IMG/VR virus record: IMGVR_UViG_3300008108_000037
Coordinates: 68,002-132,001 of that record
DNA length: 64,000 nt
From: a virus
Lineage: Duplodnaviria; Heunggongvirae; Uroviricota; Caudoviricetes
Strand: one strand, 5' to 3'
In this document: positions 1 through 64,000 of the stretch, piece by piece
How the letters are laid out: each line of letters begins with the position of its first letter
Numbering within the stretch: position 1 is the stretch's first letter
Position numbers and translations under genes: made by a program
The notes under the pieces: model-generated
What the model saw: only the letters and a program-made list of their open reading frames with translations
Databases searched by the model: none
Told to the model about the DNA's origin: nothing

Positions 1-647
1 TTTTTCATAGAGTTCCACATTTTTTCATTCCATTTTGTTGCATTTGTATGTAAATGGATTCGTTCTAAATTTGACCATTTTGACTTATCAAAGTTTCTTA
101 AAAAATCTCTAAATCCAACAGAAACAAATGGATCACCACTACCAGTTATATACAGCGTTTTTGTTGTTTTACCGTATTCATTTTCAATATCCTCAATCGT
201 TTTTTTAATCCTTTGTATTCCATCGGCACTTTCCACAATTAAATCAACCCTACAAGATGGACATTTAAGATTGCACGTTCTATCAAATGAAAATTGAATT
301 ATTGTTGGGGGTTCAGTGATCCCGTTATTAAATAAATCAATTCTTTCTTTTAATTTACTCGGCATCTCATTCTTATGATAAAGAGTATCAGTATTACCAA
401 TTTTTCCAAATGTTACTAATTGATGTAAAAACGGACACTGACCTTTATCACAATATTTATAAGAGCCATCTAAAACGGATTTTCTGATTTCTATAGCCTC
501 TTCGGATTCCCAGGAATTTTTTAATGTGGTGTTTTCTGGTAGATACTTTTTCAACCACGATGCACAACAAAGAAACCTATTTTTATGTTGTATTTCAAGT
601 GACACAAATGGAACAGCACACACATAATTTTTTAAATCGATACTCAT
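1..647 (-). CDS. radical SAM domain protein, partial (gene starts at 647-645 and runs past window start)
   Basis: Manual translation of minus strand from ATG (645-647) gives MSIDLKNYVCAVPF...FDRTCNLKCPSCRVD (CX3CX2C radical SAM cluster motif) then ...LYITGSGDPF; its start overlaps TAA stop of the upstream ORF (TAATG). Confidence 0.55.
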   Translation of the reverse strand, partial: MSIDLKNYVCAVPFVSLEIQHKNRFLCCASWLKKYLPENTTLKNSWESEEAIEIRKSVLDGSYKYCDKGQCPFLHQLVTFGKIGNTDTLYHKNEMPSKLKERIDLFNNGITEPPTIIQFSFDRTCNLKCPSCRVDLIVESADGIQRIKKTIEDIENEYGKTTKTLYITGSGDPFVSVGFRDFLRNFDKSKWSNLERIHLHTNATKWNEKMWNSMK

Positions 648-1321
648 TAAATTATATTTTTAATTTGTCTCTTGTTATTTAATATATCTATTAAAAATTC
701 TGAAAATTCATAGTGGGAGTCCTCGCACCAATGACCATCGTCTACCTCTCCATTGGTTTCTTGTTTTATGTTTCTATATTTTTTAGATAAAATAATCCCA
801 CATTTTGACAGGTCTGAACACCATGACCAATGAATTATTTTATTTTTAAGAGAAAAATTAATCAATTTCATCCAGTTACATATTTCTAGTACGTAAGGGA
901 AATTCGATCTATTAATTAGTAATTCTTGTATTGTTTTTTCCGAGATAAACTCAAATGTCTCAATTTTTTTATGTGCAAAAAATCCGTTTTCGTTACCTGG
1001 TTCAGGATTGAAATGTCCCCACTGATCTGACTTATTTACTAATCTAAACCTACTTTGATTAGTCCAACCAAAAATTAAAATATCCCCTTCCTTAATTTTA
1101 TCAACAACTTTACAAAACTCCTCTAAAATATGCGAGTTATCAACACCTCCCAGTCCTAAATTTATTAAATTTAAACCAAGTTTCTCAGCAATAATCTCAC
1201 CATAAACTTTCGGGACATATCCCTTATATTCAATGTATTTTTGTCTCCAGTGTATTGTTGATCTTTCCGGGGGGTAAAAATAATCGGTAAACGAATCCCC
1301 AAAGGTCCACAGATTATTCAT
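647..1321 (-). CDS. SGNH/GDSL-family hydrolase-like protein (paralog 1 of 7)
   Basis: N-terminal WTFGDSFTD block (GDS(x) catalytic Ser motif of SGNH hydrolases); paralogous to 3387-4022, 4528-5346, 13704-14489, 17095-17754, 21995-22915. Confidence 0.5.
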   Translation of the reverse strand: MNNLWTFGDSFTDYFYPPERSTIHWRQKYIEYKGYVPKVYGEIIAEKLGLNLINLGLGGVDNSHILEEFCKVVDKIKEGDILIFGWTNQSRFRLVNKSDQWGHFNPEPGNENGFFAHKKIETFEFISEKTIQELLINRSNFPYVLEICNWMKLINFSLKNKIIHWSWCSDLSKCGIILSKKYRNIKQETNGEVDDGHWCEDSHYEFSEFLIDILNNKRQIKNII

Positions 1322-1863
1322 CAGATCATTGTTTTATTTTTTTCTTGTCTTGTTGTTAATTTAATTGTTACATCGGATATCTCGATAGTATGATCTAGCT
1401 CTATAATAAAGTTTAAAATTTTAAACAAATCCTCGAATTTGAGTTTATTAAAATTCGCACCAAACATTTTATTATTCTCCATTGTACTTGGGTTAAAATT
1501 AATAACTCTAACTTTTTTATACGGATTGGCAATATTTAATGTCTGTGATAAATTTATTAGGTGTTTTTTATTTGAGACATATAGAGGACTAAAACATCCG
1601 TCCTCGTGTACTGCGGACGTTCCAAAATTTATTATTGTTTTTTCTAAATCCTTCCATTTTTCGAATAGTTCAAAAAAAACCAAGGATTGCTTCACATCTT
1701 TACTATATGCATGATTTAAAAATACATCGCATGAAGCTACCTGCGATAATATAGTGTCAATTTCTTCTCTTAGATCTATTTTAATTATATCGTGGGTCTT
1801 TCCCCACATAAGCGAAGCGTAATTGCCAAAACCGTCTGAAGTACCTGATATTGCTATTTTCAT
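1321..1863 (-). CDS. SDR-family NAD(P)-dependent oxidoreductase-like
   Basis: N-terminal IAISGTSDGFG glycine-rich Rossmann motif; downstream YVSNK (YxxxK) catalytic dyad; 180 aa. Confidence 0.4.
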   Translation of the reverse strand: MKIAISGTSDGFGNYASLMWGKTHDIIKIDLREEIDTILSQVASCDVFLNHAYSKDVKQSLVFFELFEKWKDLEKTIINFGTSAVHEDGCFSPLYVSNKKHLINLSQTLNIANPYKKVRVINFNPSTMENNKMFGANFNKLKFEDLFKILNFIIELDHTIEISDVTIKLTTRQEKNKTMI

Positions 1864-2363
1864 ATTAATTTCGAATTTCCTATTTGTAAATCATTCTTAT
1901 TTAAAAATAATATAAGGGACCATCTCTCACCTCCTAATATTTTTTTCACTTCATGGTCCCTATCACTTTTCATTGTATAAATTGTCCCAGTAACTTTAGG
2001 AAGTATTTCTAAAGGATTATATGCAATGAATTCTCCACCATCATAACTTTCATTTAAACAAACACCTATATTTAAAATTTGATCAGGATGCGTTGTCGAA
2101 TCATTATGTTTAGCAAATTCATTACCAGCCAAATAACGATGCAAATATATTTCTTGCATTTCATTTATTTTATTTTTTGAATATTCATCTAAAAGAAATT
2201 CTTTCAGTCGATCAAATATCCACTGGGTGTTACTATTTCTAAGTACAACATGATAATAGTAATTAAAATCATTTCTTTTAAATAATGATGATGAGTGTTT
2301 AGGTTTAAAAGTATTTGATAGATTAATTATCTTATTACATTCTTCTATTGAAAATGAAATCAT
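1860..2363 (-). CDS. 2OG-Fe(II) oxygenase superfamily protein
   Basis: HxD (AKHNDS) ... H (DHEVKK) ... RxS (GERWSLILF) triad arrangement typical of P4H/PhyH-like dioxygenases. Confidence 0.45.
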   Translation of the reverse strand: MISFSIEECNKIINLSNTFKPKHSSSLFKRNDFNYYYHVVLRNSNTQWIFDRLKEFLLDEYSKNKINEMQEIYLHRYLAGNEFAKHNDSTTHPDQILNIGVCLNESYDGGEFIAYNPLEILPKVTGTIYTMKSDRDHEVKKILGGERWSLILFLNKNDLQIGNSKLI

Positions 2364-2851
2364 ATTAATTTTTTTTTATTCATTATGTCGGTTCTTAATC
2401 GTTCAGAACTATTCTCGTCAAATAGATCTTCATAATATTGAATTGGTATTTTTAATTTATCAGACAATTCCTGTAAATCTTGACCCATTTTTATTAAAAG
2501 TTCTCTTGATTTATCAATCGTTTCTACTGGTGGTGCGACATATTCATATGGGGTTCCGGAATGATACCCATTTCGAATATTGTGATAAAGGTAAGAGTAT
2601 GATTCGAGATGATTTTTAAAATTTTTTCGATTTAATAATATCACATCATCAAATTTTTTTGATAATTCAAAATTATTCTCGTGCTGATGTATTATTGTTT
2701 TAACAACAACGTTATTCATATCATCGTCATATAAAAAACGATCACTACCGTCAAACGGCTCAAAGATTGCTCTAAATTCTCTTTCTTTCGAAATTTTATG
2801 TAATAAAGATGTAGATCCCGTTCTGGGTAATGATATTATTAAAATTCTCAT
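2360..2851 (-). CDS. sulfotransferase-domain protein
   Basis: N-terminal ISLPRTGSTSL resembles the PAPS 5'-phosphosulfate-binding loop (P-K/R-T/S-G-S/T-T) of sulfotransferases; 163 aa; same array as APS kinase. Confidence 0.45.
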   Translation of the reverse strand: MRILIISLPRTGSTSLLHKISKEREFRAIFEPFDGSDRFLYDDDMNNVVVKTIIHQHENNFELSKKFDDVILLNRKNFKNHLESYSYLYHNIRNGYHSGTPYEYVAPPVETIDKSRELLIKMGQDLQELSDKLKIPIQYYEDLFDENSSERLRTDIMNKKKLI

Positions 2852-3390
2852 ATTAATCTTTTATTGTCATATAATTTAAGATATTTAAAATCTGTATTAG
2901 TCATCCAAACATTTAAAGCGCATCTAACCCCAGTCGTGACAGGCATAACCCCATGGTATATTTTACTTCCATCAAAAGATATGGACTGTCCTATTTTTAA
3001 CAAATGTTTTTGTGAATCGTTTATGTTTTTTGATTTTGATAATATAAATCTCCCATCTTCAAAATTTTCGCTTAAAACTATTACTGTAGTTAGCTGTGAG
3101 GTTGAATCCAAGTGTAAATCTAATCTTCTACTATCGTAATATTTGGTAATACTTATATTAAAATCTTCAATTTTAAAATCTTTAAAATTAAACCACAATT
3201 TAAATTTTTCTTCTTCAAAATTTTTTATGAACCTGTCAAATATCAATTTATTAAATCCTAAATCGGAAATTCTTTTACAATCCCAAACCTCGGATGGATT
3301 ATAATTAAATTTTTTACCCACCCTATCTGCATATTCAATAATTGAATTACATTCCTCACCTCCAAAGAAATTGTTTATCGAATAGTTCAT
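2848..3390 (-). CDS. 2OG-Fe(II) oxygenase (P4H-like)
   Basis: LHLDST (HxD), IYHGV (second His), GVRCALNVW (Arg for 2OG C5 carboxylate). Confidence 0.45.
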   Translation of the reverse strand: MNYSINNFFGGEECNSIIEYADRVGKKFNYNPSEVWDCKRISDLGFNKLIFDRFIKNFEEEKFKLWFNFKDFKIEDFNISITKYYDSRRLDLHLDSTSQLTTVIVLSENFEDGRFILSKSKNINDSQKHLLKIGQSISFDGSKIYHGVMPVTTGVRCALNVWMTNTDFKYLKLYDNKRLI

Positions 3391-4022
3391 AATATTTTTT
3401 TATCCTTTATATCCTCCACAAATTCTACAACGGGTTCTTCTATTTCTAATAATCCATGAATTATTTTATACATTTCGTAACATCCTTTAGGTCCTGGATG
3501 AAAATCTATTTTTTCTCCAACTCCTTCTTCCCAATTGGAAGTTACCTTAATAAGTGTTACAAAGTCAGAGGTAGGAATGGCGAATTGTTCACTCCATGTA
3601 ATAAACACTGGATTATATATTTTTAACCATTTTTGGAGATTTTTTAAAAATTTAATGTCATTTTCCCTAACACCGTTTATCCAATTATTACCTTCAGTGA
3701 GTCTTAAATCATCTAATTTTTCGGCAAATTTACTATCCTTATAATATTGTGGCGATCTGTACTGGTTATTTAAATATAGTTCTTTTTTATCCCCATAATA
3801 CCTTCCGGGTAACCTTCCAGGGTCAGTAAATACAATAACAATTCTATCTCCCTCCATATATTCATCTAAATTACCTAATTGAAAAATTATTGAGGAGTTA
3901 TCAGCCCCAAGTTTACCATGTTTATAAACTTCGTAGTGTTTTGATAAATAATATCTCCAATGGTATTTTGGTATGTGCCAATCAACAAAAGAATCCCCAA
4001 AGCAAAATAATCTCGGTTTCAT
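3387..4022 (-). CDS. SGNH/GDSL-family hydrolase-like protein
   Basis: N-terminal LFCFGDSFVDW GDS motif; paralog family. Confidence 0.5.
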   Translation of the reverse strand: MKPRLFCFGDSFVDWHIPKYHWRYYLSKHYEVYKHGKLGADNSSIIFQLGNLDEYMEGDRIVIVFTDPGRLPGRYYGDKKELYLNNQYRSPQYYKDSKFAEKLDDLRLTEGNNWINGVRENDIKFLKNLQKWLKIYNPVFITWSEQFAIPTSDFVTLIKVTSNWEEGVGEKIDFHPGPKGCYEMYKIIHGLLEIEEPVVEFVEDIKDKKIL

Positions 4023-4525
4023 TAAATTAAAGACGTTCTTTTTTTATTAAACATTATAACTAAAACCCTCCTTTGTCCAGATTCTAACTGTGTAACTTGG
4101 TGAACCTGGTTGTTTCCCTCGAAATTAACATACTGTCCAATTTCTGTAAAATTTACATCCTCTCCATCAATTATTAATCTTCCTCCCACAAATTCATTCG
4201 ATAACAAAATTAACGTGGTCTGTAAAACAAAATACTTATCTCTGTGAGGTTTTGTTAAGTTTCCTTTATCATATATTAATTCATAGAAAAAATCTATTTC
4301 ATATTCAGGTTTGCCAAATTTTTCAACAATAAATGAATTAAACTTGCTATCGTGCATCCCATAATATTTCATTGATGTCAGGATTAGTGCATCCTCGCCT
4401 TTGATAACTATATAGGGATGCTTATATTTTAAATTTTCATATTCTAAAGGATTCATTCCCCCATTTTCCGAAAGTGCTTGATTGATGTAATCGATCTCTT
4501 CGCTATTTAAACAACCAATATCCAT
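4022..4525 (-). CDS. 2OG-Fe(II) oxygenase-like protein
   Basis: KPHRDK (HxD), QVHQV (His), GQRRVLVIMF (Arg) in P4H-like spacing. Confidence 0.4.
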   Translation of the reverse strand: MDIGCLNSEEIDYINQALSENGGMNPLEYENLKYKHPYIVIKGEDALILTSMKYYGMHDSKFNSFIVEKFGKPEYEIDFFYELIYDKGNLTKPHRDKYFVLQTTLILLSNEFVGGRLIIDGEDVNFTEIGQYVNFEGNNQVHQVTQLESGQRRVLVIMFNKKRTSLI

Positions 4526-4527
4526 AG

Positions 4528-5346
4528 TTATATCAAGATGTTAATTTTTCCTTTAGTCTTTTCCGATATGATTTTATTTTCTCCAATAAAACGGTATATT
4601 TCATCGGAAATTAGTTCATATCCAAGCTTATTTGGATGTACACCAACAAGGTTAATTGGGTTTTTAAAATTCTCCCAAATACTTTTTTTATCAAAACTGG
4701 TTAAAAAGTCCCTAAATGTTTCTTTGCGGAATCCCCAATAGTGCCTAGTGTCGATCAAATCGGTTTTATCAATTTCCCCTATAATATTTTTTGGCAACAT
4801 CATATCGAATCCATCGCAAAACAAATATCTAATACCCAAATTTTTAAACATATATTGCAAATACAATAAATAACCCTGGTTGACTATGTTATAATAATTT
4901 TCGTTGTATAAATTAACCGTGTACCATTCCTTATAGTCGATTTTTAATTTATTATAAATTTTATTTTCCCCATTTGAGCTCAGTATATGATCGTATATGT
5001 ATTTTTTGTCTAGATGTCTTTTACTCCATGAATGCCATTCATTATCTGGCGGAAAAAATGGCAATTCTTCCCTTAAGGGGGAAGACCACATTATAATCAC
5101 TAGATCATTCTCTTTAATCCTACCAGTATCTATACATTTACAAACGCAATTAAATATGAATCGATTATCTGATCCACCTACTCCGTAATTTTGGAGGTCT
5201 ATTTTTAATTTTTCTGCTAATTGTTTTGGCCAAGAATATTTGCTCCGAATTTTTGTTTTTTCCTCTAAACTACTTACCGCATTCTCTTCTGCTAAATCTC
5301 CACCAACACCCTCCGTCCAGCTATCCCCGAATGTATATAATTTCAT
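4528..5346 (-). CDS. SGNH/GDSL-family hydrolase-like protein
   Basis: N-terminal LYTFGDSWTEGVGG GDSL block; 272 aa. Confidence 0.5.
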   Translation of the reverse strand: MKLYTFGDSWTEGVGGDLAEENAVSSLEEKTKIRSKYSWPKQLAEKLKIDLQNYGVGGSDNRFIFNCVCKCIDTGRIKENDLVIIMWSSPLREELPFFPPDNEWHSWSKRHLDKKYIYDHILSSNGENKIYNKLKIDYKEWYTVNLYNENYYNIVNQGYLLYLQYMFKNLGIRYLFCDGFDMMLPKNIIGEIDKTDLIDTRHYWGFRKETFRDFLTSFDKKSIWENFKNPINLVGVHPNKLGYELISDEIYRFIGENKIISEKTKGKINILI

Positions 5347-5945
5347 AACAGGTTTTTTTTAAACATCTTATTGATTTCTCTTTCTCTTACCCAAATAACT
5401 AAAATATATTTTACACCATCCACAATTGGTAAACCAGCATGTAATGATTTTTTATTTAGTGTTCTATCCGGGTTTAAATTATTCCACACCAGCAAATCCC
5501 CCTGATTTCCTTTTATTTTAATTTTTTTCAAAGGAAATTCAGTTTCTCCCCCGATATAATCATCATTTAAATAAAATATTCCGGTTATTAATCGATCACC
5601 GCTTTCCCCATTAGGTATATTCTTTGGGTCTCCGTAGCAGTCATAATGTGGCTTGTATTCTCCCCCAATTCCATATCTTATAAAGGATACCGGGGTTTCT
5701 TGCTGATTAATGGTTGTTTTTGTTTTTTCTGAGAATATTTTACGAACTTTTTTTAGTAATTCGGATTCATTTCCATATACAGCAATTTCAGCTTTTCTAT
5801 ATTTTATATCTGATTCCACATCCCCATTAATTGTTCTCGCAGTTTTAAATTCGTTAAATTCTTTTATTAATTTTTCACAATCCATTTTATCTAATACTTC
5901 TGCATGTAATTGATATAAAAGGTTATTATTTTCAAAGTATCTCAT
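5343..5945 (-). CDS. prolyl 4-hydroxylase-like 2OG-Fe(II) oxygenase (start moved to second Met giving ATGA overlap at 5942-5945)
   Basis: KPHYDCYGD (HxD) ... SLHAGLPIVDGVKYILVIW matches P4Hc core; the ORF-track start at 6008 overlaps the upstream gene by 67 nt, whereas Met at 5945 gives a 4-nt ATGA overlap. Confidence 0.6.
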   Translation of the reverse strand: MRYFENNNLLYQLHAEVLDKMDCEKLIKEFNEFKTARTINGDVESDIKYRKAEIAVYGNESELLKKVRKIFSEKTKTTINQQETPVSFIRYGIGGEYKPHYDCYGDPKNIPNGESGDRLITGIFYLNDDYIGGETEFPLKKIKIKGNQGDLLVWNNLNPDRTLNKKSLHAGLPIVDGVKYILVIWVREREINKMFKKNLL

Positions 5946-6433
5946 ATAATAGTTTTTAATTTTCCCCAGTTCTTTATGTCCCCGTATCTTATATAAAATA
6001 ACGCACAATATCTAACCCCTCTTTTTACTTTTTTCACTTCGTGATATTCGCTTGATTTATAATGATATATTTCACCCATCGGTTTCAAGTATGGTTTATC
6101 GTTTAAATAAAACTCCCCACCTTCATAATCATCATTTAATAATATATTAATATTATAAATAAAATCTCTACTGAGTGAATTAGTGGCGGACCCCGAATCT
6201 ATATGTTTTTGAATTAGGTCACCCTCAATGTATTTTAATATACCTACATTAATTGTACTAATGTCCAAATTTAAATACTCACTACAATATTGAATAATTA
6301 AATTTTTAATTTCACCGTCTTCGACTTCAAATAAAGTGGAATAGTATGAACCACCAGTCTTCACCCTTTTCCATAAATTTTTTGATTCTGATAACTCAAT
6401 CAAATACCTACAATGACTATTTGAGATTTTCAT
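5942..6433 (-). CDS. 2OG-Fe(II) oxygenase-like protein
   Basis: QKHIDSG (HxD), EYHEVKK (His), GVRYCALFYI (Arg). Confidence 0.45.
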   Translation of the reverse strand: MKISNSHCRYLIELSESKNLWKRVKTGGSYYSTLFEVEDGEIKNLIIQYCSEYLNLDISTINVGILKYIEGDLIQKHIDSGSATNSLSRDFIYNINILLNDDYEGGEFYLNDKPYLKPMGEIYHYKSSEYHEVKKVKRGVRYCALFYIRYGDIKNWGKLKTII

Positions 6434-6436
6434 TAT

Positions 6437-6946
6437 TTAAATTAAATTTTTATAGATTTTAATCTGATCTATTTCATTTGTCAATGATCCATAAATTCCA
6501 ATTCTTTCTGGGGTTGAAAATTCGTCACATAAAAAATCCTCTGTTTTAAAAATTAATAGATCTCCGTCTTCCAATACTATTTCTTTTATTTCATTTTTTA
6601 ATCTTAATGATATCTTACTTTTAAAGGATTTTATAAAAAGAATGAATGAATATTTTGATTTTGGATTTATCCCTCTTTTTAACTGCTTATCGAATTTTAT
6701 TTCTTGGTCCAATTCCTGTTCCTGTATATAAGCGAAGGTGTTTTTGACATATACTTGAAAATCCTCTAGAGTTTCTTTTTCTAGGTTTTGTAATATGATT
6801 TCAATTATTTTTAAAGTTGTGTCCGATTCTAACCACAGGATTCTCTTATTAAATTCGGATTTTACGTGATGTGAATTCAGTATAATATCATATTTTAATA
6901 GTTCCAAATTAATTTTTGGCTTAACGATTTTATAAAACATGATCAA
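6437..6946 (-). CDS. hypothetical protein
   Basis: Long ORF in co-directional array; no motif recognised. Confidence 0.3.
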   Translation of the reverse strand: MIMFYKIVKPKINLELLKYDIILNSHHVKSEFNKRILWLESDTTLKIIEIILQNLEKETLEDFQVYVKNTFAYIQEQELDQEIKFDKQLKRGINPKSKYSFILFIKSFKSKISLRLKNEIKEIVLEDGDLLIFKTEDFLCDEFSTPERIGIYGSLTNEIDQIKIYKNLI

Positions 6947-7656
6947 GAATTTATATGATTTTTGAAGACGATCCTTCTATTTGTTTCCCTAATAGAATTA
7001 AAATCATAATTAATATTCGTTGTGTATACTATTCTATCAGATTCTGAACCTAATGTAAGGGTTGGCATATGTTGTAAATCACCAGGAAAAAATAGAATAT
7101 CGCTTTCTTTTGGAGTGAATGAATGTAATTTTTCGTCTTCTGTTTTAAAAATAAGATCCCCTTCTCCATCTTTAAGATCCGAAGGAATTTGTATATAAAA
7201 AACATAGGTCCATTGCGTTTTCAAATTTGTTCTATTCGATGATTCTATCCAGTCATGGGTGTGCATCCATTCCATTTTAAAACCCGGAACTTGTATGTAT
7301 ATCCAACTGGATTTTATAAATCTGTCTATTTTGCAAGACAATTTTTTCCTTAAAAAATCCAATGCCTGATTATCTACAGATCTAAATTCATCGCATCCAA
7401 TATGGACGTCCAATGAATTTTGTACCCTGTATGTCTCGTTTTGGTATAAGGATTCGTTTTGATATATTCTAGTTAAAAATTCTTTTTTCGAAAACTGATT
7501 ATCGTACCTTGTCTTGTAGATTGTGTATTTTTCTGACAGCTTATATTGTTCTGAAAAGTTTATTTTTTTCATATTTCCCATATTTAGTAAACAGTTCATT
7601 TCCACGATATATTTTTTTCGTGGCAATCGATAAATTTCTATCAATATTCGGTTCAC
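6943..7656 (-). CDS. hypothetical protein, possible cupin/2OG-oxygenase-like (true start probably an internal Met near 7572-7581)
   Basis: MHTHDW and DLQHMPT His-containing blocks; the 5' end overlaps the downstream-array gene 7541-7975 by ~115 nt unless an internal Met is used. Confidence 0.25.
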   Translation of the reverse strand: MNRILIEIYRLPRKKYIVEMNCLLNMGNMKKINFSEQYKLSEKYTIYKTRYDNQFSKKEFLTRIYQNESLYQNETYRVQNSLDVHIGCDEFRSVDNQALDFLRKKLSCKIDRFIKSSWIYIQVPGFKMEWMHTHDWIESSNRTNLKTQWTYVFYIQIPSDLKDGEGDLIFKTEDEKLHSFTPKESDILFFPGDLQHMPTLTLGSESDRIVYTTNINYDFNSIRETNRRIVFKNHINS

Positions 7657-7975
7657 TATCCCAAGAACAGCTGTTTACCCAGTGCATGGGTGTTTTAAAT
7701 ATCCAATGACAATTTTTTTCTAGATTGACATTAAACGTCCATTCGTCACCAATCTTAGAAAATTCGTACATATCATAAACATGGATCTTAACGTTATAAT
7801 CAAGGGAATTTAATTCTGATTCAGTTAATTGGTAAATCCCTGAATCCCCCTTCCAGTTAACGAATATTTCTTCCCCCTCATCGATATCTCTAAGAGCAAA
7901 AATACCTACTCCGTGTATATTGCTCGGCGACATTTTAACGTTCACATGATTTTTGATGTATTCATATGCAGTCAT
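7541..7975 (-). CDS. SET-domain protein (putative protein lysine methyltransferase), paralog A
   Basis: N-terminal HGVGIFALRDIDEGEEI (SET N-region G-x-G...GE-I), central WVNSCSWDSEPN (NHSCxPN-like pseudoknot), C-terminal RGNELFTKYG (GEEL..Y). Confidence 0.4.
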   Translation of the reverse strand: MTAYEYIKNHVNVKMSPSNIHGVGIFALRDIDEGEEIFVNWKGDSGIYQLTESELNSLDYNVKIHVYDMYEFSKIGDEWTFNVNLEKNCHWIFKTPMHWVNSCSWDSEPNIDRNLSIATKKIYRGNELFTKYGKYEKNKLFRTI

Positions 7976-8448
7976 TATATGAAATTTTTTGGTGTGGTTC
8001 TGAATTGAGATCCATAGTTTCCTAATATCTCTTCACCTTCTTTTATCTTTCTAATTGCAACAGGTGCCACATTATTATTGCTATCCACGTTACAGTTTTT
8101 CAATCCACTGTTCATAAACATTTTTGGCCAAATGTATATCCAGTGATAACCTCGCTCTAAGGGGAAAAATATTTTTCCATATTCCTTAGGTATGATTTGT
8201 TCGACCCCATTTTTATCAACAAACCACATTTTATTGTCAAAGGTTTCGTATAAATTTTTTTGGAGCTTATCAGGGAGTGTGAATAATTCTTCCTGTGTAA
8301 TTGAATATATCCCACTCTCCCCATGCCAAAGATCAAAAACAGATTCACCTGCTTCAATATCTCTAATGGCAAAAAATCCAACGCCCTCTACAGAACTCGG
8401 CTTAAGTATTGCTGTGACCTTTTGCTGAAGATATTCTAAAGGAGTCAT
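7975..8448 (-). CDS. SET-domain protein, paralog B
   Basis: EGVGFFAIRDIEAGESV, MNSGLKNCNVD, KEGEEILGNYG; tandem duplicate of 7541-7975 with a 1-nt stop/start overlap. Confidence 0.4.
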   Translation of the reverse strand: MTPLEYLQQKVTAILKPSSVEGVGFFAIRDIEAGESVFDLWHGESGIYSITQEELFTLPDKLQKNLYETFDNKMWFVDKNGVEQIIPKEYGKIFFPLERGYHWIYIWPKMFMNSGLKNCNVDSNNNVAPVAIRKIKEGEEILGNYGSQFRTTPKNFI

Positions 8449-8612
8449 AAATATCCACAGAATTTAAGAATGTTTTAACTTAATCAGTTCTACAAGTTTT
8501 GACAATATAGTGAAGGTTTTCTGTTTTTTATCCTCGCTGATCGATGAAGCTTGTCTTAATTTAAGATCAACAGTATTAATTGACTTATATTTTGTTGGTT
8601 TTATCATGATCT

Positions 8613-10487
8613 TTATATTTTTGGTATTCCTCTGTTATGTGCTAAAATTCCATTAGCAAAAAAGTTATGATTATTTTTAATATCCTGTAAATTATAAACT
8701 AGAGTGGTTTCTTCTATCATGTTTATGTTCACAATTTTTGAGCTCCCCTTTAATAACTTTAAACAGTCTCCAATCTCTATCTTACCGATTTTAGATTCTA
8801 TAGTATACAGTTTATTAGATAGATTATTATCGAATGAAGACCATCCTTTATCTTCAACATATACTGGGTGATCTATGGTACATTTTAAAAATTCACCATT
8901 CTCTAATTCATACTCAACAATTCGGTCCACTTTTTTACTATAAACAGCATTTACTGTATTGGCCTCAATATTATTTGATAGCATGTTAAGTGTCAGTACA
9001 GAATCACCAGCAATAATATCCTCTATATTTTTTGTAACACCTTCCGAGATGGTTATTTTCGTGCCTGCAACGAAACATGGTGCATTGTGTGTTACGAATG
9101 AATTGACAGGAGTTGATCCTGCTATTATGTAGGTGTCAGTATCCTCAACATCAATTTCAACTAAGCTGAAATTGTTTTCATTAATTATTAATATTTCAGA
9201 ATTTGTGACCTGCGCTAATGATCCATCATAATCTACTAAGTAATCTGTCGTTGTTTTTATGTTTACAGATTGTTTCCATACGATCGAGTCCATTCCCTCG
9301 TCATAAACTAAGAAAGATTTATGAACCGACGTATAAATTGAATCCTCGTTATTATTTACTGTTATATTAGATAATGTTTTATTCAACAATTCTTTACTAT
9401 TTTTATATATAACAGTAGATGTCGTTAGATTAGATTCCGGTGGTAAGGTGTTTCCTGATATTTGCCAAGTTGGATATGTGAAGTCGTCTTCCGTTAAATC
9501 TGTTCCCCCTATATAATAAGATTTTATTTCTTCCCCGACAGAAATGTTCCCTATTTCTACCTCAGTATCATCAGATTTAATTATTAAATGCGTGTTTAAA
9601 ATGCCATCAATTATACCATCATATTTAATAAAATTTGTTGCAAACTCGTAATAATGTTTATTGTCTATCTTATTAATGTATTGGGCTTCATTATAAATTG
9701 ATTCGACAGGTAATTCAAATGCCGCACTTTCCTGAAATTGTCCTACGTGAATTAGGGACAGATCACCTCCGTAAATAATCGAGAAAGTTCTCACTGTGGA
9801 AACTTTATTATCTGAAACGGTTTGTGAACTTATGTGATATTTTTGTATTACGTTATTTTCTGTTGCCTTTTCGCTGATGAATACTCCCCATCGGCTTTGG
9901 TCTGTATCTTCAGTGGATTCGCTGCCTATTTTATAAAAATCTATAAGGGAATGTTCCGCATCGCTTATGTTTTTTATTAAGCAATCTGGCAAATTTCCCG
10001 AATTAAAATCCCTAGAAATCGTATCGTATTGTCCGAGTGAGGATGAATGATAAAACTCCGCAACGCTATCCTGCTCATTATAATCACAGAATAGCCTAAG
10101 TGTGTTTAATGTTCCCTTAGCATACTCGCTATCAAAAATGGCTGATTCGTCATACGCCATTCTCAGAACGAATAAGTCTGAAGCATCCTCAACAGGAGTC
10201 GGGTATATTCTGTTTGATTGCTCTTTTATCTCCTTAAATTCTGTGATAAATGGAGCGTTCGATGTCAATGATTCGGAAAGTTTATCGACTATATACTGAT
10301 GTATGTTCGGCTTATGTACTACCGTTACTCTTGTGATGTTATTGCTCTCTAAAACCGAGATAAGGTCGTTAAAATCCAGATAGACTAAATTATTAGTCGA
10401 AATAGTTGTGTCTGTATTTACTTCCAATAGTCTTAAATTGCCAACGCTATCCTCAATAAAATCCGCGGAAAAAAAGGTTCCTTTCAT
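8613..10487 (-). CDS. protein with C-terminal Hint (Hedgehog/intein-like) autoprocessing domain
   Basis: C-terminal ~150 aa: CFVAGTKITI (Hint block A nucleophile Cys), CTIDHPVYV (TxxH block B), VYNLQDIKNNHNFFANGILAHN then RGIPKI-stop (block G ending HN with no nucleophile following, so not a classical intein); N-terminal 460 aa of unknown function. Confidence 0.55.
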   Translation of the reverse strand: MKGTFFSADFIEDSVGNLRLLEVNTDTTISTNNLVYLDFNDLISVLESNNITRVTVVHKPNIHQYIVDKLSESLTSNAPFITEFKEIKEQSNRIYPTPVEDASDLFVLRMAYDESAIFDSEYAKGTLNTLRLFCDYNEQDSVAEFYHSSSLGQYDTISRDFNSGNLPDCLIKNISDAEHSLIDFYKIGSESTEDTDQSRWGVFISEKATENNVIQKYHISSQTVSDNKVSTVRTFSIIYGGDLSLIHVGQFQESAAFELPVESIYNEAQYINKIDNKHYYEFATNFIKYDGIIDGILNTHLIIKSDDTEVEIGNISVGEEIKSYYIGGTDLTEDDFTYPTWQISGNTLPPESNLTTSTVIYKNSKELLNKTLSNITVNNNEDSIYTSVHKSFLVYDEGMDSIVWKQSVNIKTTTDYLVDYDGSLAQVTNSEILIINENNFSLVEIDVEDTDTYIIAGSTPVNSFVTHNAPCFVAGTKITISEGVTKNIEDIIAGDSVLTLNMLSNNIEANTVNAVYSKKVDRIVEYELENGEFLKCTIDHPVYVEDKGWSSFDNNLSNKLYTIESKIGKIEIGDCLKLLKGSSKIVNINMIEETTLVYNLQDIKNNHNFFANGILAHNRGIPKI

Positions 10488-10527
10488 ACTTAATATTTTC
10501 TTTTATATCCCAATATAACAAAATGCA

Positions 10528-10737
10528 TCACTTTTTTAGACCATATTTTATATATCTATACCATACCCTCTCGTGTAAAAAATATAAGGCCATCTTGGTT
10601 ATCACCTCAAAGCCGCCAATGGCGATTCCTATTTTTATATTACCTGTTATGGCCCAGCTTAAAATAATCGTATCTAATGTTCCGACTATTCTCCATGTTA
10701 TAGTTTTAGCTATGTGTCTCTTTACCTGAGGCATCAA
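10528..10737 (-). CDS. DUF2061-like small membrane protein
   Basis: 69 aa, KRHIAKTITWRIVGTLDT...AIGGFEVITKMALYFLHERVW; this family is recalled as frequently adjacent to APS kinase genes. Confidence 0.3.
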   Translation of the reverse strand: MMPQVKRHIAKTITWRIVGTLDTIILSWAITGNIKIGIAIGGFEVITKMALYFLHERVWYRYIKYGLKK

Positions 10738-11077
10738 TTGTTCCCTCCCTTATTTTGGTACCGCTTATTAGCGCAATATTTTCTGGGGGCTCGTGGTAAA
10801 TAACCTCATAACCTACCCCTCTCCCATAATTGATTGATTCAATGTCGGGAATTATCGAAAGAAGTATTCTGTCAGAATTTTTAACAAAAAACGATTCTTT
10901 GGAAAGATCTTCCAAAATTTGTTGTGCTTTTTTTGGATTATTGGCATCTTGATCTACGTCCCTGATAGCGACCCAAATGTTTTTTCCCTTCTCTAACTGT
11001 TGATTAATAAGCCATTCGTGTCCTTTGTGCCAGTTCTGCCATCTACCTATATAGAGAGCATATTTTTTACCTTCCAT
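10706..11077 (-). CDS. HxGH-motif nucleotidyltransferase (cytidylyl/adenylyltransferase superfamily)
   Basis: YIGRWQNWHKGHEWLI = (H/T)xGH signature; C-terminal ISGTKIREG = ISxTxIR motif of the cytidylyltransferase family; 123 aa. Confidence 0.5.
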   Translation of the reverse strand: MEGKKYALYIGRWQNWHKGHEWLINQQLEKGKNIWVAIRDVDQDANNPKKAQQILEDLSKESFFVKNSDRILLSIIPDIESINYGRGVGYEVIYHEPPENIALISGTKIREGTIDASGKETHS

Positions 11078-11083
11078 TAATAT

Positions 11084-11512
11084 TTATACGCGCAGAAGGA
11101 GACAAAGTTCCACGAAAGATCTTTCTATGCTGGATCCGTTTCGAAAAATTAAAAAGTTTTCCTCAGGACCTTCAAAATTTTTAACGTGTAACTTTTCCTT
11201 CCCTCCGTAATCGTTCCTGGAAAATAAAACCTCTACAACATCGTTATTTTGCTTTAGATCTTCCCTTATAGCACGATAAGGACAAACCATACTTATCACC
11301 ACGTTATGTCCTTTAACCGACATAAAACGAGCTATAGTGAAGGACCTTTCTATGTTCTTGATCCTGCCAGAATAAGAATAGTCAGTATTGGGGAATATTT
11401 CCCTCAGATCATCGCCATCTATCCATACAGTTCCCATTCCTAATCTTCTAACTAAGAGCTCTGCCATTGTAGTTTTACCCGATCCTGGCTGTCCTATTAA
11501 TAGGTATATCAT
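11084..11512 (-). CDS. cysC: adenylylsulfate (APS) kinase
   Basis: P-loop LIGQPGSGKTT, IDGDDLRE (APS kinase LDGDNxR-like block), ISMVCPYRAIREDL (CysC SPYxxxR-like block); 142 aa. Confidence 0.6.
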   Translation of the reverse strand: MIYLLIGQPGSGKTTMAELLVRRLGMGTVWIDGDDLREIFPNTDYSYSGRIKNIERSFTIARFMSVKGHNVVISMVCPYRAIREDLKQNNDVVEVLFSRNDYGGKEKLHVKNFEGPEENFLIFRNGSSIERSFVELCLLLRV

Positions 11513-11674
11513 AGTAAAGTAATATCTAGTGGTTATAAATAAATGGGTCTCTTTTTCTTAGTTCCTCCAGTTTTTTCTTAAATCTTTTTTTCCTTTTATA
11601 GTTGTCTATACTTTTCTTTATCCAACTGAAAAGAATCAATCCCCTTAAGAACACAAAGAATTTTCTAAAGTGCT

Positions 11675-12022
11675 TCATTTATAATTATTTTTAAATTCCT
11701 CTAATCCCATGGCTTTATCGTCGATTAGGTAGTCATAATGCAATTTTCCCATTATCAGTCCATGGTGATTTATTCCCCATTCTTTTAAACTATCCAGGGT
11801 AAGAACATAAAGACTGTTATAAACCTTAACCAGATCTCCATTGAACTGTCCCATTCCCCTAGCAGTGTAAATGTAAATGGTGTGACCCTCATCATAAAGT
11901 TTATTCGATTTATCAATCATGTGCTTTATGGGTACACAATGTTTATATTTATCTGGGCCAAGGTGTTCCAGATTTTTATCCCGGGTACATAATGTATCGT
12001 CTAAATCAAATGCGTAAATCAT
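11675..12022 (-). CDS. HAD-superfamily phosphatase-like protein
   Basis: IYAFDLDDTLC = HAD motif I DxDxT. Confidence 0.45.
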   Translation of the reverse strand: MIYAFDLDDTLCTRDKNLEHLGPDKYKHCVPIKHMIDKSNKLYDEGHTIYIYTARGMGQFNGDLVKVYNSLYVLTLDSLKEWGINHHGLIMGKLHYDYLIDDKAMGLEEFKNNYK

Positions 12023-12123
12023 AGCGTTAGTTCTTTTAATATGTATTCTGATAATATAATATGGAATATCTCACCATAATGAAGATCTTCAACTTTTCCT
12101 TGGTGTCTCCAAAGACCCAAAGA

Positions 12124-13083
12124 TTATTGGACATAACTGAGCAGTCTTATTAATCTTTGCTTTATGTTATTTTTAATCGTTTCATCCATAGAATAATCCA
12201 TTTTAATAATATTATTTAATTTTTGATAGTTATAGTGACCGCAAACCATTATTAATTTTCTTTTATTCGAAAAATCAAAATTCAGATCTACCCACTTTTC
12301 CCATTTTTTAGAATCGTAGCATACCTCGTAAAACATGTCTATCTGATCCTTTTCCATAAAATCTATTATCGTTTCCGTTTCAATTTGTGCTATTTCTGGC
12401 CCAATATTCAAACTATTCAATCCTCTTTTAAATCTTACAACAATATCCGGCCAATCAAGATAATCGCCATTATGTTCCTTTGATTTCTTTCCATATGATT
12501 TGCATATTCCGATCATAGATTCTAAATCTTCTATATTGAATTTTCCTATATTTTTTTTATTAGCTATATCTAAACCCACCCCCGATTGAATACACACATA
12601 TTCTATTTTTTCAAATTCATCCCCGGTTAGACCAATTTGTAATTCTCTCAAAAAAAAATCCAGATCTTCAGTGGTAATTTTTTTGATTGCCTCTTCTGTC
12701 CCAACTTCAAATAAGATGTTTGAATTTAATTTGTGAATGAATTTAATGTTTTCGATTGTTTCTTTTGTCCCAGATTCGATATCTTGGTATTTTTTCCATG
12801 GATCTATGTGTACGATATCAAGATACTTGGAGTCATTAAAATAAGATTCATATTCGTCAGTGTCTCCTTGCCCTATTCCCCCATGATCCCTTTCTATTAT
12901 TATTTCGGATCTTTCTTTGACATAATTCTTGAATGCTTCGGTTGTCCAATTATTAACATATCCTCCATTAAATTCTATCTGTCTTCTGCTTGGCAATAAT
13001 CCTATCTTTTTAGAGCCCAATTCTATGACTGCATCCACTATGTTTTTAGACATTGGACATATGAAATAATTTATTTCAGACAT
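12124..13083 (-). CDS. GatZ/KbaZ-like (tagatose-bisphosphate aldolase accessory/tagatose-6-P kinase family) protein
   Basis: N-terminal YFICPMSKNIVDAVIE and IIERDHGGIGQG resemble GatZ ICSxxSAHP...GGDHLGP blocks; assignment from memory only. Confidence 0.25.
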   Translation of the reverse strand: MSEINYFICPMSKNIVDAVIELGSKKIGLLPSRRQIEFNGGYVNNWTTEAFKNYVKERSEIIIERDHGGIGQGDTDEYESYFNDSKYLDIVHIDPWKKYQDIESGTKETIENIKFIHKLNSNILFEVGTEEAIKKITTEDLDFFLRELQIGLTGDEFEKIEYVCIQSGVGLDIANKKNIGKFNIEDLESMIGICKSYGKKSKEHNGDYLDWPDIVVRFKRGLNSLNIGPEIAQIETETIIDFMEKDQIDMFYEVCYDSKKWEKWVDLNFDFSNKRKLIMVCGHYNYQKLNNIIKMDYSMDETIKNNIKQRLIRLLSYVQ

Positions 13084-13732
13084 ATTCTATTCCCGTGTAT
13101 ATTTTAAACTGTTCGATAGCTTGATATCTTGACATTAATTTTCCGCTTTCGAATTCTGTTCTTGCTTCGATAATCCGACCGTTTGTGCAAACGTCCACTG
13201 GAGTTGCATTAAAAATCCACCCATCCAAACTTTCAATTTTGCTCCAGTTTTTCCTTTCTATTATTTCATACTCTATTCCCCGAATTCTACACACATATTG
13301 GACTGCTAGACTAAAACCTCCATTTCCCAGTATGGCTATTTTTTTAACTTCCCTTGGTAAATATTTATCTATGCCAATCCAGTCTGTGTTGTAACCGAGT
13401 AATTTGTTATCAACTATTTTAACAGTATTACACGAACCAATATCTGCGACGGAAGAATCACACCAATCTAAATAATCTAATATTTGCACTTTATACGGCA
13501 TGCTAATTGCAAATCCACCAAATTTTAAGTTCTTAGCGGATTCTACCGATAATTCTATATCGTCGCTATAAAATGATTTATAAATTGCATCAACTGAATA
13601 CTTCTGAAAAGCACTATTGAAAAAATGACATCCATTATTTCCTGGGTTCTTTGAAAAAGATCCGAATATCTTAGTATCCTTGTTTATCAACACCTGCGAC
13701 ATTTTATAGTGATAATAATATATTTTCAGCAA
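13076..13732 (-). CDS. shikimate/quinate dehydrogenase-family oxidoreductase
   Basis: GGFAISMPYK, NTVKI, GYNTDWIG (AroE substrate-domain motifs) followed by IAILGNGGFSLA (NAD(P) Rossmann). Confidence 0.5.
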   Translation of the reverse strand: MLKIYYYHYKMSQVLINKDTKIFGSFSKNPGNNGCHFFNSAFQKYSVDAIYKSFYSDDIELSVESAKNLKFGGFAISMPYKVQILDYLDWCDSSVADIGSCNTVKIVDNKLLGYNTDWIGIDKYLPREVKKIAILGNGGFSLAVQYVCRIRGIEYEIIERKNWSKIESLDGWIFNATPVDVCTNGRIIEARTEFESGKLMSRYQAIEQFKIYTGIEYV

Positions 13733-14489
13733 TTATATACTGTCCAGTTTCGTTTGGGTGATGATCGTTAACTAATTCTTCCCAAAATTTTGTATCATAA
13801 TTTTTATATCTGTCAGAATATCTTAAGCATTCATTTGATGTAAACCTCTGAGCGTCGATATTAAATTCATCATCATCTAGCGGAAAGTAAATAATTCTGC
13901 TTGGATGAGTAATTGTTTTAATGACATTTTCTTTCCTTTTTTGCGTGGAATTTACATCTTTAGGATGTATAGGGTTTAAAAACCAATATTTAACTGTCGC
14001 ACCTATTTTATTTTCCAAATAATCAAAAACAGGAAGTACGTTTTTAAATCCAAGAATTAATAATTCAATTCTAAAATCTAAAACGAAATCTACGTATTTT
14101 TTCATTTTTTCTTCATCATAAAATTTTTCACTCCTGAAATAATCAATCTGATGCCAATCAAAATCTATCAATACGTCATTTATTTCAAATATGTCTTTAC
14201 TAGACCACGATTCTCTTACGTGGTTTTCGTTAACAAAAGGTACAGGGAACCTATCTGGGTATGTAAACTCGAAAACCACTAAATCCCCCTTCTTTATTTT
14301 TTCCATCTGCCTGAACAGCTTTACCGTAGATTCAAAATTGGATTGACCACTAAACCCGTTATTTACAAAATTGAATCCAATTTTTTCGGCTAATATTTCT
14401 GGCCAAAATTTCAAGCCGTATTCTTTTTCGTGATGTGGAGAATGAGTCCAACTACATCCGTAAGCCCATAGTGTGTTTTTTGTAATCAT
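13704..14489 (-). CDS. SGNH hydrolase-like protein (divergent paralog)
   Basis: N-terminal TLWAYGCSWTHSP aligns with the FG(D/C)S(F/W)T block of the other six paralogs (Asp replaced by Cys, as in 17095-17754). Confidence 0.35.
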   Translation of the reverse strand: MITKNTLWAYGCSWTHSPHHEKEYGLKFWPEILAEKIGFNFVNNGFSGQSNFESTVKLFRQMEKIKKGDLVVFEFTYPDRFPVPFVNENHVRESWSSKDIFEINDVLIDFDWHQIDYFRSEKFYDEEKMKKYVDFVLDFRIELLILGFKNVLPVFDYLENKIGATVKYWFLNPIHPKDVNSTQKRKENVIKTITHPSRIIYFPLDDDEFNIDAQRFTSNECLRYSDRYKNYDTKFWEELVNDHHPNETGQYIIAENILLSL

Positions 14490-16383
14490 CTAGAATTTCT
14501 ATAGATTTGAACCATAACATTTTACCAAATTTTCCATCGTGTAATGGAGACATATTTAGAAATATCAGGCCTGTTATAAATTTAATCTTATCGAGATCGA
14601 ATCCGTTTTTCCTGATCCATCCCTCATATTCAGATCTAAACTTAATTAGATTCTTTGAGATATGATATTCATATTTAATAGAATAAGATCCTTCAAAGTA
14701 TGTGATATTACTGTCATCTTTCATTAAATTGTATGGGATTATTAATCCGCCATAAAACTTAGAAAGATCGTAATAAATGTCTCCAGATTCTACATTTTCT
14801 CCAAAGCAGTCTCTCCAGTCTATGTAATAGTATTCGCCATCTTCCGATAATATCATATTATCAAAGTGGAGATCACCATGAAAATTAGAATAGAAAGGAT
14901 TCTCGTAAAGACAGTCAAATATTTTTTCATCAGATAATATAAGATCCAAAGATGGTCTTTTAATTTCGTTTATTTCATGATCAGAAACAAAATAACTTTC
15001 TCCATATTTAGCAAGAAATGATTCTAGTCTTTTATGGGTTTTGTCGACATAAAACTTTTTAAGATCTTCTATGTTTGCAGGGATTGTCTCCTTGGTGAGG
15101 AATTCCAGCTTTGTCAAAAACCTACTAAAATCCCCCAGTTCCCCGCGATCGTATAAAGTTTTACCTTCTATCCAATCGTAATAAAGAAAATTCCCAGCAA
15201 CATTGAAATTTGGGGGAACCAAGCCTCTTAAAATTTCTCCTCTAATTTTCCTTCTTTCTAGCAGATCTCTATCTTGTGTAAACTTTAAAAATTTACCCCC
15301 GTCCTTATAGGTTATTTCTCCTATGTCTTTTTTCAAAGATAGCGGTTTATCATTAAAGTACTGTCTAGCTTTATCTAGATCGTCTAGATTTCCGGTATCT
15401 AGCCATTTTAACTTTTTTGCCTTTAGACTTGTATAGACTTGAGGTGATTCAAATGCAGAAACTAATTCACCGCTTTTAATATTTTCTTTAAGCTCTTTCC
15501 AGAAAGTGGAGTAATCTGATATTCCTCCGAAACCAACAAATGCTAGATCGTATCCGTCAGTACTTTTGTTAACGAAAGATGTTATATTTTCTTTATCGTC
15601 CATCTTCACCGTGGAGTATTTTTCTGGATATGATGTTGAATGAACCCCTAACCAGTTACCGTTTATTCCAGGGATCGGAGAATCTATGATACAATCTCCC
15701 ATTATAAAATAAAAAGGTCTTTGAAGATGCTCGGAGCACAACAGAGCGCTTGTACCTGGCCCAGTTTGCGAAGGATCATAATTCTCGACATTTACGAATG
15801 TAAATTTGTGATCTGGATAAACTAGATTACAATACTCTTTGACGGAATCTCCCTTGTATCCAATAGCTATGATAAAGTCATATTCCTTAGGGAATTTTTC
15901 TATTATGTAGGATATGATAGCCCGATTGTTTACCGGCAATAAAGTTTTATTTATGTTGTCTGTTAATTTTTTTAGACGGCTACCTAAGCCTGCACATAAT
16001 ATTAAAACCGCGGGAGTTTTATGCTCGCTTTCGATCTTTCCATCAGGTCTATTTGTATCATCCTCCACTCGTATTACATCGTCGACCTCCGGGGTAGAAA
16101 CTTCTTGCATTATCAGGTCGGTCAAAGCAATTACCCTGTGTTTTTTAGGAGGAATTACGTTATAGTATTGACCTGGGCCGTACACCTCCTTAACAATTTC
16201 ACCTTGATCATTCTCCAGCCAAATTTCTGCTTGTCCCGATATGATATAGTTAGTTTCTTTTTTAAAGTTGTGATACTGTAAAGATGTTTTATATCCCTCG
16301 TTTATATAGATTCTTTTATAACAATAAGAATCATTAAGTTCTATCCATTCTTCTTTACCCCACGGTTTATAAATTGTTTTCAT
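14452..16383 (-). CDS. tri-domain nucleotide-sugar activation enzyme: cupin + sugar-phosphate nucleotidyltransferase + APH/choline-kinase-like kinase
   Basis: N-terminal KPWGKEEW...SLQYHNFKKETNYIISGQA (mannose-6-P isomerase type II cupin); LILCAGLGSRLKKLTDNINKTLLPV (AGGxGTRLxPLT...KPLLPV nucleotidyltransferase signature); C-terminal HGDLHFDNMI and YYIDWRDC (Brenner HGDxxxxN kinase motif and DxD). Confidence 0.55.
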   Translation of the reverse strand: MKTIYKPWGKEEWIELNDSYCYKRIYINEGYKTSLQYHNFKKETNYIISGQAEIWLENDQGEIVKEVYGPGQYYNVIPPKKHRVIALTDLIMQEVSTPEVDDVIRVEDDTNRPDGKIESEHKTPAVLILCAGLGSRLKKLTDNINKTLLPVNNRAIISYIIEKFPKEYDFIIAIGYKGDSVKEYCNLVYPDHKFTFVNVENYDPSQTGPGTSALLCSEHLQRPFYFIMGDCIIDSPIPGINGNWLGVHSTSYPEKYSTVKMDDKENITSFVNKSTDGYDLAFVGFGGISDYSTFWKELKENIKSGELVSAFESPQVYTSLKAKKLKWLDTGNLDDLDKARQYFNDKPLSLKKDIGEITYKDGGKFLKFTQDRDLLERRKIRGEILRGLVPPNFNVAGNFLYYDWIEGKTLYDRGELGDFSRFLTKLEFLTKETIPANIEDLKKFYVDKTHKRLESFLAKYGESYFVSDHEINEIKRPSLDLILSDEKIFDCLYENPFYSNFHGDLHFDNMILSEDGEYYYIDWRDCFGENVESGDIYYDLSKFYGGLIIPYNLMKDDSNITYFEGSYSIKYEYHISKNLIKFRSEYEGWIRKNGFDLDKIKFITGLIFLNMSPLHDGKFGKMLWFKSIEILDDYKKHTMGLRM

Positions 16384-17098
16384 GATATTGATCTTGATTA
16401 TTTCCCCAATCCATCGTTTTTTGGAATATCGTATTTATAGATATCTCTTCTTTATTTAACTGTCTAGAGTTAGCCCTTACAGTAACGACAGATGTTCTTG
16501 GAATTTTTTTAATTTTTATTTCACTTAGTAAAATGTGTTTGGCTAAGTGATGATGCATGGAGCCGTTACATTCGTTTCCGTCTAATCTTTCCGGTATATT
16601 ATCAATTAATTTTTCGATTAGATCATATTTACCAAAGAAAAAAATATCCTGTATGAATAATTCTTCCCCGTTATTTCTAATCTCTTCTAACCCGTATACA
16701 GATCCCTCTCTTAAATCCTCATCCGAATTTATATTCTCAAAATCGAAATTAAAATCAAAATAATTATCAGGTCTTGTTAGCATGATATAATCATATTTTA
16801 TACCGCTTTTTTTGATCATTTTAAGCCCGGATTTCCAGTGGAATATCATCTTTTCTGGATTGGTTAATTCAGAAAACACATCATCTAATATTAAAACATT
16901 TGCGTCTTTAATATGATCTAATATTCTTTTTTCTGTGACTTCCTCGTCGATTATGATGTCTAGTTTTTTATTTTTTTGCTTGGATCTAGACCATGTTGAA
17001 AAATAAACCTCGCAATCAAACTTGCTTAAAAAATTCCAAGAAGTAACAGCAATATCAAATTCCCTATACATCCCATAAACCAAAATTGCAATTTTCAT
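16367..17098 (-). CDS. hypothetical protein, third copy of the MKIAI..SG domain found twice in 17751-19532
   Basis: MKIAILVYGMYREFD...EVYFSTWS parallels MKIAICFSGQIRR...DYFIHTWD and MKIAICLSGQFRT...DFFCHAWN. Confidence 0.3.
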   Translation of the reverse strand: MKIAILVYGMYREFDIAVTSWNFLSKFDCEVYFSTWSRSKQKNKKLDIIIDEEVTEKRILDHIKDANVLILDDVFSELTNPEKMIFHWKSGLKMIKKSGIKYDYIMLTRPDNYFDFNFDFENINSDEDLREGSVYGLEEIRNNGEELFIQDIFFFGKYDLIEKLIDNIPERLDGNECNGSMHHHLAKHILLSEIKIKKIPRTSVVTVRANSRQLNKEEISINTIFQKTMDWGNNQDQYHENNL

Positions 17099-17754
17099 AT
17101 GATTTTTACCTTTGATTTTATTTCATTTTCTATGTATTGGCAAAAATCCCTATGACCCTTGAATGACCAGTGATGGTTTACTATTTCTCCCTTTGTTGCA
17201 TTGACTATTAATTCAAATTTTTCCCAGAGACTTTCTACATCCCAGATATAGCAGAGATTTACTCCTCTATCTTTTAGTAGTCTTTCTCTCAAAAAATTCA
17301 GTCTAAAATCGTGTCTGATAGAATAAGCTTTCTGTGTTGCAAATTCTATTGAAAACATTTTTATGGTCTCTATCTGCTCGTTGGTAAATAATCCAACGGT
17401 TGCATCTTCAAACCATTTTTGTACGTCTTTTTCCCCTCCCCTATAAACTATAGATTTGACTTCCGGTGAATCATTTTCTTTCGGAAAGTCAAATCTGTGT
17501 GACCAGGTTTTACCTATTATTACTATATCGTCCTTAGAAATATCCTCCCAGTTTTTTATTATAGTATCAATAATAGTATCGTTAGACACCCCAGGTAAAC
17601 CTTTATTTTGTAGAGCATAGTTTATTTTTCTGGATAATAATTTATTCCAAGAAAGGTCATCATCTTTTAACCTATATCTTTGATAATATAGATCATGATC
17701 TAATGTGCCGTCTCCGTATGTAAAAGAACATCCAAATGTCCAGATTTTATTCAT
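17095..17754 (-). CDS. SGNH hydrolase-like protein (GCS variant)
   Basis: N-terminal IWTFGCSFTYGDG; paralog family. Confidence 0.4.
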   Translation of the reverse strand: MNKIWTFGCSFTYGDGTLDHDLYYQRYRLKDDDLSWNKLLSRKINYALQNKGLPGVSNDTIIDTIIKNWEDISKDDIVIIGKTWSHRFDFPKENDSPEVKSIVYRGGEKDVQKWFEDATVGLFTNEQIETIKMFSIEFATQKAYSIRHDFRLNFLRERLLKDRGVNLCYIWDVESLWEKFELIVNATKGEIVNHHWSFKGHRDFCQYIENEIKSKVKII

Positions 17755-19532
17755 ATTAATATTTTATCTATGACCTCTGTTTCACCTCCGGGGAACACCG
17801 CTATATCTTCGAACAGAACCTCATTGTCCCCAAGTCCCCCTAATTTTAATTGTTTTTTGAGAGTTATAAAATTCCTAAATTTGCATATCTGAAAATTAAG
17901 AGGGGTAGTTTGATTCTTTACTCCAATCTCTTTTAAATAGTGATAAAAAACTAACTCAGGTATCAGGTGGTTTCTGCTTTCTTCAAACGTTCTAATGTCT
18001 ATACTTGGTAGGTGCCTATAAAAATCGCAAATTTTATCGAACGTTAAAGAATCTGAAAACCAAAACACATCACCAATTGCAAAATGAGGGTAAACATCAA
18101 TTTTTCTATTATGTATAGAAAATATAGTATTTGGTTTAACAGTTGATAAAATTTCGATTAAATCAAAAACCTGTCCCCATGGAACATATTGATCGTACCG
18201 TAATCTGATACAAACATCATATTCGAAATTATTTTCTATCTCGTATTGTCTTTTCAATTCGCACGATCTCATCACTGCATAAAACTGGTTTGCACACCAA
18301 GTAATGGGCGGACCTTCATTTTCTGGATATCTCTCCTCTGCAATGTCAATAACATCCTGGTTTACTCTTTGATTTTTTTCAAAATCCTCAATTAGATATT
18401 TTTTCGGTTTGTATATTTTAATTATTTCATTTAATTTATCATCGTCGTACGGAGTTACTCTATTATTGGCGGTTACATCCAATATTGGTCTGGATTCGCT
18501 TTCAAAATTCCAAGCATGGCAGAAAAAGTCGACAGTGCTATTAGGATCACTTTCAACTTTATTTTTTAGCTTTATTATGTTGTGGTAGCATTTTTCATAA
18601 GTTCTGAATTGACCACTTAAGCAGATAGCAATTTTCATAGTTCTTAATTTTTTTAACACATTGGGTGAAAACCCGGTCTTTTCAAAAATTTCTTTTTTGA
18701 ATTTCAAAAGTAGATTGTATCCGATGTGTTTGACGTTTGATAATTTTTGAAACTCGTGATTATATAATATTCTATTGATTTCAACACACTCCCTAAAATT
18801 ATCCACTGGATGATAACCCAGGGAGAATTCTCTAAAGATTGTCCACTTATACTCCATTTCATTTAGAAACTCTATAGATTCTATATTATTTTCCTTGAGA
18901 TAATCATCAAAAAACACGTGATAAAGATCTTTGCTTTTATCTGTTGTGATAATATAGTTATGAAACAATGAAGCCTTATCCATAACTGAGGAATTTGACA
19001 TAAATACCACATCATGCAGCATTCTGCTTGAAGGATTCTCAAATTCTGTTATTGTGTCGACTAAAAAAATACCATTTTTGATAAAAGAAATGTTGTCGTG
19101 AATTATATTTTTTAATTTAATCGACGGATCATATATGCAATCCATTCTCATTTTTATTACAACGTCGTATTGAAAATTGTTTTCCTCTTCGTATTTCTTT
19201 TTTAAATTAACACTTTCATACCAGCTGTACCACATCGGGGAATTTGATGTCCCCTTTTTTAGAGACAAATCGTAATAGTCCTCGTAAATATCAACCTTAG
19301 TTTTTTTTGGTTTGTATATGTTATTAATTTTTATGTAATCATTTAGTTCTACCTTCTTGATATGGGTATATTCATGTTCGGGTCTTTCGTCCCCAAAAAA
19401 TCTTTTACCGTCATTAATATCCCACGTGTGTATAAAATAGTCGGCCTCACATCCCTCAATAAAATTGAGTATGTTGATGGAAGAATCAACTGCCCTTCTT
19501 ATTTGACCACTAAAGCAAATCGCAATTTTCAT
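17751..19532 (-). CDS. hypothetical protein with internally duplicated ~290-aa domain
   Basis: Two repeats each starting MKIAIC(F/L)SGQ(I/F)R and containing (Y/F)F(I/C)H(T/A)W(D/N); no known family recognised. Confidence 0.3.
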   Translation of the reverse strand: MKIAICFSGQIRRAVDSSINILNFIEGCEADYFIHTWDINDGKRFFGDERPEHEYTHIKKVELNDYIKINNIYKPKKTKVDIYEDYYDLSLKKGTSNSPMWYSWYESVNLKKKYEEENNFQYDVVIKMRMDCIYDPSIKLKNIIHDNISFIKNGIFLVDTITEFENPSSRMLHDVVFMSNSSVMDKASLFHNYIITTDKSKDLYHVFFDDYLKENNIESIEFLNEMEYKWTIFREFSLGYHPVDNFRECVEINRILYNHEFQKLSNVKHIGYNLLLKFKKEIFEKTGFSPNVLKKLRTMKIAICLSGQFRTYEKCYHNIIKLKNKVESDPNSTVDFFCHAWNFESESRPILDVTANNRVTPYDDDKLNEIIKIYKPKKYLIEDFEKNQRVNQDVIDIAEERYPENEGPPITWCANQFYAVMRSCELKRQYEIENNFEYDVCIRLRYDQYVPWGQVFDLIEILSTVKPNTIFSIHNRKIDVYPHFAIGDVFWFSDSLTFDKICDFYRHLPSIDIRTFEESRNHLIPELVFYHYLKEIGVKNQTTPLNFQICKFRNFITLKKQLKLGGLGDNEVLFEDIAVFPGGETEVIDKILI

Positions 19533-20679
19533 ACTCTAATAAATAATCTCCAATGTCTAGATTTCTTATAGAATCCATCATTTTTAAAAAATTGGAAGAT
19601 TTTTTTTCTAAATTCCCATCTTTTTTATTTTCTATCTCGTACATAAATCTATTTCTGTCGCCATCTCCCAATTTGTAGATTTGCTCCATTGCAAGATCCT
19701 TCAGCTTTGGGTGTAAACAAGATATGTGTAAGTAATTGGGGCTATAGACAAAATTATATTCAATTTGTTCACCGGAAAAAAACTCTCTAAAATTCCACAC
19801 ATTACAAACATTCAAAACACTTATTGTCTGGGTTATAGTAATTTGTAATTTTTCTTTTTTCAGTTTTAAAAAATTATCATACACAACTTCCCATTTTGAA
19901 GGATATCTTATATAATCATTCCTATTTCCAACGTCGTCTATAGAAAGCTGTAGTTTTACCTCCCGAAATTCTCTTAACAGCTCTAAAAACCTGTCTGGTA
20001 AATTTGTACAGTTTATGTTATATACCAGCTTTATATTTTTTGATTTGTCTAGAGAAATCAACTTCTCCAAAAAGTAAAAATGCTCCTTTATCAACGTTGG
20101 TTCTCCCCCGTTGATGTAAATTTCCTCCAATTCGCTAGAATGCTTTAATAATTCATCATACCATTCTTTGTTTTTAAACCAATCGCTTTTATAATCTTCA
20201 TAGTTGTAATGATCGTCTCCGAACGTGGACGGAAATCTTTTAACATCTTCTATCCACTTGCTACTTGACATCGGGTTGCATGTTAAACACTTTATGTTAC
20301 AAACATTACCGAGTCTTAATTCGATAAACTTAAGATGTATATTTGGGAGTTTTTCGCTTATACTTATTTTATTGAGATATTTAGCATTTTCTTCATCTCT
20401 TTTACTCTTGAATCCGTTTTCTTCTATCCTGTAACAACCTATACATTCGATAGGTTTCTCATTATTCATCATCTTTCTTCTAATTTCTGTGAAAGAATCA
20501 GAATTCATAATGTCTTCTATGCTATCCTTACCTAGGGTTAATACTCTATTTTTAGTTTTGGAGAAACAAACCCCATTTTCAAAATTAGCAATACAACAAG
20601 GTGACACCAGCCCGTTAGGATGAGTTGCTAAATGCGTAAACGGTAACGAACATATAGTTTTTAAATTTGTGTCCACCAT
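19510..20679 (-). CDS. radical SAM enzyme with N-terminal Cys-rich extension (short subfamily)
   Basis: CSLPFTHLATHPNGLVSPCC and CIGCYRIEE precede LGNVCNIKCLTC (CX3CX2C); IYINGGEPTL (GGEP SAM-binding glycine motif). Confidence 0.6.
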   Translation of the reverse strand: MVDTNLKTICSLPFTHLATHPNGLVSPCCIANFENGVCFSKTKNRVLTLGKDSIEDIMNSDSFTEIRRKMMNNEKPIECIGCYRIEENGFKSKRDEENAKYLNKISISEKLPNIHLKFIELRLGNVCNIKCLTCNPMSSSKWIEDVKRFPSTFGDDHYNYEDYKSDWFKNKEWYDELLKHSSELEEIYINGGEPTLIKEHFYFLEKLISLDKSKNIKLVYNINCTNLPDRFLELLREFREVKLQLSIDDVGNRNDYIRYPSKWEVVYDNFLKLKKEKLQITITQTISVLNVCNVWNFREFFSGEQIEYNFVYSPNYLHISCLHPKLKDLAMEQIYKLGDGDRNRFMYEIENKKDGNLEKKSSNFLKMMDSIRNLDIGDYLLEYENCDLL

Positions 20680-21998
20680 TCTAATAATTTTTTGTTTTGT
20701 CCTAGAATATTCTCAAATGTTAATGATCCATTTAAACCGTCCTTTCTGAACTCTGCTATTCTTATCATGTTTTCTTTCCCTCTCTTTCTGCCCTCTTTAT
20801 AATCTGGATACGATTCTTCGAAAGTTTTTTTGGTTTTTAAATCTTCTAAAGCCTCCACATAAATTTGGGTTTTCGATGTAACCCTTGGCTTAATGTAATC
20901 TAGGGTATCGTCTATAATTTCTTCGAGGATGGACCTAGGTATTGACAATGGAGACATAAGAACAGAGGAATCGAAAGAAAAAGTTGTTTTTATATAGGTT
21001 ACTACATTTAATTCCACTGCACGATCGAATAATTCTTTTATAGACAGTAGGCCTGGAAGAGTTATTGTAAGATCAAAAACCATTCCATGATCGCCGTATA
21101 AATCGTTTAGAAAAAGACCTCCCTTAAAATTATCTAGCCACTTTTCCCACACTATTCCAGTTCTGATAAATTCAACAATTTTTCCAGTTCCATCTATACT
21201 TGCACACAGATTTACCCTTTTAAAATGAGGCAGAAAATCATATAGATTCATTCCTTTATATGATACCCTGCTTAAATTTGTGTTGTATCTTATTATAACA
21301 TTCTTGGATTGATTATTATCAACCAAATACTTCATGATATCCCAATGAATGTCCCACATCAATGGTTCACCACCTACCCAATATATTTCTTCTATTCTAT
21401 TCTCTTTCACTGCTTCCCAAAGTTCGTTTTCAGTAACTTCTTTCTGGAATTTTTTAAATTTTTCTTGATTTTCTTTTTTATAAAATGGCTCGGTTTCTAA
21501 ATTAATGTTGCCCATTATTTTTCTTTCCGCCTCCCACTGTGAACTTAACAAGTCGCCACACATTCTACATTTAAAATTACACAGATTACTTATCCGATAG
21601 TCATATGATATTGGTTTCATGTGAGTGTAACCATCATCTTCCGTTTTTTCGAATATCTCGTCTATTTTGTGGGGAAAAAGTGTATTGGTGAAATAACCTT
21701 TGTATGTGTAAAGATTTAGAATTTGATCGTTACAAACCTGACATTGTGGAATTGACTCTCCGGACATTATTCTTTTTCTAATGTTTTTCATATAATCACT
21801 ATTCCAATGATCCTCCAGCGAAACTGGTTTAAAATGTGAGTTATCGTCAGGATTTTCAGAATCTATGTACTGTTTAATATAGTTTGCCTTTTCCCTACTT
21901 GCACAACATAATCTTCTTTCCCCCTGTGGGGAAAGATATGTGTGTGTCCACGGTGCTGTACAAAAAAATTCATTTCCATCCGAAGGTTTTATTCTCAT
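20661..21998 (-). CDS. radical SAM enzyme with N-terminal Cys-rich extension (short subfamily)
   Basis: FCTAPWTHTYLSPQGERRLCC, CQVCNDQ, then ISNLCNFKCRMC (CX3CX2C), IYWVGGEPLM. Confidence 0.6.
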   Translation of the reverse strand: MRIKPSDGNEFFCTAPWTHTYLSPQGERRLCCASREKANYIKQYIDSENPDDNSHFKPVSLEDHWNSDYMKNIRKRIMSGESIPQCQVCNDQILNLYTYKGYFTNTLFPHKIDEIFEKTEDDGYTHMKPISYDYRISNLCNFKCRMCGDLLSSQWEAERKIMGNINLETEPFYKKENQEKFKKFQKEVTENELWEAVKENRIEEIYWVGGEPLMWDIHWDIMKYLVDNNQSKNVIIRYNTNLSRVSYKGMNLYDFLPHFKRVNLCASIDGTGKIVEFIRTGIVWEKWLDNFKGGLFLNDLYGDHGMVFDLTITLPGLLSIKELFDRAVELNVVTYIKTTFSFDSSVLMSPLSIPRSILEEIIDDTLDYIKPRVTSKTQIYVEALEDLKTKKTFEESYPDYKEGRKRGKENMIRIAEFRKDGLNGSLTFENILGQNKKLLEWWTQI

Positions 21999-22915
21999 AT
22001 TAATCTGCTAGATTTTATTATATTCTGCGTATAGAGATCACCCCTTCCGTTTGAAATCCATTCATACAACAATTCTGCCCATAATTTGTGCGATTTGGGT
22101 GTTGGATGTACACCATATAATCTTTCCTCCAACGGTATCTGTTTTATATAATTTAAAAATGAATTTGATGGCTTGTCTTTCATCAGAAAATTGGATTCTG
22201 GTACATGGTCCCATTTTAATTTACTCATACGGTATAGATCCTCCCCCCAAATACCTTCAACATATTTGAAAGAATCTATCCATTTCATAATATTTAAGTC
22301 TATAAATTTTCTTTCCATTTTATAGATATGATGTTCCTCAGGTAAAGCATTGAACAAATAACATGGAATTCCGTACTTATCGCAAAACGTACGTATTTCA
22401 AAATTGTAGTTTATGAAATCGTACGCTCCTTCATAGTCATTTTGAACAACCGATAAATACCACTTAAAGAATTCCCTCATTCCATATTCCTCTTTATTGA
22501 AATCTCCGTTACTGTTTAGAGTTTTTCGGTATATTTTATTATGAGTATTGAAAAAAAATTCCTTTCTAACTATAGAGGTCCATCCAATGACTACAATGAT
22601 GTCATCTGGAGTTTTATTAGGGACAATGTAGTTTTCAAGTAGCCAGTTTAAAAGTGTTTCAAAAATCCATTTGTTACCTACTGCAGGCTTGGCTAAATTT
22701 ATAACCTCTTTTGCCCCTATTAATTCTTTTAAATATGTTGGCCAAATTCTTTCAATCCTATATTGATCGTTTTTTGCGTCAGTATCTTCTTCTATTATCC
22801 CGTTAAATTTATTTATTTGGTGAGGCTTTGATGGAGCTTCCAAAAACTGTGGGTCCACAATTTCACTACCATATGTAAAGCTATCTCCGCACACAACTAA
22901 TTTCATTTCACTCAT
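21995..22915 (-). CDS. SGNH/GDSL-family hydrolase-like protein
   Basis: N-terminal KLVVCGDSFTYGSE. Confidence 0.5.
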   Translation of the reverse strand: MSEMKLVVCGDSFTYGSEIVDPQFLEAPSKPHQINKFNGIIEEDTDAKNDQYRIERIWPTYLKELIGAKEVINLAKPAVGNKWIFETLLNWLLENYIVPNKTPDDIIVVIGWTSIVRKEFFFNTHNKIYRKTLNSNGDFNKEEYGMREFFKWYLSVVQNDYEGAYDFINYNFEIRTFCDKYGIPCYLFNALPEEHHIYKMERKFIDLNIMKWIDSFKYVEGIWGEDLYRMSKLKWDHVPESNFLMKDKPSNSFLNYIKQIPLEERLYGVHPTPKSHKLWAELLYEWISNGRGDLYTQNIIKSSRLI

Positions 22916-24467
22916 CTTTAATATATTTTAGCATTTCATCCTGGATATCGGGTTCGATGTAATCCTGAGATCCTGGATTGCTATTTTGAGGATCTAATAC
23001 CCATCCCTCTTTTTTTGCGGTTTCTATCACATCGTCGACATATTTATTAGATTTAGCATCGTCACCATCAACCATTCCTATTTCAAGGGGCTCTATTTTT
23101 GTTTCAGGTATCGAATCGAACCATTCTGATAACATCGGGAATGATTCTTTAAAATTCCTATTTCTTCTTATGTCATATTGAATATAAAAAGATTTAAAAT
23201 CTCTTTCTCTAGATTCAATAGATGATGTAAATCTATGCCCAGTTTCAACTTCTCTTATGTAAGCAATCATTCTGATTATTCCATCTCTCTCAATATCTAG
23301 TAAATCAGAAATATTCTTACTTAGCCATCCCTCTATATGATTTGCTCGTTCAATTCTTATGTCTTGCGGTAGTGTAACTATAGACTGAAAGCTTGGAAAC
23401 CTTAATATATTAAAAGAACAAATCGGGAAATGCTTGCCAAATTTTTTCTTCATTTTAATTACCTCATCCATAAATTCAGTAAGACTAAACAGACACAAAG
23501 AATTTATAGTCATCATTACGTTTAGGGATGCCAATTTACCTTCTTCACAAACCCTGTACATATTTTTAAGCCATTTTTCCCAGATTAATCCATATCTGAT
23601 ATACTCAGCTTGCTTCCCTGTTGCTTCGCATGATGTGTAGAGATGAAACGTTTTAAAGCTGTGTGTCGACTTAATAAGTTCTTCCAAGAGTTCGTCTTTC
23701 TGTCCTAGATTGGAGTTAACTGCAAATTCCACACTACAATCCTTATTGGTTTCCCACCATTTCATCAGTTTCCAGAAATCTTGAGACATTGTTGGTTCAC
23801 CTCCTGTTACTCTCAATTCTCTTAAAGAATATTGAAGCTCTCCCTCCCACCATTTCCAAAATGCTTCGATGTATGGATTTCCGATATTTTTTTTACCGTA
23901 TGGGAGAGAGTGCGAACCATCATGCTGGAAAGCAGCTGCACCATCACTTACTAAATTCTGATATGGGCCGAACTTTTTTATATCATTTTGCCAGGTTGTA
24001 GAAAATGAAGAATTGCAGTAAGAGCATGCAAAGTTACAATTGGGATCGAATGCAATTTCTAATGTTTTTAGATCCACGTCTTGCTGCCATCCGAGTTTGT
24101 TCTTGGCATCTTTTAGTTCTTCATCGGTGTAAATAACAGATTTATAAACCCGATCAGAAACTTTGTCGCTTCCCATGTCCTCTATTTTCCAGCAATACTC
24201 GCATTCTTTAGGTCTTTCTCCCTCCAGCATTTGTTTTCTGACCAATTTTTTATAGCTAGTGTTGTGTATTGCTTTATAACTTTGCGCAACTTCTGCGAGG
24301 GGTATTTTATGAGCTGGGGGGTGATGGCAACTAGCTGTAGTTCCGTTTCCTAACCAGATTGTTGCGTTATACCATTTAGCACCACAGAAGGAAGGGGAAA
24401 CAGAGTTTATCGCTCTGTCCCTATATTCTTGGTAGCTCTCCTCTCCTTTTTTTGCAAATATTCCCAT
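22908..24467 (-). CDS. radical SAM enzyme with N-terminal Cys/His-rich extension (long subfamily)
   Basis: SFCGAKWYNATIWLGNGTTASCHHPPAHKIPL, ECEYCWKIED, then FDPNCNFACSYC (CX3CX2C), LRVTGGEPTM. Confidence 0.6.
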   Translation of the reverse strand: MGIFAKKGEESYQEYRDRAINSVSPSFCGAKWYNATIWLGNGTTASCHHPPAHKIPLAEVAQSYKAIHNTSYKKLVRKQMLEGERPKECEYCWKIEDMGSDKVSDRVYKSVIYTDEELKDAKNKLGWQQDVDLKTLEIAFDPNCNFACSYCNSSFSTTWQNDIKKFGPYQNLVSDGAAAFQHDGSHSLPYGKKNIGNPYIEAFWKWWEGELQYSLRELRVTGGEPTMSQDFWKLMKWWETNKDCSVEFAVNSNLGQKDELLEELIKSTHSFKTFHLYTSCEATGKQAEYIRYGLIWEKWLKNMYRVCEEGKLASLNVMMTINSLCLFSLTEFMDEVIKMKKKFGKHFPICSFNILRFPSFQSIVTLPQDIRIERANHIEGWLSKNISDLLDIERDGIIRMIAYIREVETGHRFTSSIESRERDFKSFYIQYDIRRNRNFKESFPMLSEWFDSIPETKIEPLEIGMVDGDDAKSNKYVDDVIETAKKEGWVLDPQNSNPGSQDYIEPDIQDEMLKYIKDE

Positions 24468-24468
24468 G

Positions 24469-25122
24469 TTAAATTATTTTGGCGCTAGGCGCTATTTTAT
24501 TGAATTCGTTGATCGAATGGCTAGAGTATTCTGGATCTTCAAATATAATTCCATGATTTCCGTTCCCACTTTTATCGAATGTTTTAAATTTTGAATTTCT
24601 TTCAAAATCAAAAAACGAGTACAGCTTTTTTGATTTCTCGTCAAAGGAATCGACGATTTCATCGAAAACTGCAATTTTATAAATATCCCCTTTGAACCAG
24701 CATTCATAAGATCCACTGTATGGATTTATAGATCCTATAAAAATATTCTTGTCTGAATAAGATTCAATTGGACCGGTTTCTTTTTCACCTTTTAAAATTC
24801 CATCGATGTATATTTTAACAGAATCTGAAACTGTCACCATGACCTCCATTCTTTTATGTATATCATCAACAGGTATCCAAATATCGTTATATTGATAGGG
24901 TTTAGTGTACCAAGAGAATTTAACACCATTTGGTTTCTGTAAAAATATTCCCATATGGTATCCTATCCTTCCTACAATCAACGACTCATCCTCTGCAAAC
25001 TCAGAGAGTTGAAAATCCCCATAAAGAGAAAAATTCCCCTCCAGATTTTCAAAATTCTTTGTGTTCGTATTATTTTTAGAATTGTTTGGGATGTAATATG
25101 CTTTCTTTTCGAATCTCATCAA
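24469..25122 (-). CDS. LamG/concanavalin-A-like lectin-fold protein
   Basis: IYIDGILKGEK...NIFIGS...WFKGDIYKIAVFDEI matches the LamG F-x-G-x-I-D-E-hydrophobic signature. Confidence 0.4.
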   Translation of the reverse strand: MMRFEKKAYYIPNNSKNNTNTKNFENLEGNFSLYGDFQLSEFAEDESLIVGRIGYHMGIFLQKPNGVKFSWYTKPYQYNDIWIPVDDIHKRMEVMVTVSDSVKIYIDGILKGEKETGPIESYSDKNIFIGSINPYSGSYECWFKGDIYKIAVFDEIVDSFDEKSKKLYSFFDFERNSKFKTFDKSGNGNHGIIFEDPEYSSHSINEFNKIAPSAKII

Positions 25123-26501
25123 ATTATTTTTTTATAAAATTCCTCAAATTCTGGAAAAACCTTCAAAAAATTGGTGCCTCTTCTTTTATCGTGATTGTCT
25201 ACAAAAATTCGGAAATCCCTCCTGTTCTGTAATAAGGTCTCTTCAGGTTCTTCCGTTACCATCCAATCATGAATTCTATTTAACTTATTGATTTCGATGT
25301 CGGTATATCCAAATCCATCAAGACCAACTCTTATTTGTTCGTAGAAGTCCATTAGCTGAGCTTGCTCTTTTACTACTGCAGACCATTCCTTATCTAATAT
25401 TTTCACTGTCTGGTGTGGAGGCCACCTTAAATAGGACGAGTCTAACATAATAGAGGAGCCATAGTATCTGTGAGGGTTGTGATATTCTTCCTTAAGCTTT
25501 ACCACATTTTCTATTAACTTTTCATAATTAGGAACGGAAAGTGCGTTATATGTGGACATTATTATTACGGTCAGAGGCTCAATTTCTTTCAATAGAAAAT
25601 TAACTCTATCCCACCATTGGTTGAAGACCAAACCATGTCTAATGTATTCAGCTTGTTCTCCCCAGGTATCTGCACTGGTAAATAGTATCACCTCGTTTAC
25701 CCTGTTCTCGTCTATCATTCTTTTTAATTTTTCTACCATTAGATTAAAAAGCTTATCTGGTGCTCCTAAATTCGTATTGAGAGAAAAATTTAAATTTCTG
25801 TTTGGGTTTTTTTCATCCAAGATATAATCAAAAACCTTAAAAGTGTCTTTAGACAGAAGAGGTTCCCCTCCCGTTATTCTAAAAGTATGAAGATCTCTGT
25901 ATAAATCAGGCCACCATTTCCAGAAAGCCTCAACGTATGGGTTCTCCTGATTATGCGGTCTTGGGATCATGTTCAGATCCTTCAAATATTCTAAATTGTT
26001 AAATCTAAAGCTGGTAGGATATGGTCCATGCTGCTCTATTTCTTGAACCCATTGGGAAGAGAACGACGGTCCACAATACGAGCATTTAAAATTACAGTGA
26101 TTACTAAAAGCTACCTCAACATACTTAGGATTGTAATTTTCTTTCCACCCTAAATCTTTTATTTCATTAAAATATGGGGCAGACCAGGGTTCAGAAGATT
26201 TATAAATTCTATCGGAAAATGCATTTGATGTATCTTCTATATTCCAGCAATAATCGCATTCGTCTGGTCTTTTACCGTGAAGCATTTTTCTTCTCTGCTG
26301 CTTTTTATAAACTGTATTATGTAGAGCAGATGGGTTTTTTTCTAACTCTGATAGTGGGATATGATGCGTGCCTGGATGGTGACACGAATGTGTTTGTCCC
26401 ATTTGTAAATGAAGTGTTACTTGAGTCCATTTTGCTAAACAAAAGCCACATCCAACATCGTTTAATTTATTTCTAGTTTTGTCGAAAAATTCGTTTAGCA
26501 T
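25119..26501 (-). CDS. radical SAM enzyme with N-terminal Cys/His-rich extension (long subfamily)
   Basis: GCGFCLAKWTQVTLHLQMGQTHSCHHPGTHHIPL, ECDYCWNIED, then FSNHCNFKCSYC (CX3CX2C), FRITGGEPLL; paralog of 22908-24467. Confidence 0.6.
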   Translation of the reverse strand: MLNEFFDKTRNKLNDVGCGFCLAKWTQVTLHLQMGQTHSCHHPGTHHIPLSELEKNPSALHNTVYKKQQRRKMLHGKRPDECDYCWNIEDTSNAFSDRIYKSSEPWSAPYFNEIKDLGWKENYNPKYVEVAFSNHCNFKCSYCGPSFSSQWVQEIEQHGPYPTSFRFNNLEYLKDLNMIPRPHNQENPYVEAFWKWWPDLYRDLHTFRITGGEPLLSKDTFKVFDYILDEKNPNRNLNFSLNTNLGAPDKLFNLMVEKLKRMIDENRVNEVILFTSADTWGEQAEYIRHGLVFNQWWDRVNFLLKEIEPLTVIIMSTYNALSVPNYEKLIENVVKLKEEYHNPHRYYGSSIMLDSSYLRWPPHQTVKILDKEWSAVVKEQAQLMDFYEQIRVGLDGFGYTDIEINKLNRIHDWMVTEEPEETLLQNRRDFRIFVDNHDKRRGTNFLKVFPEFEEFYKKII

Positions 26502-27808
26502 TATAGTAATCTTTTTTTAATTATCGGATTGAGACTCTCCAAACAAATTAGATCGTTTGGTAAATTTCTGTGTTTTGAATTATTTGCAATCATTAAATCG
26601 TGTCTTTCTTTATGATTTACCCATGGATTATCTCCAAATAATCTTATATGTTCATTTATACTCGATATAAATATCTTCGATTCAAAGTCGTCGTTATCTA
26701 AAATAAACTCTGGAAGATGATACGAATTAACAAACGGAACAATGTAATCATAATTTCTCCTGAGAATTGATTCAAAGCTATTTTTTATATTCGCTCCGTC
26801 AAGTAATATACATCCATTCTTGACGTAGAATATTATATTCTTTTTACTATCCTTTAAAATATTTAAAATTATTTGGGATTCTAAATCTTCCGATGATGTG
26901 TCCAAGAAAACATATTCATATTCAAAATGATCAGTAATCATGCTTCTGAGCGTCTCCTTGCTGTTTTTTTCGATCACAAAATATCTAAGATTTTTAAATT
27001 TATTTTTATAAAAGTTTAGCGTAGTTTCCAAAACCCCTCCATAATTTTCTTCAGCTCCATCTACCGAAATAAAAGCACAGACCTCAGTAGAGATGCACGG
27101 TATGTCTTCATATGGTGGATAATGATTGTCTCTAAAATTTACTAGCTGTTTATAAAGAGAATTTGATATGGTTGAAGGAAATTCGCAGTTTGATAACGCA
27201 AGGCCAAAAACAGCTCCCTCTCCTCTTAAATCATCATCAGCCTCCTTCGCTACCTTTTTTCTAAGCATCGAATAAAATTCATAGGTTTCAAACAATTTGT
27301 CTATCTTTTCTTCGTCAATACCCTCGAAATTAAAATACATTAAATCTTCCCATGGAGTAACTGTATTTCTAAATTCAACATTATTTTTTATCAGCTCATC
27401 TTTAAATTTTCCAAGTTTTGGATTCGTTTCTAATAAGGCTTTGAAATGTATGCTTGTAAATCTGTTGTATGAAAATCCTGGATTAAAATTCTTAGAAATA
27501 ATATCATTTATGAATTCTTCAGAATTTATCAATATCAGATCAGAATCCATATAAAGTATTTTATTATACCCCCTTTTTCTTACCTGGTTAATGAATATAA
27601 ATTTGCTATGAAAATCAAAGGTTGTGGAAAAATCGTGCTTTATTGTTTCAACCCCTTCCATGTCTTTGAATTCTGACACATTATCAGTGTAAACAAATAT
27701 TTTAAAAGATCCACTATCAGTGAAATTCTTTATTAAAAATTTGCAGCAGGTATAATAATACTCAGTATTAGAAGCAATTGTCGCTATTGCTATTTTATTT
27801 TCCATCAT
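26501..27808 (-). CDS. putative GT-A fold glycosyltransferase (DxD)
   Basis: N-terminal IAIATIASNTEYY and ILYMDSDLILIN (DxD) resemble GT8/GT77-type nucleotide-diphospho-sugar transferases; weak. Confidence 0.3.
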   Translation of the reverse strand: MMENKIAIATIASNTEYYYTCCKFLIKNFTDSGSFKIFVYTDNVSEFKDMEGVETIKHDFSTTFDFHSKFIFINQVRKRGYNKILYMDSDLILINSEEFINDIISKNFNPGFSYNRFTSIHFKALLETNPKLGKFKDELIKNNVEFRNTVTPWEDLMYFNFEGIDEEKIDKLFETYEFYSMLRKKVAKEADDDLRGEGAVFGLALSNCEFPSTISNSLYKQLVNFRDNHYPPYEDIPCISTEVCAFISVDGAEENYGGVLETTLNFYKNKFKNLRYFVIEKNSKETLRSMITDHFEYEYVFLDTSSEDLESQIILNILKDSKKNIIFYVKNGCILLDGANIKNSFESILRRNYDYIVPFVNSYHLPEFILDNDDFESKIFISSINEHIRLFGDNPWVNHKERHDLMIANNSKHRNLPNDLICLESLNPIIKKRLL

Positions 27809-29251
27809 TTATGCTTTGCAATTAATCAGAAGGGTATTGTTGAATACCTCTTTAGTAGAGACTAACTCGTACTTCATACTGTTGAATCCCTCACTTTTAT
27901 AGTTTATACATTTCCTTTGCATTTCAGTTACGAACCTTTTTTCATTTCTTGCTGTTGTTTCCCCCTTTGCCCACTTATTATTTACTAGCCCTTCGTCAAT
28001 GTGTGGTAAACACTCGAAAGATCCTTCTCTCCTATAAGGAATTGGCATGTCGCTAACCTCTATGGAATCTTCAACGATTTCTAAATTATAAGCCTTAGCT
28101 TTAATTCCACTCATTACGTCTTCGATTTCTCCATTTTCTATCAAATCAAATTTAAAATGCAGAACTGGCTTATGTTTTAAATCGTGAAATTTAGTAACAT
28201 CTCCTGGAATTTTTACTGCCTTATCAAAAATCATTAATTCTGCAATTTCACCTCTAAAAAATAATGGATTTTCCTCGTCGCCGTTATATCCCATGATAGA
28301 TTTTTCTTTATCCCTATACTGAAATAAATCATTATTTATTATTGTAGATTTATTTTCTTTGATTCCTTTTTCGTTAGATCTTGCTAGTTCGTCATTTAGA
28401 AAAAAATTAAAGTGACCACTTGAAGAATCATAAGATGTTGTTACCCAGGACCAAACACCATCATCCCTCTTGATCCAATTATAGATCTGGGATGATGAAA
28501 AATCTGAAATCATGCTAGTAACAGCTCTGGAGTTGTTAAAAGATATGCAGTACGGACTATATGATTGCTTTCGGAAAACCGGAAATTCTATGAATTTTTT
28601 GTCATCCGTTCCTATTAGCCAATCTTTATATTTTTCAGGTTGTTGTTCTGCTTTAAATAGAGCACATACCGTATGATCTGATCCCAGTATTTTGTTTATG
28701 GATTTTATCCATGGGATTTCAACATATGAGTTGTTTCCATTAAATCTTGAAAATTTTCTTTTTTTATATTTTTTATAAATCCTTTTTTCAACATATCCTT
28801 CGAAATAACATCGATAAAAAAGGTCGTCATCTTCCATACCCCAATCCCAATAATCATTAGAATATCCGTTAGTTTTTATAACTTGATCCTTAGTAAATAG
28901 AATTACCCCACCGAAGTATTGTTCATAATTTAGTTTGAAATCGTACTTCGAAAGTTTTGTTGCTATATGAATTGGATATTTTTCCGGATATGAATAGTCA
29001 CAATCATCGGAGAATGGCACCATATCAACGTCATGCCATGCAATATAATCACATCCATCATCGAAGGCAAACTTGGCTGCTATGTTTTTCATTAGTCCCC
29101 TATTAAACAGCTTATTATCCACCTGATGGGCCACATAAAATTTATGATCTATTCCACGATTTTTTAGATACTCCCCCAGGTCTTCAGTTAGCTTCTGTAA
29201 GTGATCGAATCTATTTCTGTAAGGTATGCAAATTCCCAGTTTATGACTCAT
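27809..29251 (-). CDS. GT7-family (beta-1,4-galactosyltransferase-like) glycosyltransferase fused to C-terminal LamG-like domain
   Basis: FNRGLMKNIAA...DYIAWHDVDMVP...YFGGVILFTKDQVIKTNGYSNDYWDWGMEDDDLFYRC is the GT7 core (FNRG, DVD, WGWGxEDDD); C-terminal FFRGEIAELMIFDKAV LamG signature. Confidence 0.55.
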   Translation of the reverse strand: MSHKLGICIPYRNRFDHLQKLTEDLGEYLKNRGIDHKFYVAHQVDNKLFNRGLMKNIAAKFAFDDGCDYIAWHDVDMVPFSDDCDYSYPEKYPIHIATKLSKYDFKLNYEQYFGGVILFTKDQVIKTNGYSNDYWDWGMEDDDLFYRCYFEGYVEKRIYKKYKKRKFSRFNGNNSYVEIPWIKSINKILGSDHTVCALFKAEQQPEKYKDWLIGTDDKKFIEFPVFRKQSYSPYCISFNNSRAVTSMISDFSSSQIYNWIKRDDGVWSWVTTSYDSSSGHFNFFLNDELARSNEKGIKENKSTIINNDLFQYRDKEKSIMGYNGDEENPLFFRGEIAELMIFDKAVKIPGDVTKFHDLKHKPVLHFKFDLIENGEIEDVMSGIKAKAYNLEIVEDSIEVSDMPIPYRREGSFECLPHIDEGLVNNKWAKGETTARNEKRFVTEMQRKCINYKSEGFNSMKYELVSTKEVFNNTLLINCKA

Positions 29252-30654
29252 ATTCCTACGTTAATTTCTGTTATATTTCCCTCTCTTTTTCTTCCGTGAT
29301 CTGTGTACTTTAGATCCGATAATCCGTCTCCAAATAAAAGATTGCTGTTATTTCTTACCTCGTTATAGAATCTTAATTGATTCCATCTAGTTGCTTTATC
29401 CTTCCATCTATTTTCGAAGAAACCATTTTGCTCATGTTTCATGGATTTAAAGATAGAATCCCTTCTGATCGGAAGGTCTATTTTTTTAAACCAAGGACCT
29501 TCCATATCAACAATTTCACATTTGAAAATACTAGCATCGTTTCCGTTTCCTGAAAGATCTACTAACTTATAATTTTCTATGTGCTCTGCATCATAGTGAC
29601 AAAGAATGGATCCGGATTTTTTATATTCCGAAAAGTCGTTTGTTGCTGAAACAGATTTAACTTCATTTTCACTTAAAATTCCTTCTAAGACTACCAAAGA
29701 ATCTATGTACCCCTTGAAAAAATTAGGATCTCCATTTCTTTTAGGATTTCCTGCACCGATAAAGAAATACTTTTCGTCTGAATAATCCTTTAATTCTCCC
29801 TCCCAATTTGTTTTTCCTATATGTTCTCCGTCTTGATAGAAATTTATTTCTCTCAACGATTGATTTAATGTGATACAAATATTTGTTTGATAATTAGTAG
29901 TTATTTCTGTGTTTATGTATGATGCTTTTTCTTCGGAGTTGAATGTAACAAAATTGTATCTCTTGAATGAATTATAGGAAATTGCAGTGTCATACCCCGG
30001 AATGCTAAAAACCGTATAAACATCAAGATCCTTCGTTGAATCATAAACCAATTCATCGGGGAAAAAAGATGCAAATAATGTTAGATCCTTGTCTATGCAA
30101 AAATTATTTTTTGCTCTCACAAAAGAATCCTGTCCGTTAAATTTTAGTGATTTATGGAAATTTCTTGTTTTTTTGATGTAATAAGGCTCTGTGCCTATGC
30201 TCTTGTTTTTGCATCTTAGGAAAAGGTCATCATCTTCAAATCCCCATCCCCAATACTTATTTGAATATCCGTTTATCTTTTTGAAATCTTTAATCGGAAA
30301 CATAGTGACCCCGCCGAAGTATTCGTCGAATGGCTTTGATCTTTCCCCCGAGTCCTCGTCCTCTATTAGAGTTGCAAGATGAACTGGATGATCACAGTAA
30401 GAATAATCAACATCCAATGGCAGCAAATCAACATCATGAAAAACCACATAATCACATCTTAAGTTTCTGGCACACTTAAATCCTATATTTAATAGCATCC
30501 CTCGATTAAATTGCTTACCGTCGTCTTGATTTACGATGATAATTTCATGTGGTATTTTTTCCTCGTTTAGATATTTTACTATCTCCTTGAGAAAAAAATA
30601 AAGATGTTCCCCTCTGTGGCGGAAAGGAACTATGACTCCTAGTTTTTTATCCAT
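29248..30654 (-). CDS. GT7-family (beta4GalT-like) glycosyltransferase fused to C-terminal LamG-like domain
   Basis: FNRGMLLNIGF...DYVVFHDVDLLP...YFGGVTMFPIKDFKKINGYSNKYWGWGFEDDDLFLRC; C-terminal FFKGYIDSLVVLEGILSENEV LamG signature; paralog of 27809-29251. Confidence 0.55.
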   Translation of the reverse strand: MDKKLGVIVPFRHRGEHLYFFLKEIVKYLNEEKIPHEIIIVNQDDGKQFNRGMLLNIGFKCARNLRCDYVVFHDVDLLPLDVDYSYCDHPVHLATLIEDEDSGERSKPFDEYFGGVTMFPIKDFKKINGYSNKYWGWGFEDDDLFLRCKNKSIGTEPYYIKKTRNFHKSLKFNGQDSFVRAKNNFCIDKDLTLFASFFPDELVYDSTKDLDVYTVFSIPGYDTAISYNSFKRYNFVTFNSEEKASYINTEITTNYQTNICITLNQSLREINFYQDGEHIGKTNWEGELKDYSDEKYFFIGAGNPKRNGDPNFFKGYIDSLVVLEGILSENEVKSVSATNDFSEYKKSGSILCHYDAEHIENYKLVDLSGNGNDASIFKCEIVDMEGPWFKKIDLPIRRDSIFKSMKHEQNGFFENRWKDKATRWNQLRFYNEVRNNSNLLFGDGLSDLKYTDHGRKREGNITEINVGI

Positions 30655-30856
30655 CTATTGTAGGGTCCTTTGGTTTTATCGATTTATGAAATTCCGTCAG
30701 ATAGTACTGAATCCTGTTGCTCCAATCATCCTTATCAATATCTTCTATCCAAGCTGAAATGTCATCGAGGGAATCTGAGATTCTTTCGAGTGCTTTTACT
30801 TTTCTAAGTTCCAATTCTAAAAATTGATCCTCGTTTGATTTTTTAGCTGTTGCCAT
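30647..30856 (-). CDS. small hypothetical protein
   Basis: 69-aa acidic ORF in the array; no motif. Confidence 0.2.
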   Translation of the reverse strand: MATAKKSNEDQFLELELRKVKALERISDSLDDISAWIEDIDKDDWSNRIQYYLTEFHKSIKPKDPTIDG

Positions 30857-30857
30857 A

Positions 30858-31706
30858 TTAGATTGATATTATTTTTTTAATTAAAGAGCTCCATTCTTTA
30901 TAATCTTCAAAATAGACGCATCCATATTCAAACATAAAATCAGAATTACTGAGGTCTATCCTAGATTTATTTCTCTTTATAGCATCATACATCACTTTAT
31001 ATTCGTCAGAATATGAATAATCCTGATTAATATCTGCGACATTTTTGATCCTTTCTAAGCATGTTGAATCCCATTTAAAATGGTGGACCTGGACGGAATA
31101 TTTTTCTACTGGTGCAATTAGTGGATGGCTCCATCCTTGCCACCTCCAGGTAGTCTGCCCATTTATTTTTGCATAATGCTGCCCAGAAGTTATTTCAATT
31201 CCTCCTTTAACCAAGCAGATTTTGTTAGGGCATGCGTTACTCATGGGGTATCTGAAAAATCCGGCTATGGGAAACTGGTCAAAGATTGGTACATCTTCAA
31301 GTATCTTACAGAACTCCCCGTTGTTTCCTATCCTGTCTAGAAATCCTCCCCTAATTAATTCCCACCCCTGACTTTCACAATCACTAACCATATAATTAGG
31401 TGACTCAGGATAAACGTGAAATTCGTCTATATCAGCAATCATGTACCAGTTGCTTCTTGATTTTTTTATTTGTTCATTATATAGATCAGTAACCCTGTTC
31501 CAATCAAAGATCCTATCATAAACAGTTTTAACTATTTTTACTTTTTCCTTACCTCGGATAGATCTTCTTACCTCTCTCTTTAAATCTGGATGCAGATCAG
31601 ATTCATAGACCACAAAATTTATTTCATCTACCATGTTATAATAATGATTGATGAAGTGTGGTATTAGAGGAACCCCATGACCTATTATAGATATTAATTT
31701 TATCAA
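30858..31706 (-). CDS. hypothetical protein, possible glycosyltransferase (DxD)
   Basis: WYMIADIDEF DxD-like block; otherwise unassigned. Confidence 0.25.
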   Translation of the reverse strand: MIKLISIIGHGVPLIPHFINHYYNMVDEINFVVYESDLHPDLKREVRRSIRGKEKVKIVKTVYDRIFDWNRVTDLYNEQIKKSRSNWYMIADIDEFHVYPESPNYMVSDCESQGWELIRGGFLDRIGNNGEFCKILEDVPIFDQFPIAGFFRYPMSNACPNKICLVKGGIEITSGQHYAKINGQTTWRWQGWSHPLIAPVEKYSVQVHHFKWDSTCLERIKNVADINQDYSYSDEYKVMYDAIKRNKSRIDLSNSDFMFEYGCVYFEDYKEWSSLIKKIISI

Positions 31707-32431
31707 ATCTCTTTTCTTTTAAATAGGGTTATTCCTGATGACGAAGGTTTATCTTTTAATGATCCGTAATTAAATAGACTGAATTTTTCCCATTCAGAGT
31801 CGTCAAAATCTTTTACAAATTGGGATGGACCAGAGAAATCGTGGAAATCTTTTTTCTGATCTTCAGATACTATGAAGCTGGAAGAAAATTTAGGATCTGT
31901 GTCATGGATTGCTATGATGCCCTGATCGTTCAAAATGTTTTTGTATAACTTAAAATCCTTGTCTACTCCTTCATATGAATGATCTCCATCTATAAAAAGA
32001 AAGTCTATTTTAATATCTTGTAAAACGAAAAAATCATAATATGCTCTTTCTGAAGTTTCTTTAACAAATCTTGGATGGAATGTTTTTCTGTAAAAACTTT
32101 CTTCATCACACATATTAGATTGTCCCCCTACACCATTACACGGATCTACCACATAAGTTGCTCCGATATTCCCCCAATTATAATCGGGATTTCCCGAGAA
32201 AGTTCCTATTGAATGCAGATCTATTCGGGCTTGTGTTAGAATTCGCGGAATATATCCGCCTCCACTTCCTATGCAAACACAATTTTTAAATCTGAAAAAT
32301 TGCACTAGAGAATAGATCAGAAGTCCATCCCCCATATCCAGATCAGTCGCTCCGTGGGAGTATCTGAACGGGACAGGATTGTCCAAATCGTTGGTTATTC
32401 TTTGTTTTATGTAATCAGTATTCAGAATCAT
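31703..32431 (-). CDS. class I SAM-dependent methyltransferase (TylF/CmcI, Methyltransf_24-like)
   Basis: CVCIGSGGGY and FLFIDGDHSYEGVDKDFKLY...GIIAIHD match the macrocin-O-MTase-type family; first gene of the minus-strand array. Confidence 0.5.
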   Translation of the reverse strand: MILNTDYIKQRITNDLDNPVPFRYSHGATDLDMGDGLLIYSLVQFFRFKNCVCIGSGGGYIPRILTQARIDLHSIGTFSGNPDYNWGNIGATYVVDPCNGVGGQSNMCDEESFYRKTFHPRFVKETSERAYYDFFVLQDIKIDFLFIDGDHSYEGVDKDFKLYKNILNDQGIIAIHDTDPKFSSSFIVSEDQKKDFHDFSGPSQFVKDFDDSEWEKFSLFNYGSLKDKPSSSGITLFKRKEI

Positions 32432-32439
32432 CCTTACAT

Positions 32440-32539
32440 TTTACCCTATTTTCTATGAAAATTTCATGCAAAGATTGTCTATGAAATAGACAAGGTTGCA
32501 TTTTATTTAACCGGGGATTATTTTTACATTTACGACATC
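32440..32539. promoter_or_regulatory. divergent intergenic region with two palindromes: ATGAAAATTTCAT (32456-32468) and GTCTATGAAATAGAC (32477-32491)
   Basis: Seen directly in sequence, between minus-strand array start (32431) and plus-strand gene start (32540). Confidence 0.35.
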
Positions 32540-33328
32540 ATGGAAAAGAAGCAAAAAATATTGACTATAGGGGACATTCACGGGAGGGATTACTGGAAAT
32601 TCATTACCCATGGTAGTAGTTACGAATTTGAGCAGTGGGTAACCATGGTGAATGCTGGGGCTAATCCCATGGACGATTTGTTTAAAGAGGATTATCCTTA
32701 TTTTTCCGCAGACAAGATAGTTTTTGTTGGTGATTACGTTGACAGTTTCACAATTAGTAATGTTGAGATCAAGAAAAATCTTGAGGATATCATTTTCTTT
32801 AAAAAGACACTACCAAATAAGGTAGTGCTTCTCTGGGGAAATCACGATGTTCAGTATTTTATTCCCAATCAAATCTGTAGCGGATATCGTCCAGAGGCAA
32901 GATGGGATCTACAGATTCTTTTTGAGAGCAATAAAGATCTTTTCCAGATGGCATATCACGAGGGTGATTATCTTTGGACTCATGCTGGTTTATTAAAGCC
33001 AGTATTAAGTGATCTTTTAAAACATCATCCAGATCTAAAGGAACTTGGTAATGAGGCAGATATTTTAAACGAGGCATTTAAAATGGAACTCCCCCAAATT
33101 TTTCAGGTGGACGGTGCCAGTGGGGGATGGAGCATGTACGGGGGACCGCTCTGGGTTAGGCCAAATCAGCTTCAAGAATATGGAGTAGACCTGCATCAGA
33201 TAGTAGGACACACCCCGGTTTCAGAATTGAAGAATTTAAAAAATAAAAGAGACTATAACATCTGGCTCACAGATTATTTAGAATATAGCTTGGGCGAAGG
33301 ACTTGATCCCTTAACTTTAGAAATATGA
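32540..33328 (+). CDS. calcineurin-like metallophosphoesterase (Ser/Thr phosphatase / ApaH-like)
   Basis: LTIGDIHGR, FVGDYVDS, LLWGNHDV = GDxHG / GDxxDRG / GNHE-type phosphoesterase motifs. Confidence 0.6.
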   Translation: MEKKQKILTIGDIHGRDYWKFITHGSSYEFEQWVTMVNAGANPMDDLFKEDYPYFSADKIVFVGDYVDSFTISNVEIKKNLEDIIFFKKTLPNKVVLLWGNHDVQYFIPNQICSGYRPEARWDLQILFESNKDLFQMAYHEGDYLWTHAGLLKPVLSDLLKHHPDLKELGNEADILNEAFKMELPQIFQVDGASGGWSMYGGPLWVRPNQLQEYGVDLHQIVGHTPVSELKNLKNKRDYNIWLTDYLEYSLGEGLDPLTLEI

Positions 33329-33609
33329 TATCGAAAAAAACGAAAGAAAGGGCAAAACAAATTATGAATGGAACATATGTACCTCCAGAGCCAGAAAAGA
33401 TAGCGGTTACTTTTGAGGTCACTGAAAAACAATATAAAAAATACAAAAGGTGGAGAAATGCTAAGAAGAAAAAAGAAGGGGAGCTTTACGTCGGAGCAAT
33501 CGGAGGAGCATACACTTTTTGTTTTACTGCAACAGGAATAGGTGAAATAGTAACTGTGAAAGCAGCAGACGGAGATGAGTTAGATTTAACAGATTATAAT
33601 ACTTGGTAA
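33325..33609 (+). CDS. hypothetical protein
   Basis: 94-aa ORF with 4-nt overlap to upstream gene. Confidence 0.3.
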   Translation: MISKKTKERAKQIMNGTYVPPEPEKIAVTFEVTEKQYKKYKRWRNAKKKKEGELYVGAIGGAYTFCFTATGIGEIVTVKAADGDELDLTDYNTW

Positions 33610-33610
33610 T

Positions 33611-34216
33611 ATGAAAGTGATATTTTTAGACAATGACGGAGTAATTTGCCTTTCCAATAATTGGGGATCACGACACAAGAAGCAAAAAAAATGGGGTGGT
33701 AGGAAACTATCTATGACTACTCGTGAAATGCCCCTTGAATATAGATTTGATAATTTTGATAAAAAAGCAATTAAAATCTTAAATGAAATTCTAGAACAAA
33801 CTGGAGCTGAAATTGTAGTGAGCTCCGATTGGAGATTGTATGCGGATTTAGAGGAGTTGGGGAAATACTACACATCCCAGGGTATTATCAAAAATCCTAT
33901 AGGAGTAACTGAAATATTTCACCATAAAAATTGGGTAGAAGAAGGTAGAATACCCCCAGATTTTGATTGGTACAGAATCGAAGATAGGGAGCAAGAAAGG
34001 CACTTCGAAATTCTGGAATGGCTAAAGAAGAATCCGGAGGTTACTCAATGGGTAGCTGTGGATGATTTACACATGGGGATTCACGTCGAAGCAAGTTCTT
34101 ATGGAGCATTCGATAGAGATTGGGGATTGAAAAATTTTGTATGGACTCCCAGAGCCTGGGAAGGAATTAAACAGTCAGGAATCAAAAAAAAGATTTTAAA
34201 ATTTTTAAACAACTAA
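33611..34216 (+). CDS. HAD-like hydrolase
   Basis: VIFLDNDGVIC = DxDG(T/V) HAD motif I. Confidence 0.4.
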   Translation: MKVIFLDNDGVICLSNNWGSRHKKQKKWGGRKLSMTTREMPLEYRFDNFDKKAIKILNEILEQTGAEIVVSSDWRLYADLEELGKYYTSQGIIKNPIGVTEIFHHKNWVEEGRIPPDFDWYRIEDREQERHFEILEWLKKNPEVTQWVAVDDLHMGIHVEASSYGAFDRDWGLKNFVWTPRAWEGIKQSGIKKKILKFLNN

Positions 34217-34219
34217 AAA

Positions 34220-34429
34220 ATGGAATACGTAATCGCAATTGGAATAAGCTTCGGACTTGCTGCTATCATAGCATTTTTCTGGGTAAGAGGAATTGATAAT
34301 ATGCAGAAGAATTATCCAGACTATAAAGGGGAAGACTTCCTAAATTGGAACGAGAAGGAAATAGACGATGAATTTAGCAGACAATCCAAACAAAATAACA
34401 AAAAACAAAATCATGAAGGAGATCTTTAG
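34220..34429 (+). CDS. small membrane protein
   Basis: N-terminal hydrophobic helix IAIGISFGLAAIIAFFWV. Confidence 0.25.
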   Translation: MEYVIAIGISFGLAAIIAFFWVRGIDNMQKNYPDYKGEDFLNWNEKEIDDEFSRQSKQNNKKQNHEGDL

Positions 34430-34760
34430 AAAAGCATTTAGTGTTAAATCATTAGAACCTTTTGTTGTGGGTATTAGTGTAATTCTATTATTAGAATTTG
34501 CAATTTTTCCCGCTCTTACAATTGCCAACACTTTTTTGAATCTATTAGGAGGAGGATTAGGTGTGGGACTTGTGATATTTCTTTACGAATATGTAAAGAA
34601 AAAAATTCATAATGTTATACCTGATGAACTGCCAGAAGGGGAAACTGAATTGGATTATGTCAACCCAGAGGAACTAAAGCCTAAGGGAAAAAGAAATCCT
34701 AAGCAGTTTCCCGAGGTAAAAAGCGAAGGACCTTTTATAAAAACTAGAAAAAATAAATAA
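34413..34760 (+). CDS. membrane protein (start taken at internal Met MKEIF)
   Basis: Two predicted TM helices (FVVGISVILLLEFAIFPAL; LLGGGLGVGLVIFLY); ORF-track start 34368 would overlap upstream ORF by 62 nt. Confidence 0.25.
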   Translation: MKEIFRKAFSVKSLEPFVVGISVILLLEFAIFPALTIANTFLNLLGGGLGVGLVIFLYEYVKKKIHNVIPDELPEGETELDYVNPEELKPKGKRNPKQFPEVKSEGPFIKTRKNK

Positions 34761-34761
34761 T

Positions 34762-35673
34762 ATGGGACTTTATGATAACGATTATCAGGCTCTAAGACAA
34801 AAAGAGCGTGAAGAAGAAAAATTAAAACAACAATTAAAAATTAAAAAAATGATTAAAACAATCGGAGTTGCAGTTGCAGGATTTTTTCTGCTAGTATTTT
34901 TATTCATGTCTTGCGAAAGAATTGATGCTGGACATGTTGGGGTGAAAGTTAATCTTTACGGAGACAATAAAGGGGTAGATGATGTTGTGGAAGTTACTGG
35001 GATGGTTTTTTATAATCCATTAACCCACAACATTTACGAATTTCCTACATACGTCCAGCACAAAGAATACGTTGGGGATAATTCATTTATAGTTAACTCT
35101 AAAGATGGTTCAGAATTTCACGTGAGCCCGATTATTAACTATTCAGTTAAAAGAGAGATGGTACCAAAGATTTTTTCTAAGTATAGAAGAAATCTAGAAA
35201 GTATCGAAGAAGGATTTTTGAAGACCGCAGTATTTGATGCCTTTAGATTAGCAACAAACGTATACACTGCAGATGAGTTAATAGGCAACAGACAGAAATT
35301 TGAAGTAGAGGTCAGAAGAATTCTCGAAGATCAACTAAATAAAGAGGGATTCTACATTCAGCAATTTACGTCAAACCTAGTTTATCCTGAAACATTCAAG
35401 AAAGCTATCGAGGCAAAGAACAATGCTGTTCAATCAGCTTTAATGGCAGAAAATAAAGTTAAACAAGCTGAAGCAGAGGCTAAAATCAAAGTAGCTACTG
35501 CGGACGGTAACGCTCAAGCGATGTTAACATCAGCTAAAGCTGAAGCTGAAGCCAATAGACTGAAGCAGCAAACAATCACCCCGATGTTATTACAATTGGA
35601 ATGGATTAATAAGTGGGACGGAAAGCTACCAGTATATGGACAAGCACCTATGCTTTATAAACCAGTACAATAA
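34762..35673 (+). CDS. SPFH/Band-7 (prohibitin/HflKC-like) domain membrane protein
   Basis: N-terminal TM helix then ERIDAGHVGVKVNLYGD...core, and C-terminal coiled-coil ALMAENKVKQAEAEAKIKVATADG typical of SPFH proteins. Confidence 0.6.
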   Translation: MGLYDNDYQALRQKEREEEKLKQQLKIKKMIKTIGVAVAGFFLLVFLFMSCERIDAGHVGVKVNLYGDNKGVDDVVEVTGMVFYNPLTHNIYEFPTYVQHKEYVGDNSFIVNSKDGSEFHVSPIINYSVKREMVPKIFSKYRRNLESIEEGFLKTAVFDAFRLATNVYTADELIGNRQKFEVEVRRILEDQLNKEGFYIQQFTSNLVYPETFKKAIEAKNNAVQSALMAENKVKQAEAEAKIKVATADGNAQAMLTSAKAEAEANRLKQQTITPMLLQLEWINKWDGKLPVYGQAPMLYKPVQ

Positions 35674-35687
35674 ACTAAAATAAAAAA

Positions 35688-36758
35688 ATGAGTATCGCCT
35701 TAACTTATGATGACATCCAATTAGTTCCTGCTTACTCTGAAGTTGTTTCCAGGAGTACAATCAATCTTAACACTTTGGTGACACGAAGATACGGATTAAT
35801 TAGACCCCTGGTGGCTTCTCCGATGGATACGGTGTGTGAACTTGACATGGCCTATAGAATTTTTCTATTCGGAGGAGTTGGATGTATCCATCGTTTCATG
35901 CCTATTGAAAATCAATCCCGGATGATTGAGATGCTAAGATATAAAATATATGGAGACGGATTTGGTGGTCCTTTCGAGGATTGGGGAATCATGTATGACG
36001 ATTGGCATTCTGAGATCAAGCAGATACCTATTATGGCAGCTGTTGGAGCTAATGGCGATTATTTGGATAGAGCAAAAAGTCTAATAAAGAATGGAGCAAA
36101 TATCATCCTCATAGACGTAGCTCATGGACATCATAAAAATGTCAAAGATGCAATCGAATCTATAAAATCTATTAGTCCCGAAATTGATGTGATAGCAGGA
36201 AATATTGCAACACCAGAAGCTGCTCAAGATTTAGAATCGTGGGGAGCGGACGGATTAAGAGTTGGTATTGGAGGTGGATCCCTTTGTACAACTAGAGTTA
36301 AAACTGGATTTGGTATTCCTAACGTAACTTGTATAGAAGAGATATCAAAAATTGCCACAGTTCCTGTTATGGCAGATGGAGGTATTCGAACTAGTGGAGA
36401 TATTGCTAAGGCTTTAGCACTTGGGGCAAGCAGTGTGATGCTAGGATCATTGCTTGCAGGGACAGAAGAATCCCCTGGACAGATAGTTGAAAAATCAACG
36501 GGTCTATATAAAAGATACAGGGGTGCAGCATCATTAGAAACCAAAACGGTTCACGGACAAGCACAGAGAAATGTAGAGGGGGAATCTACAATTATTCCAT
36601 ATAAAGGAGGAGCTAAATTTGTTTTAGAGGGATTACTTGACGGGGTTAAATCTGCTCTTTCATATGCAGGTGCGGTTTGTTTGAAAACATATCACCCAAA
36701 ATATGTTCAAATTACCAACGCTGGTATGAACGAAGCAAAGCCGCATCTGATAAATTAA
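35688..36758 (+). CDS. guaC: GMP reductase (IMPDH/GMPR family, no CBS insert)
   Basis: LTYDDIQLVPAYS N-terminus, catalytic loop GIGGGSLCTTRVKTG, MADGGIRTSGDIAKALALGASSVMLGSLLAG; 356 aa without CBS pair fits GuaC. Confidence 0.65.
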   Translation: MSIALTYDDIQLVPAYSEVVSRSTINLNTLVTRRYGLIRPLVASPMDTVCELDMAYRIFLFGGVGCIHRFMPIENQSRMIEMLRYKIYGDGFGGPFEDWGIMYDDWHSEIKQIPIMAAVGANGDYLDRAKSLIKNGANIILIDVAHGHHKNVKDAIESIKSISPEIDVIAGNIATPEAAQDLESWGADGLRVGIGGGSLCTTRVKTGFGIPNVTCIEEISKIATVPVMADGGIRTSGDIAKALALGASSVMLGSLLAGTEESPGQIVEKSTGLYKRYRGAASLETKTVHGQAQRNVEGESTIIPYKGGAKFVLEGLLDGVKSALSYAGAVCLKTYHPKYVQITNAGMNEAKPHLIN

Positions 36759-36808
36759 TTCGGTTCGCACGAAACAAACTTCTTAAAAGATATATAAATT
36801 TCATCATT

Positions 36809-37191
36809 GGGGGTGTATTTGGCACTTGACAGACATTGGTAGTTCTTTGAGATGATGCAGGCCGAGTTAGTATTGGAAACTCGTTAATCACCTATGCAAA
36901 CAATAAACGACGTAGAATTATCTACAATGACCTTCGAAGACGCTATGTCTTTCGTTGGTGCTGATTACGCAATAGCTGCCTAATCCCTCCCGCACACATC
37001 GTGGGGCTTAAAATAGAATGTGAACCCAGGTGGAATATGACTGAACCCGAAATCGAGTCATCTGAATTTGGTAGTTTAATCAGCCAACTATAAACTACAT
37101 ATTTTGTTTGTAAAGAAAAACAAGCTAAGCCTGTGAATGAGTTTCTTTTAACAGATGGACTGGACACCGGTTCGATTCCGGTCACCTCCAC
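36809..37191 (+). ncRNA. ssrA: tmRNA (ssrA); CCA not encoded
   Basis: 5' GGGGGTG pairs with 3' CACCTCC with a G3-U70 wobble (alanine identity); 3' tRNA-like T-arm ACCGGTTCGATTCCGGT; internal ORF ending GCT GAT TAC GCA ATA GCT GCC TAA (...ADYAIAA-stop), resembling canonical tags ending YALAA. Confidence 0.6.
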
Positions 37192-37206
37192 AAAAATTAA
37201 TTTAAT

Positions 37207-37839
37207 ATGCAAGACAGAAAAGAATTCCCGTCGTTATTGAAATCGATGGGATTGACCAACAAGGGAGTTGAGGTTGGATCTTTTAAGGGTGACTTTGCTA
37301 AAGAAATTCTTGAGCAGTGGCCAGGAATATTATATTTAGTGGATCCTTGGCGAGAAATGAAGGAAGAGGAGTATGACGATATTTCAAACATGAAACACCA
37401 GGGAAAAGTTTATGAAAAAACTTTTGAAAACCTAACAGGATTTGAAGAGCGAGCATTAATGATGAGAATGACATCAGATCAGGCTGCTGAATTATTTCCC
37501 GACAGGTCTTTGGATTTTGTTTATATTGACGCAAACCACACTTATGAGCATGTGAAAAATGATATCATGCTTTGGTATCCCAAAGTTAAAATAGGAGGAA
37601 TTCTTGCAGGACATGATTTTTTAAAACTAGAATGCTTCAACAAAGAATCTTACGCTAATGGACAAAAGAACCACCCGATTTGGATGTGGTTAGATGGGGA
37701 TTACAATAATAGATTCTATGCTGGAATGTTTGGAGTGAATCCAGCAGTGGAAGAATTTTTGGAATATAATGGTTACGATCTTCATGTCACTAATGAGTTC
37801 ACAGGAACTTGGTGGATAGTCAAAAAAAGCAATCTATGA
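37207..37839 (+). CDS. class I SAM-dependent methyltransferase (Methyltransf_24/TylF-like)
   Basis: GVEVGSFKGDFA and LDFVYIDANHTYEHVKNDIMLW...GGILAGHDF; same family as 31703-32431. Confidence 0.5.
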   Translation: MQDRKEFPSLLKSMGLTNKGVEVGSFKGDFAKEILEQWPGILYLVDPWREMKEEEYDDISNMKHQGKVYEKTFENLTGFEERALMMRMTSDQAAELFPDRSLDFVYIDANHTYEHVKNDIMLWYPKVKIGGILAGHDFLKLECFNKESYANGQKNHPIWMWLDGDYNNRFYAGMFGVNPAVEEFLEYNGYDLHVTNEFTGTWWIVKKSNL

Positions 37840-38777
37840 AAACCGCCTTTCTAAATCTCAGAAATCACAGGAAGGCTTATCTTATTTGTTCAGTTGGTCA
37901 AAGGTATATTGATATGGTTGAAGAACTGGTCCGCCAGTTAGACAAATATTCATCATTTCCTGTTTTTTTATACTATTCGGATGGCCAGGTTAATTTTGAT
38001 TTTCCCAATCTAATAAAACAGAAGTTTGAAATTGATTCCTCGATAAAGTATGAAATCGAAGGAATAAATCCAGAGAGTGTTAAAACACTAATGCTTACCA
38101 CAGTTAAACCCAGGGCTTGCAAGCTTTTATTGGAAAACTATGAGGTAGATGAATTTGTCTTTCTTGATTCCGATGTTTTGGTTACACCTGCTATAGATTC
38201 TGTTTTTCTAAACTATGGCGATTCTATTTCTAACTTTCCTATTTTTCTAAGATATTCATGGGACTGGGTAACCACCAACGGAAAGCAGCATGTTGCAGAT
38301 ATTATCTTAGAGAGAATTGGAATTTCTAGGGCTCCAACAGTAACCTCACTTTGTACCTGTCTTTTTATTGCAAACAGAAATTGTAAATCTTTCTTATCTG
38401 ATTGGGAAAAATATTGTTCAGATCCTGAAATAATTAAGTTTGCTTTAAGTCCGGAGGGATACGGAGGATTTACCGATGAATCTGTTGCTAACGCAGTCGC
38501 TTGGCTTTATAGATGTAATATTTCCATTCCAACTAATCTTTGTTGGGCTTGGAAATATGAACCAGTGAAATATGTCTTTGATTTTTATGACGGGATAATT
38601 TCAGATCTAGAAAGACACACTTCACAGCCGACCCATTATAAATTGAGTGGAGAAAATGAAGTACCTTTTGGTCTTTCTGTTATTCCCGAAAGAAAAAATA
38701 ATTTTTTAGGATTTCATTTCATCAAAGATCTAGAGACAATTAAAAAAGTTGCAGAAGAAATAGAAAAAAGGTTCTAA
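37809..38777 (+). CDS. hypothetical protein, possible GT-A glycosyltransferase
   Basis: FVFLDSDVLV DxD-like block; weak. Confidence 0.25.
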   Translation: MVDSQKKQSMKTAFLNLRNHRKAYLICSVGQRYIDMVEELVRQLDKYSSFPVFLYYSDGQVNFDFPNLIKQKFEIDSSIKYEIEGINPESVKTLMLTTVKPRACKLLLENYEVDEFVFLDSDVLVTPAIDSVFLNYGDSISNFPIFLRYSWDWVTTNGKQHVADIILERIGISRAPTVTSLCTCLFIANRNCKSFLSDWEKYCSDPEIIKFALSPEGYGGFTDESVANAVAWLYRCNISIPTNLCWAWKYEPVKYVFDFYDGIISDLERHTSQPTHYKLSGENEVPFGLSVIPERKNNFLGFHFIKDLETIKKVAEEIEKRF

Positions 38778-38854
38778 TTTCTGAAAATTTTTCTTTTTAT
38801 CTTCTATAATCTAAAACAAAAGGAATATATAAAAATTCCTAGATCTTTAAACAT

Positions 38855-38929
38855 TGCGGGGTAGAGCAGTGGTAGCTCGCTGGGCTCATAACCCAGAAGT
38901 CGTGGGTTCGAATCCCACCCCCGCTACCA
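38855..38929 (+). tRNA. tRNA-fMet (CAT), initiator-type, CCA encoded
   Basis: Near-colinear with E. coli tRNA-fMet: TGCGGGG TA GAGCAGTGGTAGCTC GCTGGG CTCATAA CCCAG...GTGGGTTCGAATCCCAC CCCCGCT ACCA; three G-C pairs closing the anticodon stem and a mismatched 1:72 pair (U:U). Confidence 0.75.
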
Positions 38930-39083
38930 AAAAGAAGTTGGTAGCAAACTTGTGTATGATACGTTCCGGCTTCGATTGATAATCGAAGGTATCAAAAAGG
39001 AAGACGTCTCCGAGGTCTAATTCCCGCAAGTCCCTGCTACCTTTTTTATTGTAACCATTTCGTTATTCAATCGTATAATATGC

Positions 39084-39857
39084 ATGAGCAAAAATTTGGT
39101 AATTTATTTAAATGTCTTTGATGACATATCAAAGACAGCACAAAGTGTAGAATCGATTAGAAGAGCATGTCATCGATGGGGTGCTAATTTTTACGAGGTG
39201 ACAAACGTTCAGTATCCAAATGCACCTTATCCCTTTCTCTGGGAAACCCTTGCAGCTTTTGAAGAGTTCAATCACTATGATAAAATTTTAAATTTGGATC
39301 ATGATATCATCATAAATTCTAATGCTCCAAACATATTTGAGGAATTAACAGATGAATATGATTTTTGTGCTGTTAGAGACGGGAATCCGGGAGGAAGATT
39401 TCCTCATAATGATGGATTTCTAAGAGATTCTATTATAAAAACAATTAGTCACGATCAAAATTGCTTTGATCTTTTTCATAGTGTTTTAAAGAATTTTAAT
39501 TATGAAAAATACTGGCAAAATTATTTTAATTTAGGTGTCTATCTATTTAACCCCAAAAAATACAATCGATTGATTAAAGAAATCAAGCAATTGGCTTTTG
39601 ATGACAAAAGAGTTTATCAAATGCTTATGGGACAGGGATTTCCTTGGCACGCATTACAGAATTTTTTTAATGCTTACATATCTTCCTCCGATCTTAAAAT
39701 TAAATTAATTGACAATACTTGGAATTGGATTATGCCAGATATATCCGAGGAATATCACGATGATTTTTATCTGGGAAAAATGAAACCAAACATCTATCAT
39801 TTCTGTGGAACCCCAACATCAAAGGAGGACCTTCCTTTTTATGACAGATGGAAATAA
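39084..39857 (+). CDS. hypothetical protein, possible nucleotide-sugar transferase
   Basis: ILNLDHDIIIN DxD-like block; weak. Confidence 0.25.
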   Translation: MSKNLVIYLNVFDDISKTAQSVESIRRACHRWGANFYEVTNVQYPNAPYPFLWETLAAFEEFNHYDKILNLDHDIIINSNAPNIFEELTDEYDFCAVRDGNPGGRFPHNDGFLRDSIIKTISHDQNCFDLFHSVLKNFNYEKYWQNYFNLGVYLFNPKKYNRLIKEIKQLAFDDKRVYQMLMGQGFPWHALQNFFNAYISSSDLKIKLIDNTWNWIMPDISEEYHDDFYLGKMKPNIYHFCGTPTSKEDLPFYDRWK

Positions 39858-39872
39858 TTAAAATGAATCGAT

Positions 39873-40520
39873 ATGGCAAATGGAGTATACAAAATTACAG
39901 AAGAATTTGAAAAATCACTCGAAAGCTATACAGGAGCTCCACATGTTGTAACTTTAGACAATCAGAGTAACGGACTTTTTCTTTCCCTATATTATGAAAA
40001 TTACGTTAAAAAGAGCATAGAAAAAGGAAGTATAAAAATTCCAAGTCGAACTTATCCTTCAGTTCCTTGCGAGATTATTCATGCTGGCCTTAAAGTAGAG
40101 TTTGAGCATGTGAAAGGTAAGACGATTAAAGGTGCATACCAACTAAAAGGGAGCAAGGTTTGGGATTCTGCATTGTGTTTTACCTATAATATGTATAAGA
40201 AAAATACCCATATGTGCGTTTCTTTTACTGGACCATTTAAGCATTTTAAGTTGTCTAAAGGTGGAGCAATATTAACAGATGATCATGAAGCATATCTTTG
40301 GTTTAAAAGAGCTAGATATAGTGGCAGAAGAGAATGTTCTTATCATGACGATCACTTTGATATGCTGGGATGGAATTTTTATATGATGCCAGAATTAGCA
40401 GCAAGGGGTTTACTCATGATGGGACAATTTTATGATCCTACAACGGGAAAACCTAAAAACAATCCAGATCTGGAACTACCATATCCAGATTTATCAAAAT
40501 TTGATATTTATAAAAAATGA
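39873..40520 (+). CDS. hypothetical protein
   Basis: 215-aa ORF; no motif recognised. Confidence 0.3.
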   Translation: MANGVYKITEEFEKSLESYTGAPHVVTLDNQSNGLFLSLYYENYVKKSIEKGSIKIPSRTYPSVPCEIIHAGLKVEFEHVKGKTIKGAYQLKGSKVWDSALCFTYNMYKKNTHMCVSFTGPFKHFKLSKGGAILTDDHEAYLWFKRARYSGRRECSYHDDHFDMLGWNFYMMPELAARGLLMMGQFYDPTTGKPKNNPDLELPYPDLSKFDIYKK

Positions 40521-42700
40521 GTAAAAAATTATCTATAATAATTCCCTCACTAAACAGGGAAAAATTACTTATAAGTTCTATCAATAGCATAGTAGAAATT
40601 TTTAATTCATTCAACTTTCAAGATTATGATGTACATGCTATAGTAAATGGGTCAAACAAAAATACAACAGAAAAAATTAGAGAGAATATTTTTTTACATC
40701 ATCATGAAAAAAAATTGAATCCTGGAATAGCGAGAAATATAGGAATTGAAAAAAGCGACTCTGAGTGGATTTGGTTTATTGACGACGACGATGAAATAGT
40801 AGGTGAAAACATATCAAAAGTAATAGATTTTTTATACGACAAAAATGGTAATCATGGATTCGATTTAATAGCTCATTCTTTAAAAAATAAATACATTCCG
40901 GAAGATAATAAGAGATCTCTATTGGAAAATGTTTGTTTTTTTAAAGAAAAACAGGAGGCATTCAATTACATTTTCAAAAGAGATTTAATAAAAAAGCATA
41001 ATATATTATTTTCCGACGGATTACACGAGGATATCAGATACGTAACAGAACTGATAATAAATTCCTCCATCATTAAAATATTTGATTTTTTCCTGTATAA
41101 AAAAATTAACCGGGATGATTCGATAACTAAAAATCTCAATCCATCTAGAATAGATGGATATTTACTAGCAATCAGCGAGATTCAATCACTAGATAGCGAT
41201 GAAATTTCTTCGATGTCTAATGGAATAGTGACACAGTGTCTAGGAACTATCCTATATCTAATAAACAAATCCCAAAATAAGTTGGAGCTACTAGAATATC
41301 TGGACAGCAAATTCACATTTTATCTAAGATCAAAAATAACCGAAACGTATAGTGAAAAAGATACTAATTTCAAATACGCTGTTTCTCTTTACATTAATAA
41401 GAAAGACAATCTAGTATTTCTTGAAAGATTAAACGAATGCTTTTCTAGCTATCTCTCTTGTAGAGATCTAAAAAACTCAATATTTCTTGGTCCGAAAGAA
41501 ATAATAGGATGCTGTAAAAGATTCTTTTATAATGGTAAGATGAAGGGTGACATCGTTTTAATGTCGGAATCAATAGATGTTAATTTAGATTCTATACTTA
41601 AAAGAAAGGCTGAGGTTGAAGATGGGATAAATTCACAGACATATGAACCTTGTGAGGGGTGCCCTTATATAGAAAGATATAGTAGATTAGAAAATAAAAA
41701 AATAAACTACATAAGCTTAGAAAATTTCACTTATTGCAACATGCGTTGTACTTATTGTTCTCCTAAATATTATGGGGGTAAAGAAGCAGTATACAACACT
41801 CATGATATAATTAGTCAATTAATAGATGGTGAATATCTTGACGATAAAGTACACGTTGTTTGGGGAGGGGGAGAGCCAACATTACAAAGGGAATTTGGGG
41901 AAATAACAGAGAAACTAATAAACATAGAAAATGTCTATAAGATAAGAGTTCTTACAAACAGTCTAAGATTTTCAAACGATCTTTATAACCTAGCATCGAA
42001 TGATAAAATAAGGATAGTTACTAGTATAGATGCAGGAACTCAAGATGTATTTAAAAATATCAGGGGAAAAGGAGAAATTTTAACAGTTTTAGAGAACCTA
42101 AAAAAATATACAGAGCAAACCAAGGATCCAGAGAATCTAACTTTAAAATACATTCTAACTGAACAAAACTATCATTCCAATCAGTTAGAACAATTTGTAA
42201 AAACTATAAAAGAATTTGGATTTGAAAACAATTTTGTCCAAATAAGTTGTAATTTTTTATATGATCATCTGGGTGATGAGATAATATTTTCAATATACGA
42301 ATTAGCAGCTAGACTATTAAATAATGGATTTAAGTTTGTTTATTTTGATGATTTAATCCGTGACAGATTAGCTATAAGTGAGGATATTGCGGATAAAGTA
42401 ATCAATTATTTGTCGGAAAAATACCTCTATCACGATGATATAATTTCTTATAAGAGTAATAAACGGGTAGTTCTTTGGGGAGATGGATACCAATCTAGAT
42501 GGATAAAAAACAGCACAACCTTTGGAAAATCTAATAAAATAAGGGGAATCGTTTCCGATATAAATGGATTTAACAATTTGAATTTAAATGTGGGTTTTAC
42601 AGTATCCCCTGCCGCAATCCAACAATTACCAGACATATTTAAGGAAATTAAGAAGGAAAAAGATGTCTATAATAAATTGAAATTCCACATATTTCTATAA
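40517..42700 (+). CDS. GT2-family glycosyltransferase fused to C-terminal radical SAM domain
   Basis: N-terminal LSIIIPSLNRE and WIWFIDDDDEI (GT2 core, DxD); C-terminal NFTYCNMRCTYCSP (CX3CX2C) and HVVWGGGEPTLQ (GGEP); 727 aa, 4-nt overlap with upstream gene. Confidence 0.6.
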   Translation: MSKKLSIIIPSLNREKLLISSINSIVEIFNSFNFQDYDVHAIVNGSNKNTTEKIRENIFLHHHEKKLNPGIARNIGIEKSDSEWIWFIDDDDEIVGENISKVIDFLYDKNGNHGFDLIAHSLKNKYIPEDNKRSLLENVCFFKEKQEAFNYIFKRDLIKKHNILFSDGLHEDIRYVTELIINSSIIKIFDFFLYKKINRDDSITKNLNPSRIDGYLLAISEIQSLDSDEISSMSNGIVTQCLGTILYLINKSQNKLELLEYLDSKFTFYLRSKITETYSEKDTNFKYAVSLYINKKDNLVFLERLNECFSSYLSCRDLKNSIFLGPKEIIGCCKRFFYNGKMKGDIVLMSESIDVNLDSILKRKAEVEDGINSQTYEPCEGCPYIERYSRLENKKINYISLENFTYCNMRCTYCSPKYYGGKEAVYNTHDIISQLIDGEYLDDKVHVVWGGGEPTLQREFGEITEKLINIENVYKIRVLTNSLRFSNDLYNLASNDKIRIVTSIDAGTQDVFKNIRGKGEILTVLENLKKYTEQTKDPENLTLKYILTEQNYHSNQLEQFVKTIKEFGFENNFVQISCNFLYDHLGDEIIFSIYELAARLLNNGFKFVYFDDLIRDRLAISEDIADKVINYLSEKYLYHDDIISYKSNKRVVLWGDGYQSRWIKNSTTFGKSNKIRGIVSDINGFNNLNLNVGFTVSPAAIQQLPDIFKEIKKEKDVYNKLKFHIFL

Positions 42701-42726
42701 TAGAATATTTTTAAAGAGAATTATAA

Positions 42727-43827
42727 ATGAAAAATAAAAAATTAAAAGTTTCTGTCATAGGAGGGGGTATAAATTCTGCAGTGGGATACGCACACTATTC
42801 TGCTATTAAGCTTTCAAACAAGTTCGAGATAACCTGCGGAAATTTTAGCAGAAATTCAAAGACTAATAGGGAAAGCGCTGAAATATATGGAGTGAATAAA
42901 GTTTATAGCGACTATAGGACTATGCTGTTGGAAGAAAAAAATAATATAGATGCAGTTGTAATATTAACCCCTACGGATCAGCATTATGATCAGTTAGACC
43001 TTGCAATAAGCTTAGGAATCCCTATTGTTTGTGAGAAATGCTTGATCGCTAATAATTTGGAATTAGAAAAACTGAAGGAGAAACAATCTAATAATTTCAT
43101 AGCAGTTGTTTTCAATTATCTCTGTTATCCTATGTTGAAGGAATTAAAAAGCATAATTGATTCGGGTGGAATTGGAAAAATTTTACAGATTCAAATCGAG
43201 ATGCCGCAAGAAGGATTTCTTAGGCACATGAACGGATTACCACTTAAACCACAAAAATGGAGATTAGTGGATGGAAGAGTTCCCACCCTTTCTCTTGATC
43301 TAGCAACGCACACATATTCTATAGTAAGATTTTTAACATCACAAAATCCTTTAGAGGTTATTGCAGTCGAAAGTAGTTTTGGAAATTTTCCTGGAATAGT
43401 TGATGATATAAATTGCATAATTAAATACACGAATGATATAATTTGTAATATGTGGTATAGTAAAACCGCATTAGGGAATAGAAATGGATTAAGGGTTAGA
43501 ATATTTGGGTCTGATGGAAGTGCAGAATGGTACCAATTAGAACCAGAAGTAATTCACATGTCAGATAAAAGTGGAAAGATATCTTTGCTAGATAGGGGAT
43601 CTGAAGGATTATTAACAGCTAATGAATTCAAATATAATAGATTCAAAGTTGGGCATCCTGTAGGATTTATTGAATCCCTCGCTAATTTTTATGAGGACGT
43701 CTATGATGATTTTAAAAAAAGTCATGATGATCGCGTTACATATGGTCTAGAGCAATCAGAGGAGTGTATTAAACTGCTAGAGGCAATATCTAAGTCATCC
43801 GAAGAAAAATCTTGGCAATCCTTATGA
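42727..43827 (+). CDS. Gfo/Idh/MocA-family NAD(P)-dependent sugar oxidoreductase
   Basis: KVSVIGGGINSAVGYAH...IDAVVILTPTDQHYDQ...IPIVCEKCLI matches the family N-terminal Rossmann and EKP block. Confidence 0.55.
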   Translation: MKNKKLKVSVIGGGINSAVGYAHYSAIKLSNKFEITCGNFSRNSKTNRESAEIYGVNKVYSDYRTMLLEEKNNIDAVVILTPTDQHYDQLDLAISLGIPIVCEKCLIANNLELEKLKEKQSNNFIAVVFNYLCYPMLKELKSIIDSGGIGKILQIQIEMPQEGFLRHMNGLPLKPQKWRLVDGRVPTLSLDLATHTYSIVRFLTSQNPLEVIAVESSFGNFPGIVDDINCIIKYTNDIICNMWYSKTALGNRNGLRVRIFGSDGSAEWYQLEPEVIHMSDKSGKISLLDRGSEGLLTANEFKYNRFKVGHPVGFIESLANFYEDVYDDFKKSHDDRVTYGLEQSEECIKLLEAISKSSEEKSWQSL

Positions 43828-44987
43828 AAAAAATTTTACTGCTCGATACTAACGTTTCATCGTTTCCTATTTATAATTTTTTGGTTAACGAGGGATATGA
43901 AGTTTATGTTGCTGGATCAAAAGAAAATGATTGTCTGGCAAAATGCTCTACTAATTATATTTTTTTAGACTATTCCAGAATAGAAGAATTAAACAAAATA
44001 ATTGAAGATTATAAATTTGATTATATTGTTCCAGGGTGTAACGACATGTCTTATGCTTGTGTTACTAAAATAAATAAATCTAGAAAATTTCCTGGATTAG
44101 ATCCGACTGAAATTTGCGAAACTATTAATAATAAATCGATGTTTAGGGATTTTGCAATTTCGAATGGATTAAATGTTCCCAAGGTTTATTCTTTAAAAGA
44201 TGCTTATTGTGTTAATGTTCCACTAATAATAAAACCAGTTGATGCTTATAGCGGGAGAGGGATTTCTATAGTAAACGAACCAAACAAGATGTTACTAGAT
44301 TTGGCTGTTGAAAATGCTATAAAATTTTCAAAAGACAAAAAATATGTAATAGAAGAATACAAAACAGGTCAGCTATACAGTCATTCTGCATTTATAGAAA
44401 ACAAAAAGATAGTAAAAGATTTTATAGTTGTAGAAAATTGTACTGCCAATCCTTTTACTGTGGATTCTAGTTATGTTGTACATGATGACTTTCCTGTTAA
44501 TTTGCTAGAATCAATAAGGAAAGATATAGAGATAATAGCAAAAATTTTAAAATTAGAGGATGGTCTTATTCATACGCAATTTATAAGGTCTGGAGATTCT
44601 TTTTATATAATAGAGGTTACCAGAAGATGTCCGGGGGATTTGTATAGCTTGCTGATTGAAAAATCTACAAATTTTAAATATTCACAAAATTATGTTAGAC
44701 CTTTTATTGGGAAAAAAATAATACAATCCACATCAGAAGAAATTAAAAAATACATTTTTAGACACACTATATCTAGCGATGCAGACCTTTTTTCGATTGG
44801 AATTGAATTTAAAAACGAATTGGATATAGATTTATACATTTCTCTTTCTGTTACTGGGGATGAAATGAAAAAATCACCATTCAGTAGATTTGGTCTGGTC
44901 TTCATTAAATGTAACGATCAGAAGGATCTTGAGAATAAATACGGCCTAGCTTTGAGGAGAGAACTATATTATTATAAGAGTATATAG
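43812..44987 (+). CDS. ATP-grasp domain ligase
   Basis: PLIIKPVDAYSGRGISIV and YVIEEYKTGQLYSHSAF resemble ATP-grasp B-loop/core blocks. Confidence 0.5.
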   Translation: MAILMKKILLLDTNVSSFPIYNFLVNEGYEVYVAGSKENDCLAKCSTNYIFLDYSRIEELNKIIEDYKFDYIVPGCNDMSYACVTKINKSRKFPGLDPTEICETINNKSMFRDFAISNGLNVPKVYSLKDAYCVNVPLIIKPVDAYSGRGISIVNEPNKMLLDLAVENAIKFSKDKKYVIEEYKTGQLYSHSAFIENKKIVKDFIVVENCTANPFTVDSSYVVHDDFPVNLLESIRKDIEIIAKILKLEDGLIHTQFIRSGDSFYIIEVTRRCPGDLYSLLIEKSTNFKYSQNYVRPFIGKKIIQSTSEEIKKYIFRHTISSDADLFSIGIEFKNELDIDLYISLSVTGDEMKKSPFSRFGLVFIKCNDQKDLENKYGLALRRELYYYKSI

Positions 44988-45003
44988 AGATATTTTTATA
45001 GAA

Positions 45004-45327
45004 ATGATTACAGTAACTGAAAAAGCAGCACAAAGAATTAAATACCTAATAGAAGAAGCAGAAGATTCTAAGTTTTATCTAAGAGTATCTGTTAAAGGGG
45101 GAGGATGTAGCGGACTTTCATATGATTTATCATTTGATGACGAGATGAACGAAAAAGACACTCTTTATGAAGATAAAGCAGTTAAAATATTAGTGGATAA
45201 TAAATCCATTCTTTATCTGTTTGGAACTGAACTAGACTTCTCTGACGGACTTAACGGTAAGGGATTTCAGTTCGTAAATCCTAATGCCTCCCGCACATGT
45301 GGATGTGGAGAAAGCTTTGCTGTGTAG
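45004..45327 (+). CDS. IscA/HesB/ErpA A-type Fe-S cluster carrier
   Basis: VKGGGCSGLSY...GFQFVNPNASRTCGCGESF: the three conserved Cys (C-x...C-G-C-G) of A-type carriers; 107 aa. Confidence 0.7.
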   Translation: MITVTEKAAQRIKYLIEEAEDSKFYLRVSVKGGGCSGLSYDLSFDDEMNEKDTLYEDKAVKILVDNKSILYLFGTELDFSDGLNGKGFQFVNPNASRTCGCGESFAV

Positions 45328-45343
45328 CTTGATATATAGCTAC

Positions 45344-46036
45344 ATGATAAAGGGGTTTTCTGAATACATTAACGAAGCTTATAGCAATCCTAAAAATTAT
45401 ACGGATTTAAAATACGGAAATCCACAAAAGTGGCAAAAAGAAGCCATGGACAGAGGATCTAACCTTTTAAAATCTGTCAAAGAATCAAATCTTTGGGAAA
45501 AATGGACTTCTAGTTTACCTCCCAATCAAGATTCAGAGGAGGTAAAATCCGATTTACAAAATTTAATTCTCATGGGAAATTCTTTAACCGAGGAGGAAAA
45601 AGAGTTTGTAAAGGATTCAGAAAATGATATGCTAGGAATCTTTGAGAAATTTTTAAAGTTAAATGGGGTTGATTCTATTAAGAAAGAAGATTTGGAATCG
45701 GTAACAGATGAATTGGATCCGATCACTTTTATTTTAAAATATCAGTTTAACTATCCTAGACCACTTCAACTGGCTCTTGTCCACGACATACCCCTTTATC
45801 CAGAGCAGCCAACTAACGCTTGCAGTCCCGCTTATCCTTCCGGACACTCAATAGATGCTTTTGTGATTGCTGGATTGATTGCTAAAAAATACCCTCAACT
45901 TGCCGATGATGTTTCTAAGCTTTCTGAAAGAGTTTCTATGACTAGAAACCTGGGAGGAATACATTTCACGTTTGATTCATCCTTTGGTAAAGAAATAGCA
46001 GAAGATATACTTTCTTTGGATCTTTTATCCCTTTAG
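45344..46036 (+). CDS. PAP2-superfamily phosphatase (start taken at internal Met)
   Basis: YPRP (KxxxxxxRP), YPSGHS (PSGH), SMTRNLGGIHFTFD (SRxxxxxHxxxD) tripartite PAP2 signature; ORF-track start 45284 would overlap IscA gene. Confidence 0.5.
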   Translation: MIKGFSEYINEAYSNPKNYTDLKYGNPQKWQKEAMDRGSNLLKSVKESNLWEKWTSSLPPNQDSEEVKSDLQNLILMGNSLTEEEKEFVKDSENDMLGIFEKFLKLNGVDSIKKEDLESVTDELDPITFILKYQFNYPRPLQLALVHDIPLYPEQPTNACSPAYPSGHSIDAFVIAGLIAKKYPQLADDVSKLSERVSMTRNLGGIHFTFDSSFGKEIAEDILSLDLLSL

Positions 46037-46153
46037 AAAAATAGTTTAACCGATTAAACTTTCCCGTTTGTTTTATTGAATATATAAATTGGGCTTGATA
46101 AAAGGATATCTCATTGATACACTAATCATGCTGGAGAAATTGTATGAATTATT

Positions 46154-49100
46154 ATGGCAAATTATAGAATTTTAGGACAAGAAACTGTTAACAATTCGGT
46201 AAGTCCGGGACCTACCCTTGTAACACTTTATACGGTTCCTCAAAATGCTTCCATTCTAATCAATGCAATAACCGGATATAATGAGGGATTTAATAGTGGA
46301 TATCTTACCGTTGCAGTAAAAAGGAACGGGGACGAGGACTATTCTCCAGATCAAATTGTTATAAATACTCCCTTAGCACCCGGTGCTTCAATACAAATTT
46401 CTCCTCAATTTTCTCCTGTTGGTTTAACTGCCGGCGACGTAATACTTTTAGTTGGTAATTATTCTCCTGCCCCTACAACAGTAGCGGTAACCTTATTCGG
46501 TGAAGACGGGGCTTCTAGCGGTGGATCCGGCAATGCAGGAACATCCGGAACTTCAGGAAACAGTGGGGGCTCAAGTACTTCAGGAAGTAATGGTACTAGC
46601 GGGACTTCGGGAACTAATGGATCTACAGGAACTGGTGGTACTAGTGGTACCTCTGGAATGAACGGATCTATCGGAACTAATGGTACGAGTGGAACCTCAG
46701 GTGAAACCTTCGGAACTAGTGGAACGTCAGGGGCAGCTGGTGCTCCTGGAGCAGCGGGATCTTCTGGAACATCTGGGGTTTCCGGAGCATCTGGTTCTTC
46801 TGGAACCTCTGGGGTTTCCGGAGCATCCGGTTCTTCCGGAACATCGGGAAATTCAGGTTCTTCTGGAACATCTGGGATTTCCGGGGCATCTGGTTCTTCC
46901 GGAACATCAGGAAATTCGGGATCCTCTGGTACATCAGGAAATTCGGGAACCTCTGGTACTTCGGGAGAATCTGGTTCTGCTGGTACATCCGGATCATCTG
47001 GAACATCAGGAAACTCCGGGTCATCCGGTACATCAGGAAACTCCGGGTCCTCCGGTACATCAGGAAATTCGGGAACCTCTGGTACTTCTGGGGAATCTGG
47101 CTCTTCTGGAACATCAGGATTCTCTGGGTCCTCCGGAACATCAGGAAACTCCGGGTCATCCGGTACATCAGGATCCTCTGGAGAACCCGGTTCTGCCGGA
47201 ACATCGGGATCCTCAGGTACATCTGGTACATCAGGAAACTCCGGGTCATCCGGTACATCAGGGTCATCCGGTACATCAGGGTCCTCTGGTACATCTGGTG
47301 CTGATGGTACATCCGGTTCTTCCGGAACCTCGGGAAACCCTGGATCATCAGGGACCTCTGGAACATCAGGAAACTCTGGATCATCGGGGACCTCCGGATC
47401 CGCTGGAACTTCTGGTTTAAGCGGAATATCTGCAGGACAGATTTATTATTTTAACCAATCTCAGTCTTCTGACATTTCTCCATATAAAGTCCTTAGTGTT
47501 TACCCATCAGGAGCTGCTGAACAAACAGTTCCTATGGTATTAACGGGCGGGCAATTGAATGTTCTGGTAAGTCAATTCCTGACCCCCGAATTGGGATTTG
47601 CTGTAATTCCACCAGGCACTCAGAGATTTCATCTGCATTTTTTAAAACAACAGTTTAATGATGACATAGATGGCTATGTTACCATAGAACTTGCAAATTC
47701 GTCAGGTGTAGGATATGGCACTATTATTCAATCAAACAAAGCTTTAATTGGATGGGTGAGTGTTTCTCAATCTTATGAGCTGTTGGTTGATATTGTTTTA
47801 CCTTCAGTATACATAAACACCACAGACAGAATGATTGTCAAGGTTTACGTTGACAATAATGAAGCAACCGTCAGAAATTTAACTTGGTACACAGAGGGGG
47901 CTCAAAACTATTCATATGTAATCACATCGGTTGGAGCAATTGTAGCAAGCTCTGGAACGTCAGGGAGTTCTGGAACTAGTGGATCAAGCGGAACTTCGGG
48001 ATCCGGGGGTTCATCAGGAACTAGCGGATCTAGTGGATCGGAGGGAACTTCAGGTAGCTCTGGTACTTCCGGCAGTTCTGGAACCTCTGGAGAAGATGGA
48101 ACTTCAGGTAGCTCTGGTACTTCCGGCAGTTCTGGAACCTCTGGAGAAGATGGAACTTCGGGATCTGGGGGTTCATCAGGAACTAGCGGATCTAGTGGAT
48201 CGGAGGGAACTTCAGGTAGCTCTGGTACTTCGGGAACCTCTGGAGAAGATGGAACTTCAGGTAGCTCTGGTACTTCGGGAACCTCTGGAGAAGATGGAAC
48301 TAGTGGATCTTCAGGTACATCAGGAACCTCGGGGGTGTGCGAGTGTCCACACAGCTACACTATCACGGCTCCAACGGATATCACGTGTTACTCTTTAACA
48401 AATGACGGAGATCCCGACAACGTAAATAGTACAAACTATCTCGATTGTAACGGGAATCCTGCGGTCATTTACAATAAAATTTTTCTCACACCAGCTACTT
48501 ATTTCTGTGCTCAGACCGGATCTGTTACAACTGATTCGGGGCTCACTGTAATATCAGTACCTGATGATCCTGGATCTTGCGACGGATGTTGCGATGGATA
48601 TGCTTATTCTTATACCGACGAAACAGATACTATCATAAGTGGAATCATATATGACGGAGAATCTCTAACTTTCTGTGCGATCCCAGGATCTGTAGTTTGG
48701 TCCCATACAATAGTAGACAATGGGCATTGTGTAGGAAGTTCAGGTACTTCCGGCAGTTCTGGTTCGAATGGTACGTCAGGTAGCTCTGGTACTTCCGGCA
48801 GTTCTGGTTCGAATGGTACGTCAGGTAGCTCTGGTACTTCCGGCAGTTCTGGATCTTCTGGGACATCAGGAACTGATGGTTCCTCCGGTAGTACAGGTAC
48901 TTCTGGTTCTTCCGGCAGTTCTGGATCTTCTGGGACATCAGGAACTGATGGTTCCTCCGGTAGTACAGGTACTTCTGGATCCTCAGGGTCATCTGGAACT
49001 TCCGGAACTGATGGATCTTCAGGTACATCAGGTAACTCTGGTTCTTCTGGAACCTCAGGATCAGCAGGTACATCAGGAAATGAGGGTCCCCCTGGATCTT

Positions 49101-50857
49101 CGGGAACGTCAGGAATTGATGGAACCAACGGATCGACAGGTTCTTCTGGAACCTCAGGAAACTCTGGTTCTTCAGGTACTTCAGGTACTTCAGGTAGTTC
49201 TGGTTCAACTGGTACTTCAGGTACTTCAGGTAGTTCTGGTTCAACTGGTACTTCAGGTAGTTCTGGTTCTTCTGGAACCTCTGGTTCTTCTGGTTCAACT
49301 GGTACTTCAGGTACTTCCGGTAGTTCTGGTTCAACTGGTACTTCAGGTAGTTCTGGTTCTTCTGGAACCTCAGGAAACTCTGGATCTTCTGGAACCTCTG
49401 GAGCATCAGGATCTTCTGGAACCTCAGGAAACTCTGGTTCTTCTGGAACCTCTGGAGCATCAGGTAGTTCTGGTTCTTCTGGAACCTCTGGAGCATCAGG
49501 ATCTTCTGGAACCTCAGGAAACTCTGGATCTTCTGGAACCTCAGGAAACTCTGGATCTTCTGGAACCTCTGGAGCATCAGGATCTTCTGGAACCTCAGGA
49601 AACTCTGGATCTTCTGGAACCTCTGGAGCATCAGGATCTTCTGGAACCTCTGGAGCATCGGGAGCTAATGGATCTTCTGGAACCTCTGGAGCATCAGGAT
49701 CTTCTGGAACCTCTGGAGCATCAGGAGCTAATGGATCTTCTGGAACCTCTGGAGCATCAGGAGCTAATGGATCTTCTGGAACCTCAGGAAACTCTGGTTC
49801 TTCTGGAACCTCTGGAGCATCAGGAGCTAATGGATCTTCTGGAACCTCAGGATCTTCTGGAACCCGAGGTTCCTCAGGAACTTCAGGAGCTTCCGGTGGA
49901 AACGGAACATCCGGAACTTCAGGAGCTTCCGGGGGAAGCGGAACATCCGGAACTTCGGGAGCTTCTAGTTCAGCAATATCTAGTAATAACATCGACAACT
50001 ATGTTGTTACCATGACTGGAAACAATTCCACGCCTTTCCAAGGGGAGCCTAACTTAACATTCGATAATACGAGACTTTTTGTAACTGGGAAAGTAAGGGT
50101 TTATCAAAATCCATTAAGCATAAGTTCAGGAAGTCTTTCTTGGCCTTTAAGATCTGGAGCAAATGCAACAGTTACTTTAAATCAAAATGTAACTACGTTT
50201 ACACTTAGCGAATTTGAAGCTGGAGATACTGGGGTATTAATAGTAAAACAAGATGCTACTGGAGGTAGAACAATGGTACTTCCCTCTAGTTCACAAGTAG
50301 TTGGAGGAGGATCTTATACCCCAACATCCGCTGCAAACTCACAAGACGTTCTTGGAGTTTACTACGACGGAACAACATATTTCTGGACCATTGGGCTCGC
50401 TAGTGTTACAGGTAACTTACTTACAATAAACAATAATGCAGATCACAGAATATTGACTGCAACTGGTAGTGCTACTTCGATAGACGGAGAAACAGGATTG
50501 ACTTATAACAGCAGTACATTAGCAGTAACTGGAGCAATCACAGCAACAGGAGATATCACTGCTTATTCATCTTCGGATGAAAGATTAAAGGATAATATTT
50601 CGGTTATTCAGGATGCTTTGGAAAAGGTCTCTAGCATAAGAGGAGTGGAATTTGATTGGAACGACAAGGCTCATGAAGTTAATAGAGGTCACGATCTTGG
50701 AGTAATTGCTCAAGAGCTGATTAAAGTTCTTCCTGATGCAGTTAAAGAAAGAGAAGATGGATATTATGGGGTAAGATATGACAGAATTATACCTCTTCTC
50801 ATAGAGGCTATAAAAGACTTAAGAAAAGAAATAGAAGAACTTAAAAGAGAAAAATAA
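46154..50857 (+). CDS. collagen-like tail fibre protein with C-terminal S74 intramolecular chaperone (endosialidase-chaperone) autoprocessing domain
   Basis: Hundreds of Gly-X-Y triplets dominated by GTSGSSGTSGNSG, in three blocks separated by globular inserts (one Cys-rich: VCECPHSY...CDGCCDGY); C-terminus SSSDERLKDNISVIQDALEKVSSIRGVEFDWND...HDLGVIAQELIKVLPDAV...YYGVRYDRIIPLLIEAIKDLRKEIEELKREK matches the phage tail-fibre IMC/peptidase S74 domain. Confidence 0.75.
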   Translation: MANYRILGQETVNNSVSPGPTLVTLYTVPQNASILINAITGYNEGFNSGYLTVAVKRNGDEDYSPDQIVINTPLAPGASIQISPQFSPVGLTAGDVILLVGNYSPAPTTVAVTLFGEDGASSGGSGNAGTSGTSGNSGGSSTSGSNGTSGTSGTNGSTGTGGTSGTSGMNGSIGTNGTSGTSGETFGTSGTSGAAGAPGAAGSSGTSGVSGASGSSGTSGVSGASGSSGTSGNSGSSGTSGISGASGSSGTSGNSGSSGTSGNSGTSGTSGESGSAGTSGSSGTSGNSGSSGTSGNSGSSGTSGNSGTSGTSGESGSSGTSGFSGSSGTSGNSGSSGTSGSSGEPGSAGTSGSSGTSGTSGNSGSSGTSGSSGTSGSSGTSGADGTSGSSGTSGNPGSSGTSGTSGNSGSSGTSGSAGTSGLSGISAGQIYYFNQSQSSDISPYKVLSVYPSGAAEQTVPMVLTGGQLNVLVSQFLTPELGFAVIPPGTQRFHLHFLKQQFNDDIDGYVTIELANSSGVGYGTIIQSNKALIGWVSVSQSYELLVDIVLPSVYINTTDRMIVKVYVDNNEATVRNLTWYTEGAQNYSYVITSVGAIVASSGTSGSSGTSGSSGTSGSGGSSGTSGSSGSEGTSGSSGTSGSSGTSGEDGTSGSSGTSGSSGTSGEDGTSGSGGSSGTSGSSGSEGTSGSSGTSGTSGEDGTSGSSGTSGTSGEDGTSGSSGTSGTSGVCECPHSYTITAPTDITCYSLTNDGDPDNVNSTNYLDCNGNPAVIYNKIFLTPATYFCAQTGSVTTDSGLTVISVPDDPGSCDGCCDGYAYSYTDETDTIISGIIYDGESLTFCAIPGSVVWSHTIVDNGHCVGSSGTSGSSGSNGTSGSSGTSGSSGSNGTSGSSGTSGSSGSSGTSGTDGSSGSTGTSGSSGSSGSSGTSGTDGSSGSTGTSGSSGSSGTSGTDGSSGTSGNSGSSGTSGSAGTSGNEGPPGSSGTSGIDGTNGSTGSSGTSGNSGSSGTSGTSGSSGSTGTSGTSGSSGSTGTSGSSGSSGTSGSSGSTGTSGTSGSSGSTGTSGSSGSSGTSGNSGSSGTSGASGSSGTSGNSGSSGTSGASGSSGSSGTSGASGSSGTSGNSGSSGTSGNSGSSGTSGASGSSGTSGNSGSSGTSGASGSSGTSGASGANGSSGTSGASGSSGTSGASGANGSSGTSGASGANGSSGTSGNSGSSGTSGASGANGSSGTSGSSGTRGSSGTSGASGGNGTSGTSGASGGSGTSGTSGASSSAISSNNIDNYVVTMTGNNSTPFQGEPNLTFDNTRLFVTGKVRVYQNPLSISSGSLSWPLRSGANATVTLNQNVTTFTLSEFEAGDTGVLIVKQDATGGRTMVLPSSSQVVGGGSYTPTSAANSQDVLGVYYDGTTYFWTIGLASVTGNLLTINNNADHRILTATGSATSIDGETGLTYNSSTLAVTGAITATGDITAYSSSDERLKDNISVIQDALEKVSSIRGVEFDWNDKAHEVNRGHDLGVIAQELIKVLPDAVKEREDGYYGVRYDRIIPLLIEAIKDLRKEIEELKREK

Positions 50858-51210
50858 TGACACATTTAGAGCCAGTAATAGTTCAAAATGAAATACCTCC
50901 ATACTTTGATATTTACTTTGAAAACACCCTTCCAGAAGGTGAGGATGAATTTTCTTTTTCTTTTGGACCCCAACCGGGATACGATACTTGGGAGATAGAA
51001 TTCGCTGAAGGATCAACTGATTGGGAGGTTAAACCTGATGGCTGGGTACAGATTGAAATAGGATGGGGTCAAGAAACATATTTAACCCCTTTCCATCATT
51101 TGAACCAAATAATACATTTAGAATTTAATAGAATCCATGTGATGAAACCCGGAACTCTAAAAACATTAAAATTAAGAGGTAGAAGAATAGCATTGAAAGA
51201 TAAATCATGA
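50857..51210 (+). CDS. hypothetical protein (possible fibre-associated)
   Basis: 117-aa ORF, 1-nt stop/start overlap with tail fibre gene. Confidence 0.3.
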   Translation: MTHLEPVIVQNEIPPYFDIYFENTLPEGEDEFSFSFGPQPGYDTWEIEFAEGSTDWEVKPDGWVQIEIGWGQETYLTPFHHLNQIIHLEFNRIHVMKPGTLKTLKLRGRRIALKDKS

Positions 51211-51911
51211 GCCAGAGATATTACATGACCAGCTTAGGAAGAAGGCCTACTGGACCATCTACTGCTATCATCGGTAGTGATGCCGATGTTCTGATGTTCA
51301 GATATGTTTGGCCAGGAACTTTGAATGGAGGTGATGCTGATACATTCACTGGCATTGAACCAGGAACTGGTACATCCTATGATGGTATAAAAAATGCTAG
51401 CGGGGCACCAACCCGTTATGTTGGATATGCTCCAGGGGGAGGAATGACATCTACTGTGGGCTCGACGACAGGCATAAATACCTCAACAACACTCATTTAT
51501 TGGGCTGGTGATAATACCTCAACTGCTGGACAGGAAGTTGTTTTAGTTAGACCCAAATCAATAGCTGCATTAGACACCTCTATAACAAGATGGAAAATCG
51601 GAATATATCTCAATTGGTATGATACAGTAGGGGTTGGGTGTATGGACTTTATAATCAGGTGCTACAGTGGTTCAACTTTCTCGGATACCGGTACAGACAT
51701 CAGTGCATCAGGGGGAACGCTTTTAAGAACTTACCTGTTTAATGCTAATACAAACAACCAAAATAATCCCTCTGGGACTGGATACCCATCGAATGGTATC
51801 AATGGATATGCTCAAATCGGTATTTTTGAATTTTTTTCCAGTGGAGATGGGTTTTTTAGATATAATCTAACCTCTATCGGGAGCTGCAGTACTGAGAATG
51901 ATATGGCTTAA
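51207..51911 (+). CDS. Gly/Thr/Ser-rich hypothetical protein (possible receptor-binding/fibre component)
   Basis: 234-aa ORF with locally higher GC and G/T/S-rich composition; 4-nt overlap with upstream ORF. Confidence 0.3.
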   Translation: MSQRYYMTSLGRRPTGPSTAIIGSDADVLMFRYVWPGTLNGGDADTFTGIEPGTGTSYDGIKNASGAPTRYVGYAPGGGMTSTVGSTTGINTSTTLIYWAGDNTSTAGQEVVLVRPKSIAALDTSITRWKIGIYLNWYDTVGVGCMDFIIRCYSGSTFSDTGTDISASGGTLLRTYLFNANTNNQNNPSGTGYPSNGINGYAQIGIFEFFSSGDGFFRYNLTSIGSCSTENDMA

Positions 51912-52096
51912 TTTTTTTGTAACTTTTTTGTATATTTGTATAAAATAGATATTCAAACGATATATAGATCAATTAACATGAAAAAAGGTTTCAACATATT
52001 GCCCCTTCATAGTTCGTTATCATCTTCAACAAGAAGACCGATAACCCCTGTGGAGAATCTGGGCAATTAAGAAACTTAAATTCATTTTAGTTCTAA

Positions 52097-52135
52097 AAAA
52101 CCCAGATCTCCTTCAAAAGAGGTCTGGGTTTTTAT
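52097..52135 (+). terminator. intrinsic terminator hairpin (copy 1) AAAACCCAGATCTCC...GGAGGTCTGGGTTTTTATTT
   Basis: GC-rich inverted repeat followed by T-run, immediately upstream of tRNA array 1; near-identical to 58861-58894. Confidence 0.4.
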
Positions 52136-52165
52136 TTAGGGTTCTTTGACATTGTGGAAAATAAC

Positions 52166-52252
52166 GGAGGCTTGGCAGAGCGGTCGAATGCGGCAGTCTT
52201 GAAAACTGCTTTACGGGTAACTGTAACCGGGGTTCGAATCCCTGAGCCTCCG
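52166..52252 (+). tRNA. tRNA-Ser (TGA), type II
   Basis: Acceptor GGAGGCT/AGCCTCC, anticodon loop CTTGAAA, long variable arm, T-loop GGTTCGAATCC. Confidence 0.8.
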
Positions 52253-52257
52253 CAATT

Positions 52258-52320
52258 GCCTCCTTAGCTCAGCTGGTAGAGCGACGCACTTGTAATGCGT
52301 AGGTCATTGGTTCGATCCCG
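52258..52320 (+). tRNA. tRNA-Thr (TGT)
   Basis: GCCTCCT TA GCTCAGCTGGTAGAGC G ACGCA CTTGTAA TGCGT ... AGGAGGC. Confidence 0.8.
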
Positions 52321-52401
52321 ATAGGAGGCTCGATACTAACGTAAAACTTGTACACTAACATAATCCTTGTTAGCGTACAAAAAGTTCGTTAGCAGTCAAA
52401 T

Positions 52402-52488
52402 AGAGAGGTGTCCGAGAGGCTGATGGAGCACGCTTGGAAAGCGTGTTTACGAGCGATCGTAACAAGGGTTCGAATCCCTTTCTCTCTG
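52402..52488 (+). tRNA. tRNA-Ser (GGA), type II
   Basis: Anticodon arm CACGC TTGGAAA GCGTG, long variable arm, T-loop GGTTCGAATCC. Confidence 0.7.
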
Positions 52489-52494
52489 CACATG

Positions 52495-52600
52495 CCGGTG
52501 TGGCGGAATGATGACTTGGCCAGTCATAGACGTCCCTGATCTAGAGTGGGGGTGTAACCGAAAAGGACACCGTGAAGGTAAACAACCCTTCCACCGGCAC
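52495..52600 (+). ncRNA. unusual ~105-nt tRNA-like element flanked by a perfect 7-bp acceptor-like pairing (GCCGGTG...CACCGGC)
   Basis: Sits 6 nt after tRNA-Ser and 5 nt before tRNA-Leu with the same spacing as bona fide tRNAs; no canonical cloverleaf could be folded by eye (internal hairpin ATGAC-TTGGCCA-GTCAT). Confidence 0.3.
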
Positions 52601-52605
52601 CTTTT

Positions 52606-52691
52606 GCCTGGGTGTTGGAATAGGTAGACAAGACAGACTTAAAATCTGTTGGACTGCAAAGTCCGTGCGGGTTCGATTCCCGCCCCAGGTA
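52606..52691 (+). tRNA. tRNA-Leu (TAA), type II
   Basis: Acceptor GCCTGGG/CCCAGGT, anticodon arm ACAGA CTTAAAA TCTGT, variable arm GGACTGCAAAGTCC, T-loop GGTTCGATTCC. Confidence 0.8.
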
Positions 52692-52788
52692 CAAACCAAA
52701 AACAGCGTCGAGCCACATTTTGCGTCGTTCTTGGTCTAGATCTTCTCAACGGGAGAGGTGGCCGCGACCCCGAGGAGATCACCAAATT

Positions 52789-52862
<74 letters not shown>

Positions 52863-52871
52863 CATTAAAAT

Positions 52872-52945
52872 GTTGGATGTAGCTCAGTTGGCAGAGCACT
52901 AGCTTGTGGCGCTAGATGTCGCCGGTTCGATCCCGGTCGTTCAAC
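52872..52945 (+). tRNA. tRNA-His (GTG) with encoded G-1
   Basis: G-1 then TTGGATG TA GCTCAGTTGGCAGAGC A CTAGC TTGTGGC GCTAG ... CGTTCAA C; G-1 opposite discriminator C73. Confidence 0.75.
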
Positions 52946-52951
52946 CATTAT

Positions 52952-53028
52952 CGAGTAGTTCGGGAGTCAGGTTACCCGGCTTGGTTTGGGACCAAGACAA
53001 CTCGCAAGTTCGAATCTTGCCTACTCGA
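52952..53028 (+). tRNA. tRNA-Pro (TGG)
   Basis: Acceptor CGAGTAG/CTACTCG, anticodon arm CTTGG TTTGGGA CCAAG, T-arm GCAAG TTCGAAT CTTGC. Confidence 0.75.
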
Positions 53029-53033
53029 CAAAA

Positions 53034-53125
53034 AGGAGAGGTGCCTGAGTGGCCGAAAGGGCCGGTTTGCTAAACCGTTGTACGGACTTAAATCTGTACC
53101 GAGGGTTCGAATCCCTCCCTCTCCG
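53034..53125 (+). tRNA. tRNA-Ser (GCT), type II
   Basis: Acceptor GGAGAGG/CCTCTCC, D-arm with GTGG, anticodon loop TTGCTAA, long variable arm, T-arm GAGGG TTCGAAT CCCTC. Confidence 0.75.
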
Positions 53126-53185
53126 CGTAGATTCTAAGCTAATTTTCTTTCCAGTAGGATATATAAATGGACATAAAAATAGGAA

Positions 53186-53881
53186 ATGGAAATTATCACT
53201 AGATTTTTAGACTTCGTTAACGAGTCCATGATTTTAGAGTATCGCCCCAAGTCAGAACAAACCGGGGCTTACTCTATTTTTAAAATCACATTCTCCAATG
53301 GAGAAACACATTATGGACAACTAAGGGGTATTATCGACCCCGATGTTTATCTTAATACACTAAGATCCGGAGCTAAAAACGCAGCATCAAAAACGAGGTT
53401 GCAAGAAAGAATTCTTTTCGAAGAGCCAAATCCAGACACAGAACTAGTCTTTTTTTCAAAAGACGAGGGTGAGGTTGTTGAAAAAATGAAAGATCTAGTT
53501 AAGAATGATCCTGACAGCATAAATACCCTGAATATGATAGGGTTAAAAAGAAGACTCGGTGTCAAGAATAAAACCATTTCAGTTCCGATTGATAAAACAT
53601 ATCTTTCTTCCGATGATCAAATTTTCATAGAAATGGATTATGCTATGAACGATCCGGAATTAAAATTAAGAGTTGATCTAGGAAAGACAGCATATAATCC
53701 AATAAACAGGAAAAAGTATGTTAAATCGAAAAACAAGAATTATATTAAACTAATTTCATTGGAAAAACCCACAGAATTTTCTGGCGAAACTGACTATCCC
53801 TATAAAGAATTAATACCCACAGAGGAAATGACAGCGGATTATATCAAGCAGTACTTTGGATTGGGTAAATACTCGAGATAA
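53186..53881 (+). CDS. hypothetical protein
   Basis: 231-aa ORF between tRNA arrays. Confidence 0.35.
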   Translation: MEIITRFLDFVNESMILEYRPKSEQTGAYSIFKITFSNGETHYGQLRGIIDPDVYLNTLRSGAKNAASKTRLQERILFEEPNPDTELVFFSKDEGEVVEKMKDLVKNDPDSINTLNMIGLKRRLGVKNKTISVPIDKTYLSSDDQIFIEMDYAMNDPELKLRVDLGKTAYNPINRKKYVKSKNKNYIKLISLEKPTEFSGETDYPYKELIPTEEMTADYIKQYFGLGKYSR

Positions 53882-53921
53882 GTCCCTTAAATCACGCAAC
53901 TTCTTAAAATTTAATAATATT

Positions 53922-53995
53922 GGACCTGTAGCTCAGTTGGTTAGAGCACCTGACTCATAATCAGTAGGTCCCTGGTTCGAGCCCAGGCTGGTCCA
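53922..53995 (+). tRNA. tRNA with CAT anticodon (elongator Met or lysidine-Ile)
   Basis: GGACCTG TA GCTCAGTTGGTTAGAGC A CCTGA CTCATAA TCAGT ... CCTGG TTCGAGC CCAGG CTGGTCC A. Confidence 0.75.
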
Positions 53996-54003
53996 CGATA
54001 TTT

Positions 54004-54942
54004 TTGTTATGTATGAAAACTATTTGGGTTTTAGAGGACATAAAAAAAGATGGAGAATTTTTCCTTCATGAGGTTGAGCTCGTTTGTCTGATTGCATCAG
54101 TTTCGAATTGGAAGGTGTTATATCCGGAATGTGAAACTGTAATTTATGTGTGTCCCTCAGTTTACAATTATCTAGAAAAAATTGGAATTTTAAATTTATG
54201 GGACAGTGTAGAAACTAATCCTTTATCAAAAAGTGATAATATTAATAGAAGAGCTTTCTGGACTGCTTCCAAGCTGAAGTGTATGAAAAACATAGAAGCT
54301 CCTTTCATAATGATGGATTGTGATTTATATTTCAAAAGAAAAACATTTGAAATCAAGGACTTATCCAAATACGATATAATAGTTAATCAGATCGAAGAAG
54401 GAGTAAAGGTTTATCCCAGCATCAAAGACAAAATACTAAATCAGATAGTAAATGAATATCCGATTAAATTCGGATGGAAAAACACACATTCAACCAACGT
54501 TTCATTCCTTTATATAAATAATGAAGATTTTAGAATGGAATATGCTAACATCTCATTGGAATGGATGGAAATCCTTTCGCAAAGATTTTGGGACGATCCT
54601 GATTTGAACGGAAAATATATGGTTTTTTGTGAACAGAAGATTTTAAAAGAGCTTGGGGATTTAAGAGTTCAAAAGATAGCAGCTCTTTCTCCACAATTCT
54701 TTTTCGGAGAAGAAAATACAATTCTGAATATCCCTGATGAATATGGAACTTTTTCAATGAATGACAGTCTAGATTATTCTCATCTCCATGCGAATAAAAG
54801 ATTTGTTCTCAAGGACAGGAGTCTTTTTTTAGATATAAGAAGCGATATTATAGAATCCATGGTAAATCTAAATAGTTTTACTATGAAACTTTTGCATCAG
54901 ATATTACTTAAAAATAAAGAAATAATTGGCCCAGTGGCGTAA
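54004..54942 (+). CDS. hypothetical protein
   Basis: 312-aa ORF; its stop codon (54940-54942) lies inside the D-loop of the following tRNA-Leu. Confidence 0.35.
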   Translation: MLCMKTIWVLEDIKKDGEFFLHEVELVCLIASVSNWKVLYPECETVIYVCPSVYNYLEKIGILNLWDSVETNPLSKSDNINRRAFWTASKLKCMKNIEAPFIMMDCDLYFKRKTFEIKDLSKYDIIVNQIEEGVKVYPSIKDKILNQIVNEYPIKFGWKNTHSTNVSFLYINNEDFRMEYANISLEWMEILSQRFWDDPDLNGKYMVFCEQKILKELGDLRVQKIAALSPQFFFGEENTILNIPDEYGTFSMNDSLDYSHLHANKRFVLKDRSLFLDIRSDIIESMVNLNSFTMKLLHQILLKNKEIIGPVA

Positions 54943-55009
54943 TTGGTAGCCGCACTAGACTTAGGATCTAGTGTCGAAAGACGTGGGGGTTCGAGTCCCT
55001 CCTGGGTCA
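54928..55009 (+). tRNA. tRNA-Leu (TAG), type II
   Basis: Acceptor GGCCCAG/CTGGGTC, anticodon arm CTAGA CTTAGGA TCTAG, variable arm TGTCGAAAGACGT, T-loop GGTTCGAGTCC. Confidence 0.75.
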
Positions 55010-55017
55010 CACAGAAA

Positions 55018-55635
55018 ATGATAGTTCACTTTATTTGGGTTGGGGATCGAAAAATTCCTCAGCATTTTTTGTCTAATCTGGAAAAGTTTAAATCCTTAAA
55101 TCCCTCTGAAGAAATTCTGGAGTGGGACGATGAGCATTTAATCCCATTAATTAAATCTTACGGCAGGGAAGAACTTTATTTTTCTTCTGGTATTTTCCAC
55201 AAGTTACAAATTGCTAGATACACTGTTTTAGATTACTATGGAGGAATTTACATAGACTATGATCTGAATTGGAAAGTCTCAGTCAAAGAAGGACTAGGAT
55301 TAAGAACAGAAAGGGATCTGTGTTTAATTAAAAGAAGATCCCTATATTTCTACAAGAAAGAAGAATCAATCTTAAAGATTGATCTATTAGACGATTATGT
55401 AATTTTTGCTAAGCCTGGAATTACAAACGGGTTTATAGATTATAGCCTGAACAGGTTCCTAGATAAATCTAGAATCAAAGAATGCCAAACTGAACCTTTC
55501 AGCGTGTATTCTTTGACTGAATGGGTTCACGATTCACAATTCGATTTTGATTGTTTCGATCATACTGAGATATATGACAGCGGGGAATGTAAGCTAGCAT
55601 ATCATGATAACAAAAAAACCTGGGAGGGAAAATAA
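55018..55635 (+). CDS. GT32-like glycosyltransferase (sugar-binding region with DXD motif); start set after tRNA
   Basis: HFIWVGDRKIP ... YTVLDYYGGIYIDYDL matches the Gly_transf_sug/OCH1-type family; ORF-track start 54943 translates the tRNA and is rejected. Confidence 0.45.
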   Translation: MIVHFIWVGDRKIPQHFLSNLEKFKSLNPSEEILEWDDEHLIPLIKSYGREELYFSSGIFHKLQIARYTVLDYYGGIYIDYDLNWKVSVKEGLGLRTERDLCLIKRRSLYFYKKEESILKIDLLDDYVIFAKPGITNGFIDYSLNRFLDKSRIKECQTEPFSVYSLTEWVHDSQFDFDCFDHTEIYDSGECKLAYHDNKKTWEGK

Positions 55636-55637
55636 GA

Positions 55638-55949
55638 ATGCCGACTAAAAAAATAAAAGAGATAGTTAAAGAGTATAAGGATGCAACCGCCTTTGAGATT
55701 TTTGAGGGAGTTAGAGATAATTTTCTCTTTGGATTTATTGGAGCAACTTTGGTAGTTTTCATTTCGACCCGGTTAGATATAGGAGTTTTATTGGGTTATA
55801 TTACATATTACTATTTTATGGGAAGAATTGTAAATCGTCCTAAATACGTGACCTCCTTAGGAAAATTAATAGTTTTCCCCATTCCCTCTGCACTTGGGGC
55901 TTTTGCAGGATACAAGTTAGCTTATTATCTACATCTGATAATTCAATAA
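55638..55949 (+). CDS. small membrane protein
   Basis: Two hydrophobic helices (FLFGFIGATLVVFISTRL; LIVFPIPSALGAFAGY). Confidence 0.3.
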   Translation: MPTKKIKEIVKEYKDATAFEIFEGVRDNFLFGFIGATLVVFISTRLDIGVLLGYITYYYFMGRIVNRPKYVTSLGKLIVFPIPSALGAFAGYKLAYYLHLIIQ

Positions 55950-55951
55950 CT

Positions 55952-56024
55952 ACACCCGTAGTTCAATGGATTAGAACACTTGACTACGGATCAAGAAATG
56001 TGGGTTCGACCCCTACCGGGTGTA
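55952..56024 (+). tRNA. tRNA-Arg (ACG)
   Basis: Acceptor ACACCCG/CGGGTGT, D-arm GTTC AATGGATTA GAAC, anticodon arm CTTGA CTACGGA TCAAG. Confidence 0.75.
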
Positions 56025-56076
56025 CATTTTTTATTTTTAAAAAATCCTCGTAAATTTGATCCTAAATTAAAAAGCA

Positions 56077-56337
56077 ATGAAAAAGATTCTTCTATTCTTA
56101 TTAGTTCTAGGATTTAGCTATTCCGTATTTGCTCAGGAACCTAAAACTGTTGAAGTTACAATTCAAAAATTTAGGGAAATTAAAAAAGATTTGGAAAAGA
56201 GGAAAATTGCCTACTATATAGATGCTGGCATTATCCACACAGAAAACTTCGGTAAAGAACCTAAAGAGATCTTGATTTATGTTTCCAAGGATGAAAACGG
56301 ACTGAAACAGGTTTTAACTACTGGAAGTAGACCTTAA
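56077..56337 (+). CDS. small secreted protein with Bacteroidota-like signal peptide
   Basis: MKKILLFLLVLGFSYSVFAQ signal peptide; 86 aa. Confidence 0.4.
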   Translation: MKKILLFLLVLGFSYSVFAQEPKTVEVTIQKFREIKKDLEKRKIAYYIDAGIIHTENFGKEPKEILIYVSKDENGLKQVLTTGSRP

Positions 56338-57539
56338 TTATCAACCTTACCAGATCCATGGGTGATTCCCCCCGTTCCTATTCCTCCTGTGGACTGTACA
56401 GCGGAACCTACCTCAACATTTGCAATCGCACTATTGTATGTTTTTGGCATTTCTCTTAAGATTCTATTTACTATTGCGTTAGAAAGCACGTTCCAGTATT
56501 TGGGTAAAAATTCATCAAATTCTGGGTAGTCCTTAAGTGTTTTTGGCTGGTAGATCTTTAGCATCTCCATGATTTGGGTTTTTATAGAGGTGGGATCGAA
56601 ACTTTTGATGTCATTTGGCTGTGCACTTACAATTTTTTCAGCATATGGTTGGAGATCCACCTTATAAATTTTACTTAAATCCATCGGATAAAAATCCGAT
56701 AAACCAGCAAGACAATATTGAAAAACAACAGCTAAATAGTACGCCGGCGGTTCTTTTGCGAAAACCTTCTTCATCTCGCTAAATCCGAAAAACGAGCTAA
56801 ATTTAGAATTCCATTTAGCATTATTTCTTAAGAAATGAGCTGCTTTAATTCCATCAGCGATACTATCTCCTGAAACTACTATTTGATCATTAGAGCTAGT
56901 TTGAATTTCGTCTGGTTTTTGATCTTGTGATAAAGCTTCTTTGAGTTGATTCTCGAATCTTTTCACAAGATCGGCATATCCAGTTGAGATCCTAACTCCA
57001 TTTGCTTGATCATATTTTCCATTAACACTTAGACCCATTCCTTTTCTAGTGACCTCTCCAATTTTGATCATCATGATTCCCTCAAATGGAAACTTATAAT
57101 CAAACGAATTTTTAGTAACTGCAACATTCAAATAATGCAAAGCTCTTAATAAAGCTAATAATCCATTTCCCGAACCCTCGACTTCCAAAACTGTGGAATT
57201 ATTGAACGGAATCTTGACGGAACCGGTTTCTGTCATTGTGTATTTTTTGCCATCAGCAGTTATTGTTAAATAATCCATTCCTGCTTTGACTTTTTTCCCG
57301 CTCGTTACACTCTCGAATTTTTTTGCAGCCCCTATCTTTATCATCTCTTCTACTCCGCTTATTTTAAGCGAGGTTGTGGTATCCTGTTGAATACCTATAG
57401 GATTTGCAGCTCCCGCAAAAAGATTGTCAGTGTCTGTGGATCCTATAACGGCTATAAAACCTTTATCTGTTCCTTCCTGCTCTAAGATTGCATAGCTGTT
57501 TCTTTTTAAGAATTGATCGAACGTTTCTAGTATTTTCAT
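56334..57539 (-). CDS. hypothetical protein (possible virion/structural)
   Basis: 401-aa ORF with Gly-rich C-terminus; no motif recognised. Confidence 0.35.
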   Translation of the reverse strand: MKILETFDQFLKRNSYAILEQEGTDKGFIAVIGSTDTDNLFAGAANPIGIQQDTTTSLKISGVEEMIKIGAAKKFESVTSGKKVKAGMDYLTITADGKKYTMTETGSVKIPFNNSTVLEVEGSGNGLLALLRALHYLNVAVTKNSFDYKFPFEGIMMIKIGEVTRKGMGLSVNGKYDQANGVRISTGYADLVKRFENQLKEALSQDQKPDEIQTSSNDQIVVSGDSIADGIKAAHFLRNNAKWNSKFSSFFGFSEMKKVFAKEPPAYYLAVVFQYCLAGLSDFYPMDLSKIYKVDLQPYAEKIVSAQPNDIKSFDPTSIKTQIMEMLKIYQPKTLKDYPEFDEFLPKYWNVLSNAIVNRILREMPKTYNSAIANVEVGSAVQSTGGIGTGGITHGSGKVDN

Positions 57540-57570
57540 AAAGATATATATCTTGTAAATATTCGTTTAT

Positions 57571-58365
57571 ATGAGAAAAATACAGTCATTTTCACAATTT
57601 GTCAGCGAAGCTCAATTTGCTATAAGTGATCCCTCAACAGCAGGAGAGAAATTAGCAGGTGTCCTAGTAGCTAATAAAGACGCAAAAGAAGAACCAAAGG
57701 GAAGTAATAAAGGACCGGAAGTAGACAAATATCTACAATCAGTAGGATTAGGCCCAGGTTTACCCTGGTGTGCAGCCTTTGTTTATTATATTTTTGACCA
57801 GCTTTCCAAGCAACTTGGAACTTCAAACCCACTTCCTAAGACTGGAGGGGTAATGAATCACTGGAATAAATCAGACCAGGATGCAAAGATTACCATAGAT
57901 CAAGCTAGGATCAATCCAAATTTAGTTAGGCCAGGACAAGTATTTATAATGACCAGACCAGGTAAAGGATTGGGACATACTGGTATAATAGTATCAGTAG
58001 ATCCACAAAAGAAAACCATGACAACTATGGAGGGTAACACCAACGATCAGCTTTCTGGTGAAGGTAACAGAGTCGGAACTAATGTGAGAAAATTGGATCA
58101 AGGAACCCTAGTAGGATTCTTGGATTATTTTAAAACAAGTAGAACACCAGAATTTGAAGCAGATCTTTCTAAAGCAATAACAGGTCAAGCCACAGCATTA
58201 CCTCCTCTTTCAGCTGACGATGTTCCAGGAGACGATGTAGTAGGTCCGGTTAAAACCGATGCTGGAGGACAATTAATGGCTCAAGCTCTTGGTAATGTTG
58301 CAGCGGCAACTGCAAATATGGAAGCTCCTAGAACACCAGAAGAAGTTCCGGTGGAACTTAGATAA
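57571..58365 (+). CDS. CHAP-like peptidoglycan amidase/peptidase (phage lysin-type)
   Basis: GPGLPWCAAFV (catalytic Cys context) and KGLGHTGIIVSVD (His) then TMEGNTND, as in CHAP-domain phage proteins (resembles the TIGR02594 family, from memory). Confidence 0.5.
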   Translation: MRKIQSFSQFVSEAQFAISDPSTAGEKLAGVLVANKDAKEEPKGSNKGPEVDKYLQSVGLGPGLPWCAAFVYYIFDQLSKQLGTSNPLPKTGGVMNHWNKSDQDAKITIDQARINPNLVRPGQVFIMTRPGKGLGHTGIIVSVDPQKKTMTTMEGNTNDQLSGEGNRVGTNVRKLDQGTLVGFLDYFKTSRTPEFEADLSKAITGQATALPPLSADDVPGDDVVGPVKTDAGGQLMAQALGNVAAATANMEAPRTPEEVPVELR

Positions 58366-58400
58366 ATAGATTATTAAATACAAAAATATAATAAGTAGAT

Positions 58401-58697
58401 ATGAAACATCTTAAAGGATATAACGAAATAAGCGAAAGTTTTTTCGATTTTAATTTTGGAAGGCCTACCGCTACAAAGGCAGCTAAAGACAGTCTAAGAG
58501 GAACTGGGGTTTCTGGATATTCAAGGGGAGATCAAAATTACGGAGAAGCTCCAGATCCTAAGAAAGAGGTAGTAATTTTTCAAGGAAGGGAATTCACGCA
58601 GGATCAAATAGAATATGCTGGTTATAACGATCTTGGAGAAATTCCAAGAATTGAAGGAGATAAATTAATTATTGCAAATCCTGTTTGGGAAATGTAA
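58401..58697 (+). CDS. hypothetical protein
   Basis: 98-aa ORF. Confidence 0.3.
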   Translation: MKHLKGYNEISESFFDFNFGRPTATKAAKDSLRGTGVSGYSRGDQNYGEAPDPKKEVVIFQGREFTQDQIEYAGYNDLGEIPRIEGDKLIIANPVWEM

Positions 58698-58860
58698 TTT
58701 TTTTCTTAAATTTACACGAAACAAAAAATAACGTTTGATATATAACAAACATCTCATGAAGACTCAGTTCACATATAATTGCAACCAAATGCCTGAACAA
58801 GGTAATAAGGGGGATTATATGGATACGGATCTGGGTTAACATGTCTAAAATATAAATTGA

Positions 58861-58894
58861 AAAACCCAGATCCAAAAGGTCTGGGTTTTTCTTT
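58861..58894 (+). terminator. intrinsic terminator hairpin (copy 2) AAAACCCAGATCCAAAAGGTCTGGGTTTTTCTTTT
   Basis: Same AAAACCCAGATC / GGTCTGGGTTTTT arms as 52097-52135; directly upstream of tRNA array 2. Confidence 0.4.
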
Positions 58895-58898
58895 TGAT

Positions 58899-58970
58899 GG
58901 CGATTTGGCCGAGTGGTTCAGGCAGGGGTCTGCAAAACCTCTTACTCCAGTTCGACTCTGGAAATCGCCT
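58899..58970 (+). tRNA. tRNA-Cys (GCA)
   Basis: Acceptor GGCGATT/AATCGCC, anticodon arm GGGGT CTGCAAA ACCTC, T-arm TCCAG TTCGACT CTGGA. Confidence 0.75.
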
Positions 58971-58978
58971 CAGAAATT

Positions 58979-59050
58979 GGGGATATAGCTCAGCGGTAGA
59001 GCAAGCGACTGTTAATCGCTAGGTCATAGGTTCGAATCCTTTTATCCCCG
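58979..59050 (+). tRNA. tRNA-Asn (GTT)
   Basis: GGGGATA TA GCTCAGCGGTAGAGC A AGCGA CTGTTAA TCGCT ... TTCGAATCC ... TATCCCC G. Confidence 0.8.
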
Positions 59051-59054
59051 CATT

Positions 59055-59127
59055 TGGCCCCGTCGTCTAATGGTTAGGACGCCTCCCTTTCACGGAGGAA
59101 ATTTCGGTTCGACTCCGTGCGGGGCTA
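59055..59127 (+). tRNA. tRNA-Glu (TTC)
   Basis: GGCCCCG TC GTCTAATGGTTAGGAC G CCTCC CTTTCAC GGAGG ... TTCGACTCC ... CGGGGCT A. Confidence 0.75.
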
Positions 59128-59135
59128 CATTCGAG

Positions 59136-59208
59136 GATCTCTTAGCTCAATCGGTAGAGCACTACACTTTTAATGTAGGGGTTTTGGGTTCGAGTCCCAA
59201 AGGGATCA
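59136..59208 (+). tRNA. tRNA-Lys (TTT)
   Basis: GATCTCT TA GCTCAATCGGTAGAGC A CTACA CTTTTAA TGTAG GGGTT TTGGG TTCGAGT CCCAA AGGGATC A. Confidence 0.8.
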
Positions 59209-59297
59209 CATAATACCTTATTATAAGCTCATAGCTGAACTCTAATTTTTAATCAGATTTAGATACTATAAGCTAAAATAATCTCTTTAAACAAAGC

Positions 59298-59380
59298 GGG
59301 AGCATCGCATAGCGGCAATTGCAAGGGACTGTAAATCCCTCCTCTTACGAGTTCGGTGGTTCGAGTCCACCTGCTCCCAC
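59298..59380 (+). tRNA. tRNA-Tyr (GTA), bacterial type II
   Basis: Acceptor GGGAGCA/TGCTCCC, anticodon arm AGGGA CTGTAAA TCCCT, long variable arm TCTTACGAGTTCG, T-arm GGTGG TTCGAGT CCACC. Confidence 0.8.
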
Positions 59381-59463
59381 AAATCAGAAGCGGTAAGAAG
59401 CGTTACTTCATCAAAATTGGATTTGACAACAACACACGCTGATTAAATATTCTCTGATTTTAT

Positions 59464-59534
59464 TGCCCGATGGTGTAATGGCAGCACAAGTGGTTTTGGT
59501 CCACTTAGTCTAGGTTCGAATCCTAGTCGGGCAT
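59464..59534 (+). tRNA. tRNA-Gln (TTG)
   Basis: U1-A72 acceptor TGCCCGA/TCGGGCA, anticodon arm AGTGG TTTTGGT CCACT, T-arm CTAGG TTCGAAT CCTAG. Confidence 0.75.
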
Positions 59535-59539
59535 CATTA

Positions 59540-60196
59540 TTACCAATAATAGGATTCCCATTTAAATTTTTCAATCGGAGTAAATACTGGTTCTTTTGTT
59601 CCGTATGATGCACGCTTCTCCACATCATCTTTAGGATTTTGAAGAATTTGGAGTGCATAATCTACAATTCTGGGTCCATGAGGTAAAACGTGAGTAACTT
59701 TATATCGGGATGCAAATTCTTTCACCCTGTTTATTATTTCAGGTAATATCTCATAGTATTTTTCACTGTATCTTGATCCCCATGTTCTTTCAATTTTAAG
59801 ATAATTTTCTGAATCCCATGATGCTCCGGGGGCGTAAACCTTTATAGGGGAGAATTGATAAACAGTATCTATATACATAGGATGATAATAGGAGATAAGA
59901 CACTCAAGTTCTTCCAGCTTATTTCCTATGAACCCCTTTATATTTTTTTCCGCATGTTCTGCTCTTTTGATCTCGTCATTATTTAAGGTGAATCCCCCCC
60001 TCCACCCAAGATAACATGCATCAATTAATTTGGACTGATTTCTCTCGCTGAAAAGTTCCTCTATCTTTTCCTCGTTATAAATTGGCCCAGTTATTACTGT
60101 TCTATTATGGAGGATTTTTTTAAATTCCATCCCGAATAGATCTCTTCCTTTCTGAGAGATACCATAAAAACTCTCGTAAATTGTTAGATGTCTCAC
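59540..60196 (-). CDS. hypothetical protein
   Basis: 218-aa ORF on minus strand between tRNA arrays. Confidence 0.3.
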   Translation of the reverse strand: MRHLTIYESFYGISQKGRDLFGMEFKKILHNRTVITGPIYNEEKIEELFSERNQSKLIDACYLGWRGGFTLNNDEIKRAEHAEKNIKGFIGNKLEELECLISYYHPMYIDTVYQFSPIKVYAPGASWDSENYLKIERTWGSRYSEKYYEILPEIINRVKEFASRYKVTHVLPHGPRIVDYALQILQNPKDDVEKRASYGTKEPVFTPIEKFKWESYYW

Positions 60197-60269
60197 AAAT
60201 CTATATATTCCGCATTTTTTATTAATAATCCTCTTTATTAAATTTGGGATAGATAGGAAACACTTTTAT

Positions 60270-60764
60270 ATGAAAACGAAAAAAATATTAGTGCTAATTT
60301 TTCTTTTTTTAATTCCAGCTTGGGAATTTCAAAAAGAACCAGATTTTAAATTCTTCAAAATAATTCCGGAGGAGGTAGAAAAAATTTCTCATCAAAATCT
60401 TTATAATGAAATTATTGAAAGCGGAATAAAATTCCCCGAAATAGCTTTCGTACAGGCAATTATAGAATCCGGGAATTTTACATCCGGGCTTTTTAAAAAG
60501 CATAACAATCTTTTTGGAATGAGATTTCCAGGAAGGAGAGAAACAACTTCTATAGGTAGAAACAAAAGGGGATATGCAAGATACGAAGATTGGGACGATA
60601 GCGTAAAGGATTATTTTCATTGGCAATCCTTTTTTATGAGAAGGAGAGACATCAACACCAAAGAAGAGTATCTAGATCTTTTAGATGATGTGTATGCTGA
60701 AGATAAATCTTATGTTACTGTTATTAGAAAGAATATAAAGCAATACAAACACATTTTTGATTAA
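60270..60764 (+). CDS. mannosyl-glycoprotein endo-beta-N-acetylglucosaminidase-like peptidoglycan hydrolase (FlgJ-type glucosaminidase domain)
   Basis: AFVQAIIESGNFTSGLFKKHNNLFGMRF matches the glucosaminidase-domain core (AQAxxESGWG...NNLFGI); N-terminal hydrophobic segment. Confidence 0.55.
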   Translation: MKTKKILVLIFLFLIPAWEFQKEPDFKFFKIIPEEVEKISHQNLYNEIIESGIKFPEIAFVQAIIESGNFTSGLFKKHNNLFGMRFPGRRETTSIGRNKRGYARYEDWDDSVKDYFHWQSFFMRRRDINTKEEYLDLLDDVYAEDKSYVTVIRKNIKQYKHIFD

Positions 60765-60765
60765 T

Positions 60766-60839
60766 GGACCGGTAGTTCAGCTGGTTAGAATGCCGCCCTG
60801 TCACGGCGGAGGTCGCGGGTTCGAGTCCCGTCCGGTCCG
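60766..60839 (+). tRNA. tRNA-Asp (GTC)
   Basis: GGACCGG TA GTTCAGCTGGTTAGAAT G CCGCC CTGTCAC GGCGG AGGTC GCGGG TTCGAGT CCCGT CCGGTCC G. Confidence 0.8.
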
Positions 60840-60937
60840 CAAATGGTCAAAATTTGAGTAGTAAAACGGTCAAAATTTGAGTAGCAAATAATTACTAGGA
60901 ACTTTTAAAATTTTTTAGCATATAATTTCGGATACTA

Positions 60938-61010
60938 GCAGCGGTGGTGTTCAATGGTAGCACGCCAGCCTTCCAAGCTGGACGAGAGGGTTCGAATCCC
61001 TTTCGCTGCT
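60938..61010 (+). tRNA. tRNA-Gly (TCC)
   Basis: Acceptor GCAGCGG/TCGCTGC, anticodon arm CCAGC CTTCCAA GCTGG, T-arm GAGGG TTCGAAT CCCTT. Confidence 0.75.
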
Positions 61011-61077
61011 CAATATAATAAACCAGATTCTGTCTAATAATCACATCTGGTTTATTTAGTAAAAACAGGTTTAGTAA

Positions 61078-61150
<73 letters not shown>

Positions 61151-61185
61151 CAAAATATAAAAACAAGTATTTTTATAAATAGAAC

Positions 61186-62274
61186 ATGACTGATTATCTA
61201 ATAGTTGGAGCTGGACTTTACGGATCTATTGTTGCAAACGAATTAAAAAAATCAGGTAAGTCAGTTATTGTAATAGATCAGAGAGATCATATTGGAGGAA
61301 ACTGTTTCACACAAAGCATAGATGGTATTAATGTTCATAAATATGGGCCCCATATATTTCACACAGATAATCTAAGTGTTTGGAATTACATTCAAAAATT
61401 CTGCGATTTTAATCATTTTAGCTACAGACCAAGGGTTAACTATAAAGGAAAAATATATTCCTTTCCGATCAACTTACTAACTTTTCAACAAGTATATGGT
61501 ATCAGTTCTCCTGCTGAAGTCCAGAAATTACTGGAAGAGATAAGGATTTTTCACGAGGATCCAAAAAACATGGAAGAATGGATGCTAGATCAAATTGGAC
61601 CAGATCTTTATAAAATTTTTATAGAAGGGTATACTACAAAACAGTGGGGAAGATCTCCGAAGGAACTTCCTGCTTCCATAGTAAAAAGAATTCCAATACG
61701 TCTAACTTTTGATGATAATTACTATAATCATCCATACCAAGGAATCCCAGTTGGCGGGTACACACAGATTTTTGAAAAACTTCTTAATGGTATAGACGTC
61801 AGATTAAATCACAATTATTTTGATAATAAAGAATTTTTTGACTCTCTAGCAAAGAATGTAATTTACACCGGTCCGATAGACAGATTCTATAATTATGAAT
61901 TTGGAAAATTAGAATATAGATCCTTAGATTTTAAAACAGAACTTTTAGATATTCCGGATTTTCAGGGGGTAGCTGGGGTTAATTATACAGATTTAGATGT
62001 ACCATATACAAGAATAGTAGAACACAAACATTTTGAATTTGGAAAACAAAACCACACGATCATCACAAAAGAATATTCAAAATCGTTAGGTGATCCCTAC
62101 TATCCAATAAATGACGGAAGAAATCAAAAGATTTATGAAGTGTATAGATCCAAGTCCGTGGAAAATCCGAAGTTTAATTTTGGCGGAAGATTAGCAGAGT
62201 ATAAGTATTATGACATGCATCAAATAATCTCGCAAGCCCTTGATTTCTCTTCGAAAATTAGAATCAAAAATTAA
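61186..62274 (+). CDS. glf: UDP-galactopyranose mutase
   Basis: Near-colinear with bacterial Glf: YLIVGAGLYGSIVANELKK...IGGNCFT...HKYGPHIFHT...GYTTKQWGRSPKELPASIVKRIPIRLTFDDNYYNHPYQGIPVGGYT...VPYTRIVEHKHF...FGGRLAEYKYYDMHQ. Confidence 0.9.
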   Translation: MTDYLIVGAGLYGSIVANELKKSGKSVIVIDQRDHIGGNCFTQSIDGINVHKYGPHIFHTDNLSVWNYIQKFCDFNHFSYRPRVNYKGKIYSFPINLLTFQQVYGISSPAEVQKLLEEIRIFHEDPKNMEEWMLDQIGPDLYKIFIEGYTTKQWGRSPKELPASIVKRIPIRLTFDDNYYNHPYQGIPVGGYTQIFEKLLNGIDVRLNHNYFDNKEFFDSLAKNVIYTGPIDRFYNYEFGKLEYRSLDFKTELLDIPDFQGVAGVNYTDLDVPYTRIVEHKHFEFGKQNHTIITKEYSKSLGDPYYPINDGRNQKIYEVYRSKSVENPKFNFGGRLAEYKYYDMHQIISQALDFSSKIRIKN

Positions 62275-62876
62275 TTTTTGTGATCCTTGTCTTCGCAAAG
62301 CATTTCTAATTGTTCCCAGCTAAATTTTGGCTTTTCATTTAAAAAAACAAAGCATCTCCACTTTTTTTGAGACTCAAAGTAGATATGCTTTTGTAGGTGG
62401 GAGGGAATGGCAGCATTTGTCTCAACTCTTTTAACGGGATTGTCAAAAAATATTTTAATTAATACAGTGATATTTTCTTTATCGTCCCATTTTCTGATCT
62501 GCTCCTCCAATAATCTCCATTCACCCCTATTCAGATACTGATTTTGCATAATGCAATTAAGGTAAGAAAATGTTTGCTTTAGGTTTTCCATGTTGTCAGA
62601 AAATGTAGCAGCAGGTGCTCCATGTCCTTTATCATACACATTTTTTACATAATCATCAGCATCCGAAGTTTTGACTGATTTTTCTGTGTAAAAATCCATT
62701 GATCCCCTATTAACATTAGTAGGTCTGTTGGTTGATCTATATTTGATCCATAAAGGCTGCTCTAATTTCTGCGAATATAAAACTTCAAACACTTGATTTT
62801 TAATTCTTACTGTGTCTTGGGCTTTTAATACTACTGATAGTGATAAAAATAGAAGTACTGATAAAATTCTTTTCAT
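62271..62876 (-). CDS. secreted DNA/RNA non-specific endonuclease (Endonuclease_NS-like) with Bacteroidota-type signal peptide
   Basis: MKRILSVLLFLSLSVVLKAQ signal peptide; DKGHGAP (DRGH-type catalytic His block) and downstream Asn-containing NQYLNRGEWRLLE block. Confidence 0.5.
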   Translation of the reverse strand: MKRILSVLLFLSLSVVLKAQDTVRIKNQVFEVLYSQKLEQPLWIKYRSTNRPTNVNRGSMDFYTEKSVKTSDADDYVKNVYDKGHGAPAATFSDNMENLKQTFSYLNCIMQNQYLNRGEWRLLEEQIRKWDDKENITVLIKIFFDNPVKRVETNAAIPSHLQKHIYFESQKKWRCFVFLNEKPKFSWEQLEMLCEDKDHKN

Positions 62877-62878
62877 GT

Positions 62879-63697
62879 TTATTTTTTTCTTTTTAACTCT
62901 TTCATCGGAACATTTACATGTTTACCGAACGGCATTTGTTTACTGCTTATCATTGCCCAAATAATTTTTTTGTGCCATTTTGGTTTTTCAGGGTCGTGAG
63001 CACCACCGTCAGTAAAGTATATGAGGCAGGCAAGATCTTTTCCTTTTTTTAGAATGTTATCTTCTGCCCATTTTATAGGCGGGTCAAATCCAAGTTCGTT
63101 ACCACCCGTAGATCCCTGTTTAGAAGGATCTAATTTTTGAGTTGGGTATTTTAAATAATCTATACCATCTATGTCATCACTGCAATAGATTATCCAAATT
63201 TCTTCAGGAGAAAAAGCTTTAAGTATACTTCTAGCTTCTGTCAAGAAAGTATTATATTCTTCGGATCCTATACTTCCGGAGGTATCAACTGCAATTACAA
63301 CTGATCCAAATCCCTCTTCCTTTCCTCTTAGACCAGGAAGGTAAATGCCTTGACTAGCATATCTTCTGTTTGGTATTTTATACATTGTAGGTTCCTCGTT
63401 GGCAGTCGAAACGTATCTTTGTAATATTTTTCTCCAATTAATCTGTGGATTAGCTAATCTTTCAACGAATTTTCTAAGAGCCCCTGATCCTCCTCCACTG
63501 CCCATTCCTCTGTTTGCAGCATTGTTTACTATTTCTTTTACCTTGTCTTTTACAGATTTTCTTTCCTTCTGTATTGGTTTTTCTTTCTGTGGATTCCAAT
63601 CCCCCTTCTCTTGATCTGGCTTATCTGGATCCCCATCTTTCCATTCGCTTTCTTTTTCGTCAGAAATGATTTTGTATTTTCCTTTTTGTACGTACAT
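62879..63697 (-). CDS. von Willebrand factor A (VWA) domain protein
   Basis: VVIAVDTSGSIGSEEY = MIDAS DxSxS motif in VWA context; Lys/Glu-rich N-terminus. Confidence 0.5.
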   Translation of the reverse strand: MYVQKGKYKIISDEKESEWKDGDPDKPDQEKGDWNPQKEKPIQKERKSVKDKVKEIVNNAANRGMGSGGGSGALRKFVERLANPQINWRKILQRYVSTANEEPTMYKIPNRRYASQGIYLPGLRGKEEGFGSVVIAVDTSGSIGSEEYNTFLTEARSILKAFSPEEIWIIYCSDDIDGIDYLKYPTQKLDPSKQGSTGGNELGFDPPIKWAEDNILKKGKDLACLIYFTDGGAHDPEKPKWHKKIIWAMISSKQMPFGKHVNVPMKELKRKK

Positions 63698-63700
63698 ATT

Positions 63701-64000
63701 AAACTTCTATATCTCCGTTTTTATAAACCTTCTTTATAGTTTTAATAGCTCCGCTATCTAATCTTACTTTTTGTCCGGTTTTAGGTAACTCCAATTCTCC
63801 GGATCCTCCCTCGGCATTTCCTGATCCTCCTTCACCTTCACCTTCTCCTTCACCTTCACCTTCTCCCTCGCCTTCTCCTTCACCTTCTCCCTCGCCTTCT
63901 CCCTCGCCTTCTCCTTCGCCTTCTCCTTCTCCTTCTCCTTCACCTTCTCCTTCACCTTCTCCCTCGCCTTCTCCCTCGCCTTCTCCTTCACCTTCTCCCT
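63701..64000 (-). CDS. Gly-Glu dipeptide-repeat protein, partial (N-terminus beyond window end); frame differs from ORF-track call 63764-63991
   Basis: Minus-strand frame reading ...GEGEGEGEGEGGSGNAEGGSGELELPKTGQKVRLDSGAIKTIKKVYKNGDIEV-stop ends at TAA 63701-63703, giving a TAATATG junction with the downstream VWA gene start at 63697; the track ORF (KEKAREKVKEK...) is the +1 frame of the same repeat. Confidence 0.35.

Follow-up and report, generated by a model that had tools for sequence, protein, structure and literature searches.

Glycosylation machinery is virus-encoded in chloroviruses and mimivirus. The collagen-like repeats of B. anthracis BclA are O-glycosylated on Thr, and the cuticle collagen of Riftia is stabilised by beta-galactosylated Thr. 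A phage precedent, cited in PMC12619734, is the glycosylation of the mycobacteriophage capsid and tail tube. Here, we analysed a 64,000-nucleotide stretch of viral DNA (the window) with a long minus-strand enzyme array, which the initial annotation did not recognise as any described phage module; the available literature likewise yielded no account of this gene combination. We give about an even chance to the reading that the array glycosylates and tailors virion fibres in the cytoplasm, above all a Ser/Thr-rich collagen-like tail fibre.

The source element is an uncultivated freshwater jumbo phage. The window carries 21 tRNAs, a tmRNA, a collagen-like tail fibre with a Peptidase_S74 domain and endolysin-type genes, and its genes also occur on contigs >200 kb, which bears out its assignment to a phage genome. 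Homologs were found in IMG/VR jumbo-phage contigs and in Ralstonia jumbo phage RsoM2USA. Core homologs were located in viral contigs and not in bacterial genomes, the exceptions being a few MAG contigs that carry the entire core. At least one of these MAG contigs resembles a misbinned phage.

The ORF listing gave 39 consecutive minus-strand ORFs at positions 3-32431 (38 complete, and a radical SAM gene truncated at the edge of the window), in agreement with the about 40 tightly packed genes first described. Junction analysis showed that 28 of the 38 junctions overlapped and that 18 were stop/start overlaps of 1 or 4 nt (ATGA / TAATG type); gaps of 0-10 nt occurred at 6/38 and gaps >30 nt at 4/38 (164, 40, 162 and 101), and the coding share was 98.5%. 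All 14 stop-start junction coordinates proposed initially were correct, with 5942 requiring an ATG start at 5945, which public gene callers choose over an upstream TTG. GC skew was negative across 1-32000 and changed sign at ~32000, consistent with the divergent switch at 32431/32540. Public contigs show the array continuing ~2.1 kb beyond the left window edge, through the rest of the radical SAM gene and two small genes, after which convergent genes follow; the real unit is therefore ~34.5 kb with ~42 genes. The earlier picture of a single 32-kb unit of alternating radical SAM, SGNH and 2OG units did not hold, as the widely conserved core covers only ~19.5-32.4 kb, the rest is nearly lineage-specific, gene order is irregular with no regular repeat, and the paralogs are old (21-36% identity). 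Judged by sequence comparison, the array is made of two parts, a recurrent core (~19.5-32.4 kb) and a nearly lineage-specific distal part of 2OG, SGNH, SET and Hint genes; most of 1-19.5 kb was common to one close relative only, or to nothing, among the loci fetched. We propose that the core, from the methyltransferase through the radical SAM array, is an ancestral machine common to a large jumbo-phage clade, and that the distal genes are lineage-specific add-ons. Searches of the ORFs against Pfam, NCBIfam and PDB upheld nearly all of the enzyme-class calls. The core and the radical SAM genes are as follows:

31703..32431, minus strand: class I SAM methyltransferase (Methyltransf_24), array gene 1, core (Pfam E 2e-11, above cutoff)
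30858..31706, minus strand: GT-A-like glycosyltransferase, core (weak Glyco_tranf_2_4 match, Pfam E 7.5e-5, below cutoff; DIDEF motif by eye)
30647..30856, minus strand: conserved 69-aa acidic protein, core (sequence conservation)
29248-30654, minus strand: GT7 (beta-1,4-galactosyltransferase-like) with C-terminal LamG/ConA-like lectin domain, core (Pfam)
27809-29251, minus strand: second such GT7-LamG/ConA-like fusion, core (Pfam)
26501..27808, minus strand: 435-aa protein with GT-A-type DSD motif (by eye)
19510..26501, minus strand: radical SAM array, four N-terminal-twitch paralogs interleaved with free LamG and SGNH/DUF6071
25119-26501, 22908-24467, 20661-21998 and 19510-20679, minus strand: the four radical SAM paralogs (NF033640)
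24469-25122, minus strand: free LamG domain (domain search)
21995-22915, minus strand: SGNH/DUF6071 protein (DUF6071 E 1.7e-12)
3..647, minus strand: fifth N-twitch radical SAM enzyme, N-terminal 215 aa (NF033640 E 1.5e-14, below cutoff, edge-truncated)

This core content (methyltransferase, GT-A, 69-aa protein, two GT7-LamG proteins and radical SAM array) recurs in hundreds of viral contigs, often beside a fibre gene. Among 80 radical SAM-centred viral loci, the Methyltransf_24 gene held the same position in 35-36, the GT-A-like gene was kept at 41-57% identity in 37-38, and the 69-aa protein, which had no match in Pfam or PHROG, was found at 43-67% identity in 29-36, with few exceptions flanked by the GT-A and GT7 genes. 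Relatives of the methyltransferase, a call confirmed by Pfam, were detected in 416 viral stretches by an alignment-based scan. The predicted GT7-LamG glycosyltransferases were recovered as two fusions plus the free LamG, with matches to Glyco_transf_7N/7C (E 1e-16 to 1e-20) and Laminin_G_3; the two share 30% identity, their best PDB sequence matches were beta4GalT7 (3lw6, E 1e-30) and beta4GalT1, and tblastn against 50,697 GenBank phage records gave no match. The 435-aa protein had no Pfam or NCBIfam match, and in some loci weak relatives of it precede the methyltransferase gene.

The four complete radical SAM paralogs scored 331, 313, 307 and 315 bits against an NF033640 (NCBIfam) cutoff of 170, and the sequences contain CxxxCxxC plus four invariant N-terminal Cys. 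With the truncated copy, which on public contigs L163/L164 is 356 aa long and is followed by the two small closing genes, the number of five radical SAM enzymes stands. Related loci carry 1-8 copies per 20 kb, and the pair with DUF6071 is also present in RsoM2USA. The NF033640 family is without a characterised relative, its closest structural neighbours being generic (TM 0.25-0.35). The same family forms chromosomal arrays in Bdellovibrionota, with no fibre gene near them. The remaining array genes are listed below:

17751-19532, minus strand: internally duplicated DUF7796-like protein (DUF7796 E 1.3e-5, below cutoff; halves 29% identical, E 9e-18)
17095-17754, minus strand: SGNH-like protein (SGNH motifs, paralogy)
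16367-17098, minus strand: third DUF7796-like copy, weakly related (E 0.003 vs first half of 17751-19532)
14452-16383, minus strand: cupin/NTP-transferase/APH-kinase fusion (Pfam, NCBIfam)
13704-14489, minus strand: SGNH-like protein (Pfam/motifs)
13076-13732, minus strand: shikimate-DH-N-like protein (Pfam Shikimate_dh_N)
12124-13083, minus strand: 319-aa protein (ORF)
11675-12022, minus strand: HAD-like phosphatase of the four-gene cassette 10528..12022 (motif plus weak match)
11084-11512, minus strand: APS-kinase homolog (APS_kinase E 3.9e-11, above cutoff)
10706-11077, minus strand: TagD-sized CTP_transf_like nucleotidyltransferase (weak PDB match to NMN adenylyltransferase)
10528-10737, minus strand: DUF2061 protein (E 7e-23)
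8613..10487, minus strand: 624-aa protein with C-terminal Hint/intein-like autoprocessing domain, residues 463-621 (Pfam AXH, Intein_splicing, PT-HINT, Vint)
7541..8448, minus strand: two tandem SET-domain (protein-lysine methyltransferase fold) paralogs (Pfam E 2e-7 and 7.7e-8, above cutoff)
647..7656, minus strand: lineage-specific tailoring tail of 2OG, SGNH-like, Stf0-like and SDR-like genes
6943-7656, 5942-6433, 4022-4525, 2848-3390 and 1860-2363, minus strand: 2OG oxygenases (intact HxD...H...R/K triad)
6437-6946, minus strand: degenerate 2OG oxygenase paralog without HxD (paralogy)
5343-6008, minus strand: clear collagen-type P4H 2OG oxygenase (E 3e-17 to B. anthracis P4H)
4528-5346, 3387-4022 and 647-1321, minus strand: SGNH-like proteins (motifs, paralogy)
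2360-2851, minus strand: Stf0-like probable sulfotransferase
1321-1863, minus strand: weak SDR-like protein (E 0.11)

Six 2OG-Fe(II) oxygenases with the intact triad and one degenerate paralog account for the six to seven expected. The SGNH/GDSL family is present, but with six members rather than seven; Pfam matches were weak (three SGNH below cutoff, DUF6071 above), and the copies have readable block I G[DC]S and block V (D/H)xxH and are mutually BLAST-related. The nucleotide-sugar activation fusion, the shikimate-DH-like reductase, the Hint-domain protein and both SET proteins (34% mutual identity) were all recovered, while the SDR reductase and the HAD phosphatase rested on the weak matches given above. 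The sulfotransferase had been credited with its own PAPS-supply genes; the APS-kinase homolog supports this, but the adjacent small gene is the nucleotidyltransferase, whose counterpart in L250 carries CTP_transf_like, so the supply reduces to APS kinase, and no ATP sulfurylase was recognised. The cassette order (HAD, APS kinase, nucleotidyltransferase, DUF2061) recurs in other phage-like contigs, where it adjoins a glycosyltransferase gene, and partial copies lie next to radical SAM arrays. Gene order in the sugar activation/modification block 12124..16383 is common to one close relative, L008; its 319-aa protein had no match in Pfam, NCBIfam or further searches. The Hint domain terminates in HN, followed by only 6 residues, and a PDB search with the N-terminal 460 aa of this protein returned no relative.

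The plus-strand genes bearing on the substrate are the following:

46154..50857, plus strand: tail fibre, 1567 aa, proposed substrate (PHROG tail-fibre families, E down to 1e-110)
37207..46036, plus strand: second block of sugar genes, whose end lies 117 nt before the fibre gene (Pfam, NCBIfam, motifs)
54004-54942, plus strand: DUF6734 protein (precomputed Pfam on identical public genes)
54943-55635, plus strand: Gly_transf_sug-like (GT32-like) glycosyltransferase, weak match (precomputed Pfam on identical public genes)

Collagen-like (G-T/S-S)n repeats make up 840 residues of the fibre, and a Peptidase_S74 chaperone domain lies at its C-terminus; it is the sole strongly S/T- and G-rich protein within the window (S 25.6%, T 12.4%, G 22.3%). 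Sugar genes bracket it: upstream, the second block (Methyltransf_24, GT-A-like, GT8, DegT-like fragment, GT2-radical SAM fusion, Gfo/Idh/MocA oxidoreductase, ATP-grasp and PAP2-like genes), and downstream, the DUF6734 and GT32-like genes. The core lies 14 kb from the fibre gene, on the opposite strand, whereas in related phages homologous or analogous fibre genes precede the core. Across related phages, which are not independent samples, a fibre-like gene was upstream of and on the same strand as the radical SAM gene in 47 of the 80 loci, all 47 in that arrangement. The methyltransferase-centred set comprised 46 distinct loci, each extending 8 kb or more upstream; of these, 32 had a fibre ORF (collagen-like and/or S74-motif) upstream, co-oriented in 31/32, and 39 had an upstream ORF of at least 900 aa; by these crude criteria, 14/46 had no recognisable fibre upstream. 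Collagen-like (G-T/S-S)n fibres, the repeat type of the window's own fibre, were present in 16 of the 32 (X = T, 52%, or S, 39%; Y = S, 80%). In related phages DUF6734 separates the fibre gene from the core methyltransferase, and the order fibre, two small genes, DUF6734, methyltransferase occurs in ~20 loci. This synteny favours the fibre as substrate, as first suggested, but the function itself stays inferential: the association could also have arisen because related phages inherited a conserved late-gene backbone, or because accessory genes tend to collect around fibre genes.

If the array does decorate the fibre, decoration would take place in the infected-cell cytoplasm, before or during virion assembly. 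Sugars would be activated by the anomeric-kinase/nucleotidyltransferase fusion (14452-16383) and, from the opposite strand, by glf, the Gfo/Idh/MocA oxidoreductase and the DegT-like protein; the enzyme families are established for this step, and the substrates are putative. Soluble GT-A glycosyltransferases would place sugars on the repeat Ser/Thr hydroxyls and then extend them; candidates are the two beta4GalT-like GT7 proteins with LamG and the GT2_4-like, GT8, GT32-like and DUF6734 proteins. The catalytic-domain-plus-lectin layout of GT7-LamG is like that of polypeptide GalNAc-transferases, which glycosylate mucins densely. Glycan, polypeptide or both may then be tailored by methyltransferases, SGNH acyl-transfer/esterase paralogs, SET lysine methyltransferases, 2OG oxygenases of the P4H type and others, the Stf0-like sulfotransferase supplied by the phage APS kinase, and the N-terminal-twitch radical SAM array; neighbouring radical SAM families perform epimerisation, oxidation/dehydration and cross-linking. 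The distal 2OG, SGNH, SET, Hint and sulfation genes would diversify the decoration. Likely benefits would be greater stability of a collagen triple helix poor in proline, and a variable fibre surface, protease- and immune-resistant or receptor-tuning, on the part by which the phage touches its host.

The presence of SET domains and a collagen-type P4H, both from families that modify proteins, suggests that the acceptor is a protein. The seven 2OG/P4H-like enzymes and the two SET enzymes may nevertheless act on proteins other than the fibre, which suits them poorly because it has little Pro (2.4%; only 4 in Y position) and little Lys (1.1%). Capture of a host capsule/LPS locus was rejected, as GC content matches that of the rest of the window, core homologs lie in viral contigs, and no flippase (Wzx), polymerase (Wzy), ABC exporter, polyprenyl-phosphate glycosyltransferase/priming transferase or membrane protein was detected in the array. 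The catalytic Ser of the SGNH proteins lies ~10-15 residues from the N-terminus, which leaves no signal peptide. A 19-residue hydropathy scan predicted no membrane segments in the array proteins, and even DUF2061, annotated in Pfam as a 'predicted membrane protein', stays under the threshold.

Minus-strand ORFs ran unbroken from the left edge of the window to 32431, giving 39 genes and 38 junctions in the ORF table and bearing out the initial annotation, which had counted about 40 consecutive, tightly packed minus-strand genes. Overlaps of any kind occurred at 28 junctions, and 18 junctions were 1- or 4-nt stop/start overlaps; six had gaps of 0–10 nt, four had gaps above 30 nt, and the coding density of the array reached 98.5%. 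The stop/start junctions that had been read by eye were all correct, with the one at 5942 requiring an ATG at 5945 in public gene calls. A divergent strand switch was located at 32431/32540, the genes downstream of it were mostly on the plus strand, and GC skew was negative over 1–32000 and positive beyond. In public contigs with identical genes, it reached about 2.1 kb beyond the left window edge, where the edge-cut radical SAM (rSAM) gene was 356 aa long and was followed by two small genes and then by convergent genes (15494–17134 of the related contig L163, with a weak TROVE/Ro60-like Pfam match and a thioredoxin). This brings the full array to about 34.5 kb and about 42 genes.

A sigma-70 promoter scan of the array region gave counts equal to the shuffle expectation. 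Terminator-like sites were at expectation in 1–17 kb and about twice as frequent as expected in 17–33 kb (15 vs 7.0 ± 2.4), where most lay within ORFs or on the plus strand, and both scans were treated as uninformative on the single-transcript question. Nothing convincing emerged when k-mers were searched for an upstream motif in common, and TATATAAAT-like late-promoter strings preceded the fibre gene and 53186, not the array. The 108-bp divergent intergenic region contained a perfect 8+8 palindrome, TTGTCTAT GAA ATAGACAA, at 32475–32493 and a second palindrome, ATGAAA A TTTCAT, at 32455–32467, and looks operator-like. The palindromic element was single-copy within the window, and its exact conservation was absent in the relatives L168–L172.

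To assign the encoded enzymes to families, we combined Pfam, NCBIfam and PDB sequence searches with motif reading. Each of the five rSAM enzymes proposed from the sequence matched NCBIfam NF033640, the four complete proteins scoring 313, 331, 315 and 307 bits against a cutoff of 170 and the truncated fifth scoring 54 bits over 215 aa (E 1.5e-14). The cysteines invariant in alignments were C28, C47, C89 and C92, followed by C144/C148/C151 (CxxxCxxC); the four-cysteine twitch domain was unusually placed N-terminal to the CxxxCxxC core, with Pfam SPASM at residues 10–90, ahead of Radical_SAM. Pfam and PDB searches also recovered both expected GT7-LamG fusions, together with one free LamG. Glyco_transf_7N plus 7C scored 58–72 bits in the fusions against cutoffs of 23–27, the nearest solved relatives were beta4GalT7 and beta4GalT1 (PDB E 1e-30 to 1e-27), and the DVD metal-binding motif was legible. 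The two SET domains (31.8 and 33.1 bits, Pfam cutoff 22.4) were likewise confirmed, as were the shikimate-DH N-domain, Methyltransf_24 and the C-terminal Hint domain, which all exceeded their Pfam cutoffs; DUF2061 and the APS-kinase homolog did so as well. In the nucleotide-sugar fusion, a cupin/NTP-transferase/APH-kinase arrangement was found in which the NTP-transferase exceeded its cutoff and the kinase was a sub-cutoff APH match. The SDR reductase dwindled to a weak match (E 0.11), 26501–27808 showed a GT-A-like DSD motif only, and 17751–19532 was DUF7796-like and internally duplicated.

The expected six to seven 2OG oxygenases were present as six proteins with an intact HxD...H...R/K triad, by sequence reading, and one degenerate paralog without HxD (6437–6946). 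The protein encoded at 5343–6008 was a homolog of collagen-type prolyl 4-hydroxylase (P4H; Pfam E 2e-12; PDB 3itq/5hv0 from B. anthracis, E 3e-17) that also matched the PBCV-1, Chlamydomonas and human P4Hs in the PDB and carried the motifs H-Y-D, H and K; the five other triad-keeping paralogs gave weak or sub-cutoff family matches only. Six SGNH-like proteins were found rather than the seven initially counted. They were called from G[DC]S and (D/H)xxH blocks, their SGNH Pfam matches were all sub-cutoff, and mutual BLAST tied together five of the six, with 3387–4022 called from motifs alone; the SGNH-like 21995–22915 matched DUF6071 above cutoff. The PDB sequence search returned nothing usable for 22908–24467, 2360–2851, 12124–13083, 17751–19532 or the first 470 aa of the Hint protein, and an ATP-grasp fold once considered for the start of the latter was withdrawn. 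In this protein (8613–10487, minus strand), the Hint domain begins at about Cys 472 and ends in ...AHN, with 6 residues beyond. Its sequence resembles bacterial-intein-like or hedgehog-type autoprocessing domains rather than a splicing intein, and it could cleave off or transfer the 460-aa N-terminal part.

The putative sulfotransferase had been credited with PAPS-supply genes of its own, and of these an APS kinase homolog was found (PF01583, 43.7 bits vs cutoff 21.1; P-loop, DGD and NI(E/R)R-type motifs legible). No ORF matched an ATP sulfurylase family (Sat or CysDN) in Pfam searches, so PAPS supply shrinks to the APS kinase and APS would need to come from the host. The 123-aa gene adjoining the APS kinase encodes a TagD-sized CTP_transf_like/NMNAT-like nucleotidyltransferase, and the two genes belong to the following cassette:

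10528–12022, minus strand: HAD-like phosphatase, short APS-kinase-like kinase, TagD-sized CTP_transf_like nucleotidyltransferase and DUF2061 protein

The same gene order was repeated in other phage-like contigs (L250–L253 from JGI/ENA, about 1–4216), with PhoH nearby and an 830-aa GT2_5/GT4/pyruvyl-transferase fusion adjoining it, and the four genes may make an activated phospho- or sulfo-donor. When a DUF2061–APS kinase fusion was sought in support of the PAPS reading, the best 120 DUF2061 homologs were all standalone; gene neighbourhood is what links the two families.

To place the array among related viruses, we scanned IMG/VR with one rSAM, which matched at least 595 stretches on contigs of up to 424 kb, and with a methyltransferase profile, which matched at least 416 further viral stretches; the rSAM protein family itself comprised at least 8000 clusters at 90% identity. 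All window proteins were then mapped onto 80 rSAM-centred viral loci. The results showed a core with the order methyltransferase, GT-A-like protein, 69-aa protein, two GT7-LamG proteins and an rSAM array of 1–8 copies, the order and strand of which were kept in about 36–38 of the 80 loci. The core is abundant in environmental viromes, being found on hundreds of virus contigs, and the remaining variable tail of the array is mostly lineage-limited. With this split and paralogs of 21–36% identity, the array is an irregular mosaic of old paralogs, not the iterative module of alternating rSAM/SGNH/2OG units that had been suggested.

In the rSAM-centred loci, a fibre-like gene was present in 47 of 80 and was upstream and co-oriented in all 47. 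We also viewed 10 kb upstream in a methyltransferase-centred set, in which 46 distinct loci had at least 8 kb of upstream sequence. An upstream ORF of at least 900 aa was found in 39 of these, and 32 carried an upstream fibre ORF with collagen-like and/or S74 motifs, co-oriented in 31 of the 32; a recognisable upstream fibre was absent in 14 of the 46. Collagen-like repeats extended up to 1308 residues in 16 loci, with T (52%) or S (39%) at position X and S (80%) at position Y, and the 1567-aa collagen-like tail fibre of the window (46154–50857, plus strand), which ends in a Peptidase_S74 chaperone domain, had the same G-T/S-S repeat over 840 repeat residues (S+T 38%, P 2.4%). The usual order was fibre, two small genes, DUF6734, methyltransferase and then the rest; in the window and its closest relatives L168–L172 the core was inverted relative to the fibre. 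This core–fibre synteny in related phages supports the proposal that the Ser/Thr-rich collagen-like fibre is the substrate. Overall, the initial observation was borne out and its interpretation was supported in part. The GC content of the fibre gene (0.45–0.49 vs a background of 0.31) is explained by its Gly/Ser/Thr codons only. Cys-rich globular inserts (CECPHSY..., CDGCCDGY...) were seen between the collagen-like tracts at about residues 730–860.

The fibre gene of the window is flanked on both sides by sugar-related genes, namely DUF6734, a GT32-like gene and glf downstream and, ending 117 nt before it, the following block:

upstream of the fibre gene: second sugar block of Methyltransf_24, GT8, DegT-like, GT2-rSAM fusion, Gfo/Idh/MocA, ATP-grasp and PAP2-like genes

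The fusion (40517–42700, plus strand) is a 727-aa protein with an N-terminal GT2 and a C-terminal MoaA/SPASM-like rSAM domain, the latter of a subfamily distinct from the N-twitch array. The covalent joining of a GT2 to an rSAM fits the idea that the rSAMs of the window act on sugars.

No membrane segments, priming transferase, flippase, polymerase or exporter were detected among the array proteins, and the SGNH proteins lacked signal peptides on sequence reading, suggesting that the chemistry is cytoplasmic and takes place on a soluble acceptor. Both SET and P4H enzymes typically modify proteins, which, together with the fibre synteny, makes modification of the fibre the best-supported model, and we give about an even chance to a cytoplasmic pathway that O-glycosylates and tailors the fibres of the virion. 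The data show which enzyme families are present, that the proteins are soluble and that their genes keep a conserved place beside fibre genes, whereas the acceptor, its sugars, the order of steps and all of the rSAM chemistry are inferred. The predicted structure of an rSAM (pLDDT 80) matched SuiB, CteB, anSME, EpeE, BlsE, viperin, DesII and AprD4 in a Foldseek search of the PDB at TM 0.25–0.35 only; these are generic rSAM-core matches, so peptide and sugar substrates are inseparable by them. Several points weigh against the model: Pro and Lys residues on which the oxygenases and SET enzymes could act are scarce in the fibre, 14 of the 46 loci show no recognisable fibre upstream, N-twitch rSAMs also occur in Bdellovibrionota chromosomal arrays with no fibre nearby, and the core–fibre synteny may be inherited rather than functional.

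It is possible, though on balance improbable, that the array is not one pathway and that genome plasticity joined a fibre-associated core to unrelated auxiliary genes. The 2OG, SET, Hint, SGNH and APS kinase proteins would then act on assorted host or phage proteins (e.g. ribosomal) or on metabolites, and the tight packing would reflect phage genome economy only. Conservation agrees with such an origin: only 19.5–32.4 kb is widely conserved, the order of 12–19.5 kb is common to the closest relative L008 only among the 80 loci, and most of 0.6–10.5 kb (2OG/SGNH/SET/Hint) has few or no homologs in them. Stop/start overlaps are common across phage genomes, multiple small 2OG oxygenases are a familiar and unexplained feature of marine and freshwater myoviruses, and the scarcity of Pro and Lys targets in the fibre counts here as well. 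The array paralogs are also ancient. However, DUF7796-like, SGNH, sulfotransferase-like and NTase/DUF2061 genes turn up again within the core or directly behind it in more distant phages (loci L176, L194, L208, L215 and L238). Some of the tail, at least, therefore moves together with the core, and 1–17 kb shows no strand switch and no recognisable minus-strand terminator.

Remodelling of the host envelope, in which the enzymes would build or alter LPS O-antigen, capsule or S-layer glycan during a long infection, whether to exclude superinfection, to avoid grazers or to aid release, is in our judgement unlikely. Large T4-like cyanomyoviruses (P-SSM2, S-SCSM1 and S-SCSM2R) carry 'LPS / cell-wall synthesis and modification' clusters with 13–22 glycan genes that their authors read in this way (PMC12801897). 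These resemble the window cluster in their dozen or more GTs, sugar-nucleotide enzymes, several 2OG oxygenases and occasional rSAM, and in having a guessed function. Polysaccharide loci typically contain glf, GT8, GT2 and sugar-nucleotide genes like those of the window, and the neighbours of Bdellovibrionota rSAMs include GT2, a PMT_2-type membrane glycosyltransferase, a carbamoyltransferase and an ABC ATPase. In contrast to the cyanomyovirus clusters, which lack homology to the core, belong to a different phage lineage and are read as host-surface modification, the window cluster is fibre-linked and free of export genes. The array has no priming transferase, flippase, polymerase, exporter or TM segments, GT7-LamG gave no tblastn match in 50,697 GenBank phage records, cyanophages included, fibre genes consistently precede the core, and SET and P4H act on proteins, all of which weigh against an envelope function. 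A captured host O-antigen or capsule island was excluded, with no priming transferase, Wzx/Wzy, ABC exporter, chain-length regulator or TM segments in the array. The GC content of the array (0.28–0.36) was like that of the rest of the window, and the core homologs were viral contigs; the matches on cellular contigs were rSAM-only arrays of Bdellovibrionota or MAG contigs with the whole core, at least one of which is probably a misbinned phage.

A RiPP-like or small-molecule product of the rSAM array, such as an aminoglycoside- or nucleoside-like sugar compound, is very unlikely. The nearest structural matches do include peptide maturases and sugar or nucleoside rSAMs (BlsE, DesII, AprD4, viperin), and shikimate-DH-like, DegT-like, Gfo/Idh/MocA and ATP-grasp genes also occur in natural-product clusters. 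Yet all structural matches are weak (TM ≤0.35), and Pfam, NCBIfam and small-ORF reading revealed no small Cys/Ser/Thr-rich precursor-like ORF, RRE, leader protease or exporter. The tandem rSAMs of one Bdellovibrionales chromosome have no ORF of at least 40 aa between consecutive copies, with 56- and 65-aa ORFs just upstream, and the sole conserved small ORF of the core (69 aa) is acidic, helical by sequence reading and not core-peptide-like. DNA hypermodification, with GTs, 2OG oxygenases and rSAMs building base adducts against restriction, is highly improbable: hyperglycosylated phage DNA and 2OG oxygenases of the TET type are known (Pyle 2024, as cited in PMC12619734), and the window has several methyltransferases, but it lacks a dNMP hydroxymethylase, a TET/JBP-type oxygenase, a GT-B DNA glucosyltransferase and an aGPT-Pplase-type enzyme, its 2OG genes are P4H-type (2OG-FeII_Oxy_3), its GTs come from GT-A glycan/protein families, and the module is tied to the fibre rather than to a replication module. 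On these points, both were excluded as the main reading.

One of the nearest precedents for fibre decoration is mycobacteriophage virion glycosylation (Freeman et al. 2023, as cited in PMC12619734), in which soluble GTs and sugar-nucleotide enzymes, encoded beside structural genes, act in the cytoplasm on surface proteins of the virion, as proposed here. Mycobacteriophages use 1–3 GTs, whereas the window phage has about 42 genes including GT7-LamG, five N-twitch rSAMs, putative sulfation, SET, P4H and SGNH genes. The window rSAMs fit NF033640 (N_Twi_rSAM, twitch domain-containing radical SAM protein), which is a sequence definition only. Among GenBank phages, the rSAM paralogs matched RsoM2USA and Vibrio jumbo phages only; in PDB sequence searches, the modelled paralog had no relative and a second paralog had a marginal SkfB match only. 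The literature searched yielded no characterised member of the N-twitch family, no paper on it and no description of its tandem arrays in jumbo phages or Bdellovibrionota. Nishimura 2017 (PMC5332604) noted 12 rSAM genes in one marine virus genome of the T4-like type and offered no explanation. In cellular genomes, N-twitch rSAMs were found almost only in predatory Bdellovibrionota (loci L142, L100, L109 and L094), with no conserved partner gene, in that no non-rSAM family occurred in more than 4 of 17 loci. One of these loci, on a 1.89-Mb Bdellovibrionales chromosome (L142, OZ220490.1, about 8500–20230), contained 7–8 tightly packed tandem rSAM paralogs.

The animal GT7 enzymes beta4GalT7 and beta4GalT1 share catalytic-domain homology with the window GT7 (E 1e-30 to beta4GalT7), and the pairing of catalytic and lectin domains in GT7-LamG is akin to that of ppGalNAc-T (GT27), the lectin here being LamG, not ricin-B. 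The ppGalNAc-Ts glycosylate Ser/Thr-rich repeats, and beta4GalT7 acts on Xyl-O-Ser at proteoglycan Ser-Gly sites. Unlike the animal enzymes, the window GT7 has no signal anchor and would work in the cytoplasmic setting of a prokaryotic virus. The product of 5343–6008 is closely related to the P4Hs known from Bacillus anthracis, PBCV-1 and Chlamydomonas, and its genome also encodes a collagen-like fibre; BclA of B. anthracis is a collagen-like filament O-glycosylated on Thr. The phage G-T/S-S repeat has 4 Y-position Pro and the six other 2OG paralogs are far more divergent than 5343–6008; with almost no repeat proline, proline hydroxylation cannot be the main fibre modification. Chloroviruses and mimiviruses encode their own glycosylation machinery, and in mimivirus fibrils collagen-like proteins occur together with hydroxylase and glycosyltransferase activities.

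Virus-encoded virion glycosylation and large-phage glycan clusters are already known kinds. What sets this system apart is the N-twitch rSAM array and the eukaryote-like GT7-LamG plus methyltransferase, placed downstream of Ser/Thr collagen-like fibres, to which the window phage adds P4H/2OG, SGNH, SET, Hint and putative sulfation genes. The initial annotation had not recognised the gene set as a described phage module, and none was found in cultured phages or in the literature searched. Tail fibres decide host range, and to our knowledge their post-translational decoration is almost unexplored beyond a few mycobacteriophages. The rSAM family and the GT7-LamG enzymes of prokaryotic viruses now gain a concrete candidate substrate. 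If the fibre link is true, giant phages would build extracellular-matrix-like, possibly sulfated glycoprotein fibres, with a bearing on host range, Pro-free collagen stability, phage engineering and the 'auxiliary metabolic' glycan genes of viromes. Should the link fail, no bigger set of tailoring genes could be tied to any phage in the collections searched.

More speculatively, and we would call it a tentative idea with a minor chance of being right, a large, uncultivated jumbo-phage clade may mature proline-poor (G-T/S-S)n fibres into a proteoglycan-like structure by GT7, sulfation/acylation/methylation and rSAM enzymes. The eukaryote-type GT7 galactosyltransferases, which bear lectin domains, would densely O-glycosylate the Ser/Thr repeats, and the glycans would then be sulfated, acylated and methylated. 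The rSAM arrays would perform new radical chemistry on the fibre polypeptide or its glycans, possibly epimerisation or inter-chain covalent cross-links that stabilise the triple helix in place of hydroxyproline. If so, the Bdellovibrionota rSAM arrays would mark a common 'predator surface-fibre' maturation chemistry.

The genome that carries the array is that of a jumbo phage without a cultured close relative. The window encodes the S74-ended collagen-like tail fibre, endolysin-type genes and the following RNA genes:

36809–37193, plus strand: tmRNA (Rfam RF00023, 79.5 bits), tag peptide ending in ...ADYAIAA
38855–61151, plus strand: several tRNA gene clusters (21 genes in all), with protein genes in between

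A tmRNA and many tRNAs are typical of huge phages. Past the right edge, the genes found were those for MoxR/VWA, a RecA-family (UvsX-like) recombinase and RNase H. Contigs from freshwater metagenomes often encoded identical proteins, and one such contig measured 219 kb; ENA ERZ272479xx and JGI 3300008262 are among the freshwater metagenome records with this phage. An origin from an NCLDV or giant eukaryotic virus, raised by the co-occurrence of SET, P4H and GT7, was rejected because of the bacterial-type coupling, tmRNA, S74 fibre, endolysins, UvsX/RecA and jumbo-phage homology. A megablast search with 25 kb found no match in the 50,697 GenBank phage records, and no cultured phage carrying the full core was found. 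The rSAM at 22908–24467 shared 53% identity with gp202 of RsoM2USA, a 344-kb Ralstonia phage in which two DUF6071-like genes follow gp202, and weaker relatives occurred in arrays of ~250-kb Vibrio phages. The home lineage may be that of the moraphages, which are freshwater Bacteroidota jumbo phages of 200–307 kb sharing four core GT orthogroups (PMC12619734). A complete core with 42–65% identity was observed at 3457–11560 of a 248-kb contig (L088, CBFHJJ010000001.1) binned in a Flavobacteriaceae MAG; it is probably a misbinned jumbo-phage contig, and its binning gives a weak hint of the phage's host group.

In the cultured KVP40-like Vibrio phage K566 (L167, OZ196521.1, ~255 kb; genes 0303–0307), 3–4 distant N-twitch-type rSAM genes, annotated merely as 'radical SAM domain-containing', were observed at 5729–11218. 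K566 and gp200–202 of RsoM2USA are tractable systems for N-twitch rSAM function. Elsewhere in the window, 34762–36758 (plus strand) encodes a prohibitin/SPFH-family protein and a GMP-reductase/IMPDH-like dehydrogenase, the latter with a counterpart of 43% identity in an uncultured phage of 484 kb.

Follow-up and report, generated by a model that had tools for sequence, protein, structure and literature searches.

We find that a 624-aa protein encoded in the window (the whole 64,000-nucleotide stretch of virus DNA analyzed here) consists of a phage-specific core, a Hint domain (Hint1) whose sequence places it among the type A BIL domains, and a six-residue tail that bears a lysine. Hint1 most likely excises itself, with the tail re-joined to the core, a reading that we hold tentatively and at somewhat below even confidence. 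The protein belongs to a large virus-only family, previously unannotated and undescribed, which is now given a testable anatomy. The positions of the open reading frame (ORF), its domains and the adjacent gene are listed in Table 1. Identical or near-identical proteins (P0126/P0001) are found on up to 18 contigs, the largest of 219 kb.

Table 1. Coordinates within the window of the ORF, its domains and the adjacent conserved gene.
Feature	Positions	Strand	Basis
Whole ORF, 624 aa plus TAA stop	8613..10487	(-)	ORF list; DNA at both ends
ATP-grasp-like carboxylate-amine ligase fold, aa 1-294	9606..10487	(-)	
Hint0, degenerate Hint fold, aa 295-468	9084..9605	(-)	
Ala469-Pro470 linker between Hint0 and Hint1	9078..9083	(-)	AP or SP in 162 of ~190 family junctions
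Hint1, complete predicted type A BIL domain, aa 471-618	8634..9077	(-)	Pfam, NCBIfam and PDB profiles; conservation
C-terminal tail, R619-G-I-P-K623-I624	8616..8633	(-)	Tail conservation in relatives
Conserved 47-aa partner gene	8464..8607	(-)	Immediately downstream in 82/82 loci

A preliminary description had proposed that the protein, whose C-terminus reads ...NHNFFANGILAHN-RGIPKI-TAA, ends in a complete Hint domain, and this is what we observe. The expected motifs were located at Cys471 (CFVAGTKI, block A), T537-I-D-H540-P (block B), NHNFF (block F) and H617-N618 (block G); the stretch first quoted as block G does include the HN end, but it covers blocks F and G together. At 148 aa, Hint1 is of mini-intein size and has no endonuclease domain. 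The C-terminal region matches Hint profiles, as anticipated: three Pfam models (Intein_splicing, 1.1e-10; PT-HINT, 2.7e-07; Vint, 8.3e-07) each exceed their gathering cut-offs and two NCBIfam models (intein_Nterm, 9.5e-07; intein_Cterm, 0.0047) exceed theirs, while the Pfam Hint (Hog) model reaches 26.8 bits, under its cut-off of 29.7. Among PDB sequences, the best match was BIL2 from the Tetrahymena thermophila BUBL1 locus (6tmm/6y75; 1.2e-10 with the single sequence and 3.8e-19 with a family profile), whose end, ...NNHNFFANG-LAH(N), recurs almost verbatim in Hint1, and the C. thermocellum BIL 2lwy matched at 6e-14. Membership of the HINT superfamily is thus supported both by a profile match over the whole module and by the block A and block B residues.

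The catalytic residues of Hint1 are conserved throughout its relatives: Cys1 is present in 122/122, the T-x-D-H-P of block B in 123 relatives, and the terminal HN and an Arg at +1 each in 120/120. Those at the junctions are unchanged across relatives of 43-99% identity. Hint1 evolves at the rate of the core (mean pairwise identities of 0.53, 0.52 and 0.52).

Type A BILs are defined by Cys1, a C-terminal His-Asn and the lack of a +1 nucleophile (PMC4031507), all of which are found in Hint1; we therefore assign it, on sequence grounds, to the type A BIL domains rather than to Hedgehog-type domains or canonical inteins. None of the six residues after the HN is a Cys, Ser or Thr, as first noted. 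Because the +1 residue is Arg619, canonical class 1 splicing is ruled out, in agreement with the preliminary description, and there is no functional C-extein. Class 1 mini-inteins of phage genes (gp41-1, NrdJ-1, DnaX) do share the fold, size and catalytic blocks of Hint1, but, unlike them, Hint1 lacks a +1 nucleophile, a homing endonuclease and a C-extein domain that is conserved and functional. The PT-HINT profile match is not accompanied by a Pretoxin-HINT architecture, as nothing downstream could be a toxin domain. Nor is the arrangement of BUBL type, since the flanks of Hint1 are the ATP-grasp-like domain and Hint0 on the N-terminal side and a hexapeptide on the C-terminal side, and neither is ubiquitin-like.

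The part of the protein upstream of Hint1 had been taken for a single N-terminal domain of 460 aa. It is 470 aa long and comprises two folds, an ATP-grasp-like domain and a degenerate Hint fold, followed by a dipeptide linker that occupies positions -2 and -1 of the predicted thioester junction, with Pro470 invariant in A1. The first 294 residues begin directly with the strand bearing the invariant E22-x-N24 and contain further invariant polar residues (K59, H63, R109, D113, D119, K186, R233, H278, E281, N285 and K288). Among these, E22-x-N24, K59, R109, K186 and R233 are candidates for the Mg/ATP-binding positions of an ATP-grasp enzyme. Their fold is similar to ATP-grasp enzymes at moderate Z values of 7.2-8.9. 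Searches with 67 members at E<=1 matched no ATP-grasp Pfam family, an NCBIfam search gave no ATP-grasp match to aa 1-294, and profiles from Pfam, NCBIfam, PHROGs and PADLOC returned nothing for this region. Compared with circularly permuted or glutathione-synthetase-type ATP-grasp ligases (eukaryotic GS, GspS/YgiC, Cp1B), it shows 9-13% identity without a profile match, is smaller (294 aa as opposed to 370-590 aa) and is fused to Hint domains. We therefore describe aa 1-294 as an ATP-grasp-like ligase fold, an assignment made on fold similarity without sequence-profile support, with putative enzyme activity.

Hint0, an ancient Hint domain, has degenerated to the point where only the terminal His-Asn is left: Gly295 replaces Cys1 and Lys390 replaces the block-B His, while His467-Asn468 is invariant. 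AlphaFold2 (AF2) packs it confidently onto the ATP-grasp domain (pTM 0.84). That Hint folds of this family can persist after losing catalytic residues, and that Hint0 packs in this way, would fit a model in which the 71-kDa chain functions uncleaved and Hint1 too is without catalytic activity, serving as a structural or scaffolding module or surviving as a neutral relic. We consider this improbable, as more than 120 relatives keep every catalytic residue of Hint1, whereas Hint0 has lost Cys1 and the block-B His, and a relic would not keep pace with the core in evolutionary rate.

The search for homologues of the N-terminal part, suggested at the outset, uncovered a family of ~246 clusters at 50% identity, all of whose members come from viruses. 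Among deposited phages, a tblastn search of INPHARED with aa 1-470 gave zero matches even at E<=1, and a megablast search of the same collection with the 6-kb neighbourhood gave none either; PHROGs holds no counterpart of the family, and in a fold search of BFVD the match was confined to the Hint part. The top Hint match among deposited phages, in a Ruminococcus phage, was set aside as its Hint domain sits mid-protein. A literature search for ATP-grasp-Hint fusions or tandem BILs in phages found neither. The architecture is therefore as unusual as it had first appeared. Some relatives carry the JGI label 'intein/homing endonuclease', and the family is otherwise labeled 'hypothetical'.

Members of the family possess zero to three BIL units behind the degenerate Hint, and hence up to four Hint folds in total. 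The Hint-less (475 aa), one-, two- and three-BIL forms share a single gene slot with identical neighbours, a presence/absence polymorphism at a fixed site that resembles that of intein-containing and intein-free alleles. In multi-BIL relatives, the first BIL is the orthologue of Hint1, and Hint2 finds its best matches among class 1 mini-inteins of phage genes. In contrast to class 1 mini-inteins, however, Hint1 is inherited vertically at the rate of its host protein and the BIL units arise by tandem duplication.

This comparison also bears on the idea, raised in the preliminary description as one that would overturn its reading, that a canonical intein lies here in a gene that is split or interrupted, the true C-extein being encoded elsewhere (through trans-splicing or a mis-called stop). 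The JGI label on some relatives speaks for it, but family comparison effectively refutes it, and we give it almost no weight. The +1 residue is invariably Arg and an endonuclease domain is absent; the ORF ends in a clean TAA, and the gene that starts 5 nt past this stop codon has its own ATG and is conserved as a separate gene even beside Hint-less homologues, so that this small downstream ORF was rejected as a displaced C-extein. The extra ~150 aa of longer relatives, considered as a possible C-extein, proved to be additional Hint units, and the Hint-less homologue in the same gene slot ends ...HN-PAPPPKL-stop.

The residues that follow the terminal Hint number 1-10 across the family and are marked by a lysine, which occurs in the tail of 82/82 quasi-independent lineages ending in an HN-type Hint, and at +1 in 67 of them, against a Lys background of 5.4%. 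The +1 residue is basic throughout, being Arg at internal junctions and Lys at terminal ones. The most divergent members carry a Cys-rich tail of 25-35 aa with Lys at its end, and in ~12 lineages the terminal Hint is of a different type, without HN. Both BIL junctions and the tail Lys are conserved across the zero-, one-, two- and three-Hint versions, which argues that what is selected is excision together with re-joining of the tail, rather than mere release of the N-terminal part.

Hint1 shares with type A BILs (Amitai et al. 2003; Dassa et al. 2004; 2lwy) the Cys1, the T-x-x-H of block B, the C-terminal His-Asn and the mini-intein size, 2lwy being among its best matches in both sequence and structure, and its predicted chemistry matches theirs, with thioester formation at the N-junction, Asn cyclisation at the C-junction and amine attack as the sole route to ligation. 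It differs from them in being phage-encoded rather than bacterial, in its place at the extreme C-terminus, in the tandem arrays of its relatives (up to three units behind a degenerate fourth Hint), in the invariably basic +1 residue and invariant tail Lys, and in the fusion to an ATP-grasp-like domain.

In the mechanism that we favor, Cys471 would act on the Pro470-Cys471 bond by an N-S acyl shift, giving a thioester, after which cyclisation of Asn618, assisted by His617, would cut the Asn618-Arg619 bond. As there is no +1 thiol or hydroxyl, the flanks could be joined only by attack of an amine on the thioester. Two amines are candidates: the alpha-amine that cleavage would free on Arg619, by analogy with the proposal for type A BILs, and the epsilon-amine of Lys623, by analogy with Tetrahymena BIL2. 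Simple hydrolysis, that is, cleavage, would compete as a side reaction. The resulting chain would be similar to the Hint-less members of the family: core, HN, a short linker and Lys. There are precedents for such chemistry: BIL2 needs no ATP to couple its N-flank to a lysine amine (PMC8616854) and operates with neither a hydroxyl nor a thiol nucleophile at +1, and references given in PMC4031507 document that the C. thermocellum BIL can ligate in the absence of nucleophilic side chains. Multi-BIL relatives, on the other hand, would require two or three successive ligations, and the basic +1 residue may merely serve Asn cyclisation, the tail itself being unimportant. Because ~12 lineages end in a Hint of non-HN type, re-joining would not be universal in the family.

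The preliminary description had proposed Hedgehog-like autoprocessing. Hog domains carry out only the N-S acyl shift, have a sterol-recognition region after the Hint module and can dispense with the terminal His-Asn. Compared with the Hedgehog Hog domain (1at0), the phage protein lacks any sterol-recognition-like extension, stopping six residues past an HN that is invariant, so that in its strict sense the Hedgehog reading fails. A looser version, in which water or a small-molecule nucleophile resolves the Pro470-Cys471 thioester, the 52-kDa ATP-grasp-Hint0 core is freed, possibly with a C-terminal adduct, and Hint1 and the tail are discarded, we regard as the less probable course, with perhaps a quarter of our confidence. 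It is consistent with the missing +1 nucleophile and with the behavior of characterized type A BILs, in which N- and C-cleavage products dominate and splicing is minor (PMC4031507), and the surrounding biosynthetic island (APS-kinase-like, nucleotidyltransferase-like, SET, 2OG-oxygenase and radical SAM genes) could provide unusual nucleophiles. N-terminal cleavage alone, however, would make the invariant His-Asn, the Arg at +1 and the tail Lys superfluous, and Hint-less members manage without such a step. Moreover, Asn cyclisation by the HN of Hint0 could by itself detach everything downstream without any Cys1, so the conserved Cys1, HN and tail Lys of Hint1 are best explained by return of the tail to the core. 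We therefore favor excision with re-joining of the tail over Hedgehog-like release. Two further proposals, that the core backbone is cyclised by its own N-terminal amine and that Hint0 plays a role like that of a class 2 intein, appear very unlikely.

The gene immediately downstream encodes the 47-aa partner, which has an invariant Tyr-Lys near its N-terminus and a C-terminal helix ending K-x-K-H-S/L (among unique sequences, YK in 57/58 and a KH[SLT] end in 50/58) and gave zero matches in Pfam, PHROG and PADLOC. It would offer the obvious acceptor for a conjugation like that of BUBL, in which Hint1 is a one-shot, ATP-independent donor and the core moves via the Pro470 thioester to a lysine of another protein, here that of the Tyr-Lys. 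The occurrence of the partner at gene position +1 in every locus and its invariant YK accord with such a scheme, and the closest solved relative of Hint1, BIL2, makes Lys-epsilon isopeptides with its N-flank. The flanks of BIL2, however, are ubiquitin-like domains, of which Ubl4 is dispensed onto substrates, and the phage domain instead lies between an enzyme-like N-flank and six residues; every BIL in a multi-BIL protein would donate the one before it, to no evident use; and the partner gene lies equally beside Hint-less members (L001, L079-L081), which ties it to the core rather than to the BIL. We consider conjugation of this kind unlikely. The remaining neighbours include the genes of the island named above and a DUF2061 gene. 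The APS-kinase-like, DUF2061 and SET genes were rejected as members of a fixed operon, being kept in just 13-27 of 84 loci; they are neighbours only in the sub-clade of this protein.

What the core does with its tail may be viewed in another way, on which we place slightly more weight than on conjugation while still thinking it doubtful. The protein would be a tail-processing machine, in which a putative ATP-grasp ligase is fused, via a cleavage-only Hint0, to its own substrate, the Lys-ended tail. The target of the ligase would be the terminal Lys or carboxylate of the tail, with the YK...KHS partner perhaps taking part, and Asn cyclisation by Hint0 would release the product; in most members the tail would be reduced to Lys or interrupted by BILs, which must splice out. 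If so, phages would have a protease-free route to a modified peptide or amino acid during infection, and Hint chemistry would for the first time be seen in nature as the step by which a biosynthetic scaffold releases its product.

Hint domains are familiar from selfish inteins, where they carry out splicing, from Hedgehog proteins, which they process, and from the BILs of bacterial toxins and surface proteins; classical BILs reportedly reside in secreted or surface proteins that are variable. In the virus-only, enzyme-like protein described here, a BIL-type domain forms a stable part that is inherited vertically and kept under strong constraint. If the tail is indeed re-joined without a nucleophilic side chain, the family would supply hundreds of natural variants of side-chain-independent ligation, of interest for protein engineering. 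If the Lys tail is a substrate or a product, ATP-grasp ligation and Hint cleavage would be linked in a new phage-encoded maturation system.

The minus-strand ORF at 8613..10487 is real and encodes a 624-aa protein, the final 154 residues of which read CFVAGTKI...CTIDHP...NNHNFFANGILAHN-RGIPKI and are followed directly by TAA. Residues 471-618 (Hint1) are without doubt a complete Hint module, because they match Pfam Intein_splicing (1.1e-10), PT-HINT (2.7e-07) and Vint (8.3e-07), each above its gathering score, the NCBIfam N-terminal and C-terminal intein splicing regions, each over its cut-off, and PDB sequences, among which the top match is BIL2, the bacterial intein-like domain (BIL) of the Tetrahymena BUBL1 locus (6tmm/6y75; 1.2e-10), with the BIL of C. 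thermocellum (2lwy) at 8.5e-08. Searching PDB sequences with a family profile brought these values to 3.8e-19 and 6.3e-14, respectively. Cys, Ser and Thr are all absent from the six residues after His617-Asn618. The Pfam, NCBIfam and PDB sequence searches, together with reading of the sequence itself, thus bear out the preliminary description of a complete Hint domain at the protein end, followed by RGIPKI without a nucleophile. Hint1 also matches the Pfam AXH model (Ataxin-1/HBP1 module; 51.7 bits against a gathering threshold of 33), as do 65/67 relatives above that threshold (best 6.8e-31), and Ataxin-1 AXH chains were found among its PDB sequence matches; this reflects either true kinship between AXH and Hint or a model that cross-matches the N-terminal halves of Hint domains.

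The N-terminal region, earlier taken to be a single domain of 460 aa, proved to comprise an ATP-grasp-like part and a degenerate Hint fold (Hint0), and the domain order is ATP-grasp-like (1-294), Hint0 (295-468), Ala-Pro, Hint1 (471-618) and RGIPKI. MAFFT alignment places Hint0, Hint1 and the additional Hint2 of relatives in register; Hint0 has Gly295 at the Cys1 position and Lys390 at the block-B His position, and terminates in His467-Asn468, which does not vary. No sequence profile matched the ATP-grasp-like part in any of 67 members; its invariant polar residues include E22-x-N24, in the first two strands. In the circularly permuted eukaryotic glutathione-synthetase arrangement an E-x-N lies close to the N-terminus, and E22-x-N24 would fit the glutathione-synthetase-type identity of the best fold matches.

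Using aa 1-470 (the core) as query, we recovered 833 proteins (90% clustering), and an exhaustive HMMER search yielded 246 clusters at 50% identity, every one aligned from residue 1. Family members fall into four length classes (about 460-495, 600-670, 730-790 and 904-935 aa). When the sequences were read, the added length in longer relatives consisted in all cases of more Hint units and never of an extein. Architectures range from Hint0 only (P0021, a 475-aa relative ending ...VHN-PAPPPKL) through one BIL (the window protein) and two BILs (most relatives; ...HN-R-F-CFVAGT...NHNFYANGILVHN-K-stop) to three BILs in some relatives, among them protein P0130 and loci L008, L016, L017 and L020, with an alternative second Hint lacking a terminal HN in a subset. 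Linkers between internal Hints are R, RF, RS and similar. Hint1 of the window protein is orthologous to the first BIL of multi-BIL proteins, since it matches that unit at a median of 132-160 bits and later units at 72-108. Units within one protein share 28-51% identity, which indicates that they arose by tandem duplications of differing ages.

Across more than 120 relatives (43-99% identity), Hint1 retains Cys1 (122/122), T-x-D-H-P (123), His-Asn (120/120) and Arg at +1 (120/120), and the Hint0 His-Asn is kept in 122/122. Mean pairwise identity is equal in the ATP-grasp part (0.52), Hint0 (0.52) and Hint1 (0.53), so Hint1 is neither a decaying element nor a newly arrived one. We surveyed the tails of all cluster representatives no shorter than 455 aa (117 in total); in 82 of them the protein closes with an HN-type Hint and no more than 12 further residues. 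Lys directly follows HN in 67/82, usually being the final residue too, and lies elsewhere inside the tail in the remaining 15; no HN-ending representative (0/82) has a tail without Lys (background 5.4%). Counts over relatives, those above included, are phylogenetically non-independent, an effect lessened by the use of 50%-identity representatives. The rule extends to Hint0-only proteins (...FHNK-stop, ...IHNKVKIEPPK-stop). In the sub-clade of the window protein the tail opens with Arg at +1 and has Lys as its second-to-last residue (RGIPKI, RKL, RKY...), as precise loss of Hint2 from ...HN-R-F-[Hint2]-K-L would leave. The most divergent branch carries a 25-35-aa Cys-rich peptide after the Hint0 HN, again with terminal Lys, in a similar phage context and with a different small acidic ORF at the +1 gene position. 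Near these members are a CxxCxxCC protein, radical SAM genes and 2OG oxygenases, an arrangement reminiscent of a tethered precursor peptide.

Unbiased clustering of every same-strand ORF at 82 loci, called with a simple ORF caller of our own, identified one strictly conserved neighbour, an ORF of about 47 aa located immediately downstream in 82/82 loci, Hint-less ones included. This partner has Tyr-Lys close to its N-terminus in 57/58 sequences and an amphipathic C-terminal helix ending in K-x-K-H-S/L/T in 50/58. The remaining neighbours differ between loci: 2OG oxygenase paralogues are present at 73/82, in shifting positions, and a kinase, nucleotidyltransferase and DUF2061 trio at 13-16. Members with a terminal non-HN Hint (P0136, P0144, P0160, P0164, P0182 and P0209) end in ...K-Y-[KQ]-R-Q-x(3-5)-L-x-K-H-L, and so recall the two partner motifs (YK ... 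K-H-S/L), as though this tail were imitating the partner. Directly after the partner is a tandem SET-domain (lysine methyltransferase-type) gene pair, present at about 27/82 related loci, which is suggestive in view of the invariant lysines of tail and partner.

How might the protein be processed? In the published definition (PMC4031507; PMC7664689), a type A BIL starts with a nucleophile, ends in His-Asn and has a +1 position without a nucleophile. Such domains act through an N-terminal thioester and Asn cyclisation, their products are mostly cleaved, and they ligate flanks only when an amine attacks the thioester. BIL2, the closest relative of solved structure, forms an isopeptide via a lysine epsilon-amine without ATP (PMC8616854). 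Hint1 belongs to the HINT superfamily and, on the sequence features that define the class, is a type A BIL. Processing would begin with an N-S acyl shift at Pro470-Cys471, followed by Asn618 cyclisation and a cut before Arg619. The simplest reading, which we favour with somewhat less than even confidence, is that the BILs are excised and the lysine tail is handed back to the core, giving core-HN-AP-RGIPKI, a product that would mimic the Hint-less proteins. The main rival, cleavage only, in the manner of the Hedgehog-like release first proposed, seems rather unlikely: Hint-less members indicate that the core works without BILs, the Hint0 His-Asn could free the downstream part without Cys1, yet Cys1, His-Asn and +1 are invariant in every BIL, and the lysine tail, the sole element past the last Hint, is conserved in all versions, all of which favours re-joining. 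Ranked third, and improbable, is transfer of the core onto the partner's invariant lysine.

The source is a large phage. The window has a GC content of 30-37% and closely packed genes that run in the same direction; besides one tmRNA it has 21 tRNA genes, a load typical of very large phages. The same protein is present on contigs up to 219 kb, and relatives were found in IMG/VR on contigs as long as 326 kb, with nothing close at the DNA level in INPHARED. The family is virus-restricted: IMG/VR holds at least 82 loci with a member, while 185,579 GTDB species genomes gave one match, on a contig of 2.8 kb that had been binned with a Cyanobium MAG. The core had no match in deposited phage genomes even at E<=1, BFVD gave matches at the Hint level only, and PHROGs and PADLOC searches found nothing. 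The minus-strand block around the ORF forms an island of biosynthesis and modification genes, including several small 2OG-Fe(II) oxygenases, the SET-domain gene pair, the cupin fusion and the three radical SAM/SPASM-type proteins. Both GC skew and AT skew change sign at ~32431/32540, where genes turn from minus to plus (divergent transcription). The tag peptide predicted for the tmRNA is long (DVELSTMTFEDAMSFVGADYAIAA); the tmRNA adjoins a tRNA-Met gene, and two tRNA arrays lie downstream. GC reaches 0.45-0.49 in the collagen-like ORF versus ~0.32 elsewhere, and its Gly-X-Y repeats account for the spurious long ORFs that overlap it, both in alternative frames and on the opposite strand.

Features of the window and of one related locus (positions refer to the window unless a locus is named)
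Feature	Position	Strand	Remarks
Small paralogous genes, ~twelve	647-7656	-	160-270 aa; 4-bp start/stop overlaps; several are 2OG-Fe(II) oxygenases of the family shared with 73/82 loci
SET-domain gene pair	7541-8448	-	
47-aa partner	8464..8607	-	starts 5 nt past the stop codon of 8613..10487
AXH model match	8634-9077	-	on Hint1
Other island genes		-	DUF2061; P-loop (APS-kinase-like) protein; HxGH nucleotidyltransferase-like protein; GDSL-like proteins
643-aa fusion	14452-16383	-	cupin/mannose-6-phosphate-isomerase-like + nucleotidyltransferase + APH-type kinase; could make an unusual nucleotide-sugar
Three adjacent radical SAM/SPASM-type proteins	19510-24467	-	two with N-terminal SPASM-like domain
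tmRNA	36809-37193	+	Rfam RF00023, 79.5 bits, full length
tRNA genes	38855-61151	+	15 amino acids; mostly clusters 52166-53126, 58899-59535, 60766-61151
727-aa protein	40517-42700	+	radical SAM domain
Collagen-like tail-fibre ORF	46154-50857	+	1567 aa; many tail-fibre PHROG matches
UDP-galactopyranose mutase homologue	61186-62274	+	lies directly after a tRNA cluster; ~50% identity to Streptococcus phage and gut phage-contig glf genes
Cys-rich-tail members	locus L086 1749-3227		P0246, P0248, P0255, P0263, P0269; also P0256, P0264, P0270, P0278

Hint1 differs from four related groups. Class 1 inteins have a +1 nucleophile and a functional C-extein, whereas Hint1 has neither; Hog domains have a sterol-recognition region and are independent of a terminal Asn, neither of which applies to Hint1; pretoxin-HINT proteins carry a downstream toxin and BUBL BILs ubiquitin-like flanks, both absent here. 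We found no match to this architecture among descriptions in the literature, relative to which the new elements are an ATP-grasp-like host protein without a sequence family, a degenerate Hint as a permanent domain, one to four Hint folds in tandem at the extreme C-terminus, an invariant ...HN-Lys ending, an obligate 47-aa partner and confinement to large uncultured phages. The autoprocessing chemistry would almost certainly be one already known, but neither the architecture nor its logic has been described before.

What the first reader, a model, noticed from the sequence alone, without database searches (positions are those of the whole stretch)
10528..11512. Phage-encoded PAPS supply module (APS kinase, small HxGH nucleotidyltransferase, DUF2061-like) in the same operon as a sulfotransferase
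APS kinase (P-loop plus CysC-like blocks) sits next to a 123-aa HxGH/ISxTxIR nucleotidyltransferase and a DUF2061-like membrane ORF. The sulfotransferase-like gene at 2360-2851 lies in the same co-directional array. Together these imply phage-directed sulfation of a glycan or protein. No canonical ATP sulfurylase is visible. The small nucleotidyltransferase might substitute, or APS may come from the host.
Basis: partly seen in the sequence, partly recalled or inferred. Interest (0 to 1): 0.7.

Follow-up and report, generated by a model that had tools for sequence, protein, structure and literature searches.

The report
Phage sulfate-activation operon, candidate mini ATP sulfurylase
A large phage carries a tight three-gene unit (APS kinase, a tiny nucleotidyltransferase and a small membrane protein) that most likely makes the sulfate donor PAPS on its own, and the tiny enzyme appears to belong to an unrecognised, very small class of ATP sulfurylase also found in many marine bacteria and archaea.

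Summary
On the minus strand lie a 142-aa APS-kinase-like gene (11084-11512), a 123-aa HxGH nucleotidyltransferase (10706-11077) and a 68-aa DUF2061 membrane protein (10528-10734). They are packed as one unit.

By sequence and fold, the nucleotidyltransferase is closest to archaeal/NadM NMN adenylyltransferases, not to known ATP sulfurylases. By genomic context, it sits in the ATP-sulfurylase slot:
- In 69-70 of 80 bacterial and archaeal species genomes it directly follows an APS kinase, often a canonical CysC.
- In nine ORFs it is fused to the kinase.
- In all four Nitrospiraceae loci it closes an operon of sulfite reductase, APS reductase and the NTase, with no kinase.
- No CysD/CysN or Sat was found near it in any locus.

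DUF2061 is fused to APS kinase in 13 Chitinophagaceae species. It also lies between nodH and nodPQ on a Mesorhizobium plasmid.

The 163-aa protein at 2360-2851 belongs to a divergent sulfotransferase-like family. It is translationally coupled to 2OG-oxygenase-like genes.

My best reading is a self-sufficient phage pathway from sulfate to APS to PAPS that feeds hydroxylation-coupled sulfation. Nothing here has been tested biochemically. Public annotation calls the enzyme "cytidyltransferase-like" or "hypothetical".

The parts
11084..11512 (-). Short-lid APS kinase (142 aa). Inferred to phosphorylate the 3'-OH of APS to give PAPS.
   Evidence: Pfam APS_kinase E 3.9e-11, above cutoff. The best PDB matches are all APS kinases. 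The alignment with E. coli CysC keeps GxxGxGKT, DGD, R37, Y45/S46, R50, N53, S74-x-x-x-P78, R83 and E114..P116, but lacks about 14 residues of the CysC lid (KGLYKKARAGELRNFTG). In cellular genomes the same short type alternates with canonical CysC in the same slot before the NTase.
10706..11077 (-). 123-aa HxGH nucleotidyltransferase. A candidate minimal sulfate adenylyltransferase (ATP + sulfate -> APS + PPi).
   Evidence: More than 4791 homologues, with mean column identity 77% in a 24-sequence sample. Fold and sequence are closest to archaeal/NadM NMNAT. The context matches that of an ATP sulfurylase: APS kinase directly upstream in 69-70 of 80 cellular loci, nine kinase-NTase fusion ORFs, and the Sir-CysH-NTase operon in four Nitrospiraceae loci.
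10528..10734 (-). DUF2061 small membrane protein (68 aa from the ATG at 10734). Inferred membrane anchor or partner of the sulfate-activating enzymes.
   Evidence: Pfam PF09834 E 7.4e-23. An SD-like AGGGAGGGA precedes the start, and the gene overlaps the NTase by 29 nt. It is adjacent to the NTase in 63 of 80 viral loci and in all 17 of the 79 cellular loci that contain it. It is fused N-terminally to APS kinase in 13 Chitinophagaceae loci. A Mesorhizobium homologue (48.5% identity) lies between the sulfotransferase and cysD/cysN on a symbiosis plasmid.
2360..2851 (-). Small (163 aa) sulfotransferase-like protein. The presumed consumer of PAPS.
1860..2363 (-). 2OG-Fe(II) oxygenase-like gene whose start overlaps the sulfotransferase-like gene's stop by 4 nt.
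   Evidence: Pfam 2OG-FeII_Oxy_3 E 1.1e-7. Coordinates.
2848..3390 (-). 2OG-oxygenase-like gene directly upstream of the sulfotransferase-like gene, with a 4-nt overlap.
   Evidence: No Pfam hit itself. It is 57% identical to the L006 17890-18435 product, which carries PF13640 and likewise overlaps the ST-like gene at 18432-19085.
11526..12022 (-). Upstream neighbours packed against the kinase: a 50-aa ORF (11526-11678) and a 115-aa HAD phosphatase (11675-12022). They are probably not core parts of the module.
   Evidence: The HAD protein hits TIGR01689 (capsule biosynthesis phosphatase) at E 4.5e-7, below cutoff, and has a weak PNK3P hit. A HAD homologue is found in only 1 viral and 2 cellular loci. 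The small ORF has one weak match, just upstream of the L005 kinase.

Best explanation
The three genes form a self-contained sulfate-activation unit.

1. The 123-aa nucleotidyltransferase adenylylates sulfate (ATP + sulfate -> APS + PPi). It would be a very small ATP sulfurylase that evolved from an NMN-adenylyltransferase-like fold.
2. The short-lid APS kinase immediately phosphorylates APS to PAPS, which pulls the unfavourable first step forward.
3. The DUF2061 protein holds or organises the pair at the membrane.
4. PAPS is then used by the small sulfotransferase-like protein encoded 7.7 kb downstream. That gene is translationally coupled to 2OG-Fe(II) oxygenase-like genes, so the likely chemistry is hydroxylation followed by O-sulfation of an unknown glycan, protein or small molecule. 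The surrounding 32-kb array of modification genes presumably builds that molecule.

What is shown: the gene structure, the family assignments of the kinase and DUF2061, the sulfotransferase-like motifs and fold, and the comparative-genomic linkage.

What is inferred: the sulfate specificity of the NTase, the role of DUF2061, and the acceptor.
For: (1) The kinase is APS-kinase-like with the APS-binding residues kept.

(2) The NTase sits in the ATP-sulfurylase slot.
- In 80 loci from GTDB species genomes (Marinimicrobia, Bacteroidota, Nitrospiraceae, Poseidoniales and others), an APS kinase lies directly upstream on the same strand in 69-70.
- In about 20 of these loci the kinase is a canonical CysC, 49-59% identical to E. 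coli CysC.

(3) Fusion proteins link the parts.
- Nine ORFs fuse kinase and NTase, in the same order as animal PAPS synthase: Xylella phages Salvo and Bacata, plus seven bacterial loci, five of them with a long-lid CysC.
- Thirteen Chitinophagaceae ORFs fuse DUF2061 to APS kinase. Each is followed by the NTase. In the 11 of these loci that carry the Sulfotransfer_3-like gene it follows the NTase, and 11 loci have an Asp/Arg hydroxylase gene about 1.3 kb upstream (shown directly for L060).

(4) All four Nitrospiraceae loci read sulfite reductase, then CysH, then NTase, with no kinase. That CysH carries the CC...CxxC motif of Fe-S APS reductases. APS is therefore the expected product of the missing step.

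(5) No CysD/CysN homologue (apart from the CysH genes themselves, PAPS-reductase family, in the Nitrospiraceae loci, which give a weak 24% CysD match) and no Sat motif (QxRNPxHxxH, GRD[HP]AG) occurs in the window or in any fetched locus.

(6) Sulfotransferase genes lie beside the pair: Sulfotransfer_5 in 22 loci and a Sulfotransfer_3-like gene in 11.

(7) DUF2061 sits between nodH and nodPQ on a Mesorhizobium plasmid.

(8) The window's ST-like protein is supported.
Against: - No biochemical data exist for any member.
- By sequence and fold, the NTase's nearest relatives are NMN adenylyltransferases (E about 1e-5). The only ATP sulfurylase in the top 50 Foldseek matches (soybean, 4maf) ranks 44th. 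The canonical sulfate-binding motifs are absent.
- The AF2 model is poor exactly around the invariant YGRGVGY loop, residues 85-105.
- I could not check whether genomes carrying the NTase lack sat/cysDN elsewhere.
- 33 of 80 viral loci have the NTase without a phage kinase. About half of the viral loci with an ST-like gene lack the kinase within 10 kb.
- In Salvo-like phages the fused gene sits beside MazG and NADAR-type genes rather than sulfur genes.
- The kinase lacks part of the CysC lid.
- The ST-like gene is far from the triad, and its acceptor is unknown.
Confidence: 0.65

Rival explanations
1. Only the kinase acts in sulfur metabolism, and APS comes from the host ATP sulfurylase. The NTase would be an NMN adenylyltransferase or another adenylyltransferase (an NAD-salvage-type function, as in other large phages) that merely sits next to the kinase.
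For: The best sequence and fold matches are NadM and archaeal NMNAT, including the GRxQxxHxGH and ISxTxIR motifs. In Salvo-like phages the fused gene neighbours NADAR/COG3236 and MazG genes. Public names are PPAT or NMNAT.
Against: - This does not explain the near-universal adjacency or fusion to APS kinase across phyla, the Sir-CysH-NTase operon, or the sulfotransferase neighbours.
- All NCBIfam NMNAT scores are far below cutoff (about 22 bits against 127-409).
- The alignment to NMNAT stops at profile position 79. The remaining part is about 50 residues shorter than in NMNAT.
Confidence: 0.15
2. The pair makes a different 3'-phosphorylated nucleotide donor. Examples are the cytidine diphosphoramidate route of Campylobacter MeOPN (Cj1416/Cj1415 logic) or a CoA-synthase-like PPAT plus 3'-kinase. 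The 'sulfotransferase' would then transfer that group.
For: From my own knowledge, APS-kinase homologues can phosphorylate other NDP-X compounds; Cj1415 is cited in the papers listed. JGI names the NTase as PPAT. The kinase has an altered lid.
Against: - Canonical CysC (up to 59% identity to E. coli CysC) replaces the short kinase in the same slot.
- APS reductase and sulfite reductase are operon partners in Nitrospiraceae.
- No glutamine-kinase-like or amidotransferase-like Pfam domains were seen among the about 40 array ORFs scanned with Pfam.
- From memory, Cj1416 belongs to the other (LicC/RmlA-like) nucleotidyltransferase fold. This was not tested here.
Confidence: 0.05
3. The unit does activate sulfate, but its purpose is to boost host assimilatory sulfate reduction (cysteine and methionine supply during infection, a classical auxiliary metabolic gene role). 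It would not feed a phage sulfotransferase.
For: Viral cysC is already listed as an unvalidated assimilatory-sulfate AMG (PMC12713726 and PMC13172472). Many viral loci have the NTase and DUF2061 without a kinase or an ST-like gene. The Nitrospiraceae homologues are in an assimilatory operon.
Against: The window, L005 and L006-L007 all carry ST-like genes in the same array, and so do 23 of 80 viral loci. Cellular homologues with a kinase are mostly next to sulfotransferases and polysaccharide genes. The two purposes are not exclusive.
Confidence: 0.2

Closest known systems
Bifunctional PAPS synthase (animal PAPSS1/2: N-terminal APS kinase + C-terminal ATP sulfurylase) and bacterial CysDN-CysC / NodPQ
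   Same: The inferred two-step chemistry is the same (sulfate -> APS -> PAPS). The kinase-then-adenylyltransferase order matches in the nine fused ORFs. The two activities are tightly coupled, and sulfotransferases are neighbours, as with nodH-nodPQ.
   Different: The adenylyltransferase is 112-135 aa when free-standing (up to about 165 aa with N- or C-terminal extensions), against about 400 aa for Sat or the CysD+CysN GTPase pair. It lacks the QxRNPxHxxH and GRDHAG motifs and has no GTPase partner. It is closest to NMNAT rather than Sat. The phage kinase lacks about 14 lid residues.
Archaeal / NadM-type NMN adenylyltransferase (PDB 1f9a, 1ej2/4yp7, 2qjo)
   Same: The HUP-class Rossmann-like fold. 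The GRxQxxHxGH motif, the NP motif after strand 2, the PDI(E) strand and the C-terminal ISxTxIR motif. These are the best sequence (E about 1e-5) and Foldseek hits.
   Different: Only the first about 79 positions align. The C-terminal part is about 50 residues shorter and carries a family-specific invariant YGR(G/D)VGY motif. The genomic context is sulfur activation, not NAD metabolism. NCBIfam NMNAT cutoffs are missed by a wide margin.
Viral cysC auxiliary metabolic genes (Kieft et al., as listed in PMC12713726; large phages in PMC13172472)
   Same: A phage-encoded APS kinase homologue, interpreted as sulfur metabolism.
   Different: In the two papers read here, cysC is treated as a stand-alone assimilatory gene and has not been validated. 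Here it is one part of a conserved kinase-NTase-DUF2061 unit with a sulfotransferase-like gene in the same array.
Small bacterial sulfotransferases (Stf0, NodH; Pfam Sulfotransfer_3/_5)
   Different: At only 163 aa it is much shorter (Stf0 239, SULT chains 282-293 residues as listed). It is below every Pfam threshold itself, and the hhalign match covers only the N-terminal 95 columns.

Membership tests
APS kinase (CysC, Pfam PF01583) | Profile match above the curated threshold | tested here: met
   43.7 bits against a cutoff of 21.1, but only profile positions 6-97 of 152 are covered. All NCBIfam APS-kinase models are below their cutoffs (53.6 against 127).
APS kinase (CysC, Pfam PF01583) | Walker A loop, DGD(N) Mg/catalytic motif, the Arg/aromatic/Arg/Asn positions that bind APS, and the (I)SP strand | tested here: met
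   The alignment with E. coli CysC has G7, G12, K13, D32, G33, D34, R37, R50, P78 and R83 invariant, and S46, N53 and S74 nearly invariant, across 21 sequences; position 45 (Y, against F in CysC) stays aromatic but is not in either list. The assignment of roles to these residues comes from my knowledge of published APS-kinase structures.
APS kinase (CysC, Pfam PF01583) | Mobile lid (KGLYxxAR...FTG) that closes over APS and ATP | tested here: not met
   The phage family is about 14 residues shorter here and has G(K/R)E..H instead. The same short form replaces canonical CysC before the NTase in about 50 cellular loci, which argues that it still works.
APS kinase (CysC, Pfam PF01583) | Phosphorylates APS to PAPS | not testable with these tools
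   An enzyme assay is needed.
Canonical ATP sulfurylase (Sat/MET3 type, or CysD-CysN) | QxRNPxHxxH and GRD(H/P)AG motifs (Sat), or PAPS_reduct-like CysD plus the GTPase CysN | tested here: not met
   No ORF with these motifs and no CysD/CysN homologue occurs in the window or in any locus. No ATP sulfurylase appears among the PDB profile hits at E<=10. In the Foldseek search, 4maf ranks 44. The NTase is therefore not a member of either known family. The claim is that it works like one.
Canonical ATP sulfurylase (Sat/MET3 type, or CysD-CysN) | Genomic coupling or fusion to APS kinase, or to APS reductase and sulfite reductase | tested here: met
   APS kinase is adjacent in 69-70 of 80 loci. There are nine fusions. 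The Sir-CysH-NTase operon occurs in 4 of 4 Nitrospiraceae loci.
Archaeal/NadM NMN adenylyltransferase | GRFQPxHxGH and ISGTxIR motifs on a HUP fold | tested here: met
   The window protein has GRWQNWHKGH and ISGTKIR. The best fold and sequence hits are NMNATs.
Archaeal/NadM NMN adenylyltransferase | Full-length match including the C-terminal half, and the curated family score | tested here: not met
   The profile aligns only to position 79. NCBIfam scores are 21-22 bits against cutoffs of 127-409.
PAPS-dependent sulfotransferase (for the 2360-2851 protein) | 5'-PSB loop (PK/RxGxT), and the 3'-PB Arg plus Ser that bind the PAPS phosphates | tested here: met
   P9-R10-T-G12-S-T, and R75...S84. 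G12 and R75 are invariant; R10 and S84 are conserved in at least 90% of 59 relatives. hhalign aligns these to GPRNIST and R...S of Sulfotransfer_5.
PAPS-dependent sulfotransferase (for the 2360-2851 protein) | Profile match above a curated threshold | tested here: not met
   The window protein has no Pfam or NCBIfam hit at E<0.1. Relatives hit Sulfotransfer_1/_3/_4 and Stf0 only weakly (best 1.8e-5). P-loop kinases are nearly as close in fold, though the Walker A lysine is absent.
DUF2061 (Pfam PF09834) | Profile match above the curated threshold | tested here: met
   81.2 bits against a cutoff of 23.1, covering profile positions 1-51 of 52.
Campylobacter MeOPN phosphoramidate pathway (Cj1415-Cj1418) | A glutamine kinase and a gamma-glutamyl-phosphoramidate hydrolase beside the cytidylyltransferase and the APS-kinase-like 3'-kinase | tested here: not met
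   None of the about 40 ORFs of the 1-32 kb array scanned with Pfam shows PPDK/PEP-utiliser or class-I amidotransferase domains. No Cj sequences were available for direct comparison.

The most novel reading that the evidence does not exclude
The 112-135-aa NMNAT-derived proteins with the invariant motifs GRxQxxHxGH, PDI and YGR(G/D)VGY would be a third, minimal class of ATP sulfurylase. They would be used by Marinimicrobia, Bacteroidota, Nitrospiraceae, marine archaea and thousands of aquatic phages. DUF2061 would be its membrane partner. Large phages would then carry a complete, host-independent PAPS factory for sulfating their own products.
Probability: 0.55. Interest if true: 0.85.

Novelty: new variant of a known kind. 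Interest (0 to 1): 0.78.

Why it matters
To my knowledge, only two kinds of ATP sulfurylase are recognised: homo-oligomeric Sat and GTP-coupled CysDN. A third kind barely over 110 residues long would have several consequences:
- It would change how sulfate assimilation and sulfation capacity are read from genomes. Genomes or phages scored as lacking ATP sulfurylase may not lack it.
- It would give DUF2061 a first functional context.
- It would provide a very small enzyme for making APS and PAPS in vitro.
- It would turn the many 'viral cysC' reports into a testable pathway.
- It would suggest that abundant aquatic phages sulfate something (virion, host envelope or a secondary metabolite) using hydroxylase-sulfotransferase pairs.

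The prediction can be tested directly with one or two recombinant proteins and labelled sulfate.

Tried and rejected
- **Megablast of 8000-16000 against cultured phages** found no match. tblastn of the kinase and NTase found only Salvo-like siphophages and one uncultured huge phage. No close cultured relative is available.
- **Cj1415/Cj1416-type phosphoramidate pathway.** This was my first rival. I rejected it because canonical CysC, APS reductase and sulfite reductase are the conserved partners, and no partner enzymes are seen in the array.
- **HldC (ADP-heptose) reading of the NTase.** An HldA-like kinase is near it in 11 Marinimicrobia loci and HldC appears among the fold hits. I rejected it because that adjacency is on variable strands and limited to one clade, and the motifs are NMNAT-like, not HldC-like.
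- **HAD phosphatase 11675-12022 as a PAP phosphatase partner.** It is not conserved with the module (1 viral and 2 cellular loci).
- **DUF2061 homologue search**. The 120 listed hits carry no Pfam domain other than DUF2061 (most are about 70 aa; a few of 100-119 aa may be tandem copies), so it was uninformative. The fusions were found only later, through the genome scan.
- **Literature searches** for an NMNAT-like or cytidylyltransferase-like ATP sulfurylase found nothing. The library is incomplete, so prior description cannot be excluded.
- **Promoter and terminator scans** were at chance level.
Full report
**What is in the window.** The window is AT-rich (about 31% GC). A co-directional minus-strand gene array runs from 1 to about 32.4 kb, followed by a plus-strand block. 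The plus-strand block holds a 1567-aa collagen-like tail-fibre gene (PHROG tail-fibre families, E down to 1e-110), an endolysin-like gene, an HNH endonuclease, a tmRNA and 21 tRNAs. Megablast of the 8-16 kb stretch found no cultured phage match. Near-identical metagenomic contigs reach 219 kb, and hundreds of IMG/VR contigs carry the same module. A large uncultured phage is therefore the reasonable source. No capsid or terminase gene lies within the window.

**The observation.** Three minus-strand ORFs fill the stated interval.
- Kinase, 11084-11512 (142 aa). It matches Pfam APS_kinase above threshold, but only over the first two-thirds of the profile. The 20 best PDB sequence matches are APS kinases or PAPS-synthase kinase domains.
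- Nucleotidyltransferase, 10706-11077 (123 aa). It carries WHKGH and ISGTKIR, falls below the Pfam CTP_transf_like threshold, and has weak NadM/archaeal NMNAT hits.
- DUF2061 protein, 10528-10737. It is a clear DUF2061 (E 7e-23).

The genes are packed tightly. There are 6 nt between the kinase and the NTase. The DUF2061 ATG at 10734 follows AGGGAGGGA and overlaps the NTase 3' end by 29 nt. Gene callers on near-identical public contigs call the opposite-strand ORF at the DUF2061 position. The Pfam hit, and the calls on more distant contigs, show that the minus-strand reading is correct.

**The kinase.** I aligned it with E. coli CysC (taken from NC_000913.3) and 17 relatives. The family keeps the Walker A loop, the DGD motif, R37, Y45/S46, R50, N53, the S-x-x-x-P strand and R83. 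From published APS-kinase structures I take these to be the Mg/catalytic and APS-binding positions. The family lacks about 14 residues of the CysC lid. It is therefore an APS-kinase homologue with a shortened lid.

**The nucleotidyltransferase.**
- It is extremely well conserved. There are more than 4791 homologues at 90% clustering, and the top 120 are all 73-100% identical. A 24-sequence sample has 77% mean column identity.
- The AlphaFold model (pLDDT 75.8, poor for residues 85-105) and a family profile both place it next to archaeal and NadM NMN adenylyltransferases, then PPAT and NadR. ATP sulfurylase appears only far down the list.
- The profile aligns to NMNAT only up to position 79. 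The rest is about 50 residues shorter than in NMNAT and contains the family-specific invariant motif YGR(G/D)VGY.
- By homology alone one would call it a truncated NMNAT-like adenylyltransferase. Public sources name it 'cytidyltransferase-like', 'PPAT', 'NMNAT' or 'hypothetical'.

**Context evidence for the NTase's function.** A scan of one genome per GTDB species found 263 relatives, and I examined the best 80 loci.
- In 69-70 of them an APS kinase gene lies directly upstream on the same strand.
- In about 20 loci that kinase is a canonical long-lid CysC, 49-59% identical to the E. coli enzyme. In about 50 loci it is the short form seen in the window. The two forms are therefore interchangeable in this slot.
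- Nine ORFs fuse kinase and NTase into one protein: the Xylella phages Salvo and Bacata, plus seven bacterial loci, five of them with a long-lid CysC. The order is kinase then NTase, as in animal PAPS synthase.
- In all four Nitrospiraceae loci there is no kinase. Instead the operon reads sulfite reductase (NIR_SIR + TusA), then CysH (PAPS_reduct), then NTase. That CysH has the ECC...CxxC cysteines that, by established knowledge, mark Fe-S APS reductases. The one missing step is sulfate to APS.
- No CysD/CysN homologue (other than a weak 24% CysD match to the CysH genes in the Nitrospiraceae loci) and no Sat signature motif occurs in the window or in any of the roughly 170 loci.
- Sulfotransferase genes accompany the pair. 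A Pfam Sulfotransfer_5 gene (E 4e-48) lies within a few kb in 22 loci, mostly Marinimicrobia. A Sulfotransfer_3-like gene lies immediately downstream of the NTase in 11 Chitinophagaceae loci. Polysaccharide-synthesis genes are also nearby.

Gene order, fusions and the empty-slot argument all point the same way. The NTase most likely makes APS. It would be a non-orthologous, very small ATP sulfurylase.

**DUF2061.**
- It is adjacent to the NTase in 63 of 80 viral loci, and in all 17 of the 79 cellular loci that contain it.
- In 13 Chitinophagaceae species it is fused to the N-terminus of a full-length APS kinase. An example is L060:7303-8001 (APS_kinase E 3e-47 plus DUF2061 E 3e-13). In that locus it is preceded by an Asp/Arg hydroxylase gene and followed by the NTase and a Sulfotransfer_3 gene.
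- On a Mesorhizobium symbiosis plasmid, a homologue 48.5% identical to the window protein lies between the sulfotransferase (nodH) and cysD/cysN (nodPQ). A preprint reports the same nod-locus gene set, including DUF2061, in three northern Mesorhizobium strains and three other Astragalinae microsymbionts (10.1101/2022.04.26.489235).
- Other DUF2061 genes lie in unrelated contexts, so the family is not exclusively linked to sulfate.
- I infer a membrane anchor or organiser role. This is the least secure part of the model.

**The sulfotransferase-like gene (2360-2851).**
- It has no Pfam or NCBIfam hit itself.
- An exhaustive HMMER search found 265 cluster representatives. Among 59 aligned members, 15 hit Sulfotransfer_3, 10 hit Sulfotransfer_4, 5 hit Sulfotransfer_1 and 2 hit Stf0.
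- The invariant or nearly invariant residues are R10 and G12 (PRxGST), E31-P32, R75 and S84. This is the pattern of the 5'-PSB and 3'-PB loops plus a candidate catalytic glutamate. There is no Walker A lysine.
- hhalign against the Marinimicrobia Sulfotransfer_5 family gives 95.4% probability and aligns the same loops.
- The gene overlaps by 4 nt a 2OG-oxygenase-like gene on each side. The same oxygenase-ST pair recurs in L006.
- Homologues of the ST-like gene occur in the same arrays in L005 and L006-L007, and within 10 kb of the NTase in 23 of 80 viral loci.

**The surrounding array.** The 32-kb array also encodes GT7-like glycosyltransferases with LamG domains, several radical SAM/SPASM proteins, GDSL-like esterases, SET-like proteins, a methyltransferase and a cupin/NTP-transferase/APH-kinase protein. 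It is a modification factory whose product is unknown.

**Mechanism proposed.**
1. The NTase adenylylates sulfate to APS.
2. The short APS kinase converts APS to PAPS.
3. The sulfotransferase-like protein uses PAPS, probably on a hydroxyl installed by the coupled 2OG oxygenases.
4. DUF2061 places the first two steps at the membrane.

The family assignments and the linkage are shown. The substrate specificity, the role of DUF2061 and the acceptor are inferred.

**Rivals.**
- The NMNAT reading rests only on nearest-neighbour homology and on the Salvo neighbourhood. It does not explain the sulfur contexts.
- The phosphoramidate and CoA-like donor ideas are contradicted by the canonical CysC, CysH and Sir partners.
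- An assimilatory AMG role is compatible with the chemistry. It may apply to the 33 of 80 viral loci that lack a phage kinase. It is a rival only about purpose.

**Novelty.**
- Phage cysC is already catalogued as an unvalidated AMG, and PAPS pathways and sulfotransferases are textbook knowledge.
- What appears new is the conserved kinase-NTase-DUF2061 unit and the inference that the NTase is a third, minimal kind of ATP sulfurylase.
- I found no paper or database name saying so. The literature library is partial, however, and I could not test whether NTase-bearing genomes lack sat/cysDN elsewhere.

Noticed in passing
window 8613-10487 (-): A 624-aa protein whose N-terminal ~460 aa have no Pfam hit but are conserved just downstream of the DUF2061 gene in 22 viral loci. 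In this window only, it ends in a Hint/intein-like domain (C471...HN, followed by just RGIPKI). That looks like a C-terminal autoprocessing (BIL-type) domain rather than an inserted intein.
   Followed up: partly
window 10523-10729 (+) versus 10528-10737 (-): Public gene calls on near-identical contigs annotate the 68-aa opposite-strand ORF instead of the DUF2061 gene. The DUF2061 gene is therefore missing from those annotations.
   Followed up: yes
window 10706-10734: The conserved NTase C-terminal tail (...GKETHS) coincides with the 29-nt out-of-frame overlap with the DUF2061 start. Part of that tail's conservation across relatives may reflect dual coding.
   Followed up: no
window 36809-37191 and 38855-61151 (+): A phage-borne tmRNA (Rfam 79.5 bits, tag ...GADYAIAA) and 21 tRNA genes in clusters, interspersed with small ORFs.
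   Followed up: no
window 46154-50857 (+): A 1567-aa collagen-like tail-fibre gene. It explains the local GC rise to 45-49% in an otherwise 31% GC window.
   Followed up: partly
window 14452-16383 (-): A 643-aa protein combining a cupin/mannose-6-P-isomerase-like end, an NTP_transferase domain and a weak APH-type kinase domain. It may be a sugar-1-kinase/nucleotidyltransferase for the array's glycan.
   Followed up: no
window 17751-26501 (-): Four radical SAM proteins, two of them with an unusual N-terminal SPASM domain, plus DUF6071 and DUF7796-like genes. Related contigs carry Trp-halogenase-like and carbamoyltransferase genes. Together this hints at a peptide or small-molecule product rather than only a glycan.
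   Followed up: no
window 7541-8448 (-): Two tandem SET-domain-like proteins (weak Pfam SET hits recorded on the public contigs) inside the modification array.
   Followed up: no
window 61186-62274 (+): A UDP-galactopyranose mutase homologue, about 50% identical to the glf genes of Streptococcus suis phages.
   Followed up: partly
L069:7552-7950, also L072-L074 and L078: In some Bacteroidota a second, 132-aa CTP_transf_like gene sits between canonical cysC and the NTase. This tandem paralogue has unknown function.
   Followed up: no
L090-L140 (kinase-less viral loci): A second viral synteny type: hsp20, a ~375-aa membrane protein, a UvdE-like gene, the NTase, DUF2061, peptide deformylase and carbamoyltransferase. 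Here the NTase-DUF2061 pair occurs without a phage APS kinase.
   Followed up: partly
L001 1381-2076 (Xylella phage Salvo gp24): A gene annotated as cysteine dioxygenase lies 3.5 kb upstream of the fused kinase-NTase gene. It could be a sulfur link in these siphophages. The annotation was not checked.
   Followed up: no
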